Source: Prorocentrum cordatum
Taxonomy: Eukaryota
Reading direction: 5' to 3'
Assembly: GCA_963575745.1 (NCBI GenBank)
Contig: CAUYUJ010000162.1
Location: 62,001 to 117,413 of the forward strand
Length of the DNA stretch: 55,413 nucleotides
Every line of letters begins with the position of its first letter. Within the stretch, counting starts at the first letter, position 1. Below the pieces are notes generated by a model. It was not told the origin of the DNA. It ran no database searches and saw only the letters and a program-made list of their open reading frames with translations. Shown here one piece after another: positions 1 to 55,413 of the stretch. The position numbers and the translations under genes are program-made.

Positions 1-355
1 ATATGCTGCGCTGTGCTATGCTAAGCAATGCAATGCTATGCTATGCTATGCTGCATTGTGCTATGCTATGCTATGATATGCTGAGCTATGCTATGCTATG
101 CTATGCTATGCTATACTTGGCTATGCCATGCTATACTATACTGTGCTAATGCTGCGCTGCGCTATGCTGCGCTGCGCAGAGCTAAGCTAAGGTAAGCTAA
201 GCTATGCTACGCTAAGCGAAGCTAAGCTAGGCTAAGCTAAGCTAAGCCAAGCCAAGCCAAGCTAAGCCAAGCTAAGCTAAGCTGAGCTAAGCTAAGTCAA
301 GCTAATCTCAGCTAAGCTAAGCTGTGCTAGCTAATAAGCTAAGCTAAGCTAAGCT
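1..355. repeat. Pentamer satellites: (ATGCT)n grading into (GCTAA)n
   Basis: Degenerate ATGCT units to ~180, then GCTAA/GCCAA units to ~355. Confidence 0.95.
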
Positions 356-819
356 AGGCAAAGCGGGGGATCCTGGGGGAACCGCGGGGCGGGGACTGGG
401 GGAACCGTCCGGGGCGTTTTACACTGCCCGGCCCCTTTAAGCAAACAAAATAAGAACCCTCTAGGCATAGCCTAGGTAGGGAATCATCAATGACTGTTGT
501 TGTGATGGTTGTCCGATCGAATCTAGCGCGTGAGAGTGCTGAGGCTGCCAAGTTTACCTCGAGAGATCCGGGGCGCACCACGCACCACAACTGAGCTAAT
601 ATCATCATACATCCGTCGATCCTTCCCTCTCCCTCTTCCGCCTCACACAACACCTCCATTCATCATCATCATCCTCCCCCTCATTCTTCTCCGCGTCCTC
701 CTCCTCGTCTGCAACCCCTCACCAAACGGGGGGATATGGGGTGGCTGCCCCGACAGAGCCGCTCGGGGGCCAGGGCCTCCAAGCCCGGCGCCCCCGCCAT
801 GGGCGGGCTTGGGTCGCAG

Positions 820-965
820 GGGGCCGCCGTCGCCGTCGTCGCCGCCGTCGTCGCCGCCGTCGTCGCCGCCATCGTCGTGCCGTCGCCGCCGTCGTCGTTA
901 TTATCGTCGCCGTCGTCGCCGTCGCCGCCGTCGCCGTCGTCGTCGCCGCCATCGTGGTGCTCGTC
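820..965. repeat. (CGT/CGC)n trinucleotide microsatellite
   Basis: gccgccgtcgtc-type run, read directly. Confidence 0.9.
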
Positions 966-1308
966 GCTCGTCGAATGTTTTCGGATGTTCCCGGTGGCTT
1001 TCTGTCATTTTCGGAGGCTCTCGGAAGTCCCTGGTGCTCTCAGAGGCTCCCAAGGATTCCGCCGGGCGCGGGCGACCCCGCCTGCTCCGGCGCCCTCCGA
1101 GGGAAGAAGGAGGAGGGGGGGAGCATAAGGATGATTAGGGGGATGGGAAGGAGTCCGCCCGGCCACCGCAACTATCTTACATTAGACCTACACATGTCAC
1201 CCGAACCTCCAATGTCAAAGGAGCCAGGAGGGGGGGGGAGGAAAAGGAGGAGGAGGGAGGAGGAGGATTTAAATGTGAGCACAGATGATCCCTCGGTGGA
1301 TTACATGT

Positions 1309-2165
1309 ATTCGCCGGCCCAACGGGCCAGAGGCGTGCTAAGATCTCCGGTAACTGGTTAACAATTCTCTAGTTCGCGCGCGCGGGGCGGCCCCTGGGGG
1401 TCCCCGGACGAAAAGGGGCGATCCCCGACCGACCCCCGGGAGACTCCCCCGGAGCGCTCCAGGAGCGCTCCATGAGCGCACCAACAGGGCTCCGAGACGT
1501 CCCCGAGAGCCCCAAGAAAGGCCAAGAGGCCCCCAAGAGGCCCCCAAGATGGTACACGAGGGGTCCGACATGCCACAAGATCGCTCCAAGACGCCCAAGA
1601 TAGCCCCCAGACGCCCCAAGAGGCCTCCAAGAGCACTCCCAAGAGGGCCCCCGGAGGCAAAAATCATTGTTTTTCCTTAGGTTTTTGAGAGATTTTGGAG
1701 CTTCCACCTTTTCGGCTTCCCGACGCCCCAAGACGGCCCAAGAGGCCCCCAAGATCGCCCCAAGAGGGCCCAAGAGGCCCCCAAGAGGGCCCCAAGATGG
1801 CCCAAGAGGGCTCGAAGACGGCCCAAGAAGCCTCCAAGACGGTCCAAGAGGGCCCCAAGAATGCCCCCAAAGGGGCCCCAGAGAGGGAACACGAAACAAC
1901 ATTTCGAGCCCTCGGCCCTAAGAAGCCCCTACGAGGCCCCAAGAGGCCCCCAAGAGGCCCCAAGAGGCCCCCACGAGGGCCTCAGGAGGCCCCCAAGAGT
2001 CCCCCAAGCGGCCCCAGGAGGCCCCCCAAATGCCCCCCCGAGCGCCCCAGGAGTCCCCCAAGCGGCCCCAGGAACCCCCAAATCGCCGCATTGACACTAG
2101 GCCCTCGGGCAAACGGCAGACATGAGACTGTATGGGCCGGCGGAATGAGCGAAGCGATTAAATAA
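1309..2165 (+). mobile_element. Non-autonomous element with internal ~11-bp CCCCAAGAGGC-type tandem repeats and subterminal inverted repeats (possibly Helentron/HINE-like)
   Basis: ATTCGCCGGCCC (1309-1320) is nearly inverted at GGGCCGGCGGAAT (2134-2146), followed by a GC-GAA-GC mini-hairpin and an A-rich end. The same left end recurs at ~16841, and related CCCAAGA repeats at ~17530-17830. Confidence 0.55.
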
Positions 2166-2289
2166 ACCAAAAAGATAAATTCACATTCGAGAAACGTTGT
2201 TAGTGATGTGGGGATGCTAAGATGGCCGCGCGTGCGTCCCCGCCAATGAATCAGCTCCCTCAGCTCCGCCTAAGACCAACTGCAGCAGT

Positions 2290-2522
2290 CCAGCCCCAGC
2301 CCCGGCTCCACTTCCAGTCCCGGCCTCGGCCGGTCCGAGTCCCAGCCCCGGCCCTGGCCCTGGCCCCGGTCCCGGCCGGCCCGGGATCCCACCCCGCCGG
2401 CCCCGGACCTCGGCCCTGGCCCCGGCCGGCCCCAGCCCGGCCCCGGCCCCGGCCCCAGCCCCATAGTCCTAACCTCAGACCCGGCCCCGGCCCCGGCCTG
2501 GCCCTGGCTCCCGGCCCCAGCG
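2290..2522. repeat. (CCCGGC)n-type hexamer repeat
   Basis: Degenerate ccccgg/ccggcc run. Confidence 0.85.
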
Positions 2523-3306
2523 CCCTCCAAATCTAACTACACCTCCGTGGCCTCCCAGATGCCCAAGATGCCGAACCTAGCTTCAAAACAGCGAACGAAG
2601 CCTGGAAGTCGCCCCAGGAGGGCTCCAGTCATGATAGGCAACCGGCGTCGTCGTCAACATCGTCAACATCCTCGCCATTATCTCCCTCCTTCTCCTCATC
2701 ATGATCGCCACGCTCTACTCGCCCCTGTCCTTCCTTCGTGCCCCCCCCGCGACCCTGCTCGCCTCACTCTCCTCCTGTTCATTCCCCCCCTGTGCTCCTA
2801 CTCCTCCTCATCCACCTCTTCATCCTATCCTCCTCCTCATCTTCCTCCCCATGCTCCGCGCCCTCCTCCCCAACCTCAGGGTCGGCGGCACGGGCCGTTA
2901 GGCCTTCGCAATAAAAACATGTATCCAACACATGCCCAAACATACCCGAAGAACAGTCGACAAAGCGTCCCCGGACTATCTTCGGGCGATGCTGGACACT
3001 ATTCCTCCTGTATAGAGGGACACGCCCGACTTCGGAGTATAGCGCGCCGGCACTGACGTGCGCAGCGACTGGTGCCCTCAAGGTCTCCGATCCCCTGCCC
3101 ACATGCTCCTCTCCCGGAGGCCGCCAGCGTGGCCCCCTGCGCACGGGTGCGGGTGCTCCGGGAAGGGCTCCGAGTCTCGAGCCGCACCGCCGCTGCCTCG
3201 GCGACGCGCCCGCGTCGTCGGCGCTATGGCGAAGCTCGGGCTGCAGCCCGCGCGGCGGTGCGGCGCCGGCCTTTCTCCGCCCCCCGTCCTGCCCAAGGGG
3301 CCCCAT

Positions 3307-3436
3307 CTCGCCATCGCTCGGACGTCCATTTCCCGTGCATGGTTCGGTTTCGTGCGTGTTTTTTTTGCTCGATGGTCCAGGATGGTCCTCGATGGTTCTC
3401 GCCTGGAAAAAATGCACACGTCCGAGCGATGCCAAG
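3307..3436. mobile_element. MITE family B (~130 bp; TIR CT(T/C)GCC.TCGCTCGGACGT), 4-bp TSD
   Basis: Ends ctcgccatcgctcggacgt ... acgtccgagcgatgccaag, flanked by CCAT/CCAT. Other copies at 22887-23023, 27905-28129, 38802-38932 and 39046-39175. Confidence 0.85.
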
Positions 3437-3788
3437 CCATGTGTGACGGTGTACCTTCGGGGGGCCCCGGCCGCCCCGTCGCCCCCCGACCACAGGAGCT
3501 CGGCCACGAGCAGCCTTCCACGAGAGGCCCAACCCTGAGACCCCAGGACGCCCAGGGATGCTTGGTGCTCCTCCTCCTCCTCCTCCTCCTCCTCCTCCTC
3601 CTCCTCCTCCTCGTGCTCGTCCTCGTCCTCTTCCTCGTCCTCGTCCTCGTCCTCTACCTCCTCCTCTTCCTCCTCCTCCTCCTCCTCCTCCTCCTCCTCC
3701 TCCTCCTCCCCAATCTCGCCTCCTCGGCCTCTTCGAGACTCTAGGGCTCGGCGCGCCCAGAGGACCCGAAGAAAAAGGCGTGTCAAGC

Positions 3789-3848
3789 CTGGACCGAGTA
3801 CTGGCTCATGATCCGCTCCTCGTACACGAACATCGAGGCCTGGAAGAC
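3789..3848 (-). CDS. SLC35F6: SLC35F6-like (DMT/nucleotide-sugar transporter superfamily) internal exon: VFQASMFVYEERIMSQYSVQ
   Basis: AAG|G acceptor and CAG|GC donor, 60 bp, phase 0/0. Continues ...GIALCIVAQ from the 37245 exon and parallels the SLC35F6 segment recalled as AQIIVAIQMVLEEKF. An alternative GT donor lies 6 nt earlier. Confidence 0.75.
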
Positions 3849-4465
3849 CTTCGAGGAGGGGGGATGAGGGAGATATACCTCCTTCTCCGTGGCAACAGCC
3901 GCACCTGTGTCGATGCTGTCCCTGGAGGCTCGCACGCATGCCGTTCGCATCACGAACAAGTGAACAAACATCGGGCAACAGATCCGTCACCCCAGCCCAC
4001 AAGGGTGACGGCCGTGCTGCACTTTCCAGCGCCGTGCCGCCCAGGCCGAAGCAGTGGCCCCAAAGCACCGTCGTAGCACACCACCACATGGGGCGGCAAG
4101 TGCACGCGACGTGCGGCCATCACGAAGAAGGGGTCTACCATGTGGTGTGCAGGCGGCCACCAGGGACCGTGGCAGCAAGCCCAACCCTGACGACCCGCGT
4201 GAAGGAAGCAACCTGGGGGGAACCCAGCGCACCCTGAACGCAGCCGGCCTCTGCCACGGCGGCGGGAAGGCACCGCGCACCGCGCTCTGCCGAAACGCAT
4301 CTGGTGCTTGATGGGCGTCCCCGCTGCCAGCGAGGGGGAACGATAAGGGGGGCTGGCCCAGGGGGGGACGCCTTGACCTGGAAGGGGCGACGTGTCGCCG
4401 ACAGGTCGGCCATAGGCCACAGCTGGCAAGACCACATGTTCCTGGACGAAGCGGGCGATCGGGCA

Positions 4466-4485
4466 CCTCCTCCACCCCCTCCTCC

Positions 4486-4520
<35 letters not shown>

Positions 4521-4526
4521 CTCCTT

Positions 4527-4557
<31 letters not shown>

Positions 4558-5080
4558 CCCTGCTCCTCGTCATCCTCCTCCTCCTCCTCCTCCTGCTTTT
4601 CCTCCCCTCCTCCTCCCCCTTCTCCTCCTCGTGCTCGTGCTCGTCTCCTCCTCCTCCTCCTCGGCGACGAATTGGCGGTTTGGGGTCGATGCCCCCTCCC
4701 CCGAGCCCAGTCCCGCCCCCTGCAATTTTCGGGCCATCACTCCAGCCTGTGGGCACCCAGACCAGCGGAGCGCTCTCGCCGAGGCGCCGCTGCTGGAACC
4801 CTACCATGGCTGAGCCACCACCGAGGTCCAGCGAACACGCCAAGAAAAACCGCGAACCTCCGCACCCAAGCGTTGCCCCTGAGAGGACGGCGACCAGCGA
4901 TGGGACGAGGACGGGGAAAAGAGGAGGGAGAAAAGAGCCAGAAGGGAAAGGAGCGGGATGGCGAGGAGGAGGAAGAGGAGGAAGAGGAGGAGGAAGCGGA
5001 AGAGGAAGAGGAGGAGGAGGAAGAGGAGGAGGAGGACAAATATTACTCTGTCCCAAGGCTCGCGCAACTTAAGCAAAGCG

Positions 5081-5115
<35 letters not shown>

Positions 5116-5380
5116 GGAGGGGAAGGAAGAGGAGGATAATGAAGAGATGAAGGAGGAGGAGGAGGAAGAGGAACAGGATGGGAAGGAAGAGGGATGGGAA
5201 TGAAGGGAGGGCGGGAGGAGGAGGAAGAGGAGGAGAAGGAAGAGGAGGATGAAAAGGAGGAGGAGGAGGAGCAGGATGAGAAGGAAGAGGGAAGGGAATG
5301 GAGGAAAAGACGGAGGAGGAGGAGGAGGAGAAGGAGGAGGAGGAGGAGGAGGAGGGGAAGGAAGAGGAGGAGGAGGATCG
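4466..5380. repeat. (TCC)n / (GAG)n microsatellite blocks
   Basis: Long TCC and GAG runs. Similar blocks at ~3568-3710, 8280-8660, 12514-13450, 14400-14960, 15570-15820, 20680-21210, 30100-30230, 30970-31310, 36620-36740, 40950-41560 and 45700-46120. Confidence 0.95.
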
Positions 5381-5768
5381 CACGCCAGTGAGGGAGAGAA
5401 AAAGAGAGAGAGAGAAGTCCTACGGTTCAGCGAACACACCAGGTGGGGTCCGTCGGAGAGGACTGTGTTGTCACCCTGGCAGGAAGGCCAAAGACCTGCC
5501 AGGGGCCAAGACAGGACACCCCCTAGGAAAATTCACAACCGTCATGCTCGTCCTGGGGCATGTGTGCCCGCTCCTTTTGCTGAAGTCTGGTCCCCAGGCT
5601 ACGGGCTTCAACCTCGTTGAGACCATAAGCCTAGAGGCAGTCGGCCATGCAGAGATCCCGCCCAACTTGGCGACTCGGGGCAGCCACGCCCCGCTCTTCC
5701 CGTGGCTGGGGAAGAGGAGGAGGAGGAGCAGGATGAGAAGGAAGAGGGAAGGGAACGGAGGGAGAGAC

Positions 5769-5804
<36 letters not shown>

Positions 5805-6058
5805 GGAGGAGGAGGAGGAGGAAAAGGAGGAGGAGGAGGACGGGGACGGCGCGATCGGCGGCGGGGAGCCGGCGGGGCGAGCTGGCAGCCGGCGCCGCGG
5901 CAGCCACGGCCGGCGCGGGGAGCGGCGGGCGCTGGGCAGGCCGCGAGGGCCAGGCGGCGGCGAGGGCGCGGCGGTGAGGGCGCGCAGCGGCGGCGGCGCG
6001 AGGGCAGCGGCGAGGTCAGCGGGGGCGAGGGCGGCGAGGGTCAGGGCGGCGGCAAGGG

Positions 6059-6226
6059 TTAATTGGGTCGGACATGTCCTCCTGCGGGCGGGTTTTTGGA
6101 CGATGCAGAATGAGCGAACAGTCAGCAGATATTCGAACACATGGACAAATAATGGAGCAGTCGCCCCCAGACTTCTCATTGACCATGTTTGGATATTCCT
6201 CCTGTAGAGGGACGTGCCCGACGGAA
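6059..6226. mobile_element. MITE family A (TIR TTA(A/G)GTCGGGC.TGTCC...CTACAGG), 8-bp TSD
   Basis: Right end cctgtagagggacgtgcccgac. Flanks GGCAAGGG/GGCAAGAG. Confidence 0.75.
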
Positions 6227-8661
6227 GGCAAGAGGGCACGGGTATCAGTGCGCCCCCTCGCGCCGATTCCACCCGGAAAAGAGGGGCAGCCGCTTGGGCC
6301 AGAGGCCGCGGTGCGCGAGGAGATTCGCGCCCCCGCGAAAGGCCTGCGCGTCGGCCGGAAGAAGTATACAACAACACGGAGTAGGATTAACCAACCACCA
6401 GCGATAATAATGACTGGGGAGAAGAAACTTCGGGGGTCGAACGGGGATAGTAATGGATTGTCGCGGGGAAGGTAAGTTATGATGCTTAGCGGGGAGTGGA
6501 CGCTCAGCGCGTTTGATGCTGTTGCCAGTCAAAATGAGATGATAACAACTTCGATTCGCAACTTCCCAAGTGGATTATAAAGTTCGGCCTCCGCGCCCAT
6601 CTCCACAATAAAACCCTGTTGAACGGAGGTGAAAAAAATAGAGGGGGGTAAGGGGGGTAGGCTTTATCATCGCCCGTGGTGGGTTATGTTGCTCACAGCA
6701 TACTTAAGGACCTCATCCCAGCAATCATTTCGAGCACCAAGACAAGTATCGAAACAATGTCGAACAAATACCGCTTCCCAGGGCCCGACACATGCCCCCC
6801 CCCCAAGTTTCGGTTCTCGAACTTCTTTCTGGTGTTCAGGGCGAAAGTCGGATTGGGCTCAGGCCCTCCCAGAAAATAACAAGACACTGCAAAAGCGAAT
6901 CGGTTCTTGGAGTAGTAAGGCGCTCGAAGTAGATTGGGCTCTGGGAGCCCAGAAACATATACTTTCAACGACTGACGTGTGGTCAGCGGGGGGCACCAAT
7001 ATGGGAACAAGACCAGGATGCCAAACAAACGCGGCATATACACAATCTCGAGGGTCTTCACAACACACCTGCTGATGGCAAACCACCCTAACTCTGGAGT
7101 GGTGCTAGAAAAGAGCTCTAAGACGCGCTGGGCATCAGGCTACCGAGCGGGAAACAGAGCGTTCAAAATGAGGGACGATGAATGCCCTCGCTTTGTGAAA
7201 AAAGCTAGATGGAGCCGCTACGAAACATGCGAGATGCCCAGTGCGGCCGAAACGGCTGGCACTGGACACAGGCAACACAGGCGCTGCCAGGCCCGCGTGG
7301 CGTTGCCCTCGAACGGGAAACTGGACCGTGCCAGCGCGTTGGACCCGCGCGTATGGCGGGAGCGTGGGGAGCGGGTTGGGGCGGGGAGCCATTTGAGGTG
7401 CTGGCGGAGGCCGGGGCCTCCAGAGCGACCACCGACGCGCCCTCCACCCGGGGCCACAAGGGCGAGTGGAGAGACCCGCAGCGGCCTTCACCCACGGGGC
7501 CCGCGGCGCCCGGGGCGAACGAAACCACTGCGAGCTGCGCCGGCGGCCACTCCAGAGAGCTCAGCCCGCCGCGCAGCGGCCTCCAGGCCGCCCGGACACC
7601 CCCAGAGCCCGGCGTGGCGCTGCCATATGCCTGGGGGGCAGCTGAATTAGAAACTGTTCAAGCATTTGGAGCAGAGCGGGAGCGCCTGCTCATCCCCCCA
7701 TCTTGGGGTCACCGCTTTCGACCACTAGGTTTGCCTCGCCCGGGAAAAGGGCGACCCGACGCGCCCGAGCTCACGCCATGAAGGGGAGCAGGAGGGTGTG
7801 GTCTTCCGCGTCGAGGGTCTTCACAACGATTCCTTGGATCTGCGCTGGGTCCCCCCACTGGCAGCGCATCTGGCGCCGCCCCTGGCATCCAAGACCCCGC
7901 ACCAACCCCCGAACGACCCCCCCGTGACTGAATCGGAGATCCCCCGCCTGCTCACTCTTTCCCGCCCTTCTACCACCTCCTACTCCTCCTCCAGAGGCAA
8001 CCAACATGTACCGAAACCGCTTCTTCCCAGACCTGTCATGGTGTGCTTTCTGATCCGAATTTCGAAGCGAATCCATCGGTAGCGACAAGAGCCTCCCCAA
8101 AGGCCCGAAACGACGAAAACGACGGCAATGTAGGGGTATCATAACCATTTCCTCCTACTCCTCCTGCCCTCCCAGAATGAGGAGAGGGGGGACGGCAGGG
8201 TAGGGGTATCAGAACCCTTTCCTTCTACTCCTCCTGCCCTCCCAGAAGGACGAGGAAGGGGGAGATGATGACGGAGAGAGGGAGGAGGAGGAGGAGGAGG
8301 AGGAGGAGGAGGAGGAGGAGGAGGAGGAGGAGGAGGAGGAGGGGAGGAGGAGGAGGAGGAGGAGGAGGAGGAGGAGGAGGAGGAGGAGGAGGGTGAGGGG
8401 GAGGAGGAGGAGAACGAGGAGGAGGAGGAGGAGGAAGTAGAGGAGGAGGAGGAGGAGGAGGAGGAGGAGGAGGAGGAAGGTTACGGAGAAGGAGGAGGAG
8501 GAGGCGGAAGAGGAGGAGGAGGCGGAAGAGGAGGAGCAGGAGGAAGAGAAGGAGGAGGCGGAGGAGGGGAAGAGGAGGAGGACGAGCAGGGGGAGGAAAA
8601 CGAGGAGGAAGGCTACGGAGAAGGAGGGGGAGGAAGAGGAGTAGGAGGGGAGAAGGAGGAG

Positions 8662-11600
8662 CATTGAGCATTGAGATCCCCATTGCGAGTGCAAGAAATG
8701 TGTTCTTACAGCTGCTCATCCTCCAGTGGTCGCCTCTGGCCGGCGGCGCCGAGGGACTTAGGAGGCAAACCTGCTGCAATACGATTGAGATATTCCCGGC
8801 CTGTACGGGCGGGGCGGGTTGCTTATCAGCAATGGCCCCGCACGAACCGCAGAACCAGATACGGAGAACAGAATGGAAGTTCAGGAAATGGGAAGGGTGT
8901 AGCCAGACCCCCCGCAACATGGATCCGACCACCGACAAGTGGGGAGAACAAAGTGCCGTCGACATTGACTAGATCAAAGCACCTCGCAGCCTGCCACTCC
9001 TGGGCGGTGGAGGCAGACGCAGAACCAAAACACCTGAGACACTTACGTTGGCACTCCGTGAGCCTATGAGCCGCAGCAGCAGCAGCAGCAGCAGCGGGGC
9101 GGGGCGGGATCGGGGGAGGAGGGGTTTCCCCCTCACTTGTCCTATCCTTGGCTTCCACGGCTTTATCTTGCTCGGCTTTAAAGACATCGAGAGTGGCCCG
9201 AAGCAGTCTCATACGCACGAGCATAGCACGGTGCTCCTGCAAACGGACTTCCTGACACATAGACACAGGAATGCGGGCGACCTGAGCCGCGGCGTCAGCC
9301 AGACTATCTGCAACCGTGTTCGCAACAACAAGGGCACTGCGAGATTTGCCCGCAACAATGTCATGTTCAGACTGATGGATCACGAATACGGGCCCACAGG
9401 TCGGCGTCGGGACCAGTGGGCTGTTCAAACTCGCGGGTATACCATCCCGCGGCAAGTGACTCAACTCAATAATATACAATAAAATAGTGTACTGTAATGC
9501 TAGGAGGAATGCACGAATCTCCCCCCTGGCAACAACCTGTCGGCCCCCACTGATGGGGCCCCAAGATAGACGCCCTAAGGGACAACGGGGCCAGAGAGAT
9601 AAAGCAGGCTATCGCAAGCCCTGCGCGTCGGGGCCTGGGCCATGTGGACTCAGGCCCCCCCCAGACGCGCCCCCCGCAACTAAAATGGGCTCACTCGAGG
9701 CCCCCTCGCCCAAGCAGCCCTCAGACAACCCGTCGAGCCCCTGGAGGTGCCACCGGTCCACGCGAGGAGCCTCGGGAACTTGCGTCCACCGTTGGGACAA
9801 GAGACCTCTAAGCCAAAACCCTTCATCACTCTCACAGTGGGCAACGGCGGCTGGACCCAAGTGGGCCCTAGCCTCACATGCTGGTGATCCCTCATTCTTC
9901 TCGCGCTCCCAGTATCGGTGCAGCAGCGTCTCGGGCGCCACGCCGCACCGGTCGCAGCAGAGGTCGCCCGCGCATCGCGCAAGCTGCTGCTGCTTGCGCT
10001 CCTTGGGCCAGCACCCTCCCGACGCAACTGCTGCCACCGTGCTCGCAAGCTGGTGGCCGTGTGGCGTATTCTCGAGCTGCTGGATGAGGCGCTGGTGCGA
10101 ATCCATGTCCACTCCCCGCCCCAGGCCTCCACCTCCGTAGCGGTTGCAAGCAGAGGCCCGGCGGGCACGTGTGAACGAGGCCTCCAAATCTCGCAGTAAG
10201 TTGTCATGGACGTCGCGGTGTCGATCCCCCGTGTAGGACTCGTCGGGGAACTCCCACTGCTCAACTCCACCATCGCCCGCGGCATAACTCCAATTGCGTG
10301 GGATGGTGTGGGCCCCAGCCTGCCCTCATAAGTGCGAGGATTACCGCTGCCTGGGGACCCCGCACGTGGCGGGCTTGGTCCGCAGCTGGGAGCTCATGCA
10401 TCTTGGCATAGATATTCGGCCACACCGCGGTAATGCCTCGTCGTATATCAGGGTTGCCTCTCCACGTGCGAAGCCAGAGGTCTACCAGCTGCACTGGGAG
10501 TCGGATCGCGGGATCACGACGCGGAGACTGCAGGTCCAGCGCCGTGGTCAAGCATCGCCCGCGGTTCTGTGCTGAGCATGCTTGAACCAGGCGTCGTCTT
10601 ACCAACTGGAGGTGACGACCAAATGCCCCGTGAATAGTATGTCCGTAAAGTCCAGCAGGTAGGCCCCCTTGCATCTGCAGCTTGGCCATCGCATTGTATT
10701 ACCTGGAAGCGCGAGTGAACCGTCTTACCATCACCGACGTCGTCACATGCTTCTGTTCCCGCAGGCGTCGTGTGCTGCGAGCGTGGCAACCGCGCCCGAA
10801 ATCCACTCCAAGGTAGGCGGCCTGCGGGACTCCACACACAACATCGCCCCTACACATGACCGCGCGAACAATGGCCTTAGTGTCCGCCATCTTCGTCTTC
10901 ATGACAATCGCCTTGGGTGAGACTTTTTAGGCCTCTGGCCTCCAGCAACCGGCAGGTGTGCACGACGCAATCGGTGATATGGCGCACAATGGCCTTGCTG
11001 GGTCCAGTCATACTTTGAGATAGGTCGTCCACCCACAGCCTGTGTCCAAGGCGAGGATGTGCAACAGTAATCTTCATCATCGCAACATGCGTGAGCACCT
11101 TCGCAAATCTTGTGCCGCTTCGAAGCCCCTGTACCACCGAGCGAGACGGCTCGAAGGTCATGGTGACCGTACCTGATTGCTCCAGCGCTCTAGGCGATAT
11201 GCATTGGGCCAGCTCGAGGTACAGCACAACTGCAGGAAACTCGAGTCTTAAGGCCGCCTGAACCAATGCTGTCCATGGTATCGTACCATAAAATGCTTCA
11301 TTATCTAACATCACATGGCCATGTGGCATGGGTGCAGGCGTGGGCCACTTTTTCATCCACCGCACGTAGGAAGGCCTCCTGGAGGCAAGAGTTGCCTCTG
11401 ATCGCAACGTCCCAGTCCGTGTGATGGTACTGGGCCCACTCCTGCACGTGGGACTCGCGTGTCAAAGACCAGACCCGTCCCAACATCGATATCATACCAA
11501 TGGCCCTGTCAGCTCCACTCTTCTTGGGGGTGAGTGTCCCCAAGATAAGTTGAGTCTGAATCGGCCACGTCAACGTATACTCGATCGCCGAGAGAAAGAG

Positions 11601-12513
11601 GGCCACTTCTTGCTGTTCCTCCTGTGGAAGTCGCTGGAAGTCAACTGGTGTAAATGCGTCAGCACTTAGGCCTGGGGAGGCTTTCATCTTGGCACATGCT
11701 GCGTCAACCATGTCGGGTGAGATGTCAGGAAGAAGATTATCCGTAGCAACCGACTGGATCTGCCAGAATAAATCACGATGCATGTCAAGATCAGGTTGCA
11801 CAGGGGCCCACGGAGCCTTGAAAGGCAGCACCTTCTCATCCATGATGTCACGAGGATGGAAAGCAGCCCTCTGTGGAGTAACATGTTCAACACCTGGGGG
11901 CGTCTTGGGCTTGAGAAGCCTGTGCAATATTTCGTTGGCTGTGGGTTCCTCTACCCACTTCTGAAAATCTCGAATCGAATTGGCATTCGCTTGTCTCTGG
12001 GTGCGCTCGGCCACCCGTCTGGCACATCTCTCCCAAGTCTCCAATACCACCACAGGTGCTTCAGCCCCTGGTGCCAGCAGATCGTGCCAGCACTGCCAGG
12101 GAGGATCTTTGTTGGGTCTCAGCACCTGGTGGGCCTGCTCTGGTACTTCACGAAGTAATGTGTGACAAGCTTTGCGATAACCTGCTAGTTGGACATGTCC
12201 ATTATCCCGTTGAACATGGCGGAGAATTCCCGCCAGCACAGTAAGTAAGCGTGTCTACCATTGGGCTCGGACGTCGTGCAAGCGCATCTGGCGCTTGTGC
12301 GTAACCACATGCACCGGCCGTTCACGGAGCTGGGGGCCGTACGCCCTCCTTGTGCCAGTCAGCTCCTCGCCATGGTGTCTGCTGATAGCACTCTCAATGG
12401 TGGAAGCGAGGCGGGCATACATACCTGATCTTGTGGCGGAGTAAGTTTTTTTGAGCCTAAACACAATGGAAGACAGCAGAGGAGGATGGACATATTGTAA
12501 ACAAGTGGCCCCA
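8662..12513 (-). mobile_element. Decayed, 5'-truncated non-LTR retrotransposon (LINE): RT, CCHC knuckle, RNase H and C-terminal Zn-finger motifs
   Basis: Fragmented minus-strand ORFs carry RT motifs (LDNEAFYGTIPW, SVVQGLRSG, LWVDDLSQ, YLGVDF), a knuckle CDRCGVAPETLLHRYW, an RNase H end (VANTVADSLADAAA) and WFCGSCGA. Several stops and frameshifts. Confidence 0.9.
10877..11407 (-). pseudogene. Reverse transcriptase core of the LINE
   Basis: QG motif and YADD-equivalent WVDD. Frameshifted from both flanking ORF segments. Confidence 0.9.
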
Positions 12514-13621
12514 GAGGAGGAGGAGGAGGAGGAGGAGGAGGAGGAGGGGGAGGGGGAGGAGGAGGAGAAGGAGGAGGAGGGAGAGGAGGAGGAGGAAGAG
12601 AACATGAATCATGTTACGAGAAGGAGGCCCAGGAAACGGAAGAGCGAGGTACGCGAGGAGTGGACGAGGGTGAGAAGGAGGAGAGGAGAGGAACGAGGAG
12701 GAGAGGAGGAGGAGGGGAGGATGAAGAGGACGAGAAGGGGAGGAAGGAAAAAAGAGGGAGGAAGGTTTTTTTTAATTACGGGAGGACGGTTGGTAGGGCC
12801 CGGAGGAGGAGGAGGAGGAGGGGAGAAGGAGGAGGAGAAGGAGGTGAGAGGAGGATGAGGAGGAGGGGAGGAGGAGGAGGATGAGGAGGAGGAGGAGAGG
12901 AGGAGGGGAGGGAGGAGGAGCACGAGGAGGAGGAAGAGGAGGAGGAGGAGGAGGAAGGGGGGAGGAGGTGGGGGGAGGAGGGGGAGGAGGGGAAGGAGGA
13001 CGAAGGAGGAGGCGGGAGGGGGAGGGACAGGAATGGGAGCGACGGGAGGAGGGTAGGAGGAGGGAGGGAGGAGGGGTAGGCAGGAGGAGGAGGTAGGAGG
13101 AGGAGGAGGGGAGGAGGAGGATGGAACGGAAGAGGAAGGAGGAGGGGGAGGGGAGGGCACGAGGAGGGGAGAGGAGGAGGAGGAGGAGATGGAGGAGGGG
13201 AATAGGAGGAGGAGGAGGAGGAGGAGGAGGAGCGGAGAACGGAGGACGAGGCCACGAGGAGAAGATGGAACGCAGGTGGAGGAGGGGAGGAGAAAGGAGA
13301 AAGGGGTGGGAGGAGGAGCGAGGAGGAGGAGGGGGGGGAAAGGTGGGCGAGGAGGAGGAGGGGGAGGTGATGGAAGAGGAGGAGCAGGAGGAGGAGGAGG
13401 AGGAGGAGGAGGGGAAGGTGATGGAAGAGGAGGAGGAGGAGGAGGAAGGCCAGGCGCCAGCTCTCCCCGAGATCCCTTTGTCCGCCTCGCCACGCGCTCG
13501 ACATGATGGGCGAGCTCCGCCCATCCCCACGGGGCCTCGGGTCGCCCGGGGGACACCGACATGTGACGGGCCCAGAATCGGAGTCGACGACGGGGGCGAA
13601 TAGCTGGTGGGGACAAAATTA

Positions 13622-13818
13622 GAAGACGAAAAAGGCAGCATAAACATAAACTGTTGGCGCTCCGCGCGGATTTCTTGGATCTCGTCTGGACCCCCCTCCC
13701 TGGCGCGCGGAAAACGCGCCAGGGGCGGCGCTGGAGGCGCCGCTGGGAGGGGGCCCAGCGGGAATCCAAGAAATCCTCGCGGAGCGCCAAACGTTTACGT
13801 TGATGCTCTGTGTTCTTC
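13622..13818. mobile_element. MITE family C (long TIR ...GGCGCTCCGCGCGGATTTCTTGGAT)
   Basis: The two halves are inverted. Related copies at ~19589-19795, 34271-34500 and 36276-36448, plus a partial at ~23950-24070. Confidence 0.75.
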
Positions 13819-15096
13819 GAAATACATGTGTCCAGGGTGGCCACTGATCCATGTCTTCGGCGAGGCTGCCGGGCGAATGCGCGTCATGCCCGCCCCCGGG
13901 CGATTCGCCCTCATCGTCGCCGCTGCATCGTCGCCGCTGACAGAAAAAAAAAAAAATAAAAAAAAAAAAAAAAATAAAAAAAACGGGCGGGCGAGGGAGC
14001 CCTGTGTTGTTTTGTTGTTTTTTCCTTTGTTGGTTTCTTTGTTTTGTGTTTTGTTCTTGTTTTTTGTCTCTTTTTTGTTTTTTTTTTTTTCAGATAGGGG
14101 TGGACTTCCTCCAGGCATGGGGCCCTGCCCACTACCTTCCCGTGCAGCTTTTCACGCTAAGCCTCCCCTCCCCCCCTCCCCCCTCCACCCCCCCACAACC
14201 CCCCCCCCCACCACCCCCCCCCCCCCCCCACCCCCCGCTCCCCCCGCATCCCAACCCCTTTCCCCCCTCCTCCTCTCCTCCCTCCTCACTCCCCACCCCC
14301 CCCTCTGGCTCCTTTTCCTCACTCTCACCTCCACTACCGCCTCTCTCTCCGTTCCCACCATCCTCCTCTCTTCCCACCCCCCCCCTCAACCTCCCTTCCC
14401 CTACCTCGGTGCGGGTCCTCCTCCTCCTCCTCCTCCTCCTTCTCCTCCTCCTCCTCCTCCTCCTCCTCCTCCTCGATAGGAGAGGCTCGGGAGAGTTGGC
14501 GGGCTCTGCGCATCGCAGCGCGCCGCGGGGCTGCTCAGCGCAGCCGATCGACCTCCCCTGGACCGCCGGCCCCAACTCCTCGCCTCTTGTCCCTCCATCG
14601 TGCCGTCAACCTCCCGTTGCCACTCCCGCCCCCCGCCCTCACAAGACCCGACGGGGCTATATGTCCTCCTCCTCCTCCTTTCTTCCTTTCTCCATACTCC
14701 TCCTGTTCCTCTGCACGCTCCTCCTCCCTCCTCCGCCTCCCTCCTCCTCTCCCCCTCCTCCTCCTCCTCCTCCTCGTCCTCCTCATCCTCTGTTCTCCTC
14801 CACCCCCTCCTCCTCCTCCTCCTCCTCTCTTCCTCCTATTCCTCCTCTCCTCCTCCTCCTCCTCATCCTCCTCCCTCTCTTCCTCCTCCCTCCTCCTCCT
14901 CCTTCCTCCCCCCCTCCCCCCCCTCCTCCTCCTCCTCCTCCTCCTCCTCCTCCTCCTCCTCCCCCTCGAAGGAGAGGCTCGGGAGAGGTGGCGGGCTCTG
15001 CGCATCACAGCGCGCCTCGGGGCCGATCAACCTCCCCTGGGCCGCGGGTCCTAACTCCTCGACGTGTCCATCCATCGTGCCGTTACCCTCCCATGG

Positions 15097-15257
15097 TTAG
15101 GTCGGGCATGTCCCCCTGCAGGCGGATCTGGACGAAAAATAACACAGCGCTCGAACAAGGAGCAAATATATTTCAAACGTACTCGAAAAAACGCCCTCAG
15201 GCTATTTTGTTGCCTACTTTTGAATACTCCTCCTGTAGAGGGACACGCCCGACTTGA
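15097..15257. mobile_element. MITE family A, 8-bp TSD, with empty paralogous site nearby
   Basis: TIRs present, flanks TCCCATGG/CCCTGTGG. An uninterrupted copy of the host repeat is at ~14594-14650. Confidence 0.85.
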
Positions 15258-16973
15258 CCCTGTGGCCACTCCGCCCCCCGCCCTCACAGGCCCTCCTCTA
15301 CCTATGTTGGGGGGCCCGACCACAGGAAACCTTCCACAAGAAGCCCAGCCCTGCGGCCCAAGGAACTCCGCTGATCGTTGATGCAATGACCGTCACGCTT
15401 CCCATAGCGAAGCCATCGAAGCCCAAGAAGCCCGGGAGGCGCTTTTCATATCCAATCCGTTCCACTGCAGCTTCGGCTCTGACATCTTGCAGCGCGGAGA
15501 GCGCTTAGCACCGAGGCCACATCCCATCATAGCAGAGTGGCGGGCCGCGCAAAACAGCAAACATCGTCCACGGAGGAGGAGGACGAGGAGGAGGAGGAGG
15601 AGGAGGAGGAGGAGGAGGAGGAGGGGAAGAGGAGGAGGAGGAGGAGGAGGAGGAGGAGGAGGAGAGGAGGAGGAGGAGGAGAGGGAGGAGGAGGAGGAGG
15701 GGGAGGGGGGAGGAGGAGGAGGAGGAGGAGGAGGAGAGAGGAGGAGGGAGGAGGAGGAGGAGGAGGCGAGGAGGAGGAGGAGGAGGAGGAGGAGGAGGGA
15801 GGAGGAGGAGGGAGGGGGAGGAGTCTTGAGTCAACTACTGCACCTCATTCCTTGGTGCTTCTTGGCATGGGTCTCCACGTCTCCACCGTGCCCTCTCGGG
15901 GCCCCGCTCCCGCCTCGCCCTCTCTCTCTCTCTCTGTCTCTCCGCGGCGGGCGAGCCCGCGGGGGCAAAGCGGCGGAGGGGCGGGCCTTCTCGGAAGGCT
16001 CGGCAGCCCACCCGCCCTCCGAGAAGCCCCGCCCTGCCCTCTGAGAGGAAGGCCTTCTTCTTCTCACTTCCCCCTCTGCATCTCCATCCCGCCCTCTGCG
16101 CCTCCCCTCCCTCGCACCCTCTGCTGTTCCCCGCTTCCTCCGCTCACCTCGGCCCCGCCCCATCACTCTCCTGTCCCTCTGCCCCCCGATATCCTCTCGT
16201 GCTCTCTCTTTCTCTCTCTCTCTCTCTGTCTCTCTTTCTCTCTCTCTCTCTCTCTTCTCCTCACCCTCTCGTGCTCCCCCTCGCTGCCTCTACCCCGCCA
16301 CTCCGCCACTTCCTCGCCCGTCTTCCTCTCCAACTTCCAGGTCACTCGTCCTCCTCGTCCAGCCCAGCTTCCCTGCCAACTTCGTGCCTCCACCGCCTCT
16401 GGCTCCGTGTATCCCTCTCTCCGTTCCCCCGTTCCTCCCCCTCCGTCGTCCTGGACGGCAACCATCGGTCGGACGGAAGGAGGGGTTAGTAGAGGGGAGG
16501 TTAGCAAATCAGCTCACGTGGCTGACTTCTCTGGCACTTCTCTGCGCAGGATGTGCTTGGCGTCGGTGTCAAAACCAGTTGGATGCAGCAGAGCTTGTGA
16601 TCCCCTCTTTCCCAAGTCCATGCCTCCCTGAGATCCGACGTTGCGAAAGCACGCAACACTGCGAAAAATCGCAACCGGAGCCCTGGAGCAGATCTTCGTG
16701 GAACCGCGCCGGGCCCGAAGCCAAGGGCGACAACGCCCGCCGTGAGAGACCTGCAACGCCTAGGCCTCAGGGGAGGAGGGAGGCGGATCAGAAGCTCATC
16801 CCCCCCTCCTTTTTGCGGAACAGTATCCTTCGTAAACGCAATTCGCTGGCCCAGCGGGCAAGAGGCGTGCTAAAACCTGCGGTACAAAAAGATTCCGAAT
16901 GTTTCCGGTTCGCGCCCGCGCGTGGCGGCCGCTGGGGGGGTCCCAAGACGAAGCAAAAACACGGCAAAAAGTC

Positions 16974-17164
16974 TTAAGTCGGGCCTGTCCCCCTACAGGG
17001 GGATTTTCGACGAAAAATAAAGAATACCCCCCAAATAGTCAAACAATAGTCCAAAAATATTCGGGGGATTATTTTCTGCGTATGTTTTGAAACATTTTGG
17101 GGCATTTCTGGGGTACTTTTATTTCTAGTCGAAAATCCCCTGTAGGGGGACATGCCCGACGTAA
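16974..17164. mobile_element. MITE family A, long near-perfect TIRs
   Basis: gtcgggcctgtccccctacagggggattttcgac versus gtcgaaaatcccctgtagggggacatgcccgac. Flanks AAAAAGTC/GCAAAGTC. Confidence 0.9.
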
Positions 17165-18106
17165 GCAAAGTCACGACAAGTCCCTGCAGGGTCCCGGCAA
17201 GTTCGGGTCGGGACTGCCGGAACTCCTGGGCGCGGCCCTGCATGGGGGGCCTCCCGAACGCCCCAGGAGCCGGCGGTGGACAAACCTCCCTTTAGCAAAC
17301 CTCCCCTTAGTGAAGACGGCCTGGGACCGAAACCGACGGACTGGGACCGAAAACGGCCTTAGTGAAAACGGCCTTTAGAAAACCTCCCCTTAGCGAAAAC
17401 GGCCTTAGTGAAAACGGCCTGGGACCGAAAACGGCCTGGGACCTGCAAAAATGGCGGCCGCGACGCCCTCTGGCGAACCGAGCCCCGACGCAGCCCCATC
17501 AAGGAAGGCGCCAAACACGTGGCAGGCCCAACGGCCTCAGGCCAAGAATGCTCCAGCCCAAGATGGCCCAAGTCGGTTCCAAGGCGGTACGCACGAGGCG
17601 CTCAAGACGCCCCAGGAAGGCTCCGAGAGGACCCCGGGTGTGCCCGAGGAGGCAAAGTTCCTTGATTCTGCTATGGTTGGAAAGTTTGGTGTTGCTGCCT
17701 CTTGAAACTTCCGACCGTCAAGGACGGCCCAAGAGGCCCCCGAGGTCGCCCCAAGGTCCCCCCAACCCAAGAAGCTCCCAGGACGGCCCAAGAGGGCCCC
17801 ACGACGGTCCAACCTGCGCTCCGAGAGGGCTCAGGAGGACAGCCCTTCAGCCCGGGTCGTCTTCTGACAGCCCCCGGGCCCGTGGAGGGCCCCGAAACGG
17901 CGAGACACCTCAGGACCCTCTCCCTCGGGATCGTTTTTAAAATAAAAAAAGGACCCGGGGCACTCTGGGAGGGGACCCAAGTTGGGAAGGCCGAAAACAT
18001 CAGGGATAAGGGCTCTCTGAGTCAAACCGCCCCCAGGCTTATGATCCCTAGTGCGAAGGCGGGGACCTCAGTGAGGCAACGTCTTCACAGTGGTATTGGG
18101 TTAGGG

Positions 18107-18264
18107 TAAGGTCGGGCCTGTCCTCCTACAGGGGGATTTTGGACGACAAATTAGAAATAGTCAAAAAATACCCCAGCATGGTCTACCATTAATTGAAACA
18201 TTGTCCCCTTACTAGTTACAATATGTTGACATGTGCTTCCTGTAGAGGGACAGGCCCGACTTAA
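18107..18264. mobile_element. MITE family A, perfect 8-bp TSD
   Basis: GGTTAGGG at 18099-18106 and 18265-18272. Confidence 0.92.
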
Positions 18265-20265
18265 GGTTAGGGTGTCCTGGCGTTGGCACAACTGGGTTAC
18301 TGGGACCTGGTGTAATGATGTGTGCTGGGGGACGCCCCACCACCCGTTCCACGAACCGGAACTGAAACGCAAACCCCGGCAGACCTGGTTTAGTGATTCT
18401 CGCAAATTTAGGGGCTCCAGGGCCCTACTACGAACCGGGTCCCCTTACCTAGAGTCCTGGCTATAGCCGAAAGAACGAGGAGGAGGAGGAGGAGGAGGAG
18501 GAGAAAGAAGGAGGAGAAAGGAGGAGGAGGAAGAGGAGAAAGGAGGAGGAGGAGGAAAAGTGGCATGAGTTTCGTAGATCCAAAAAGTGAGCGGCGAGCG
18601 AAGCTCAACCGTCACCCTCGGCCTCCCAGACAGGAGGAAGGGGCCCTCAGGCGCCAGCACCGACGGTCAGGGGAAAGGCAGATACCTCGTCGCTCAGCGA
18701 CTCGCTGCCCAACCGAGACGGCGTGGTGCGTAGGGGGACAGCCGGTTCACCGCGTCACCGCGCAGTACTTCCCGACCGTCACCCCTGCCGAATCGGATGG
18801 CATGTGCAACTGGGTTTATACCCCAGGGTGAGAGGACACAAGGTCCCAAGGGACTTACGGACCACATGGCCCCGCCTCTCAACCAAATGCACACTCCCCG
18901 TGCCTGGTACCCATCTCCAAGTCACGGGCGCAGCTAACGCGCCGCTGTCACGGGCAAAATGCCACGTGGCTGGTGCAAAAACGACGAAAGCCGGTTTATC
19001 TGCCCCCTGCCGCCGCATGCAATTGACACTGACAGTGTGCCCCGAGGAGTGTGTGGCGCTGAATCCATGAGCACAGGTGTCAGGCCCCCACGCTCGGGGC
19101 AAGGAGGAGGAGGGGGACTAAGAGGACGAGGAGGAGGAGAAGGAGGAGGAGGAGGAGGAGGAGGAGGAGAAACAGGAGGAGGAGGAGAAGGGGGAGGAAC
19201 CTCCGCGACGCTGGGACGTCGGGCGCGGCCTCGCCGCCCCCTCCTGCGGCGAGCCCCGTGCCGTGGCGACCCCTCCCGCCCGCGAGGCTCCCCGCCAGTC
19301 GGGGGGTACTCAAGGTGCCCTCCCCCTCCTCCTCATCCTCCTCCTCCTCCTCCTTTTCCTCCTCCTCCTCCTCCTCCTCCTCTTTCCTCCTCCTCCTCCT
19401 CCTCCTCCTCCTCCGCCTCGTCCTCCTCCTCCTCCTCCCTGCCCCAAGGTGCCCTCCACGTTTCGCGCCAGGTTGGAGCCTCTGGGGCCCTCTGGGCCTC
19501 GCGATGGGGTTCTCCGGAGGCCGTGTGGGCTTCCTTGGAAATCCTGGGGGCACCCTTGGCCAGGGGCAGCACTTCTGGCAACATCCCCGTCGCAGAAGAA
19601 GAACAGCAGCTGCACAAGCATGGACTGTTGGCGCTCCGCGCGGGCTCCTCGAAGCTGCGCTGGGCCCCTCTGCCTGGCGCGCGGCGCGCGCCAGGGGCGG
19701 CGCCGGAGGCGCCGCCGGGGGGCGCCCAGCGCGGATCCGAGACATCCGCGCGGCGCGCCAACAATTGTCGCGTACGGCGGCGTTGCTTCTGCGACTGCGG
19801 CCGCCCGCCCGCCCGCGCCCTGGGGGCCCCGGGGGCGAGGGGAGCGTGAGAGCTCCGAAGTCTGCGGGCGCGCCAAGGTGTGCCGGTCAATGCGAGCGGC
19901 GGGCTGCACCAGTAGCTAATGCAGTGGGAGCTCGACTACAGGACACTTTCCACAAGAAAACGGACCCAGAGATCCCTGGATCTTTCTTTCTTTTTTGGGG
20001 TGGGAGCGCCACGCATTACATTGCAGAGCCATCGAAACCCAAGAAACCCAGGGCATCCTGGAGGCAAGCAGGGTTTTTTCATGGCATGGGTTGGGTTTCC
20101 AATGTAGGTGATACGAAACCAGAACGAGGACAAAATTGGGTGACTATGAGTCGAGAAGCTCGGAGATCTGGCGGTTCTGGAGCATGTCTCGATCGCCGCG
20201 GCCATCTCTGAGCGCTCCCGAACCCTCTTGAACGGACACATCCTCGCCCCAGCCCCGCCCGAGTA

Positions 20266-20434
20266 CAGCCCACTCGTATAATGAGGATGCGCGGTAAGGA
20301 TGCAAGGGCCTTGGAGGGTTAGGTTCATGTTATTCGAACGAGGTTGGCCAGAGAGGGTCGCTAAGGATAAGCCGACTGGGAAAATGCAAGGGAAGCCTTG
20401 GAAAATTGTTCATCCTTTCTATGCGGGTTGACCG
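20266..20434. mobile_element. Tc1/mariner-type MITE (family D), degenerate copy
   Basis: TA|CAGCCCACTCG ... GCGGGTTGACCG|TA. Internal similarity to the 39428-39600 and 51127-51270 copies. Confidence 0.65.
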
Positions 20435-22037
20435 TAGGACCCGCCTCAACCCCACGGAGATCTTCCCCCCTGCAGAAACCAAAAGGTACCGATACCGCGA
20501 CTCCACGGACATCTCCCGGGGTGCATCCTTACCAGAATGTCGAGACGAATCCAGCGGTGGCGACGAGGGCCTCCCGAAAGGAAGGCGGCATCGGTATCCT
20601 TTCCTCCTCGTCCTCCTCCTCCTCCTCCTGCCCTCCCCAGAAGGACGAAGGAGGGGGGGTGATGGAGCAGGAGGAGGAGGATGAGGAGGAGGAGGCGGAG
20701 GAGGAGGAGGGGGAGGAGGGGGAGGAGGAGGAGGAGGAGAGGAGGAGGAGGAGGGAGGAGGGCAGGAGGAGGAGGGGGAGGAGGGGGAGGAGGAGGAGGA
20801 GGAGGAGGAGGAGGAGGAGGAGGAGGAGGGATAATGGGCATCTGCTCCTCCTCTGCCCTTCCCCGCCCAGGCGCGCAGCGCCGGATCCACGGCGGCGCGG
20901 AAGCCGTACGTGTGGGCGGCGGCCTGCGGGCCGAAGTGGTCCTCACGCCCGCGCGCCCCGCGGCGCGGGCGTCCCCTCCTCTTCCGCCACCACCTCCACT
21001 TCCAGCTCCTCCTCCTCCTCCTCCTCAGAATCAAAAGACGGCTCCCCCCCCCCCTCCCTCCTCCTCCTCGAAGCCCTCCCTCCCTTCCTCGCCACCCCAC
21101 CTCCCCTCCTTTCCGCCCTCCCTCCTCCCCCTCCCCTCATCTCACCCCACCTCCCCTCCTCCACCTCCCCTGCCCCCCCTCCCTCCTCCCCTCCGCCACC
21201 TCCTCCCCCTTCCCTCTACTGGCGAACTGGCGAGCCACAATCACTCGTGCACAACTGCGATTAAACAGGCGAAGCATGGGGAGCACGCCACCCGGACTTG
21301 GCTTCTGAGCCATGCGCATAGGACAGAGGACAGGCTAGCGGCAACTTGCTAACCTGGTTAGCCCAAGTAGGCTAAGTGGATACCCCAGTGAGGCGAAGCT
21401 GGATAGCCAACACAGGATAACCTATCTAGCAAGCTACTTAGATAACATACTCATGTGAGCGCAGTCTAACCAGTGCACCAACGCGCTAACCGAGAGCAGA
21501 GCAGCGCGACGATTGCAGCAAAGGGTAGGACCGCAAAAGGGCGGGACAAAGACTCAGCTCACGCGGCGGGTCCGCCCGGCGCCTCCCGGCGGCGGGAGGA
21601 GCCCAGGCATCGAGGAGCGGGCCCGGCGGGCCTGGCGGCAGGCGCAGACAGAAGTTGTATGCAGCAGATGTCGTAGACCCTCCTTTCCCTGTCCCCTTAC
21701 TTCCCTGTCCTAACCTTTCCCTGTCCTAACCTTTCCCTGTCCTACCATTCCGTCTCCTCCATCCTTACCTCCCCCCCCTCCTTCCTCCCCCTTCCTTCCT
21801 TACCTCCCCTTCTCATCCTCCTCCTCCTCCTCCTCATCCTCCTCCTCCTCCTCCATCCTTACCTCCCCCCCCTCCTTCCCTCCCCCATTCCTTCCTTACC
21901 TCCCCTCCTTCTTCCCTTTCTCACCTCCCCCCCCTTCCCCTCCTTCCCGCCCTCCACCCATCCCCTGTCCTGCACCGTCCTCCCGCCCGACCGCTCCACG
22001 CCGCCGCCGAAAACTCGGCCCCCGCCCCCGCTAGGGA

Positions 22038-22304
22038 GGCCACGTGCGAACCCTACCCCTACAGTCGGGGCGTTGCCCTAAGGAACCCTAAATAAGGAAC
22101 GAGGTCCCTTTTTCCCAAAGGTTAAACTTCGATTTCCTCTGAAGAACTTTAAGGAAAACTACGGCAGATTGCACAACAACCAAGGAACACCGAGCCCCTC
22201 CCCAACGAAAAGGGTTCCTTCTTCAGGGCCCCGACTGTAACCCCCACGATTTCTGAGGGGGAAGGTGGGGTTCACTTTGTTCGGGGTAGGGTTCGCATGT
22301 GGCC
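22038..22304. mobile_element. TIR element containing a nested TA-CAGTCGGGG...CCCCGACTG-TA element (22060-22239)
   Basis: Outer TIR ggccacgtgcgaaccctacccc / ggggtagggttcgcatgtggcc. Inner TIR cagtcgggg / ccccgactg. Confidence 0.75.
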
Positions 22305-22320
22305 CCCTGCCCGCTGCGGG

Positions 22321-22655
22321 TAGGTCGGGCGTGTCCCCCCACGAACCGACTGTAGATGACAAATTAGAATGAAGGGGCCCTGGGACACACAAATAAATAC
22401 ACACAAGTAAAAGGATTCCCCATATTTTCATATATTTTCTGGGGTTTTGACTTCCCCCCCACACTTCCCATATTTTCCCATAGTTTCCTGGGAGTGGACG
22501 ATTCACTGTATCTGTATTTTCTCCCCCCCTGATAAAAATAATCCAAACATGCACCAAACATATTTCAACACAGTCTGAAAATAGTTCCCTGACTGCATGT
22601 TTTGGCTATCTTTGAATATTCCCCCTGTAGAGGGACAGGCCGCCGCCCCGCCTTA
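22321..22655. mobile_element. MITE family A, interrupted or degenerate copy
   Basis: taggtcgggcgtgtcc ... ccctgtagagggacagg. The internal insert resembles 38350-38500. Confidence 0.6.
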
Positions 22656-22886
22656 ACCCTACCCGCTGCGGCCGCCGTCCCGCACCCTGCCCCACTCGGG
22701 CCGGGCGAGAGGAGGGGATAGCAAAAAGGGGGGGTGAGAATCAGCTCGCGCAGCTGATTCTCCCGGCGCCTCCTGGCGCCAGGAGGCGCCCACGTATCGA
22801 GGAACGGGCCCGGCGGCCCGGCGGTGGGGCCGAAAACAGCTGCATGCAGCAGATTTCGTACCCCCCCTTTCCCTATCCCCCCCTTT

Positions 22887-23023
22887 CTTGCCGTCGCTCG
22901 GACGTCCATGTCCCGTGCATGTTTCGGTCTCGTGCGTGTTGTTTTCTTTTTGCTCGACTGTCCAGGATGGTCATCGATGGTTCTCGCCGAGAAAACATAT
23001 GCACACGTCCGAGCGATGCCAAG
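22887..23023. mobile_element. MITE family B
   Basis: cttgccgtcgctcggacgt ... acgtccgagcgatgccaag. Flanks CTTT/CTTC. Confidence 0.85.
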
Positions 23024-25051
23024 CTTCTCCTCCGGCCCAGCACTCGGGCTCGGGCATGTCCCCCTACAGCCAAACAGGAAAAACTGGAATGGTCGAACAA
23101 TATTCAAACATAGCTGGGCACATACTCAACAAAACATTCCCAGGCTATTTGTTCCACTATTTTTGCAGCTTGCTCCCGTAGAGGGACACGCCCGACTCGA
23201 ACGCAACACTCGGGTTCGGGGGACTCGAGTTGGCCTGGCGGAGCCACCATGGGAATGATGAGACCCCACCGGAAATTGGACGCGAGCTCCCGCTGCAGCC
23301 GTCCCACGGAAAAACTGGACCGTCAAGATCCAGGACGCGCTCGTCAAGAAGCCATACATACAGGCGAACCCGAGTTCCCGCGTAGTCTTGCGCTTCCCCG
23401 ACCAGTCCGCCGAAAGCGGTCCCCGGGCCAGGCCGCCCAGCGGGCCCCAAGAGGCACGAACGGCGCCAACAGAGGAAGGAATTGCGCACAGCAGGAGCTC
23501 GACCACGAGAACCCCCCCACGAGAAACCCGACCCCGAGACCCCAGGACGTCCACTGATGTCTGGCGTAGGAGCGCCACGCCTTCCATCGCAAAGCCATCG
23601 GATTTCAAGAAACCCAGGGCACCCTTGACACGTCTTCCCAAGGGGACGCCAGCGAAAGGGACTTCTGAGACCGCGGCGTTGCACCTGAGACTTCGAGAAG
23701 TGCGAGCGAAGGCGCCGCGCGGCGACCTTGTGGGCGCAGCCGAGCGGACGTGAGAAATCGGAATCGCCCGTCTCAGAAGTCCCCTTCCCTGGGGCCCCAC
23801 TCTGGAGCCACATGAACCCCGGAGGCATAGAAAAGGGAAACATCAGGAGGGGGACGAGGGAGAGGAGGACAGGGCGGGGAGGAGAGGAGGAGGAGGAGGA
23901 GGAGGAGGAGGAGGAGGAGGAGGAGGAGAAGGAGGAGAGGTCGGATTGCTCGGACCTGTGCCGGGCGCCCCCCTCTGGTGGTGCCTCCGGCGCGCCCCCT
24001 TGCGCGGCGCCTGTGCGCCCCGCGCGACAGTGCGGGCCCCAGCGCCGATCCGAGAAATCCGCGCGGACATCCTCCCCCTCCTCCTCCACTCCTCCTCCAC
24101 CTCCTCCCTCCACTTAGTCCTCCTCACCTCTCTCCTAGTCCTCCCTTCCCTCCCCTCCTCTCCTCCTTCCTCCTCTCACCGCCTATTCTTTCTCCTCCGC
24201 CTCCTCCTCCTCCTCCTCCTCTTCCTCCTCCTCCTCCTCCTCATCCTCCTCCACCCCCTCCTCCTCCTCCTCCTCCTGGTCCTCTCTTGAGCTCCGCGCG
24301 GATCTCTTTGCTCGGCGCCGGGGCCGAGAGAGACAATTCCGCTCACGCAAGTTAGCTCCTCTTCGAGCCAGGGGCGGTTGCCGAGAAGTTTCGCCCGGCC
24401 CCTCCTTCGAGGACTCTCGTACGACAGCTCGGGCCGCAGGTGGCCCATTCGGGTCGAGTCCAGCACCCCAGGGTCGCCCGTGGAGCGCACGCTTGAAATC
24501 GCGGCCATCACGGGCGTTATGGGGGGGCAGGAGGGAGGAGGAGGAGGAGGAGGAGGAGGAGGAGGAGGAGGAGGAGGAGGAGGAGGAGGAGGAGGCGGAC
24601 GAGGAGGAGGAAGCGAAGGCCCGTTCCTGGCCACAGAGAGCCTGGGCCACGAGGAGGGTTCCCCGACCTGGACTTGTGCGGTGAGCGTCCCGAACACCCG
24701 AGCCCCTCCTAAGAGCCCAGCGGTCCTCGTGTCGGCGCCTGGACTGTCAGTGGCCCCTCCTCGAGTAGGGGCTCGACTACAGGACGGAGCTATCAACAGA
24801 AACTGCAGCTTTCCTCGAATCTACGGAGCATGCTCAGAATTCTCCATACCTGTTACGACGGTTCTACGCATTCGCCGTAGCCTCGATGGGGGACATCATC
24901 TCGGGGGTAACCCAACTCTGTAGTCGATGCCCTGCTCGACTCCCGGGACCCCGAAGGGTCCTCCGAGAGCTCCGACGAGCCTCGAGCGGCACTCCTCCGA
25001 GGAGCCTCGAGCTCCGTCGAGCCTCCGCCGCTCGCCCCCCCCCCCCCCCCC

Positions 25052-25151
25052 NNNNNNNNNNNNNNNNNNNNNNNNNNNNNNNNNNNNNNNNNNNNNNNNN
25101 NNNNNNNNNNNNNNNNNNNNNNNNNNNNNNNNNNNNNNNNNNNNNNNNNNN
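25052..25151. other. Assembly gap (100 N)
   Basis: Run of exactly 100 N after a poly-C tract. Confidence 0.99.
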
Positions 25152-25640
25152 GACATCGACCTGGACTCGGCGACGCATCGTGGAGAGATCCGCACTGTAG
25201 GCCCCGACAGCGAAGCTCCGCGTTCCTGGGCTGAGGGGTAACGAGGGTGGGGGCCTGGTTCACCTTAGTTAGGGGGATAACATCGACCTGGACTCGGCGA
25301 CACATCGCGGAGAGATCCGCCCTAGGCCCCGATAGCGAAACCCCAGGATCCCGTCGGCGTGGAATGGGCGACTGAAGGTCGATGCATCCCCCCCCCTGAG
25401 CCTATCCCCCCAAGCGTGTCTTCGTCGCCTGGCTCGCGGGTCTCCAGCGGCCGTCGGGTACCATCCGGGCACCGTCGGACGCCTCTCGGCTAGGCGCAGC
25501 TGCTGGTACGCATCCCGAGGCAGGAAAGTGCCGAGGACAAACAATAGCATCCCCCCCTCGAGCCTACTTATACCCCCACCTGATGTTACCCCTGGATGAC
25601 GCCCTGGGGCCCAAGACGAAGCACGGCGGCGACCCGATGT

Positions 25641-25853
25641 CTACAACGCGAAGGCGTCCGCGACGGTCTCGCCCGCCGAGGCCCCGCTCAGGAGCCGTCC
25701 GCCTGGCAGGGCCGCGTCGGCGCGGCCGAGCCCAGGGCCCAGCCTGCCCGCGCCCAGCTCGCCCGCCAGCCAATCGCGCACGCCGGCGAGAGGCGCGCCG
25801 GGCGCCGCCCGCACCCGGCAGCGCTCCACCCCGCCCAGGGTCAGGAAGCGCAC
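25641..25853 (-). CDS. RCC1-repeat protein, exon 2 (putative ubiquitin-like C-terminal domain)
   Basis: Removing the GT...AG insert at 26035-25854 joins ...LDGGA|VRFLTLGGVERC... in frame through to the TAG stop. Confidence 0.75.
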   Translation of the reverse strand: MRFLTLGGVERCRVRAAPGAPLAGVRDWLAGELGAGRLGPGLGRADAALPGGRLLSGASAGETVADAFAL

Positions 25854-26035
25854 CTCGCCAGCAAGGAACGGATCCTCCAGCTTTCCGCTTTGACTTTCGC
25901 CTCCCCAGGCCCCCCGCGCGCCCCAGGGCTGTCAGAAAACGGCTCAGGATGAAAGTCTGCTCCAACGGGGGACGGCCTGGGCCCCGGGGTCCAGGACCAG
26001 TTCCCCTCGAGACCCGTTCCCTTCATGCCAAGCAC
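25854..26035 (-). mobile_element. Introner: 182-nt MITE-derived GT-AG intron
   Basis: Imperfect TIRs CTTGGCATGAAGGGAACGGGTCTC / GAGGATCCGTTCCTTGCTGGCGAG with duplicated GTG. The donor GT comes from the TSD and the acceptor AG from the TIR end. Confidence 0.8.
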
Positions 26036-26953
26036 CGCGCCACCGTCGAGCGACGCCTGCAGGAGCAGCGTCGCGCCGACGAGCAGGCGCGCGGTGTACG
26101 TCAGGCCACTGTCCAACGGCGGCACGTTGCACTGGCCGGCGAGATTCAAGCCTAAAGCCACGGCCGTGCCGTCGCTCCTGAGCAGCGCCGTGTGAACGCC
26201 TCCCGCGGCGACCTGCGTGTAGCTCAGGCCACCGTCCAGCGCCGGCACGTTGCACTGGCCGGAGCGATTCCCGCCGAAGGCCACGGCCGTGCCGTCGCTC
26301 TTGAGCAGCGCCGTGTGATCGCCTCCCGCAGCGACCTGCGTGTAGCTCAGGCCACCGTCCAGCGCCGGCACGCTGCACTGGCAGAAGTCATTCGCGCCGA
26401 AGGCCACGGCCGTGCCGTCGCTCCTGAGCAGCGCCGTGTGGGCACTTCCCGCGGCGACCTGCGTGTAGCTCAGGCCACCGTCCAGCGCCGGCGCGTTGCA
26501 CTGGCCGGAGCGATTCAAGCCGAAAGCCACGGCCGTGCCGTCGCTCCTGAGCAGCGCCGTGTGTTCGCCTCCCGCAGCGACCTGCGTGTAGCTCAGGCCA
26601 CCGTCCAGCGCCGGCACAATGCACTGGCCGAGGTCATTCCTGCCGAAGGCCACGGCCGTGCCGTCGCTCCTGAGCAGCGCCGTGTGATAGTTTCCCGCGG
26701 CGACCTGCGTGTAGCTCAGGCCACCGTCCAGCGCCGGCACGTTGCACTGGCCCAAGCCATTCCGGCCGAAGGCCACGGCCGTACCGTCACTCCTAAGCAG
26801 CGCCGTGTAGGCACTTCCCGCGACGACCTGCATATAATTCAGACCACCGTCCAACGCCGGCGCGTTGCACTGGCCGCCGTGATTCGCGCCGAAGGCCACG
26901 GCCGTGCCGTCGCTCCTGAGCAGCGCCGTATAGCCGCCTCCCGCGGCGACCAT
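26036..26953 (-). CDS. RCC1/BLIP-II-type beta-propeller protein, exon 1 (7 x 41-aa repeats)
   Basis: Seven tandem 123-bp repeats of QVAAGxxHTALLRSDGTAVAFGxNxxGQCxxPALDGGLSYT with strong GC3 bias. The ATG at 26953 lies downstream of a relic SL-like motif, although the frame is open upstream to 27145. Confidence 0.9.
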
Positions 26954-27042
26954 TCGTGGGCGCGGTCGGGAAGCCCGGGGGCCCGCGGAGGGGGGCGCGC
27001 GCGGGCTCCTGGGAGCGCTCGGGGCTCCCGGGGGGGCCGCGG

Positions 27043-27064
27043 CTCGAGCCGGAGCGACTTGCGG
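27043..27064 (-). other. Degenerate relic dinoflagellate spliced leader
   Basis: CCGCAAGTCGCTCCGGCTCGAG versus DinoSL CCGTAGCCATTTTGGCTCAAG. All substitutions are transitions, plus one inserted base. It lies ~90 nt upstream of the ATG. Confidence 0.45.
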
Positions 27065-27353
27065 GCAGAGGGGCGGCCCACGGGGCTCCCGCCCCTGGAG
27101 GCCGGCTGGAAGGCGGCGCAAACAAGAAGCAGTGGCTGTGGTCATTTTCCCGTCCCGCAGTCATTCTTCGTTCCCCTCTTTCCCCCCTCCCTCTGCCCCC
27201 CTCCGCGCGTGGCCGAGACACCGCCACGGACCGCACCGAACCGACCGAGCGCCGCCGACGGCGGCGCAGCCCCGGCGCGGCCGCACCGCGAAGACCCCCC
27301 GTGTGGGCGCCTCTGGCCCTGCCCTGCCGCCCTGCCCCTCCTCCCCCCCAGCA

Positions 27354-27892
27354 TTAGGCCGGGCATATCCTCCTACAAATAAGTCGGGCGGGTCCTTCGT
27401 GGGCCCTGGAAACGACGGGGCCTTTTTTTTACCGGTTCCGTTCTGCCGTTTTTTTGCCGGTTCCGTCGCCGTTTTTTGACCGGTTCCGGCTCCGGTTCCA
27501 ATCCTGGAGCCGTTTTTTCGCCGTTTCCGCTCGCCGCTTTTTTACCGTTTCCAGTTTCAAGGGACATTTTTTGGGGAAACGGTGAAAAAACGGCCCTGCC
27601 GTTTCCGGGGCCCACAAAGGGCGGGTCCACCTACAGAGGGATTTTGGGCGAAAATTTGAAAACACTCCGAAAATGCCCCCAAATGCTCAAAGATAGTCAA
27701 AAATAGTCCCCGGGACTATTTTTTCAGATCTTTGAATATCCCCCCTGTAGAGGGACGGGCCCGACTTAATCCTACAGGCGGACGGGGGCGGAAATATTTA
27801 AGAATACCCTAACATAGTCAACAAAGCGTCCCCAGACTATGTTTTACCATCTTTCTGAACATTCCTCCTGTGGAGGGACAGGCCCGCCTTAA
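27354..27892. mobile_element. Triple-nested MITEs: family A > family A (27379-27769) > 10-bp-TSD TIR element (27396-27618)
   Basis: TSDs CCCCAGCA/CCCCAGCA, TCCTACAA/TCCTACAG and GGGCGGGTCC/GGGCGGGTCC. Innermost TIR ttcgtgggccctggaaacgacggggcc / ggccctgccgtttccggggcccacaaa. Confidence 0.92.
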
Positions 27893-28296
27893 CCCCAGCA
27901 TGCTTTTGCCGCCGCTCGGACGTCCATGTGTCTCGCGCAGGCGTCGATTCTCGCGCGCTGATTCTTCTGCGAATGCGACCCGCGATGCTCCTCAAATGGT
28001 CCCCGCCGATGTCTATACATACATAAACATACTATATACATGTAGATATGTGTGTATACATATATATATATATGTGTTTGAGATCTTTTTCATTTTAAAA
28101 AATGGACAAATCCGAGCGATGCCACCAAGTACGGGGAGACCGACAGGTGCCCCTGCCGCTGCTCCCCGGGCCTCTCCCGGGGAGCCTTCGGACCGGGCGG
28201 GCCTTCGAGGCGAATATCCAGCGGCGGCGACGAGGGCCTCCCGGGAGGCCCCCCAAAAAAGGGGAAACCGATGCATGGGCAGCTGTGCCAGTACAG

Positions 28297-28473
28297 TTAA
28301 ATCGGGCGTGTCTCCCTACAGGGTGATTTACGACGAGAAATTCAAAACAGTCAAAGACTATGCCCTCAAATGATCCCCAAATGGCCCAAAGAAGATTCAC
28401 AAAAATAGTCCCCAGACTAGTTGTTTTGACTATTTTTGAAAATTCTCCCTGTAGAGGGATAGGCCCGACTTAA
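28297..28473. mobile_element. MITE family A
   Basis: ttaaatcgggcgtgtc ... aggcccgacttaa. Flanks CAGTACAG/AGGTACAG. Confidence 0.85.
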
Positions 28474-31317
28474 AGGTACAGTCGGAACGCATACGAGAGG
28501 ATCCGCGACAGGACACGAGACTCTTCCGACGGCAACATGGCATCCAACATGCACCAGACACAAAGAAACCCTGCTGAGGCCGCGACAGCGGTCACCCGCG
28601 GCCGACCCGCAGTCCGAACACGCAGAGGACATGAGAAGGGATGGACAGGACACAAGAATACCCTTGCTTTTGCAGGGTCGACCTGCCAATGCGCGCGGAC
28701 TGCACCCATCAGTCGGAAGAAGTAGGTAGAAACATGACGCAGGAAGGCGGACAAAGCAGATTGGGTTCGGGCCCGCATTGAGAGTAACAGACGCAGCAAA
28801 AGCACATCGATTCTCGAAGTAGGAAGGCGCTTGAAGTACATTACCTACTCCCAACGACCAGCGTATACCCCGTCCTCCTCTGCACCATCAAATTCGGGGA
28901 TGGACAGACGTCCCTTTAGTAAAACGTGGTTTAGTGAAAACGACCTGAGGCCCAAAACCTGGCGGGCGCATGCCTGGCAAGCTGACGGCCGCGGCGCCCT
29001 CTCGAGAACCGAAAACGGACAATCCACTGATCGACGTGTCACTGTTGGGGGTTCTGTCCACCCCCGAACATTACCTACTCTCAACGACCAGCGTATACCC
29101 CGTCCTCCTCTGCGCCATCAGATATGCCACCCTCGCGCTGCATCCCCGCGGGGTGCCGACGAGGCCGAACTCCCCAGGCGCAGGCGGGCGCCCCGAGCAA
29201 GCGCCGCATGCCCACGCGCGCCGGCGTCTGTCTTCCGAGACCGACAAGGAACTCAGCCTCTTCCTCCTCTGATCGGGGGGAGGAGAAGGAGGAGGAGGAG
29301 GAGGAGGAGGAGGAGGAGGAGAAGGAGGAGGAGGAGGAGGAGGAGGGGGGGAATGAGAAGGAGAAGGCCTTCTCAGAAGGCGGCAGCACTCTTCAGAATC
29401 CCTCGCGCCTCCCGAGAAGTGGTATACACACTCTGGGGAAGCTCAGGAACCTCCTCACGAGGCTGGGGCACTTCCCAGCCATCTGCGAAGGCCTTCTCCC
29501 TCTCACTTCCCCCCCGGCCCGCCGCCGACGAAAGAGACTCTGCTCTCCCTCCCTCCGTAAGCATCTGGCTGCTCCAATGTTTTCGATGTGTGTGCTTCCC
29601 AGGGGCCAGTTATTCGTCCGGAGTATTTTTCTGGACGCTCCCGAGGCCCGGCGAGGGCTCCTGCAGGAGGCCCAAAACTGCAAAAATCCCGCCGCTTCGA
29701 TTTTTGTAAGAGCGTCGGATCGCCGGTGAGGAGGAGGAGGAGGAGCAGCAGCAGCAGCAGCAGGAGAAGGAGAAAAGAATGAGGAGGAAGAGGAGGAAGG
29801 GGAGAGGGAGGGAGCAGACGGTGAAGGAGGAGGAGGAGGAGGAGGAGGCGTCGGACCTCTGAGTCCTCTGAGCCTCCCCGCCCGCCGCGTGCGCGCCTCC
29901 CGCAGGCCGCAGCCCGCGATGGCGCCAAGCCCGCCCGCCACCGCGGACGCGCGTCCCCACCAGCGCGCTCGTGCGCCGCCCGCCACCGCGGCGGCGCGGC
30001 CGCGAGCATCGGCGGCGCGCGCGCTGGCCGCGGGCGCCCCCGCGGCTCACAGAAGGGTAAAAAAACTGCAAAGGGGGGGGGGGGGACGCAGCAGGGGAGG
30101 GGAGAAGAAGAGGGAGGAGGATGGAGGTGAGGGGGGAGGGGGGGGAGGAGGGAGAGGGGGGGAGGGAGGAGGAGGAGGAGGAGGAGGAGGAGGAGGAGGA
30201 GGAGGAGGAGGAGGAGGAGCAGGAGGAAGAGGCGCCCCCCAGGAGGGCACTTCGGCGTGTGGGCGGCACGTTGAGGCTCCTGGGGTGAACTGAAATCCGC
30301 CAAGACGTCGCCTGCGCAGGGGCGGCGCGGCGGGCCAGGAGCGTCGATGCCCTGACGGGCCTGGGACGGCCCCCCCGAACTCTAGCGGGGGTCCCCATGT
30401 GGATCGGGTCTGCCGTCTCAGGTCCCTCGGGGACCTGGCGTTCTGGGGCCGCGAGGGTACCCCCCCCTGGGACGGCGTGGATCTCGGTCCGCGTCGTCCC
30501 GCGGGTACCTGCTCCTGCGGGGGCAAGCTCCAACAACTGTATTGGCCCTCCCGTCACGCGGGCAAGGGTGTGGCCGGGAGGGTCGGTCACGGGCACGGCT
30601 CAAGACGTGGTCCCACCTGACCCCCCTGGGCAAGGGGGTCTGCGGGGGTGGGCCTGGACACCCATGACCTTCCCGCACCGCGTGCCCCGCGCGGTGGCCC
30701 GTTGGGGGTGTCCAGTGTCACCTGGTGCTGGAAAAGCCAGGTAGGCATGGGGGCCGCTCACCTTCGGTGAGTCGGTGCTGCACGTCGTACAGCACATGTG
30801 AGGCCGGCGCCTCGTTCCTTGTCCTTGTTCTCTCTCCTTCTCTCTTCGTTCTCTCTCGGGCCCGGTCGGCGGCGTTGCGGCTGCCATGCTCTAGGGAGTC
30901 GTGGGGGGTGGGCGTTTGGCCCCCTCCGCGTGCGGCGTGACAGACCTGTGTTGCGCGAAGGCTGTGTCGAGGAGGCGGACGAGGAGGCGGAGGAGGAGGA
31001 GGAGGAGGCGGAGGAGGAGGAGGAGGAGGAGGAGGAGGAGGAGGGGAGGAGGAGGAGGAGGAGGAGGAGGAGGAGGAGGAGGAGGAGAGGAGAGGATGAG
31101 GAGGAGGAGGAGAGGAGGAGGAGAGGAGTAGGAGGAGGGAGGGGAGGAGGGAGGGGACGGAGGCACGAGGGGGATGGGAACGAGGGGCAGTGGGGGGAGG
31201 GGAGGGTAGGGATGGGGGAGGGGTTAGAGGGGGAGAGGAAGAGAGGGAGGAGGGTAGAAGGGGCAGAGGGTGAGGGGGGACAGAGGGGGAGGGAGGGACG
31301 GGCGAAGGGAGGAGAGG

Positions 31318-33900
31318 GCAAGCTAGGTGCGCTCGCGTCATATCTGCCGTCGTATCCCTCCCTCCCATCCCTTACCACGGTGTAGATCTCCTCTCGATTC
31401 GCATAATCGGATGTCGTAGCATGACATAGGATTAAATGTCATAGCATAGTGTTGAAGATTAACGCGTAGCATGACGTAGCATGGCGTGGCGACGCCCCAA
31501 AGCGGGGAGAGGGGCTTCGCGGCCCCAAAAAACAACGAACCGATACCAAATGTGTAATCATGTCCGATGGTTTCTTCGGCATGCATGTTTTTCGATTTTG
31601 GGGCCTATATTCGGAAGGACCGAAAACCAGGCCGTGGCATGGCATTGGAAATAATAACGCCAACGCTGTAGCATGGGGCTGGGACCTATTCGAAAGGACC
31701 GAAAACCATGCCGTGGCATGGGGCTGGAAACGCTGACGCCAACGCTGTAGCGGGAGCACGATTCGGAACGAGCGGAAGCGCGGAAATGAGGCCAGCGTTG
31801 CAGCGGGAGCGCGATTCGGAACGAGCGGTAGACCGAAAATGAGGCCAGCGCTTCAGAGGGAGCAGCATTTTGAAAAAGAAACCAAGCGCGGAAGCGCGGA
31901 CATGAGGACACCTAGCCTGACATATCATGGCGTGGTGACGCCCCAAATTTGGGGGGCTTATGCGGTCCAAGAACTCAACGCACAGGCACCGAATGTGTAA
32001 TCACTTCCGATGATTTCTTCGGGGGGTGGCGGACAATTTTCAGAATTCTGGGACCTATTCGAAAGGACCGAAAACCATGCCGGGGCATGGGGCTGGAAAT
32101 GCTGATGCCAACGCTGCAGCGGGAACACGATTCGGAACGAGCGGAAGCGCGGAAATGAGGCCAACGTTGCAGCGGGAGCGCGATTCGGAACGAGCGGTAG
32201 ACCGAAAATGAGGCCAGCGCTTCAGCGAGAGCAGCATTTTGAAAAAGAAACCAAGCGCGGAAGCGCGGACTTGAGGACGCCTAGCCTGACATAGAATGGC
32301 GTGGTGACGCCCCAAAGTGGGTTGGCTTATGCGGCCGAAAAACTCAACGCACCGGCACCGAATGTGTAATCACGTCCGATGATTTCTTCGGGGGGGGGGC
32401 GGGCCATTTTCAGAATTTTGGGACCTATTCGAAAGGACCGAAAACCATGCCGTGGCATGGGGCTGGAAACGCTGACGCCAACGCTGCAGCGGGAACACGA
32501 TTCGGAACGAGCGGAAGCGCGGAAATGAGGCCAGCGTTGCAGCGGGAGCACGATTCGGAGCGAGCGGTGGTCCGAAAATGAGGCCAGCGCTTCAGCGAGA
32601 GCAGCGTTTTGAACAAAAGGCCCAGCGAAAACCGCGTCCCGGGAATCCTGCGTGTACAATAACCAATACACGAAGGGGGGCCGGCCATTCCCCGGACGCC
32701 ACCAGGGGAGAGAGGAGAGTCGTAGTCATGTTGTGTAATTGGGAGGGAGGGGGAGGGGCAGAGGGGAGGGAGGGAGGGGGAGGGTCCAAGCTAGGTGCGC
32801 TCGCGTCATATCTGACATCCTACCACTCCCTCCCATCCCTTACCATGGCGTAGATCCCCTCTCTACTCGCACAGTCGGATGTCGAGCAGGGCAATGATCC
32901 CGAAAGGGTACGCGATGCATTGTAGAGCACGGCATGGCATGGCGTAGAAGAGCACCGCAAAGCGTAGTATGTCACAGCATGGCGTGGCGTGGCGTAGTGA
33001 AGAATTGTATCCCAAAGCTTTGCAACGCAAAGCATGGCATCGCACAGCGGCCCCGAACATAACATTGCATAGCATGGCGTTGAAGATCAAAGCGCAGCAT
33101 TGTATAGCACGACGTGGCACTTAAGCACTGCATAGCACAGCTTCAGCAGAAGGCATGGCATCGCGCAGCGGAACGCAACCTAGCATGGCATTGCATGCCG
33201 TGGCATGGCACGGGAAATGACGCCAGCGCTGCAGCGGGAGCACGATTCGAAACGAGCGGAAGCGCGGAAATGAGGCCAACGCTGCAGCGGGAGCACGATT
33301 GAGAACGAGCGGAAGCACGGAAATGAGGCCAGCGCTGCAGCGGGAGCACGATTCGGAGCGAGCGGTGGTCCGAAAATGAGGCCAGCGCTTCAGCGAGAGC
33401 AGCGTTTTGAACAAAAGGCCCAGCGAAAACCGTTCCCCGGGAATCCTGCGTGTACAATAACCAGTACGCGGAGGGGGGCCGGCCATTCCCCGGACGCCAC
33501 CAGGGGAGAGAGGAGAGTCGTAGTCGTGTTGTGCAATTGGGAGGGAGGGGGAGGGGCAGAGGGAGAGGGAGGGAGGGGGAGGGGCAGAGGGGGGAGCGAG
33601 GGAGGGAGGGGGGCAGGGGCAGGAGGGCCCGGTGCCGTCCCTCAAAAAAAACAAGGGCTGCGCGAGAGGCACGCGGGCAGGGCGCCGCACGGGGAGGGGG
33701 GAGGGGGGGCGGAAAGAGAGAAGAGGGGAAGGAGGGAGAGGGGGAGGGGGGGGGAGGGGAGGGGGAGGGAGAGGGGAGGGGGAGGGAGGAGGGAGAGGGG
33801 GAGGAGAGGAGGGGAAGAGAGAGAGGGGGAGGAGGGCAAGCTAGGTGCGCTCGCGCCGCATCTGACATCCTATCCATGCCGCCCATCCCTCTCCCACTGC
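31318..33900 (+). repeat. Composite tandem repeat with 53-bp subunits
   Basis: Unit head caagctaggtgcgctcgcg at ~31319, 32787 and 33837. Recurring GAAATGAGGCCAGCGCTGCAGCGGGAGCACGATTCGGAACGAGCGGAAGCGCG subunits and GCATG/GCATA pentamer tracts. Confidence 0.9.
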
Positions 33901-34288
33901 GTTGCTGTCCGTGTACGCTGAGGTGTATCACGACTGGCTTGGAGTTCAAGATGACAAGTGTGGGACACCATCGGGAGAGGGGAGATGCATACAGTGGGGA
34001 AGGACGAGGAGAAATTGGCGGATGAGCAAGCGGATGAGCAGGAAGAAAAGGAGGAAGATGAGGACGGAAGAGGACGAGGACGAACAGCAGCAGCAGCACG
34101 GAGTGGACTTCAAGGAACGGGGGGGCAGGAGGACCAGGGGAAGGCGGAGGAGGGACAGGAGAGGGACGGCAACAATGAAGCAAGACTCGGATCCACAAAA
34201 GTGGCGCGCGCTGGGGCGACAGCGCCATGCTGAACGACGGGGAAAAAACCCAACCCGAAATGAGACCCAGGCTGCAGCGGAAACGTAG

Positions 34289-34322
<34 letters not shown>

Positions 34323-35701
34323 TAACTTTTTGGCGATCCGCGCGGATTCTTTGAATCCGCGCTTGACCCCCTCCCTGGCACGCGGAGCGCGCCAGAGGCA
34401 GCGTCGGAGGCGCCGCCAGCGGGCTCCCAGTGCGGATCCGAGAAATCCGCGCGGAGCACCAAACATTTATGTTTATGCCGTTTGTTTCTTCCTCTGCAAC
34501 ACCAGTTTGGAAGGACCGAGAACGATCGAATGGGAAGAGTATCTGACAACAACCAGTTCGGACACGACCTGCGCGCAAGAGACACACTGCGAGGACCGGG
34601 GCGCGCGACTCTCAGATCGTCCTCAGCGGAACGAGAAATCCGCCGACCCTGTCGTCGTGGGTGCAACGTGTTTCCGGTTGCCCGTAGAATCTTACTTCAC
34701 GCATGCTGCGGCCACCGTGGCCCTTGCTCTGGTGTGACGTGTCGCGCAGCCTTGACCCACTCTGAAAGCATGAAACAACTTGACTTGAACCTCTGTTTTC
34801 ACAATTGTCACCCGGTGTATCTTACCACCCCTGCGTTTCCCTCACGAGGCAGCTTCGCCGACCTGGCGCCAACCGCGCCAGGCGAGGAGGGAACTACTGG
34901 GATATATTTAGAACCAACACTTCTGGCCTTCCCAACTCGCAATTGATGTCCTGGTAGCCGCTGGCGCCGCTCCCTTCCGTGATGATGAGCCCCGGGCGCA
35001 AGACAATGTTCTGAGCGGATTTGGTCCAGCCCGCGTCGGCTGCTACTGTTGCGTCCTTGGGGACTGGTCGGATGGACGCACCGAGGGAACTGCCAGCTTG
35101 ACTGCGGAGCGTGACACTCACCTCCTCGGTGTTCTGCATGGTCTTGGCCTGAATCATGGTCTGGGTTTCTATTGTTCCCATCGTTCTTAAGGACTACATT
35201 CCAAAAGTAATTTCGAGCACCCAGAGAGGTATCGAAGCAGTGTCTGCCAGACGCGCTAGCGCAATGTCGGACGAGCATCGCCCCCCAGGGCCCGACACGT
35301 GAAAAAATATATCCAGTGTGGGCGTTTTCGTGGTGCTCAAAGCTCTTTGTGGCGATCAAGGCTAAAGTGAGTTGGGACATCATAGGGCTCACTCACTCAC
35401 TCACTCACTCACTCACTCACGGCGAGTTTGGTCTAGGACCTGAAGCCGTCCCCAGTCCTGCCCCTCCATTGCAGGGAGGCGGGGTCGGTTTTTAAAGGTG
35501 GCGCCACCAACCGAAAAGGGAGACTACCCCAGGAGGCGAGGGAGACACGCTGACGGGGACGACACGGGAGGACAGCAACAACATCATAGGGCTGGGCAGC
35601 CTCTGCATCGCGCGCCGCCTCGGTGCCCTCCTCCAAGCGCTGTGGGTGAGCACCCTCGCCCGTGCTTCGTCCTCACTGGGGCGGGCGTCGTCGGGCCGGT
35701 G

Positions 35702-35945
35702 TTAGGTCGGGCGTGTCCTCCTACACGCGGAGTTTGGACGAAGAATGGGACATGGATGACAGAAAAATCGTCGTCGGGCCAGTGTTAGGTCGGGCATGTC
35801 CTTCGAAAGGGGGGATCTTCGACGAAAAATGACGAATACCCAAACAAAAATTCAAAACTGATACAAAAAATACTCCAGAATCGTCCCCAGACTAGTTTTT
35901 TCTATTTTCAATACTCCTCCTGCAAAGGGCCACGCCCGACTTTGA
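35702..35945. mobile_element. MITE family A with duplicated left end
   Basis: gtcgtcgggcc.gtgttaggtcgggc occurs twice (~35687 and 35770). The single right TIR ends ~35945. Confidence 0.7.
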
Positions 35946-36105
35946 GGGCCACTGCGTGTCGCAGCCGCTCTGCTGCCGTCGCCACTGCTGCTGGTGCTCG
36001 GGGTCGCCGCTGGGAGCCCCACGCCCGGGTGAGCCGCCACGTTCCCGCCGCCCGTGCCGAGGCGAGAGATCCGGCTGGCGAGCAGCCTGCAGCCTGCGCC
36101 TCGCT

Positions 36106-36254
36106 TTAGGTTGGGCATGTCCCCCTACAGGGGGATTTTGGACGAACAATTAAAACATATCCCAACAAGATGCAAAAAAATGCTAGAACATCGTCCCCAC
36201 ACGATTTCTGCTATTTTAGAATTTTCCTCCTGTAGAGGGACAGGCACGACTGAA
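36106..36254. mobile_element. MITE family A with empty paralogous site
   Basis: Flanks GCCTCGCT/CCCTCGCT. Empty site ctgcagcctgcgcctcgctctttcagcc at ~36448. Confidence 0.88.
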
Positions 36255-37244
36255 CCCTCGCTCTTCCAGCCACTGCGTCGCAAGGGAAGAGAAAAAACAT
36301 TTGAACAAAAAACGACATGAACTGAAACTTTGGGCGCTGCGCGCGGATCCAAGACGCGCGCAGCGCGCCGGGGGTGCCCAGCGCGGACCCAAGAAATCCG
36401 CGCGGAGCGCCCCAAAGAATATGTCTGTGGCGTTTTTTCTTCATCGACTGCAGCCTGCGCCTCGCTCTTTCAGCCAGCGCTGCGCACTGCCAGTGCTCGT
36501 CGTGTCCCAGCCTGGGAGCGCTCCCAGGGGCTCTCGCATCGCCCCACACGTCCGTCGGAGGCCCGAATTGTGATCGAGAAGCCACTGGAGGAGAAGAAGA
36601 TGGGGGGGAGAGGGAACGAGGGGAGGAGGAGGAGGAGGAGGAGGAGGAGGAAGAGGAGGAGGAGAAGGAGGAGAGAAAGGAGGGGGGAGGAGGAGGAGGA
36701 GGAGGAGGAGGAGGAGGAGGAGGAGGAGGAGGAGGAGGAGGAAAAGGGGGATGGGGGGGGGGAGAGCCGTGGCCGTCGCCGTCGCTGTCGTCGTCGCTGA
36801 GGGGACCGGCTCAGGGGGAGGGGGCACATCGACCTGGAATCGGTGATGCGTCGCTGATGGATCGGCGATGCGCCCCCGCTGGCAAGAGCGCACGGCCCTG
36901 GGCAGGGGCAAGCCATCGGGGCCCGAGAGCGGCGATCTGTGGGCGTCTTGGGGGATCGGTGCGTCCCCCCCGGAGCCCATCCCCCCCCAAACGCTGCCCC
37001 TGGCTTGCGGGTGGTGACTCGGCTCTCTGGCGGCCGCTCGCGGCGATCCAGGCACCCCCGAGACGCTGTCGGCGAGGCGCAGCCGCTGGAAGGCATCCCG
37101 AGGCTGGAACACCGCCGAGAATTCGCGAGAACGACTGGACAAAACTGTCATCTCGAGCCGTTCGGCCCCTTCACGTGGCCCCTGATCAGAGGGGGGCCTC
37201 TGCTGACCATGGCCGTGCCCCGCCCTCTCCAACGAGCAATAGAC

Positions 37245-37360
37245 CTGGGCCACGATGCAGAGGGCGATGCCGAACCCCATGTGGCCGGAGGAGGTCGTCT
37301 TCGCGGAGGCAAGCGCGCTCGCCGCCACGAGCACGATACCGAGGGTGACCAGGGAGACTC
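37245..37360 (-). CDS. SLC35F6: SLC35F6-like transporter internal exon: (G)VSLVTLGIVLVAASALASAKTTSSGHMGFGIALCIVAQ
   Basis: CAG|G acceptor and CAG|GT donor, 116 bp, phase 1/0, compatible with both neighbouring exons. Encodes two hydrophobic helical segments. Confidence 0.8.
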
Positions 37361-37619
37361 CTGCGACTGGCGGGGAAAGAAAATCGGAAAAATACAAATA
37401 ATTAGAAGAGACACGAGAAGAGCAGACATCATTAGACTACCAAGACGAATAGAAAGGTGACGAAGTATACGACTAAGAAAAACATAGAAGTCACTCGACG
37501 CGGAGGTCCCCAAAAGTGCATCTGTTTGCCCACGCCTTTTCCACCTACGAACGCGTACGTGCGAAAACATATGAACATGAACGGGTCTGAATGTGATTAC
37601 TTGGAAAGGAAGCAAGTAA

Positions 37620-39290
37620 TTATGAGTGTGAATGAGCATGAGTGGGAGTGAGTCTATGCGCATGATTGTGAGTGAATGTGAAAAGTCTGAGAGCGGGTGT
37701 GAGCGTGAGAGATCTGAGTGGATGTTCAGTGTGTGGTCTGAGAGTGAGTGTGAGTGTGAGTGTCAGAGGTCTGAGGGTCTCTTAGTGTGAGTGTGAGTGT
37801 GAGAGATATTGACGGTCTGAGTGTGAGTGTGCGCCGTCGTCGCCCTAGTCGTTGTCGTCGTCGTCGTCGTCGTCCTAGTCTTCATCTTCGTCCACCGAAG
37901 CAGTCAAATCGCCTGAAACATCCCCACAATATGGACCACTTGGGGCACGGGAACCAACGCCCCGCCTGAGACCATCCTCACACATCTGTTCTGAGCGCAG
38001 ACGAATGCGGGGTCCGAAACACGCGAATCGTCTCAGACACTCCTGCAGTTTGGGCGCGAGCGGGCCCGTGCCATACCCTCTGGCGGCTTCACTTTGGGGC
38101 GCTGAAACAAGCGCCCGCCTCAGACATCCTCACAATCTGCTCTGAACGCAGACGAGTCAGGGGTCCGAATGAGGCAAACCACCTGGGAAATCCTTGCAAT
38201 CTGGGCGCGAACGGGCCTGTGATATACCCCGTGGCGGCTCCCCCTTTGGAGTGATGAAACCGGCGCCCCGCCCCAGACGTCCTCACGTCCTGCTCCGAAA
38301 GCAAAGGATGTTGGGCACCCAAAAAAGCAAAGCGCCTGAGACATCCCCACAATTGAAGGGGCACCAGGACACACAAAGAAATACACTCAAATAGAGGGAT
38401 TCCCCATATCTTCCCATATTTTCTGGGTTTTTGTCTTCCCCCCCACTTCCCATATTTTCCCATATTTTCTGGGGAATCGAAGATTAATTGTGTCTGTGTG
38501 ATTCTTTTTCCTCCTGAACAATCTGGGCACGAATTCCGGAGTGTCCCCACCTGTGGTGGCCCCCCCTTTGGATTGCCGAAACCAGCATCTCGCCTGCGAC
38601 ATCCTCACAATCTGCTCCGAAAGCCGAAGACGTCTTGGTACACAAGAAGGCCAAACCCGCCGGAGACACGCCCACAATCTGGGCGGGAATCCTGGAGTGC
38701 CCCTACACCTGGCGGCATCCCCCTGGGAGTGCGGACGCCAGCATCTCGCCCGAGACATCCTCACGACCTGCTCCGAAAGCCAAGGGTGTTGGGCACCTAA
38801 GCTCGCCATCGCTCGGACATCCATTCCCTGTGTCTTTTTCGATTTCGTGCGTGGCTTTTTCGCCAAATGATCAAGCATGCTCCTCGATGGTCCTCGCCGG
38901 AGGAAAAATGCACACGTCCGAGCGATGCCAAACCCCTGGCGGCTCCCCACCGTGGGGTTTCCCGAAGCCACGCCGGCGGTATCGCGGTGAGCAGTGGCCC
39001 AGGCGAGTCTGAGTAGGAGTGAGTCTGAATGTGAATGAGTCTGATCTTGCCGTCGCTCGGACGTCCAATTCCCGTGCATGTTTCGGTTTCGTGCGTGTTT
39101 TTTTTGCTCGATGGTCCAGGATGGTCCTCGATGGTTCTCGCCGAGAAAAAATGCACACGTCCGAGCGATGCTAAGTGATTGCGAGCGAGTCAACGTGAGT
39201 CTGAGTGTGAGTGACTTTCAGTATGAGCGAGCCTGAGTGAGTCTGAGTGTAAATGCAGACCGAGTCTGAGTGTGAGCGGGTGTGAATGCA
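37620..39290. repeat. TGAG/TGTGAG microsatellites bracketing a ~150-bp-unit tandem repeat
   Basis: gacatcctcaca..tctgctccgaa-type units at ~37970, 38122, 38276, 38598 and 38753. TGAG tracts at 37620-37830 and 39000-39290. Confidence 0.75.
39046..39175. mobile_element. MITE family B, perfect 4-bp TSD
   Basis: TGAT on both sides, TIRs as in the 3307 copy. Confidence 0.88.
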
Positions 39291-39427
39291 CCAGGGGGGC
39301 GGGTGTGAGGTGAGGCGGAGGCGGTCGAGTCACAGCAAGAAGCCCATTTTAGGACACGGTGAATGCAACGAAGAGACATACGCACTCCGAGAGCGGAGAT
39401 CCTGCCTCAAACTCTCACGCCCCGATA

Positions 39428-39600
39428 CAGTCAACCCGTGCAGTAAGGTTGCTCGGTAAGGATGCAGGGGTCTTGGACGCCCATTTCGAAGCCTTTCGAG
39501 CGGGGCGCGGCCAACGAAAGTGGCGAAGGATAGACCGATGAGGCAAGCATGCAAGGGTACGCTTGGGAAAGTTGCCCATCCTTACAATGCGGGTTGACTG
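39428..39600. mobile_element. Tc1/mariner-type MITE (family D), TA TSD
   Basis: TA|CAGTCAACCCGTGCAGTAAGG ... CCTTACAATGCGGGTTGACTG|TA. Confidence 0.85.
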
Positions 39601-39636
39601 TAGCCTGCTTGAGCGACCTCCGCTATCCGACAACGG

Positions 39637-39751
39637 TTAAGTCAGTCAAGAAATAGTCGGGGGACTATTTGTTTGTTTTTACTATGTTCGACAATTTTGA
39701 ACTTTGGGTCTTTTGTCTCAAACCCGCCTCTAGGAGGACATGCCCGACCTA
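39637..39751. mobile_element. Internally deleted MITE family A
   Basis: ttaagtc ... ggacatgcccgacctaa. Flanks GACAACGG/GGCGACGG. Confidence 0.65.
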
Positions 39752-41891
39752 AGGCGACGGGAGTAGAGAACAGAAACGCCATCTGGTCAGCACTGGGCTC
39801 CGAGCTGCTCGAACGCCGCCAAACAAAACAGATCATTGACCCGACCCTCAGGGCCACGACGAGTCAGGGCAAGGCTCGGTGATCTCAGGCACCACATGCG
39901 CGGACCGTGCCCTTGTTTGACCCCGGCGGGAGGGGCAGGAGCGGGAGCGACACCAGGCCAACTCCCAGAGGCCTGCACGGTGGCGTCTGGGGGGGATCGG
40001 CGGGGATGTCCATTGGCCTAGAGCGCCGCGCGGGATGCCACTAGTCTTGGGGAAAACGATCGGTACCCATACAGTGGGCTTGATTGGAGAGGACACGCGA
40101 GAGGACACAAGACCCTTGCGAGAGCCACATCGCCACAGGAACGTACGAAACATGGGTCGCGAGACACAGGACACAAAAATATCCTTGATCTGGCAGGGTC
40201 GACCTACTAATCCGGGCCGCCTGTGCCGCTACTCCCCGGACCTCTCCCCCGGGCGCGCTCTGACCAGCAATGCGAGGCGAATCGAGCGAGGGGCGACGGG
40301 GGCCTTCCAGGTGGCCCAAACAGGGGAACACAGGGGGACGGGTAGCGGTAATTACGGGTACACGTCGGTCGGAAGAAGTAGGTAAAAACATGAAGTAGGA
40401 AGCCGGATTCAGTTGATTGGGTCCAGGCCCCCCCAGAGAATAACAAGCCACAGCAAAAGCGTGCCGATTCTTGAAGTAGGAAGGCGCTTGAAGTAGATTG
40501 GGATCTGGGGACCCAAAAATACCTACTTTCAACGACCCGCGTGTACATTTGCCTCCTCTGAAGCCTGCGGCGGCACTCGCAGACTGGGAGACGATCGCGC
40601 GAAAGACAGGAATGCTGGAGCCCGATGGCGAGGTCACTGAGCCCAGGGCCTGTTTCCGACCACGGACATTACAGTGCGGGCGCTGCCGCAAGAAACTCTC
40701 GCAAGGAACCCAACCCTGAAAACCCGCGCGCGAGGTGCACCTGAGAGGAAGCCCGGAGCACCCTGAACGCAGGAGCTTCCTGAGCGGCTGCGGGAAGCCG
40801 CCGCGCGGCGCGTGGAGCCAAGAGACCCAGGGTGCCCTGACGAAAAGGAGATGGTTTCTCGACGCGCGCCCCCACCGTGCCGGCGCCATCCCAGGAGTTC
40901 CATCATGATGTCGCTGATGCCGCTCCGTTGCAGACTCCTGACGTCAAAGGAGGAGGAGGAGGAGGTGGAGGAGGAGGAGGAGAAGGAGGAGGAGGAGGAG
41001 GAGGGGGAGGGGGAGGGGGAGTGAGGAGGGAGGAGGAGAGGAGGAGGAGGAGGGGGAGGAGGAGGAGGAGGAGAGAGGAGGAGGAGGAGAGGAGGAGGAG
41101 AAGAGGAGGAGGAGGAGGAGGAGGAGGAGGAGGAGGAGGAGGAGGAGGAGGAGGAGAGGAGGAGGAGGAGGAGGAGGAGGAGGAGGAGGGGGAGGGGAGG
41201 AGGAGGAGGAGGAGGGAGGGAGGAGGAGGAGGAGGAGGAGGAGGAGGATGAGGAGGAGGGAGGAGGAATCAACCCCCCCAGGAGCTGCATCCTCATGTCG
41301 CTCCGCTGCGGGCTCCCGTCCCGAGCGCCACGGAGCTCGCCCCTGGGGCCGCGGGCGGAGCTGGGCGGCGGTGGCCCCTTTGTCGCCGTGGCTGGGCGAG
41401 GCGCGGGAGCCGTGCTCTCGTGGAGGGTTCCCGGGAGGGGCCACGGGAGGAGGGAGCCGCTCATCCTCCTGATCCTCCTCCTCCTCCTCCACCTCCTCCT
41501 CCTCCTCCTCCTTCTCCTCTTTCTCCTCCTCCTCCTCCTCCTCCTCCTCCTCCTCGTCCTCCTGGGGCCACGGGAGGAGGGAGCCAGGGGAGAGCAAGGC
41601 AGGGAGAAATTACGGAGGAGAAGGGAGGGGGGTGGGATGCTGGGGCATGACGGGAAGGAGCAGGATAGCGGTAAGCGAGCAGGAGAAGGAGAGCGGGCAG
41701 GAGGAGCTTCAGACAGAGGACGAGGCAGACGGACGAGGGACGAAGAGGAGAACGAGGAGAAGAGCGGCAGCGGAAGCGCAGGAGAGGAAGAGCACGACGA
41801 GGCGGACGAGGACGAGGACGAGAAGGCAGGAAGGAGGGAGGGAGGGAGGGGCGAGATGTGGGGGAGGGATGAGACGAGGCCGTGGCCCGTC

Positions 41892-41982
41892 CTGCGATGT
41901 GGTAGCTGTGCTGCCGCCTCCCGAGGAACACCACGCTCATCGCGCAGACGAAGATCACGATCGTCCCGCGGCACATCTGGGC
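41892..41982 (-). CDS. SLC35F6: SLC35F6-like transporter internal exon: AQMCRGTIVIFVCAMSVVFLGRRQHSYHIA(G)
   Basis: CAG|G acceptor and CAG|GA non-canonical donor, 91 bp. Matches the family motif recalled as QMLRGAVIIFTGLFSVAFLGRR. Confidence 0.82.
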
Positions 41983-43339
41983 CTGGAGGCCCCGCCGTCG
42001 CTGTCCCCCCTGCCGTCTTTGTCCACCACCATCCCTTCCCCCTCTCTCTTCTCCAATCCTCCTGACCCCGCCCCCCTCCCCCCAAATTCGAGTTGGGGAT
42101 CGACTACATAGTTGATTCACCCCAGAATGTGTTTTTTGTTCGGTCGAATGTACGAACAGAAAATGTAGATGTCGAATGTTCAGTAGCTCTACTGAGTCTT
42201 GCTCGCAGATTCGACGGAAAAAGAAAGTTCGGGGTAAATCCAGTAAGTAGTCGATCCTTGAATCGACACATCGCACATCTCGTCCCCCGCTTCGGGAACC
42301 CCGTGGCGTTCTGCCCTGCTCGGGGCTTCAGGGCGGCCCGGGCCTCCTGCCACGCGGGCTGACCCTGCCTGTTCGGCCTCGCGGCTCTCACAGGAGGCCG
42401 GCTGCGCGAGTGCTGCGATCCCTTGTCCCTCCTCCTCCACGATCGCATTTTTTAATTCGCGGCCGTCACGGGCGTGATGGGGGGAGGGGGGGGGACGGGA
42501 GGGAGCATGACCTAGCGCGCGCCCCCCGCCCCCCCCCCACCCAGACTGTGGTCAGGACGCACTGCGGCAGCGCTGGGGGCGCACTGATGGGGTGGGAGCG
42601 TTACGCTATGGGGGGGGGCAGGGAAGGGGAGGGATACTGGAGACGCGCGTGATGGCCCAGAGGGTAACGAAAAAAACGCTCTCGAGGAAAGCGGCTCCTG
42701 GACCTCAGGGCCTCCCCCTCAGGGCGAGCTCCTCATTCCTCCTGCGGCGCTTGCTGACAGTCCCGGGGCCCACGGAGAAACCCGGGAAGCCAGAAACGGC
42801 GAAAAACCTCAGCACCCGCTTCCCTCGGGGCCCAACTCCATGGCATGGCGAGCCCCCGCTCCTCGCCTCCCCTCCTGCCTGGCCCGTCCGACCCCGCGCC
42901 CGCCGCGCTGAAAAAAACACCGCCCCGGGGCGCAGCCGCACCCGGAGGGTCCTTCCCGCCTCCTCCTCCTGCCGCCTCCTGCCGCAGGCCACCTCCCCGT
43001 GATCCTGCTCCTCCTCCTCCTCCTCCTGCTCCTCCTCCTCCTCCCCTCGTTCCCTCTCTCCCCCATATCTTTCTCCTCCAGTGGTTTCTCGATCACAATT
43101 CGGGCTTCCGACGGACGTGTGGGGCGAGGCGAGAGCCCCTGGGAGCGCTCCCAGGCTGGGACACGACGAACACCTTCTAAGAGGCCCAAGAAGACAAAAA
43201 CGAGGGATGGGTAACGGTATCGGATCCCATCGATCCCTCATCCTCCTCCCCCTCCTCCTCCTCTTCCTCCTCCTCCTCTTCTTGCTCCTCCTCCTCCTCC
43301 TCCTCCTCCTCCTCCTCCTCCTCCTCCTCCTCCTCCTTC

Positions 43340-45697
43340 TCGTCCCCCTCGCTGCAAGGTTTGCGGTAGTGTGCATGGTTGATGGGGTGGAGGTTGCCAC
43401 CTTTTGTGACCGCGTTGGGTCCCTGGGGGCCCAAACCTCGGGGGCCGCTGAGCACCTCGCCGCAGTCGCGGCAGGCAGGCTTTCGCCTCACGTTGACAAT
43501 ATTTACTCGGATTATTAAGGGGTGTTGCAATTGCACGGCGAGGCTGGATACCCTCGCCGTAATCAATGATCTGGTTGTAAAATGCTCGCGGGCGGAGGCT
43601 GTTTTGACCTCGGCCCCAAACTCCCGAAAGTCAAGGCTCACCAAAATCTGGAGATGCTGCCCCCCGATAATGAAGAGTTCCGTTTGGCCAGCGGCAACGA
43701 TGCCGCAGATAGGATTGCCAAGGCCGCCGCGAACCTTGGCAATCAGCCCAGTCACGACGAAGTAGAGCAGTATCAGAACGACACTGCCCTGCCTAAGAAA
43801 TACATTCGATATGTGTGTCCAAAGCCCTTGGAGAGTGGCCCGCGATAGCCCCTCGTCGTAACAAGGCGCTGGCCAAGCCCGTGAAGAGCCTCTCCCCTCC
43901 TTGGGGGGCTGCCTCGGCCTTGGCCTCCTAGGACCCTGGGGCCCCGCCGTCCGTTCCTCCCCCTCCGCCTCCTGTGGCCCCTCGCGTGACCCCGAGGGCC
44001 CACGTCTGGGCGATAGTGAATGGCCAGCGCCGATGCACGATTTGCCGCATCCGAGTCCGCACGTTCAAAGCATATGAAGAGCGATGCCGAGCAATGGACT
44101 GTCCTGGAGACTGCCCCCAGATGTCCAGCCTTGCCTCCAACCCTAGGGGGCATACTTTATTCTATTATGAGCGCCTCGACCAGCCAACGAATTTCTTGGT
44201 GTGCCATAAGTGTGGTTCCTTAAAGGAAGGCAATTCGCAAGGTTTGTCTGGCGATTGTAATTTGAGACCGCCCCATAATGGGGCTAAGCTGCAGCTGCAG
44301 AGAGCACAGTCTGGCCGTCACCCCAAGAGTGCCGCCGTCAGTCCGATTGTGCTCAGTCTCCCTCCCGTGCCGCTGGCACAGCTGCTCAGAGAGGCAGCCC
44401 GAGCCAGGCAGGAGGCCGCCCCGCCCTAGAGGACAGGTGGCCCGAACTCATCAGCCTCAACTTTGCTCTAGAGTCCAGACAGGCCCACACCATGGACGAG
44501 GCTTGCCCACCCTCCTGGCGTTATTTACACCAGGGGTGGGCAGCGCCGAGTCGTCCCGCCGTCGCCTAGGGCACTCTGCGTACGTGTGCGTGTGTGCGTG
44601 CGCGCGCGGCCCCGCACGCGTGTCAGGCACCCCGACCCAGGGGGAAGGAGCGCTAGACATTCTGTCCTTTGCGGCATGGTGCTGCAGCTGCGCCTGGGCC
44701 CGCAGCAGGTTCGATCTGGGGTGTTGTTTCGTTCTGCCTGGCGGTGCTGGTGACGCGCAGCCAGCACTGGTACCCGAGCCTAGGGTTTCCGCCAGCCAAG
44801 CGTGGCTGGCCGTCCTTTTCACTGCAGTGTGCTGTTTGGCGATACCTCGTTGCACGGCCGTGGAGCCCGCAGGCCCCTCCACGGTGACAGTGGCACAAGG
44901 GGCGCCCCCGAGGGTTCTAGGCACGGGGGTGGCGTTGGGCTGCCAATCCACCCCGACTGTGATGCTCAGCCCCACCTTTCCACCCCCCGCTCCAGTGCGG
45001 CGGAAGAATGCAACGCCGTGGCTAGGTGTGCAAACGCCACATCAGGGCCCATCCGTGCACTTGTGCGTGTGTGCGTGCGCGCGTTGCCCAGCACGCGTGT
45101 CAGGCACCCCGCTTCAGGGGGAAGGAGCGCTGCACACTCTCTTCTACGGCACAGTGCTGTATTCTGCCTAGGCCCACTGCAGGTTTCGTTCTGGGGTGTG
45201 GGTTCGCCTTGGCTGGCGGTGCTGGTTACGCAGCCAGCCCTGGAACCCGAGCCTTGGTGTTCCGTCCCGAGCCTTGGGGTTCCGTCAGTCAGGCGATGCC
45301 TAATTCCCCCTTGTTCACTGTGCGAGCTGTTTGGCGTGACCCTGTTGCACAGCTGTGGAGCGCCTGGTGGCGCCCTCCACGGTGACAGTGGCACAGGGGG
45401 AGTCCCCGTGGGTTGTCTGGGCACGGGGGTGGATTTGGGTTGCCAGTCCGCCCCGACCGTTGCTCAGCCCCACCCCTCCCCCCCCGCGATCGTGGGCGGA
45501 GGAGGTAAGGTGCTGCTGCGGCTAGGTGTGCAACGCCACATCAGGGCCCAACACCTCGTTCAGCGTCGGCAGCGTTCTGCCGTCTCAGCGGCCCCACCCT
45601 CGGCCGCTGTGGAGAATATTGGTGGCCCAGTGCCACGAGGTTTCGGGTTAGGGTCGGGTCGGCAGACCCCTAGCATCCCTCTTAGCCAAGAGAAGGC
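43340..45697 (+). mobile_element. 5'-truncated LINE remnant: RNase H, Zn-finger motifs and long 3' UTR
   Basis: QTSGAAEHLAA, IYSDY, KVKAHQ, GNDAADRIAK, then CTIC, CHKCG and GRHP, with stops and frameshifts. The 3' UTR contains a ~490-bp tandem duplication. Confidence 0.85.
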
Positions 45698-47085
45698 CCT
45701 CCTCCTCCCCCTCCCCCTACCCCTCCTCCTCCTCCTACTCCTCCTCCTCCGCCTCCTCCTCCTCCTGCTCCTCGTCCTCCTCCTCCTCCTGCTCCTCTTC
45801 CTCTTCCTCCCACATCCTCCTCCTCCTATCCTCCTGCCCCATCCTCCTCCCCCATCCTCCTCTCCCACCCTCCTCTCCCATGTTCCCCCCCCATACCTCC
45901 TCCCCCATCCCTCCCCTCCTCCTCCTCCTCCCCTCCTCCTCTCCTCCCTCCTCCTTTCTCCTCCGCCTCCTCCTCCTCCCTCCTCCTCCTCCTCAAAACA
46001 AACTTATCCTCGCCCTCCTCCTCCTCCGCCTCCTCCTCCTCCTACTTCGCCTCCTCCTCCTCCTCCTCCTCCTCCTCCCCCTACCCCTCCTCCTCCTCCT
46101 ACTCCTCCTCCTCCTCCCCCTGCTCCCACCATCCCGCCCGCCCCCCTCTCCCACCACCCCCCTCCCCCGATTGTCGGGCCTGATTGGAGAGGGCACGCGA
46201 GGAGGACACAGGACCCTTCCGAGGGCTGCACACTGCCGCAGGAATGTAGAAGGCACGGGTCGCGAGACACGCGACACAAGGGTGCCCTCGACTTGGCAGG
46301 GTCGATCTACCCACTAAGCAAGGCCGACTGTAAGACGAAGCCAAGACGAGGGCACATTCGGGTAAGGATACCTCGGGAATCTCTGCGATCCCGCGGCTCT
46401 GCCGGATGCATCGGGCGCCACGGTCTTCTCAGAGCGTTCTGGAACGATCTGAGAGCGTTCTGGAAAGCTCTGGGATGGAATTGTTATCGTCCTAGCCCCG
46501 TCCGACCAGAGGTCTCGAACCATTTCTCGGGACTGGTGTTCTATCTGGAAATGTTTGTTTACGGTACCGAGGCCTGGTAGGGGCCCCTAAAGGCTGAAAG
46601 TAGCGACAAAGCGTCAGTCGTGATTGTTTCACGACGCGAGGGGATCTGCGGGGCGGTTGCCTCAGTCCAGTGCTTGTAGTTGTCTCTTCCTCGCCCATGA
46701 TTATACTGGCCCTCACTGCCCTCGTCCCAGCCCCGCCCGAGCCCCCCCCCGTCGACCTCCCATCCCCTGCCTCCCCGGAGGGAAACAGGCCGATACAGTG
46801 GAGGCCAGTCCACAAGAAACCTGTCACAAGAAACCCAACCCTGAGATCCCAGGACGTCCTTTGGTGTTTGGTGTGGGAACGTCACGCGTTCAATCGCAAG
46901 ACCATCGAAACCCCAGGGCACCATGGAGGCAAGCAGGGTGTCTCTTGGCATGGGCCCCCACTGTAGGCAAGGCAGGCAGCACATACGGCGCGAGAGGACC
47001 AGAGGGGGAGCCGTGGGAGGGAGGCGGCCGTGGGAGGGAGAGGCAGCAGGGGACGCGAGGATGCCTGGGAAGGGTCCTCCTGCGT

Positions 47086-49606
47086 GATTGCAACCAAGTG
47101 TGTTTAGATTTCCTGGCGATTGGAACGCTGTGGATCACCAGTTTACTCATCATGCAAGTTCGTCGTCTTCGTTCTTCTTCATCCTCCCTTTCCTTCTTCT
47201 TCTCCCAAGGTCTTGTTGCAACGCCTTTATACAAGGATTCTTTTTGTGGTGACCTTGCCAAAAGGGTTTGATGAGTAATCGATCTGCAATGGCCCTCACA
47301 ATTAGAATCCGTTGCAGCAGCCTGTACAAAGGGATTCCTTTCGTGGCGGCCTCAAAGAGGAAGATAATATGAAAACGAGACAATCATGAACAAGCATGTG
47401 CCACAGGGGGAAATGGGGAAAAGCTAGGAAAACCTGTGACGGTCGCTATTTTTAGGGTGCTGGTGACCGAGCAATTAGAATCCTGTGTAGCGGCCTTTAC
47501 GTGTGGATCCATGTTGTGGCGACCTGACAAAAGGATTTTAAGTGTGGAGGATCTGCAACGGCCCCCAGAATTATAATCCTGGTGAAGCAGCCTGCACAAA
47601 AGGACTCCATGCGTCGCGGCCTCACGCGAAGGTTTTGATTGTGGGGGATCTGCAGTGGCGGCACCGCTGGCGCAGGGAAGCAAGAGAGGAAAACAGGAAA
47701 AACTGGACAGGCAGGAAAACGCTTGCAACCTTCACAGGGGAAGCAGGAAAACGCCAGGACAACCTGTGCACGTCGCTATTGTTAGGGTGCAGATGATCTG
47801 CAAAACAATCCTGTTGTAGCGGCGGCCTCTACAAAAAGATCAACTTTGTGCCGACCTTACGAAAGGATCTGAATTGAAATGGATCTGCAATGGCCGCCAC
47901 ACTTTGAATCGTTTCGTAGCAGCCTGTACAAAGGGATTCCTTATGTGGCGGCCTTGCAATAAGGTTGAAGTGCTGGCAATCTGCAATGGCGGCACCGTAG
48001 GCCCAGGAAAGCTAAAGAAGAACATCGGAATCAAGAACAATCAAAACACAAAAAAGCATGTGTTGTCACGGGGGGAAAAAGAAACAGCTTGGAAAATGTG
48101 TGACTGTCGCTATTTTTAGGGTACAGGTAACAAGCGATTCAAATCCTGTTGCAGCGGTCTTCACAAAAGAATCGATTTTGTGGCGACGTGACAGAAGGAT
48201 TGCAATTGTGATGGATATGCAATGGCCCACGCACTTACAGTCCTCTTTGAAGCAGGCTCTACAAAGGGATTTCTTTGGTGGCGGCCTTGCAAGGAAATTT
48301 AACTTGTGGGGAATTGCAGTGTCGGCACCGTGGGCCCAGGCAAGCTTGAGGAAGACAGGAGAACCAGGACAAACACAAAAAACATATGTTTTCACACGGG
48401 AATACAAGAGAAAATTAGGAAAACGTGTGACTGACATTACATGTAACGTGCATATGATGTACACTTAGAGGCCTGACAGAACTATTGAATTCGTAAACCA
48501 TCTGCACCTCACAAATAGCGACCATCACAGGTTTTCCTAACCTTGTCCTGGTTCCCTATGTGAAAACACTAGTTGTCGAATGATCTCCCTGTTGTTTGTT
48601 TTCCGGCTTTCCTCTATAGCGTTTCTTGGCACACGGTGCCGCCACTGCAGATCCCCCCGCAAATGAAACATTATTGTGAGACCGCCACAAAAGGAATCCC
48701 TTTGTACAAGCTGCTACAAAAGGATTCTAAGTGTGGCAACCATCGCAGATCCATCGCAATAAAAATCCTTTTGTATGGTCGCCACAACATGGATTATTTT
48801 GTTAAAGGCCGCTACACAAAGATGCTGCACCCTAACAATAGCGACATGCATCGGCTGTCCTAGCTGTTTCATGCTTTCCCACGTGACAGCGCAAGCTCTT
48901 TAATGTCATTCTTGCTGATTGTTCCAATGTTCCCCTTTAGCTTGCCTGGGCCCACGGTGCCGCCACTGCAAATCCCCACAATTAAAACCTTCTTGTAAGG
49001 CCGCCACATTAATGTAGGTATCCCGTCATAGAGGCTGCTACAAACGGATTTCACATGTGTGGGCCATTACAGATCCATCACACATAACATCCCTTTGTAA
49101 CGTCGCCACATAATGGATCTCTGTGTAAAGGCCGCTACAACAAGAGTTTAACTGTTCGGTCATCTGCACCCTCAAAATAGCGTCAGTCACACGTTGTCCT
49201 AGCTTTTTCCTGCTTGCCCCTGTGAACACACAGGCTTGTTCCTGGTCTTGTTGTTCCTGTTCTCCTATCTAGTTTTCCTTGGCCCACGGTGCCGCCACTG
49301 CAGATCCCCCGCAATTAAAACCCTACTATATGGCCGCCACAAGAAAGGATCCCTTTTTACAGGCTGCTACAAAAAAGGTTCAAAGTATGGGAGCCATTGC
49401 AAATCCTCCACAAGTGAAATCCTTTCGTAAGGTCGCCACAGAAGGAATATTTTTGTAAAGGCGTTACACAAAGACCTTGGGGGGAGAAGAAGAAGAAGAA
49501 ACGGGAAGATGAAGAATAACGAGGACGACGAACATGCATGATGAGTACACTGATGATCCCTAGCGTTCCAATCGCCAGGGAATCGATCAACAAAGCATTG
49601 TAACCA
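47086..49606. mobile_element. Foldback-type element: >1 kb modular inverted arms
   Basis: cctggcgattggaacgct...catcatgca...cccaaggtctt near 47110-47215 is inverted near 49470-49580. Internal subrepeats (gatctgcaatggc, gcagcctgtacaaagggattcc, gtggcggcc) switch strand at ~48460-48500. Confidence 0.85.
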
Positions 49607-51126
49607 TAAAACAGCGGGTCGGACCTGTAGGGCTCCTCCTCCTCCTCCTCCTCCTGCTTGTCCTTGTCCTCCTCCTCCCCCTACTCCCCCTCCTTCTCCT
49701 CCTCCTCCTCCTCCTCCCACTACTCCCCCTCCTTCTCCTCCTCCGCCTCCTCCTCCTCCTCCTCCTCCTCCTCCTCCTGGGATGGGAGGGAGGGAGGCAG
49801 CCTGGGCAGGAAAGGGGGGAGCAGGGCTGGACTGTAGAGCGGGACTCGAGGGCAGGGAGGGGAGAGCGGTGAGGAGATGGGACGGGAGGCAGCAGCACAG
49901 GAGGGAATCAGCTTCCAACCCCTCCTGCTCATCCTCGCCCTCCTCCTGCTCTCCTCCTCCTGCCCCTTCCCCCCCGCCTCCTCCCCCTCTGCCCCTGCGC
50001 CGCCCGCCATGTGAGTCTCATCAGCAGCGGGAGGCTTGGGTTCGCCAGGGAATCGACGAGGGCACCAAGCGTGCCCACATGAGTACTCGGCACCCGTCTC
50101 CCTGCAATGGGGTGCAAGTAAATGTGTCACTCCACTCCTTCCTCGTCGAGGTGTCCTCAACCTTCCGCGGACGAGCTTCGCAGAGTGTCGGACGTGTCTG
50201 CTGATGGCTATAACTGCCGTCGCTGTCAACGTCTGTGGCGACGACGTGGACGCGCCGGCCATGGCTTTCGAATGCATTGTTGCGGCACGTCGGGCCTCCT
50301 CAGCAGATCTCTGTGGCTCTTCGCTTGCGCTCCTGCCACTGCGTCTTGGCGGCTACAGGCCGACAGAGGTACTCCTAAATGATCCGACGAAAATTGGCGG
50401 CGAGCGAGGCGGGAAGTGAGAAAGAGATGGCTTCCTCAGTAGACTCGGAAGGTCCCCAGCCTCATGAGAAGTTTCTTAAGCCTTTTCCGAACACACAGAG
50501 AGCTCCTTAAAGGGCGCGAGGGCTTCTGAGAAGTCCCGCCGCCTTCTGAGAAGGCCTTCTCCTTGTCACTTCTCCTCCTCGCTCGCCGCCGAGAAAAGAA
50601 ATGGGTCTTCCTCGAGATTGTACAGCGAGCTTGGCTTACACGGGCCGCCTGCGCGGCACGCTCGATTGGCAGCGAGGGCGCTCACGCGTTACCTTTGAAG
50701 CGAGGGCGCCTACGCGCGCGACCGTACGCGGGCAACTTACGCGCCCATGTCGGCGCAGACGACCCCGCTGTTCTGCGTCGCCCATCCGACTTCGCGCATC
50801 GCGACCCTCGATGCGCGGCTACCACGGCGTCCTCGGCCGCGACGCGCAGCGCGTGATGCTCCTCGCGCCCCTGTGGGTGACCTGGTTGTCGGACACTGGC
50901 AGGGGGCTTTGAGGACGGTGTCGCCGCCGCCGTCCCCTTGCACGTGCCAGCGTCGGACATCGGACATCGGGCTGCATCATGCACCGCGTGGGTGCCGCAG
51001 GGCGGGGCCGAAGCGCCGAACAAATGCCAGCAGCAGTGAAACGAGTACAACCCCCAAGGAGACAGGGAGCGCCCTTAGCGCAATGTCATGACATACATGA
51101 CAAGGATGACAAACACACATGTCTTA

Positions 51127-51270
51127 CAATCAACCAATATAGGAAGGATGCGCGATACGGATGCAAGGGCCCTGGAAGCCCATCTCGAAGCTCTTCGAGG
51201 ATGGGCCGAGGAGGCAAGGATGCAAAGGTACCTTGGGAAGGTTGCCCATACTTACAGTGCGGGTTGACTG
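51127..51270. mobile_element. Tc1/mariner-type MITE (family D)
   Basis: TA|CAATCAACC ... GCGGGTTGACTG|TA. Shares its downstream flank with the 39428 copy. Confidence 0.75.
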
Positions 51271-51513
51271 TAACCTGCTTGAGCGACCTCCGCTATCCGA
51301 CAACGGTTAAGTCATGTTTTGTTTTTTACTAGTTCGACTATTTTGACTTTTGGGTTTGTTGTGTCCCAAATCCGCCTCTAGGAGGACATGCCGCCTTACT
51401 ATGCGAGTTGACTGTACATACGTGACCCGTGCTGGGGTGCAGGCAACACCCCGTCGGTGCAGACCTGGGCTGCTGGATCTCACGGGGCTCGGGCGGGGCG
51501 GGCCCCGAATCAG

Positions 51514-51514
51514 T

Positions 51515-51581
<67 letters not shown>

Positions 51582-51882
51582 GCATCATCATCATCATCGT
51601 CATCATCAGCATTACCATCATCACCAGCATCAGCATCATCATCAGCATCCTCATCCTCACCCTCATCCTCATCCTCATCCTCATCCTCATCCTCACCATC
51701 ACCATCACCATCACCATCATCATCATCATCAGCATCATCATCATCAGTATCATCAGCATCATCATCATTATTATCATCATCATTATTATCATCATCATCC
51801 GCATCATCATCACATTATCAGCATCAGCATCAGCATCAGCATCATCATCCTCATCCTCATCATCAGCATCAGCATCATCATC
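51514..51882. repeat. (CAT)n microsatellite
   Basis: Long CAT/CAG/CCT triplet run. Confidence 0.97.
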
Positions 51883-51981
51883 CCGTCCGAAGTGCCCTCC
51901 TGCGGGGCGTCTCCTCCTCCTCCTCCTCCTCCTCCTCCCTCCTCCTCCTCCTCCTCCTCCTCCATGTCCTCCTCCTCCTCC

Positions 51982-53752
51982 GCAGCGCTACAGAGAGCCT
52001 GGAGGGACAGGCTGGTGGAGCAAGCGAGCCAGCGACTGGGATGGGTGGAGGATCAGGTCTGCGTCTCTGCTGCCCTTTCCATCCTCCACTCCCCCTCTCG
52101 CCCTCCGCGCGAGCGCTCAATCCTCCTCGCCTTCCTTTCCCAAAGCATATGGACCAAGTAAGGTCTCAGCGAGGCAGGCTACGAAGCAGATACGAAATTC
52201 CCATGCGGGCACCAGCATGATAGTATGTACCATCGGTTGTTTGAATGTGTGCTTTCAGCTGCGGACCGCAGCGAAGACTTAAGCGTTGAAGATATAGACA
52301 CTCTCAGGACTGCCGATTGGGCTCACTTGCAGGCCGGCCTAGGAGTTAAGGATACCTTCAACAACCAGGCTCCACCAGGGCTTGGTCTGGAGGAAGCAAC
52401 GCTGTGGGCGGTTGACCCACATACCACCCCAGCCCAATCCCTGCAAGGTGAGCTGTACCTTGACGGCTCCTGTTTTAAAGACGGTCCCCAAAGTCACCAT
52501 CGAGCTGGATGGGCCGTTGTAGCTCTCGACCCCATCTCGGGCGAAGCCCAAGCGGCCCTCGCGGGGCCAGTGGGACGGAGCTTCCGCAAACGTCGCCTGC
52601 CGCCGAATATCTTGCGGCGCTCGCGGCTGTCAGATACGGCAGCAACATCACGTCTCTTGTTGCTGACTACTCGGGCACGTGCAAGCTGCACGACCCAACG
52701 TTGTCCCATAGGAATTTCTACGCTGGGATTAAGCTGTTAATTAAAGGTAGTCCAGGCTGGCATCGAGACCTCAGCCTGATTAAGGTCAAGGCGCACCAAG
52801 ACTTAGACAGTCTGGAACGCCACACCGACGAATGGAGGAAGGCCGCTGGCAATGCCGAGGCGGACAAATGGGCGAAGTGGGCTGCCAACGAGCTGGCCAA
52901 ACCCTCACCCGCCGAAGCGCAGATAAGTGAATACAGGTTAAACTTTTGCAGCGGTTCCTCAGATATGTTTGCAAGGTCTTGCCAAAGTGGCCTCCTGTGG
53001 CCTCTTCGGCTGGAGGCAAAGCTCTGGCCAAACCAAGCAAGTCAAATTCCCCTCCTGTGGGGGCCGCCGCCGCCCCAGGCTCCAAGCCCGTGCCTCCTCC
53101 CCCCCGGCCTCCCGCTGCGTCTCGGGGTGCTGGGGGTCTCCTTGTGCACGATTGGGTCTGGAGTCTGGGAGGCTGGGTGTGCAAGCTTTGTAAAACCCGA
53201 GCCCTGACGGACCATAGTAAAGAATCGAGGCTCAGTGAGAAGTGCACTGGCAGTTCTCCTTTGAAGACTCTCGCTGCAGACAGCCACGGCCACAAGCTGG
53301 TGGTTGCAGATTTTGCAACAGGAGAGAACTTTATCATTGCTTGTCAGATGTGCGGGGCTTATGCTGTCGAACCCACGTAACTTGACCTCTCCGTGCCCTG
53401 CGCATTTTGCTGAGAGTCAGAACCGTGGAGCCCGATATGCATGGCAGCAGATCTGCAACGGCAGACATCCCAAGAAGTCGGGAGTTCAGCTGAATGGTGT
53501 TATCCCTCTTGACCAGCTTATGCTCTCTTTAGCTGAGGAGCAGGAGCGGGAGGCGGAGGTGGGGCAGGAGCAGGAGGGATGAGCTCTCCTGCCGCCCGCC
53601 CGCCGCGGCCGCCAACAGCAGGCGCGCCGCTCCCGCGCGCGCCCCCCCTTGCAAAGGGTAGTGGGGCAGCGTAGCAGAGACACAGACACTGCTAAGGTTT
53701 TGGGTTGGGTCGGTTCAGCCAACCCTCAGCCTTCCTTCCTTCTTACTGCGTG
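51982..53752 (+). mobile_element. 5'-truncated LINE remnant: CCHC knuckle, RNase H and Zn-finger motifs
   Basis: PCGHQHDSMYHRLFEC, LYLDGSC, RAGWAVV, QTSPAAEYLAA, VADY, KVKAHQ, GNAEADKWAK, CKLC, CQMCG and GRHP. At least three frameshifts or stops. Confidence 0.92.
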
Positions 53753-54469
53753 CTCCTCCTCCTCCTCCTCCTCCTCCTCTTCCTCCCTCTCCTCCTCCTC
53801 CCTCCCTCCCCCTCCTCCTCATCTTTTCACTTCCATGGCCTCAGGCCGCCTGCTTGAGTTGTTCCTCCATTCTCGTCTCCGATGTCCCCTCGCCTTGCCC
53901 CCCCCTCTTCCAGAGACGGCAACGCCCCGCGTGACGGCAGAGTAGCAGCACGCGCCCGCGCGCGGCCGCCGCCCCGCACCGTCCACGACGGGTAACCTTG
54001 CGGGAGAGTCGAGCGGCCGCTGCTAGCAATCGAGCCACTAGGATTCACAAGTCGCCGCGTTTTGCTGTTCAGGTCAGAGCGCGGTGTGCGGTGTCCCTCC
54101 CCCCATCGCCCGCCAGGTATTCCGTGCCTCCGCCCGTTAGGATGAGGAGCGGAGGAGCGGTTGCAGAGGAGTTGTCGAGACATGTTGTCGGTCCACTCGC
54201 ACGAGTGTTGCATGTGCTCATCTGTCCCTTGTATGTGTACAGTCTGGATTGAACTGCTCTGGCGATCAGGGCCGCGTCGCCAGCATCGGTCCAGGACCGC
54301 CCCGCGCTTCTGTGCCGCTGCCGCTGACCTGACCACGGTTGAAGTGTAACTGTTACTGTGCACTGTTACTGTTCACTGGCTTAGGTGCCCGTGCAGAGTG
54401 TTCGCAATTAGCTCTGCCAGCTGCGTGTCCATGCTTGCTGACAGGCTTTATGCTTCAACAACGTCGCAA

Positions 54470-55040
54470 TCCAAAACCCCCCTCCACAATTACTCAATAG
54501 GAATACTACTCTCCCTCTTCCCCTGATGACGGTTTGAAAGTGCTCGACACCCCACCGCGTACTGTTTTTTTTGCACACAGGTTTCCCCGGAGTTGGATTT
54601 GGGCCTGCATTTTTTTCAAAAAGCTGCTCTCGCTGAGGCGTTGGCCTCATTTTGAGGCCCCGCTCGTTCCGAATCGAGCTCCCGCTGCAGCGCTGGCCTC
54701 ATTTCCGTGCTTCCGCTCGTTCCGAATCGTGCTCCCGCTGCAGCGCTGGCCTCACTTCCGCGCTTCCGCTCGTTTCGACTCGTGCTCCCGCTGCAGCGCT
54801 GGCGGCATGTTCCCGTGCCATGCCTATCGGCATGCAATGCAAATGCTAGGTTGCTACTAAACGCTTTGCGGTGCTCTTCTACGCCATGCCATGCCGTGCT
54901 CTACAATGCATCGCGTACCCTTTCGGGATCATTGCCCTGCTCGACATCCGACTGTGCGAGTAGAGAGGGGATCTACGCCATGGTAAGGGATGGGAGGGAG
55001 GGGTAGGATGTCGGATATGACGCGAGCGCACCTAGCTTGT
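54470..55040 (-). repeat. Inverted copy of the 31.3-33.9 kb composite repeat unit
   Basis: Reverse complement of the 53-bp subunits and of the caagctaggtgcgctcgcg head. Confidence 0.88.
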
Positions 55041-55413
55041 CCTCCCCCCCTCCCCCTCCTCCTCCACTCCCCCGCTCCCCCTCACCCTCCTCCATCCCGT
55101 TTCCCTGTAACTGACCCCCCCCCCTGTCGCACCCCGAGAAGTGTCGGTAGGGCGGGCCGAGCGTTTCGCCCGAGGCAGGCCCCCACCGTGTATGATCCTG
55201 GAGCAGACAATCTGCAACAATTTTGCGGACAGAGGGCGGGGGGGTGTCAACACGCGGTCCCCGCCTCCATGCCGCAGACACTCGTCTCAGACGTTTGCCA
55301 GAGTTCTACGGGCGGAAAGCGGGTCGTTCTCAAAAGGTGGCTCTCGGCTCAGAATAACGCACATTTCGTCTTCAAAATTAACATGGCTCTCACGGATGGA
55401 CGGCGGTGTTCTT

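Follow-up and report, generated by a model that had tools for sequence, protein, structure and literature searches.

LINE remnants bracketed by sense-strand (TCC)n tracts in Prorocentrum cordatum: a candidate microsatellite-targeting lineage

A stretch of 55,413 nucleotides of the Prorocentrum cordatum genome (hereafter, the window) carries three LINE remnants, E1, E2, and E3, each lying between tracts that read TCC on the element's own sense strand, and the question raised by this locus is how the arrangement arose: by insertion into the microsatellite, by a repeat tail that the elements carry, by passive accumulation, or by chance. Microsatellite-targeting LINEs are already known, with ACAY, AC, TC, TTC, TAA, and TG repeats as targets; (TCC)n would be a new target, and no described LINE with a TCC repeat target was found in the literature. 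Because the evidence consists of three degraded copies in one window, the finding is for now a lead.

The LINE remnants and their relatives

The window was searched with a profile of 1590 positions (A3), which was derived from 24 long database relatives and covers the APE endonuclease, RT, zf-RVT-like CCHC, RNase H, and C-terminal Cys/His domains. Among the 1153 six-frame ORFs of the window, all 10 ORF pieces that matched at E ≤ 1e-4 fell inside E1, E2, or E3, which confirmed the three remnants at the positions where the preliminary description had placed them; outside these elements, no ORF scored below E = 0.5 and no further LINE fragments were detected. The matches of each element were collinear with the profile and reached its C-terminal end. 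In a Pfam search of 13 ORFs of the three elements, the sole relevant match was RVT_1 (E = 0.083, short of the cutoff). The profile itself matched human L1 ORF2p (E 4e-19), R2 (E about 4e-9), RNase H (E 5e-11), and, through positions 5–225, L1 endonuclease structures (E about 1e-9 to 4e-7). The three pieces represent remnants of non-LTR retrotransposons laid out as RT, CCHC, RNase H, and C-terminal zinc finger, an order already proposed in the preliminary description and borne out by the profile and by the domains of the relatives.

Pfam scans of 12 long relatives detected Exo_endo_phos in three, RVT_1 in four, and RNase_H in six, and Exo_endo_phos was also present in one of six more relatives scanned. 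The endonuclease, the type of which had been left to be identified, is APE-type in the relatives, as seen from Exo_endo_phos and the match to L1 endonuclease. The lineage is predicted to have the domain order APE, RT, zf-RVT-like CCHC, RNase H, and C-terminal Cys/His domain, with APE seen in relatives. The last of these domains comprises about 110 residues with nine conserved Cys/His positions; its model has a pLDDT of 77.5, and neither Foldseek (best E 0.5) nor VIA (best Z 2.2) gave a PDB match, nor did the relatives scanned have a Pfam hit there.

E1 aligns with profile positions 375–1530 over window positions 12254..8709 in five ORF pieces (E 2e-57 to 4e-15, and 2e-57 to 1e-29 across RT), with at least five frame changes. 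A search with its 317-aa ORF at 11301–12254 (-) against 1.84 billion representatives yielded 673 relatives at E ≤ 1e-3, of which the best shows 84% identity, and tblastn with P0012 extended the homology 5' to 12422. In an alignment with the intact relative L001 (40.6% identity, 318 columns), residue 445 of 452 corresponds to window position 8730, and coding sequence continues down to this position, which leaves only some 50 nt for the 3' UTR. The sequence of L001, a related locus from elsewhere, ends 3 nt past the stop codon, so that no 3' flank is in view and the locus is uninformative about tails. Diverged E1-family copies were present in 64 contigs of the public run X1, 41 of them under 90% identical; these contigs were placed on the window, and the flanks of other loci are not visible in them.

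E2 matches profile positions 1219–1278 from 43363, 1311–1366 at 43570–43845, and 1393–1533 at 43932–44426; its coding sequence occupies about 43363–44426 and is followed by a stop codon (44427–44429) and a 3' UTR of 1267 nt. Coding sequence of E3, distributed over four frames, extends from 52105 or earlier to 53579, with a stop codon at 53580–53582 and a 3' UTR of 170 nt. E3 matches profile positions 1079–1120 from 52105 and, overall, 1100–1528 at 52162..53579; the ORF pieces at 52162–52737, 52479–53204, and 52931–53377 gave E values of 1e-9 to 5e-5, and the last piece (53265–53579) gave E = 0.51 only.

All three copies are 5'-truncated with complete 3' ends, which lie at profile positions 1528–1533 of 1590, and the truncation points differ, being at about positions 270–375 (E1), 1080 (E3), and 1220 (E2). 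None of the three is full-length or intact, and none retains an endonuclease domain. Self-blastn found no DNA similarity among them, the only resemblance being a 3'-terminal motif that local alignment revealed in E2 and E3, and amino-acid identity between their ORF pieces was 24–33% in MAFFT alignments; these two observations argue for three separate insertion events, not duplication. Most likely, a single APE-type LINE lineage gave rise to E1, E2, and E3 through three of its diverged members, which inserted independently and long ago.

Table 1. Positions of the LINE remnants, their terminal features, and the flanking tracts in the window
Feature	Position	Strand	Details
E1, 5'-truncated LINE remnant	8662..12513	(-)	Linker after APE, RT, CCHC, RNase H, C-terminal Cys/His domain, ~50-nt 3' UTR; profile A3, tblastn, alignment with L001
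Heptamer repeat, E1 3' terminus	8659..8675	(-)	Sense CTCAATG/AATGCTC, 2.4 copies; TRF period 7, 100% matches
(TCC)n, E1 3' flank	8270..8661	(-)	GGA on (+); GGA tract itself 8270–8651
(TCC)n-rich, E1 5' flank	12507..13456	(-)	GAG on (+); degenerate, 68% matches
E2, 5'-truncated LINE remnant	43340..45696	(+)	Starts within RNase H
Tandem duplication, E2 3' UTR	44568..45550	(+)	Two ~480-bp units, 76% identity; self-blastn
Conserved 3'-terminal motif, E2	45638..45680	(+)	Local alignment with E3
(TCC)n, E2 5' flank	43233..43352	(+)	
(TCC)n, E2 3' flank	45697..45813	(+)	TCC-rich onward to about 46129
E3, 5'-truncated LINE remnant	51982..53752	(+)	Starts before CCHC motif
Conserved 3'-terminal motif, E3	53695..53736	(+)	Local alignment with E2
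(TCC)n, E3 5' flank	51905..51984	(+)	
(TCC)n, E3 3' flank	53745..53804	(+)	

TCC tracts at the element junctions

On the sense strand of the element, each of the six flanks reads (TCC)n, in agreement with the preliminary description, and the sense strand is the TCC strand in three of three copies. That two of the three ends read TGC followed by TCC is correct for E1 (...CAATGC/TCC) and E3 (...GCGTGC/TCC) but trivial; the E2 junction reads ...AAGGCCC/TCC. On the 3' side, the repeat begins at a defined terminus of the element. Local alignment of the E2 and E3 3' ends gave a score of 34, which was reached by 0 of 1000 shuffles (mean 15.2, sd 2.3, maximum 26), and the aligned block stops exactly 16 nt ahead of the TCC run in both elements. 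In E1 the run directly follows the terminal heptamer repeat, unlike the ends of E2 and E3, and hence no single lineage-wide tail sequence lies upstream of the TCC run. One X1 contig with an additional terminal heptamer at 8658 and a 36-bp deletion passes the E1 3' end into the tract. A perfect run in this 3' flank of E1 ties for the longest in the window (at least 60 bases from 8281; 112 bases, 8281–8392).

On the 5' side, homology begins at most 25 nt (E2, at 43363), 90 nt (E1), and 124 nt (E3, at 52105 by the profile) from the tract, and the 5' boundaries, which the preliminary description had partly defined by the tracts themselves, are backed by homology only to within these distances. The GGA tract proper in the E1 5' flank covers 12507–12603 and is degenerate onward to 13456. 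Target-site duplications are unrecognizable, since both flanks consist of the same simple repeat, and an empty insertion site was not observed.

The window contains 39 TCC/GGA tracts, which make up 8.5% of its bases (about one tract per 1.4 kb), a very high background that had earlier raised the concern that chance might suffice. When evaluated against the window's own tracts, however, 5' adjacency had p values of 0.032, 0.0091, and 0.044 for oriented random points (joint p = 1.3e-5), and 3' abutment within 10 nt had p = 0.0039 for each element (joint p = 5.8e-8). Despite the dense background, junctions of such exactness are not accounted for by random placement. Concordance of orientation by itself amounts to only about 1/8 and is weak evidence, because neighboring tracts tend to share a strand over long blocks (39 tracts in 11 runs, p = 0.0011 by permutation), with E2 and E3 sharing a block. 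Other interspersed repeat segments touched a tract in 9 of 68 cases versus 15.1 under the null (sd 3.4); as these repeats are not enriched at tracts, the TCC association is specific to the LINEs. The suggestion that the LINE clade accounts for the extreme GAG/TCC density of the window was not upheld, in that a detectable LINE piece touches only six of the 39 tracts, 33 have no LINE beside them, and the profile search revealed no additional fragments.

Insertion into (TCC)n arrays and its alternatives

We consider it somewhat better than an even chance that these elements represent an APE-type LINE lineage that integrates in a fixed orientation into (TCC)n.(GGA)n arrays, which would then be older than the insertions. 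The APE endonuclease would nick the GGA strand of the array, and the 3' end of the element RNA, finishing in or reading into UCC repeats, could pair with the freed GGA 3' end and thereby prime target-primed reverse transcription. Reverse transcription would often stop early, leading to 5' truncation, and the second strand would be joined inside the same array. Such joining would leave TCC on the sense strand on both sides without a recognizable target-site duplication. The precedents of microsatellite-specific APE-type LINEs (excerpt of PMC3812793) and of Togen (excerpt of PMC4640811) were counted in favor of targeting.

Simple-repeat 3' tails are known in other LINEs, such as poly(A) and, in the I factor, (TAA)n, and the TCC run could likewise be nothing other than a tail, templated or made by slippage, on elements that inserted anywhere. 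The 5' runs would then be unrelated neighbors, for example the tails of earlier, more truncated copies in LINEs stacked head-to-tail. The position of the run at a fixed offset from the conserved E2/E3 motif and some 50 nt downstream of the E1 ORF is in keeping with a tail, as is a 23-nt motif (51887–51909) before the 5' tract of E3, which recurs immediately before another tract at 30233–30255 (-) (two matches vs 0.00 expected) and resembles the 3' end of another TCC-tailed unit. Nevertheless, we regard this explanation as fairly unlikely: a sense TCC tract is present at every one of the three 5' junctions (joint p = 1.3e-5), and stacking on earlier tails would itself be insertion into TCC. LINE coding sequence could not be detected upstream of the 5' tracts, and the tract to which a 135-bp repeat upstream of E2 is anchored lies on the 5' side of that repeat, not on its 3' side. 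The idea of a targeted or tailed clade, as put forward in the preliminary description, holds insofar as TCC occurs at both ends beyond background, whereas tail and target are inseparable with three copies.

It is unlikely that structure or passive survival produced the association. (TCC)n.(GGA)n arrays are polypurine/polypyrimidine mirror repeats and possibly fragile; they may readily break or become nicked and capture LINE cDNAs without sequence-specific cleavage, or LINEs may survive longer in gene-poor, microsatellite-rich DNA, with arrays expanding up to their ends. The window is indeed extremely tract-rich and also gene-poor (none of 98 further ORFs of at least 110 aa had a Pfam hit at 1e-4, and only an RCC1-repeat ORF was found), and for Waldo-A and Waldo-B of Drosophila, passive accumulation close to CA repeats has been published as the explanation (excerpt of PMC3812793). 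However, passive survival predicts neither that all six ends should abut a tract exactly nor that the orientation should be sense, and the other repeats in the same DNA show no enrichment at tracts. Even less credible, and very improbable in our estimation, is an origin in chance, post-hoc boundaries, or an assembly artifact. With 39 tracts in 55 kb, any feature of 2–4 kb might be bracketed by tracts, and their block-wise orientation leaves concordance at about 1/8; moreover, assemblers may join contigs at microsatellites, and the scaffold has a 100-N gap at 25052–25151. Yet the junctions are exact, with homology up to or near the tracts and with the joint p values given above, the gap is far from the elements, and a contig from an independent run crosses the E1 3' end into the tract.

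Insertion into the arrays may be extended to a quite improbable, broader proposal, in which a widespread LINE clade of marine protists would use (TCC)n both as a 3' tail and as a landing site. Each insertion would leave a new sense TCC array that attracts the next copy, a self-reinforcing loop that could build the long same-strand tract blocks of the window, and the clade-specific C-terminal Cys/His domain would read the polypurine/polypyrimidine repeat.

Relation to known elements and implications

Waldo, Mino, Kibi, Koshi, and Dong belong to the R1 clade; the protein described here differs from theirs in carrying RNase H together with an additional C-terminal Cys/His domain, which does not decide R1 membership. 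These animal APE-type LINEs are specific for (ACAY)n, (AC)n, (TC)n, (TTC)n, and (TAA)n, respectively (Kojima and Fujiwara 2003, 2004, as summarized in an excerpt of PMC3812793). The window elements are similar to them in being APE-type (here in relatives), in having the same microsatellite on both sides and a fixed orientation, and in lacking discernible target-site duplications, but differ in their target, (TCC)n, which is not in the list given in that excerpt, and in their host, a GC-rich protist or alga instead of an animal. Togen families, which are related to NeSL, are (TG)n-specific, and some HERO families are likewise non-LTR retrotransposons homing to microsatellites; they have a restriction-like endonuclease, whereas the relatives here encode APE (excerpt of PMC4640811, which also names Dualen/RandI). 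Chlamys and Naiad, Penelope-like elements found partly in green algae, insert preferentially at (CA)n, (C)n, and (TA)n; they are comparable as algal or protist retroelements with a microsatellite bias that hides target-site duplications, but belong to another retroelement class with a GIY-YIG endonuclease, a telomerase-like RT, and other repeats (excerpt of PMC8557442).

Human L1 ORF2p is the best sequence match of solved structure for both RT and APE domains, but L1 differs in its poly(A) tail, its loose TTTT/A preference, and the lack of RNase H and of such a C-terminal Cys/His domain. In the L1 model, the 3' end pairs with the nicked target, which is analogous to the mechanism proposed here. 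Dualen/RandI is a green-algal LINE with APE, a restriction-like endonuclease, and RNase H, and it resembles the present lineage in APE, RT, RNase H, and Cys-rich sequence downstream of RNase H. In the present lineage, a restriction-like endonuclease was not detected, although the C-terminal ~110 residues have no solved-fold match and exclusion is not implied.

Site-specific LINEs, which are under study as tools for targeted insertion, show how mobile elements can find harmless landing sites. The microsatellite-specific APE-type LINEs that we found described are from animals (excerpt of PMC3812793). If true, a (TCC)n-specific lineage in a protist or alga, with RNase H and an uncharacterized, predicted zinc-binding C-terminal domain, would widen both the host range and the set of targets, and would provide a testable case for the joint action of endonuclease specificity and 3'-end pairing. 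It also bears on how retroelements and microsatellites may influence one another in genomes that are GC-rich and very rich in repeats.

Domain layout and truncation of the LINE remnants

The three LINE remnants of the window, E1 (8662-12513, -), E2 (43340-45696, +) and E3 (51982-53752, +), yielded a single relevant Pfam match (RVT_1, E=0.083) among their 13 ORFs. Pfam is nearly blind to the window's own ORFs, and a custom profile was therefore needed. With the 317-aa reverse transcriptase (RT) ORF of E1 (11301-12254, -) as query, exhaustive HMMER searching retrieved 673 relatives at E<=1e-3, and a 1590-position protein profile, A3, was built from 24 long relatives. The A3 alignment resolves into one architecture: an N-terminal APE-like endonuclease, RT, a Cys/His motif, RNase H and a C-terminal Cys/His domain. 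A3 contains the RT motifs LIPKP..GG.R, SI.AG and VDD as well as a CxRCG...H....C motif, and zf-RVT was weakly matched in 2 of 6 relatives. Pfam recognized Exo_endo_phos in 3, RVT_1 in 4 and RNase_H in 6 of the 12 relatives scanned. The profile matched human L1 ORF2p with an E value of 4e-19, its positions 5-225 matched L1 endonuclease structures, and its positions 1193-1356 matched RNase H structures. For L001, a related metagenome locus with an intact ORF, the AlphaFold model (pLDDT 82.9) matched the RNase H fold (Foldseek E 8e-8). Compared with L1, the window lineage is set apart by RNase H and the extra C-terminal domain.

Among named relatives, the closest to the E1 RT ORF (84% identity) belongs to a transcriptome that carries the label Pyramimonas sp. 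CCMP1952; among 20 relatives looked up, three came from that transcriptome and one, a distant relative, from the dinoflagellate Prorocentrum cordatum. A word-based search of longer proteins gave no match for the E1 RT ORF or the L001 ORF. With the C-terminal ORF of E1, one related locus (L001) was found among metagenome contigs and none among viral contigs; L001 stops 3 nt past its stop codon, and hence is uninformative on tails.

When A3 was run against all 1153 six-frame window ORFs of at least 25 aa, 10 matches were obtained at E<=1e-4, all within the three elements and collinear with the profile; no match better than E=0.5 lay outside them. Candidates for a fourth remnant beside other tracts scored just 0-3 bits and were rejected, and no LINE fragments beyond E1, E2 and E3 were found in the window. 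E1 covers profile positions 375-1530, and homology to P0012, an E1-related protein, carries it on to window position 12422; E3 and E2 cover about 1079-1528 and about 1219-1533, respectively. All three elements lack the endonuclease, start at different internal points and reach the end of the ORF, as is typical of dead-on-arrival LINE copies. With no DNA similarity between them and amino-acid identity of only 24-33% where their ORF pieces align, they are three separate old insertions by diverged members of a lineage.

In the clade-specific C-terminal domain, nine Cys/His columns (H, C, C, C, H, H, C, C, C) show conservation in 18-20 of roughly 20 covering rows. The domain matched no Pfam family and no PDB sequence; its model (pLDDT 77.5) matched no fold among solved structures, and ESM Atlas scores were only 0.77. 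The idea that this domain helps to recognize the target is speculative.

Sense-strand (TCC)n at the element ends

The preliminary description placed the three remnants between sense-strand (TCC)n, and this was confirmed: (TCC)n lies directly outside both ends of E1, E2 and E3.

Positions of the (TCC)n flanks and of the C-terminal Cys/His domain (window coordinates, except for the metagenome locus L001)
Feature	Positions	Strand
E1, upstream (TCC)n	12507-13456	-
E1, downstream (TCC)n	8270-8661	-
E2, (TCC)n flanks	43233-43352; 45697-45813	+
E3, (TCC)n flanks	51905-51984; 53745-53804	+
C-terminal domain, L001	1318-1722	
C-terminal domain, window	43932-44426	
C-terminal domain, window	52931-53579	
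C-terminal domain, window	8709-9200	-

By sequence comparison, the 3' boundaries rest on homology too, and not on the tracts alone. E1 coding sequence can be aligned to intact L001 as far as residue 445 of 452 (window 8730) and is followed by about 50 nt of 3' UTR, at the end of which 2.4 copies of a heptamer directly precede the TCC run. In E2, 1267 nt separate the stop codon from the TCC run, and a tandem duplication of two units lies within this stretch. A 43-nt block common to the final 120 nt of E2 and of E3 has an alignment score of 34, a score reached by none of 1000 shuffles (mean 15.2, sd 2.3, maximum 26). This block ends exactly 16 nt ahead of the TCC run in both, and the run therefore starts at a homologous position in E2 and E3, whose DNA is otherwise dissimilar. 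The 3' end of E1 has no such relation to the ends of E2 and E3: 380 and 497 of 1000 shuffles reached the score. Scanning the window for the E2/E3 3' motif returned only E2, plus one three-mismatch site at chance level; E3 differs by an indel. Hairpins are predicted in the minimum-free-energy folds of all three 3' ends, only two of which are related in sequence. As for the 5' boundaries, homology places them within 25 nt (E2), 90 nt (E1) and 124 nt (E3) of a tract, and the reading frames stay open as far as the tracts.

Several other sequences adjoin TCC tracts. Directly upstream of E3's 5' tract is a long CAT/CAC-type trinucleotide tract (51450-51900), read as a His/Ile/Ser run across three frames. 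Just past E1's 3' tract is a TCC-to-GGA switch unit (...CCTCCCAGAAGGACGAGGAAGGGG then GGA repeats), which occurs at 8220-8435 and 20614-20827 (87.6% identity over 218 bp) and is locally duplicated with a 70-bp period (8121-8263). A 135-bp unit is present in two copies about 93% identical (43050-43185, +; 36478-36612, -). With the adjoining tract read as TCC, each copy starts precisely where the tract ends downstream, and the two copies resemble each other for 135 bp and no further. The unit may represent the 5' terminus of a further TCC-associated element; alternatively, it may be a short unit tailed by (GGA)n on the opposite strand.

Tract background and the role of chance

The window (60% G+C, with one 100-N gap at 25052-25151) is eukaryotic in character, with LINE remnants, many short interspersed repeats, satellites and very few recognizable genes. 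Outside the LINEs, Pfam gave one clear match, to an RCC1-repeat ORF (25841-27160, -; RCC1_2 E 6e-49, seven repeats), which is also the sole clear host-type coding sequence found; it is encoded by a 123-bp tandem repeat (26094-26951, 87% matches). None of 98 further ORFs of at least 110 aa matched Pfam at 1e-4.

Repeats of other kinds include a pentanucleotide satellite at the window start (2-364), changing from (TATGC)n to (AGCTA)n, and GCCCCAAGAGG-type repeats of 11 and 21 nt at two distant sites (1565-2081, 17605-17812). Adjoining homopolymer-rich runs occupy 13944-14305 (40 nt of A, T-rich 14005-14090, C-rich 14162-14305), and after them a unit of about 375 bp occurs in duplicate (14241-14615, 14730-15092), with a TCC tract in each copy. 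The region 47107-49584 is its own reverse complement, made of oppositely oriented tandem units, each about 330 bp long (inverted self-match at 47515-49440, 70.7% over 1979 bp). A satellite-like family, whose units measure about 370 bp and reach 95% identity, occurs in opposite orientation at 31141-33583 and 54477-55125. The four window copies of a short, roughly 132-bp interspersed repeat (3305-3438, 22886-23024, 38802-38934, 39044-39175; 83-95% identity) show no association with TCC tracts.

Tracts were defined by at least 25 of 30 matching positions; GGA on the + strand equals TCC on the - strand. Twenty TCC tracts occupy 3.5% of window bases and 19 GGA tracts 5.0%, about one tract per 1.4 kb. 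Their orientation is non-random, the 39 tracts forming 11 runs (permutation p=0.0011). Same-strand blocks extend over 4956-13456 and 29271-41265 (GGA on +) and 41457-53804 (TCC on +), for which transcription direction, replication direction and LINE-driven seeding are candidate causes. E1 lies within a GGA block, and E2 and E3 lie within one TCC block. Since tracts are blocked by strand, concordance of orientation alone is worth only about 1/8.

Proximity is more demanding. The fractions of oriented positions with a sense tract ending within 25, 90 and 124 nt upstream are 0.0091, 0.032 and 0.044 (joint 1.3e-5); for a sense tract that begins at most 10 nt downstream, the fraction is 0.0039 (cubed, 5.8e-8). 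Chance, which the preliminary description had left standing, can thus be set aside at the level of the window, where the association is real, with the reservation that the elements were chosen post hoc and are few. Other interspersed-repeat segments touched a tract in 9 of 68 cases, against 15.1 (sd 3.4) expected; among window repeats, the tract association is specific to the LINEs. The further proposal that the LINE clade explains the TCC/GAG density is not supported, as LINE remnants touch just 6 of the 39 tracts and the window contains no other fragments; the opposite direction, in which abundant arrays supply abundant targets, is equally consistent with the data.

Tail, target or both

The fixed 3' position of the TCC run fits a tail; the TCC found 5' of three copies truncated to different extents fits insertion into arrays already in place. 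The simplest model combining both features is that accepted for other repeat-specific LINEs. The GGA strand of an array would be nicked by the endonuclease, and the 3' end of the element RNA would pair with the nicked strand and be reverse-transcribed, leaving a copy inside the array, in one orientation and without visible target-site duplication. A contig from a public sequencing run, X1, holds another E1 copy with one extra heptamer and a 36-bp deletion nearby, and its sequence runs into the tract; runs X2 and X3 yielded no contigs. This difference in heptamer copy number suggests, although not decisively, that the heptamer is the true terminus of E1 and TCC its target. A 23-nt motif, CCGAAGTGCCCTCCTGSGGGGCG, lies directly ahead of a TCC tract at both 51887-51909 (+) and 30233-30255 (-), two window matches against 0.00 expected by chance. 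Upstream of E3 it could be what is left of a heavily truncated TCC-ended repeat, and E3 may have landed in the tail of an earlier element; neither point is decisive. Taken together, an APE-type LINE lineage homing to (TCC)n is the most likely reading, at somewhat better than even probability.

Described microsatellite-specific APE-type LINEs include Waldo (ACAY), Mino (AC), Kibi (TC), Koshi (TTC) and Dong (TAA) (PMC3812793), and Togen is a restriction-like-endonuclease element specific for (TG)n (PMC4640811). Beyond these, the Penelope-like Chlamys elements of green algae are described as preferring (CA)n and (C)n (PMC8557442), and microsatellite-targeting, array-forming DNA transposons are known (PMC5907723). 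In its mode of insertion, the lineage of E1, E2 and E3 resembles the microsatellite-specific LINEs, a likeness in behaviour, apart from clade placement (R1 and others). A literature search, which covered open-access papers and preprints but not Repbase, turned up no LINE reported to be specific for (TCC)n or (GGA)n. If the homing reading is true, (TCC)n would be a new target, added to those of the known microsatellite-specific LINEs.

Follow-up and report, generated by a model that had tools for sequence, protein, structure and literature searches.

Does a locus of uniform tandem repeats in the dinoflagellate Prorocentrum cordatum encode an ordinary propeller of the RCC1 superfamily, or a propeller in which a constant frame carries a diversified binding face? 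The gene lies on the minus strand of a stretch of 55,413 nucleotides, which we call the window (contig CAUYUJ010000162.1, positions 62,001 to 117,413). A sequence-only reading of this DNA had described a seven-blade RCC1 propeller with two hypervariable loops and had proposed a diversified recognition receptor. We hold with moderate confidence that the gene represents a dinoflagellate family with a constant propeller frame, five diversified codons per blade on the likely binding face, shuffled blades and a probably ubiquitin-like tail.

Repeat array and hypervariable codons

Seven tandem 123-bp (41-codon) RCC1_2 repeats, one per blade, lie at 26093..26953 on the minus strand, as indicated by Tandem Repeats Finder, Pfam and an AlphaFold2 (AF2) model. 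Tandem Repeats Finder placed them at 26094-26951 (period 123, 7.0 copies, 87% matches, no indels, score 1240), and the reverse complement of 26093-26953 divides into seven in-frame 41-codon units, so that the array first described from the letters is borne out. DNA identity among the units was 80.5-95.1%. Amino-acid identity between blades averaged 79.1% (range 70.7-90.2%), or 83.2% in units 2-6, and the most divergent units were those at the array ends. At scaffold positions, two units had the same codon in 602 of 666 pairs (90.4%). When synonymous codons were shuffled among positions, the agreement averaged 64% and never exceeded 69%; because 0 of 2000 shuffles reached the observed value, the synonymous likeness exceeds codon bias, and codon choice in the scaffold is position-specific. 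The claim that the repeats are nearly identical at synonymous sites is therefore right in direction and too strong in degree, since scaffold dS was 0.16 over all units (0.097 in units 2-6).

Over the seven units, 38 of 123 nucleotide columns varied. Change had been said to be concentrated in two codon clusters, and the columns agree: 13 of the 15 columns of codons 6, 7, 23, 25 and 26 vary, compared with 25 of the 108 others (Fisher p 2.9e-6). For units 2-6 taken alone, the counts were 13 of 15 and 12 of 108 (p 3.6e-9). Of the 346 pairwise differences, 161 (46.5%) fall in the five codons, which make up 12.2% of the length. N24 is invariant between hypervariable codons 23, 25 and 26. From the codon table, codons 6-7 and codons 23-26 (all on the minus strand) read GG at 26933..26938 and ANHG at 26876..26887 in blade 1, SA at 26810..26815 and RNGL at 26753..26764 in blade 2, NY at 26687..26692 and RNDL at 26630..26641 in blade 3, GE at 26564..26569 and LNRS at 26507..26518 in blade 4, SA at 26441..26446 and ANDF at 26384..26395 in blade 5, GD at 26318..26323 and GNRS at 26261..26272 in blade 6, and GV at 26195..26200 and LNLA at 26138..26149 in blade 7. 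The strings earlier read around the invariant N were thus all reproduced, as were those after AG (GGY, SAY, NYH, GEH, SAH, GDH and GVH). The recurring variants were also confirmed: AGTGCC in units 2 and 5, AATCGCTCC in units 4 and 6, TTGAAT in units 4 and 7, and GCGAAT in units 1 and 5. The four-gamete test was failed by 10 of 28 pairs of informative sites.

Nei-Gojobori estimates gave a dN of 1.11 in the five codons, compared with a dN of 0.062 and a dS of 0.16 in the other 36 codons. The dN of the five codons is about seven times the scaffold dS, in a counting method applied to seven short, non-independent units in which the five codons supply only 3.9 synonymous sites. A minimum-change count gave at least 20 codon changes over 11.1 nonsynonymous sites in the five codons and 10 synonymous changes over 28.2 sites in the scaffold, a ratio of 5.1 (binomial p 1.4e-5). 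The variable codons therefore did not show the dN/dS of 1 or less that had been named as evidence against diversification.

The five codons were first chosen from the same seven units, and the positions were defined independently in the paralogue alignment. There, variability across 53 blades of 9 P. cordatum paralogues was highest at these same positions, with mismatch of 0.63-0.85 compared with 0.49 or less elsewhere, and they were also the most variable in 95 proteins of all origins (590 blades). Among the places within the repeats listed with other letters in public contigs, 15 of 24 fall in the five codons. In bacterial homologues the same positions are the least conserved, though the whole repeat is divergent there, and weak constraint on the loops may therefore explain part of the variability pattern.

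Blade sharing among paralogues

When blades of the window gene were compared with those of its 5 closest paralogues, the mismatch was 0.876 at hypervariable and 0.143 at scaffold positions, and the 34 blades of these genes carry 29 distinct five-residue signatures. The best match of every window blade (7 of 7) was a blade of a paralogue and not of its own gene, and the end blades match like for like, first with first and last with last. As judged from these alignments, the sharing of loop variants and whole blades in new combinations, both within the gene and among paralogues, is supported. Homologues with the same repeat and the same tail occur in Prorocentrum, Cladocopium and other Symbiodiniaceae. 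The P. cordatum paralogue models have 5-8 blades and several are frame-shifted or fused, so differences in blade number are unreliable; P0033 and P0082 contain frame-shifted blades. An exact 35-nt scaffold pattern had no match in JGI metagenome contigs, and a protein-guided metagenome scan returned 60 loci that were just 26-56% identical, too distant for work on synonymous sites. Among phage records, 15 of 50,697 held distant relatives of the window propeller, with 22-41% identity.

These data bear on the possibility that the gene encodes an ordinary, recently amplified propeller, whose blades are alike since the array is young and whose loops vary because they are unconstrained, with neither selection for diversity nor a repertoire. 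Highly repetitive RCC1/BLIP-II propellers are a known class, making up 10% of the set of Pereira and Lupas 2022, and that paper explains them as continual amplification from single blades (PMC9218822). The window gene has the same blade family and a high internal symmetry, its paralogues include disrupted copies as described there for young propellers, and the five positions are the least conserved in the 95 homologues of all origins, which is what loops free of constraint would show. We nevertheless regard this explanation as rather unlikely. In a young or homogenised array, neutral loops should diverge no faster than scaffold silent sites, and both the dN of the five codons relative to scaffold dS and the minimum-change ratio therefore count against it. 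The same source takes blades that are closest within their own protein as the mark of independent amplification (PMC9218822), whereas all seven window blades are closest to a paralogue blade and the end blades match the end blades of paralogues. The set as described there is mostly bacterial and is read as independently amplified, unlike the present family, in which blades are shared among paralogues and divergence falls on five codons.

Gene structure and transcription

The product, of 376 aa, is encoded by two exons with one GT-AG intron, all on the minus strand. Exon 1 (26036..26953; 918 nt, 306 codons) starts with the ATG at 26953-26951, at the beginning of unit 1, and encodes the seven blades and the first 19 residues of the C-terminal part. 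The intron (25854..26035) has 182 nt with GT..AG ends. Exon 2 (25641..25853; 70 codons and the stop TAG at 25643-25641) encodes most of the conserved C-terminal domain. A tblastn search found this tail in another frame, 91% identical to that of P0031 and 89% identical to that of P0054, and a splice search found the intron to be the sole GT-AG join that restores the reading of the paralogues across the junction. The intron ends carry a 5-nt repeat, which makes the exact cut ambiguous and leaves the mRNA unchanged.

An alternative in-frame ATG lies upstream at 27143..27145 on the minus strand (ORF 25841..27145) and would add 64 Pro/Ala/Arg-rich residues. It is the less likely start because the first-blade Met is where the paralogue models begin, as do 23 of the 120 homologues listed. 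Five close P. cordatum proteins have this same start and the same tail end, and upstream of the first blade only about 11 residues are common to the window ORF and the fused model P0001. Begun at this Met, the protein enters blade 1 directly, and no signal peptide, N-terminal hydrophobic leader or membrane segment was seen on reading the sequence. The closest relatives of the product are P. cordatum proteins. A tblastn search over the window found no second family member, and Pfam assigned no family above threshold to nineteen other long ORFs of the window; their sole match was a sub-threshold TauE.

A joint from 25849 to 26032, which skips 182 nt (CT..AC on the plus strand, cut +4), is present in contigs of runs X1, X7 and X5 from three studies, at depths of 94, 117 and 8. 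In exon 2 these spliced contigs depart from the window sequence at 4 positions, and they are therefore assigned to an allele or close paralogue of the locus. Transcription, whose absence had been named as evidence against the proposal, is thus established for the family only. Pieces of contig without any difference from the window come from X5 (26404-26472 and 26478-26547) and X1 (25842-26004); the X1 piece is unspliced, with a depth of 3.9. In four runs, contigs covered the locus to a share of sampled words of 0.20 or less, and the bin 26781-26841, at the junction of blades 1 and 2 and unique to this locus, had a depth of 0 to 2.7. Other joints between blades also occurred in contigs, with skips of 94, 201, 319, 450 and more, which are not multiples of 123. 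They may be assembly artefacts of the repeats and were left out of the analysis.

Whatever the family does, the window locus could itself be a silent or decaying copy without a function of its own. Dinoflagellate genomes are rich in pseudogenes according to one account (PMC11114475), none of the best 120 protein matches was identical to the window product, and the spliced contigs have the exon 2 differences given above. Against this, both exons are open and have intact splice sites, the seven blades all keep the reading frame and the conserved scaffold, and exactly matching contig pieces exist in X5 and X1. We consider a silent copy unlikely.

Propeller fold and its variable face

Pfam matched the product to RCC1_2 (PF13540) in 7 stretches, with an E of 5.3e-49 and 163 bits compared with a cut-off of 22. 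The AF2 model (pLDDT 93.8, pTM 0.89) contains 21 strands by DSSP, which correspond to seven blades of three strands, and the seven-blade RCC1 propeller of the sequence-only reading is upheld. The match to PF00415 was weaker (E 1.2e-7), with no stretch passing alone. Foldseek returned 150 PDB matches with E up to 0.001, and the matches listed were seven-bladed propellers of the RCC1 type. The top match was BLIP-II (3qi0/1jtd; E 3e-18, TM 0.79 on target, about 30% identity), followed by UVR8 (E 5.5e-18), RPGR, the CRINKLY4 ectodomain and RCC1. A phmmer search against PDB ranked them likewise, with an E of 1.4e-22 for BLIP-II and about 2e-6 for RCC1. The blades of BLIP-II are described as three-stranded (PMC6121496). 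With its 41-residue, predicted three-stranded blades and its best sequence and fold match, the propeller is classed as BLIP-II type. A UVR8-like photoreceptor was rejected, since there is no Trp at positions 6-7 and thus no UVR8-like chromophore.

In the AF2 model, the loop that joins strands 1 and 2 contains positions 6-7, and strand 3 is immediately followed by positions 23-26. The blade is an antiparallel meander, and the two loops are therefore on the same side. A second-hand list of the BLIP-II residues that contact TEM-1 or Bla1, taken from PMC10817188, was mapped by hand on the alignment with a numbering offset of 38. In this mapping 16 of 22 contact residues fall at the five positions and 20 of 22 at positions 6-8 or 23-26; the source prints 'Tyr19', which we took as Tyr191, and omitting that residue gives 16 of 21 and 19 of 21. 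The 35 variable residues thus probably line one face of the propeller, a likely binding face such as BLIP-II uses. This placement comes from the topology and the BLIP-II mapping, with the HMMER register off by one in two blades, and it contrasts with the scatter over the structure that had been named as contrary evidence.

A conserved C-terminal domain

The propeller is followed by a conserved domain of about 89 residues, which ends ...DAFAL before the stop. The AF2 model of the P0031 tail has a pLDDT of 92.4. Almost all of the top 50 rows of VIA-align were ubiquitin-like folds (UBX, SUMO, ubiquitin), with middling Z of 4.2-5.5. Foldseek of the domain against PDB gave nothing below E 0.39, Pfam gave no match, and the clusters returned by ESM Atlas were all unnamed, at 0.85 or less. 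The domain is probably ubiquitin-like (beta-grasp), though the assignment is weak.

A profile of 16 tails found 535 representatives with E up to 0.001, and among the new matches of at least 250 aa, 28 of 32 carry RCC1_2. One polyubiquitin was among the profile matches (E 5e-13 over 7 stretches), and hhalign of the tail with it gave a probability of 11%. A word-indexed search with a Symbiodiniaceae tail gave 6 matches only. The product has no C-terminal Gly-Gly for conjugation, and the domain, if ubiquitin-like, would be an integral domain and not a modifier.

Comparison with known systems

The closest structural parallel, BLIP-II, is likewise seven-bladed, with three-stranded blades of about 40 residues and contact residues at the positions that are hypervariable here. 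It differs in that it is bacterial and secreted, that its blades are differentiated and that a single target class is known for it; it has no ubiquitin-like domain and does not form a multigene repertoire. The window protein has no signal peptide. Nothing suggests that the window protein inhibits beta-lactamases.

The WD40, ANK and TPR repeats of fungal NLRs (HET-E, HET-D, HET-R, NWD) are similar in that conserved repeats carry a few hypervariable positions on the binding surface. They are also similar in their concerted evolution and in the exchange of repeats within and between paralogues (PMC4986451). The excess of nonsynonymous change at a few binding-surface positions that characterises them was found here too, by the counting method on 7 units. 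This common pattern of conserved repeats, hypervariable binding surface and shuffling (PMC4986451) is what would favour a non-self receptor of the Podospora HET-E/D kind, whose face detects foreign or allelic proteins and triggers a response. We judge such a receptor quite unlikely. The fungal repeats have another fold, and those called of high internal conservation are 85% or more identical to one another along 100 residues or more (PMC4986451), compared with the 79% of all blades and the 83% of units 2-6 in the window protein. No NOD (NACHT/NB-ARC) or effector domain was matched by Pfam in the window product or in P0031, P0001, P0007 and P0012. The window product has no death domain either, but only the small putative ubiquitin-like domain, and by eye it has no signal peptide or membrane segment. 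The label of a HET-E/D-like non-self receptor is thus unsupported.

RCC1, UVR8, HERC and RPGR contain RCC1-like domains that are seven-bladed and of the same superfamily. Canonical RCC1-like domains have longer, four-stranded blades of 51-68 residues. Their partner-binding faces are conserved, unlike the variable face of the window protein. RCC1 proper, the Ran exchange factor, also differs in its PF00415 signature, which is weak here. The window gene belongs to the dinoflagellate RCC1 expansion, which in Symbiodinium minutum comprises 189 genes, many of them prokaryote-like. In the literature that we examined, this family is treated as chromatin or condensation proteins (PMC4083563) and RCC1 is presented as an abundant domain (PMC8045281). 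A canonical RCC1-like regulator, either an exchange factor for Ran or another GTPase or a chromatin-condensation protein, is very improbable: the RCC1_2 assignment and the link drawn in Symbiodinium genome papers between the expanded family and permanently condensed chromatin (PMC4083563) point to it, but BLIP-II is much closer in sequence than RCC1, the blades have 41 residues and three strands, the face on which a conserved partner would be expected to dock is the most variable region, and 52 of the 86 Symbiodinium RCC1 proteins analysed group with prokaryotic ones according to the same review. Within the portions of papers that our literature searches returned, none linked RCC1 with a hypervariable face on a constant frame or with a C-terminal ubiquitin-like domain.

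Discussion

Our data are best explained if the window gene is a member of a large dinoflagellate family with a fixed architecture of propeller and tail. The scaffold of the blades would be kept alike in DNA by shared descent and by the exchange of blades within and between paralogues. Codons 6, 7, 23, 25 and 26 would have been diversified, on the same face and at the same repeat positions that BLIP-II uses for beta-lactamases. Each paralogue might then be an intracellular binder with its own target, with the variable face as its paratope and the constant ubiquitin-like domain as a common handle to downstream machinery. The fold and the evolutionary pattern together suggest this binder function. 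What stands of the originally proposed repertoire is the constant frame, the diversified face and the shuffled blades, and what falls is the non-self receptor label.

A bolder form of the diversified-family reading is also conceivable, although we think it unlikely. The family may be a germline-encoded library of intracellular binders with an antibody-like logic, in which a shuffled paratope of 35 residues is under selection and is joined to a ubiquitin-like handle. Dozens to hundreds of genes would each supply a constant frame of the BLIP-II type, the shuffling of 123-bp blades, both inside a gene and among paralogues, would renew the paratope while selection kept it diverse, and the handle might couple bound proteins, for example viral, parasite or bacterial ones, to the proteasome, p97 or autophagy.

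Since 2013, few features of dinoflagellate genomes have been as striking, or as little understood, as the expansion of RCC1, which has been interpreted as chromatin machinery. This locus shows another anatomy in at least one large branch of it, with a BLIP-II-type binder frame, a contact face that evolves fastest and a constant, probably ubiquitin-like domain. If there is no repertoire, the locus is still a clean case of focused divergence in a homogenised repeat array. If there is one, it would be a second eukaryotic case, in a new fold, of the concerted scaffold with hypervariable positions seen in fungal NLRs, and a natural compact scaffold for engineered binders. Through it, one could also test how dinoflagellates, bloom formers and coral symbionts among them, recognise partners, parasites or viruses. 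Should the binder library be real, it would serve innate immunity or restriction with an architecture that is new, having neither NOD nor LRR, and the dinoflagellate RCC1 expansion would have to be re-read.

Gene structure and the repeat array

The open reading frame 25841..27145 was rejected as the gene, because relatives begin at the first blade and their C-terminal tail lies in another frame. The best database relatives of the product are Prorocentrum cordatum proteins, which have Met directly at the first blade and the conserved tail at the end. Among the homologues listed, 23 of 120 have a Met start at the first blade, and the upstream in-frame ATG at 27145 is the less likely start. In a tblastn search the relatives' tail was located in the window in a different frame (91% identity), and one GT-AG intron at 26035-25854 (182 nt) connects the blade frame and the tail frame. 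The predicted product of 376 aa comprises seven blades (287 aa) and the tail (~89 aa). It is the only family member that tblastn detected in the window.

Tandem Repeats Finder returned an array at 26094-26951 with a period of 123 and 7.0 copies (87% matches, no indels). Taken from 26953 on the minus strand, it divides into seven in-frame units of 41 codons. DNA identity between units is 80.5-95.1%, with units 4 and 6 most alike and the two end units most divergent. Of 123 nucleotide columns, 38 vary among the seven units. The sequence-only reading had placed this change in two codon clusters, and the counts bear it out: 13 of 15 columns vary in codons 6, 7, 23, 25 and 26 versus 25 of 108 elsewhere (Fisher p 2.9e-6). 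The strings it quoted (triplets after AG, quartets around the invariant Asn) were all reproduced in the codon table, and the variants recur as described, AGTGCC in units 2 and 5, AATCGCTCC in 4 and 6, TTGAAT in 4 and 7 and GCGAAT in 1 and 5. The five hypervariable codons account for 161 of the 346 pairwise differences.

By the Nei-Gojobori method over all 21 unit pairs, dN was 1.11 and dS 0.42 in the five hypervariable codons, the latter from only 3.9 synonymous sites, and dN was 0.062 and dS 0.16 in the other 36 codons, the scaffold. Loop change per nonsynonymous site (1.11) is thus about seven times scaffold change per silent site (0.16). A cruder, pair-independent count gave at least 20 codon changes over 11.1 nonsynonymous sites versus 10 synonymous changes over 28.2 scaffold sites (ratio 5.1, binomial p 1.4e-5). 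Silent scaffold sites had been described as nearly identical; at a dS of 0.16 they are not, but they are alike beyond codon bias. The same codon occupied the same scaffold position in 602 of 666 unit pairs, whereas 2000 shuffles of synonymous codons among positions gave a mean of 64% and a maximum of 69%. Therefore, the scaffold likeness is not a product of codon bias. Glycine codons differ by position, with GGA at Gly5 in 7/7 units, GGT at Gly36 in 6/6 and GGC at Gly22 in 7/7. The four-gamete test was failed by 10 of 28 pairs of informative sites, silent scaffold-site pairs among them, which is compatible with exchange between units; with seven sequences, recurrent mutation is an alternative.

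Blades shared among paralogues

Independently of the window, the same five positions were the most variable in nine P. cordatum proteins with 53 blades (mismatch 0.63-0.85 versus at most 0.49 elsewhere), and also in 95 proteins with 590 blades. Their entropy in 229 dinoflagellate-type blades was 3.7-4.0 bits. The tails of the five closest paralogues are 94-97% identical to one another. Blade mismatch between the window gene and these paralogues was 87.6% at hypervariable versus 14.3% at scaffold positions, and their 34 blades together carry 29 distinct five-residue signatures.

The nearest relative of each window blade (7/7) lies in a paralogue and none in its own gene. The first blade matches the paralogues' first blades and the last their last. 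Pereira and Lupas 2022 (PMC9218822) recognise independent recent amplification by blades that are closest to others of their own protein, and this kinship is the reverse. It fits a pool of blades common to the family through descent and exchange, in which homogenisation does not reach the array ends. The main rival account is that the loops are merely relaxed on a young array. We consider this unlikely, since it leaves unexplained why the loops are saturated while the surrounding silent scaffold sites are not, and the kinship of all seven blades speaks against a young independent amplification.

Several features of the relatives were also recorded. Blades 1-3 and 5 of the P. cordatum protein model P0033 have G-W-A-H-T at positions 5-9 (four of five clean blades), which resembles the GWRHT motif of UVR8 that carries the chromophore tryptophans; the Trp at this position is absent from the window gene. 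The models P0001, P0024 and P0025 each contain two propeller-plus-tail units with a translated spacer between; gene prediction may thus have merged neighbouring tandem members of the family. Frame-shifted blades are present in P0033 and in the model P0082. Distant relatives of the window propeller occur in 15 of 50,697 phage records (22-41% identity).

Transcription

Logan contigs from four public runs were compared with 25500-27300 at a likeness of at least 90%. One run is recorded as a PolyA RNA-Seq metatranscriptome, two were guessed to be RNA and the fourth has no recorded kind. A joint whose skip equals the predicted intron exactly (182 nt; plus strand CT..AC, cut +4) occurred in three runs, each from a different study, with depths of 94 (run X1), 117 (X7) and 8 (X5). 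Therefore, the splice is real and the family is expressed. The spliced contigs have four differences from the window in exon 2 and so derive from an allele or near paralogue. Two contig pieces identical to the window lie inside blades 4 and 5, and another, unspliced and at depth 3.9, crosses the exon-2 boundary. None of the contigs in the four runs showed a full mRNA from the window locus itself in 25500-27300. That this copy is silent, a question separate from the other readings, seems to us rather unlikely. Among the places listed where contigs have other letters within the repeats, 15 of 24 fall in the five hypervariable codons.

Three of the four runs (X1, X5 and X20) have short contigs that contain a stretch of ~60 nt from upstream of the gene (27100-27160), with unlike flanks on both sides and loose ends at 27100 and 27158/27159. 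Possible readings are a dispersed element and a shared 5' exon.

Surroundings of the gene

None of the 19 other long ORFs of the window had a Pfam family above threshold. Trinucleotide arrays of GGA/GAG/CCT, up to ~930 bp long, occupy much of the 55 kb (for example 12514-13446, 8281-8661, 40948-41267 and 45698-46126). At 31679-32613 a 369-bp unit is repeated in tandem (2.5 copies, 93% matches) and is itself built of nested units of 53 bp. Judged by eye, this shorter unit is found again 1.5 kb on at 33208-33401 and, as reverse complement, at 54660-54803 near the window end. T-rich repeats of ~23 bp (GCCGTTTTTTTACCGG...) lie at 27420-27560, ~270 bp upstream of the gene's upstream ATG, and the array at 17281-17443 has a seemingly complementary motif (GAAAACGGCC...); the two could be opposite orientations of a single intergenic element. 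A scaffold gap of 100 N (25052-25151) lies 490 bp downstream of the stop codon.

Fold and position of the variable residues

The seven-blade RCC1 propeller proposed from the sequence was recovered by AlphaFold2 from a 35-sequence alignment, with 21 strands as seven sets of three (pLDDT 93.8, pTM 0.89). The top Foldseek matches were 3qi0 and 1jtd of BLIP-II, the bacterial beta-lactamase-binding propeller protein (E 3e-18, TM 0.79 normalised on target, ~30% identity), followed by UVR8, RPGR, the CRINKLY4 receptor-kinase ectodomain and RCC1. In sequence, the product matched BLIP-II at E 1.4e-22 versus about 2e-6 for RCC1. The BLIP-II propeller has seven blades, each of only three strands (PMC6121496). 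These scores and the three-stranded blades mark the protein as a BLIP-II-type member of the RCC1 superfamily rather than an RCC1 orthologue. Codon 29 is an invariant Cys (TGC) in the motif G-Q-C of all seven blades (26093-26953), whereas BLIP-II has Thr or Leu there.

In the model, strands 1 and 2 are joined by a loop formed by positions 6-7, and positions 23-26 come directly after strand 3. Because the meander is antiparallel, both are predicted to lie on one side, opposite the S-D-G turn. Twenty-two BLIP-II residues are given as contacts of TEM-1 or Bla1 (PMC10817188). We mapped them through the sequence alignment with the numbering shifted by 38, so that Trp53, Trp152 and Trp269 fall on tryptophans; 'Tyr19' in the contact list was taken as a misprint of Tyr191, and the HMMER register was off by one in two blades. 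By this mapping 16 of the 22 contacts fall at exactly position 6, 7, 23, 25 or 26 and 20 at positions 6-8 or 23-26; of the rest, one is at position 30, also variable in the window gene, and one is outside the alignment. On these counts the two hypervariable clusters coincide with the paratope positions of BLIP-II, the closest solved relative.

The C-terminal tail

The tail is conserved from Prorocentrum to Symbiodiniaceae and had no match in Pfam. AlphaFold2 predicted the tail of the P. cordatum model P0031 with pLDDT 92.4, and a Foldseek search with it found nothing. Against 48,161 chains, the best 50 VIA-align matches were almost all ubiquitin-like folds at middling Z (FAF1 UBX 5.5, SUMO-2 5.3, UBXD7 5.1). 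A profile of 16 tails matched 535 cluster representatives (E ≤0.001), of which 171 reached E ≤1e-10. One was a polyubiquitin (E 5e-13, seven stretches), which hhalign aligned with the tail in the usual ubiquitin register at a probability of only 11%. We regard the tail as putatively ubiquitin-like, with moderate confidence. Its end has no Gly-Gly, so a ubiquitin-like tail would be a domain of the protein itself rather than a modifier. Pfam found RCC1_2 in 60 of 141 new profile hits scanned, and in 28 of the 32 of at least 250 aa. The propeller-plus-tail architecture is fixed across the family.

Discussion

Fungal NLRs are an established case of a concerted scaffold with hypervariable sites, in their WD40, ANK and TPR repeats (PMC4986451), and the window family shares this mode. 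The constant frame and the diversified face stand from the sequence-only reading, whose interpretation is borne out in part; the blades common to paralogues, the constant tail and the spliced family transcripts are established besides. The further step of that reading to a non-self receptor is quite improbable, as every domain that defines the fungal model is missing. A canonical RCC1 role is highly improbable for a sequence so much nearer to BLIP-II.

We favour the view that each paralogue is probably an intracellular binder with its own target. The constant frame carries a diversified face that matches a known protein-binding face, and through the tail all paralogues would connect to the same machinery. 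Point changes in the loops and re-assortment of the 123-bp blades may give rise to new specificities.

Symbiodinium minutum has 189 RCC1 genes, 52 of the 86 analysed group with prokaryotes, and the dinoflagellate RCC1 expansion has been linked to condensed chromatin (PMC4083563). In two Symbiodinium genomes RCC1 ranks among the ten commonest domains (PMC8045281), and highly repetitive RCC1/BLIP-II propellers, mostly bacterial, have been catalogued (PMC9218822). A full-text literature search of main texts found no paper joining RCC1 with the concerted-scaffold and hypervariable-site mode. The fold, the gene expansion and the evolutionary mode were thus already known; what is new is their combination in a dinoflagellate nuclear gene family with a putatively ubiquitin-like tail.
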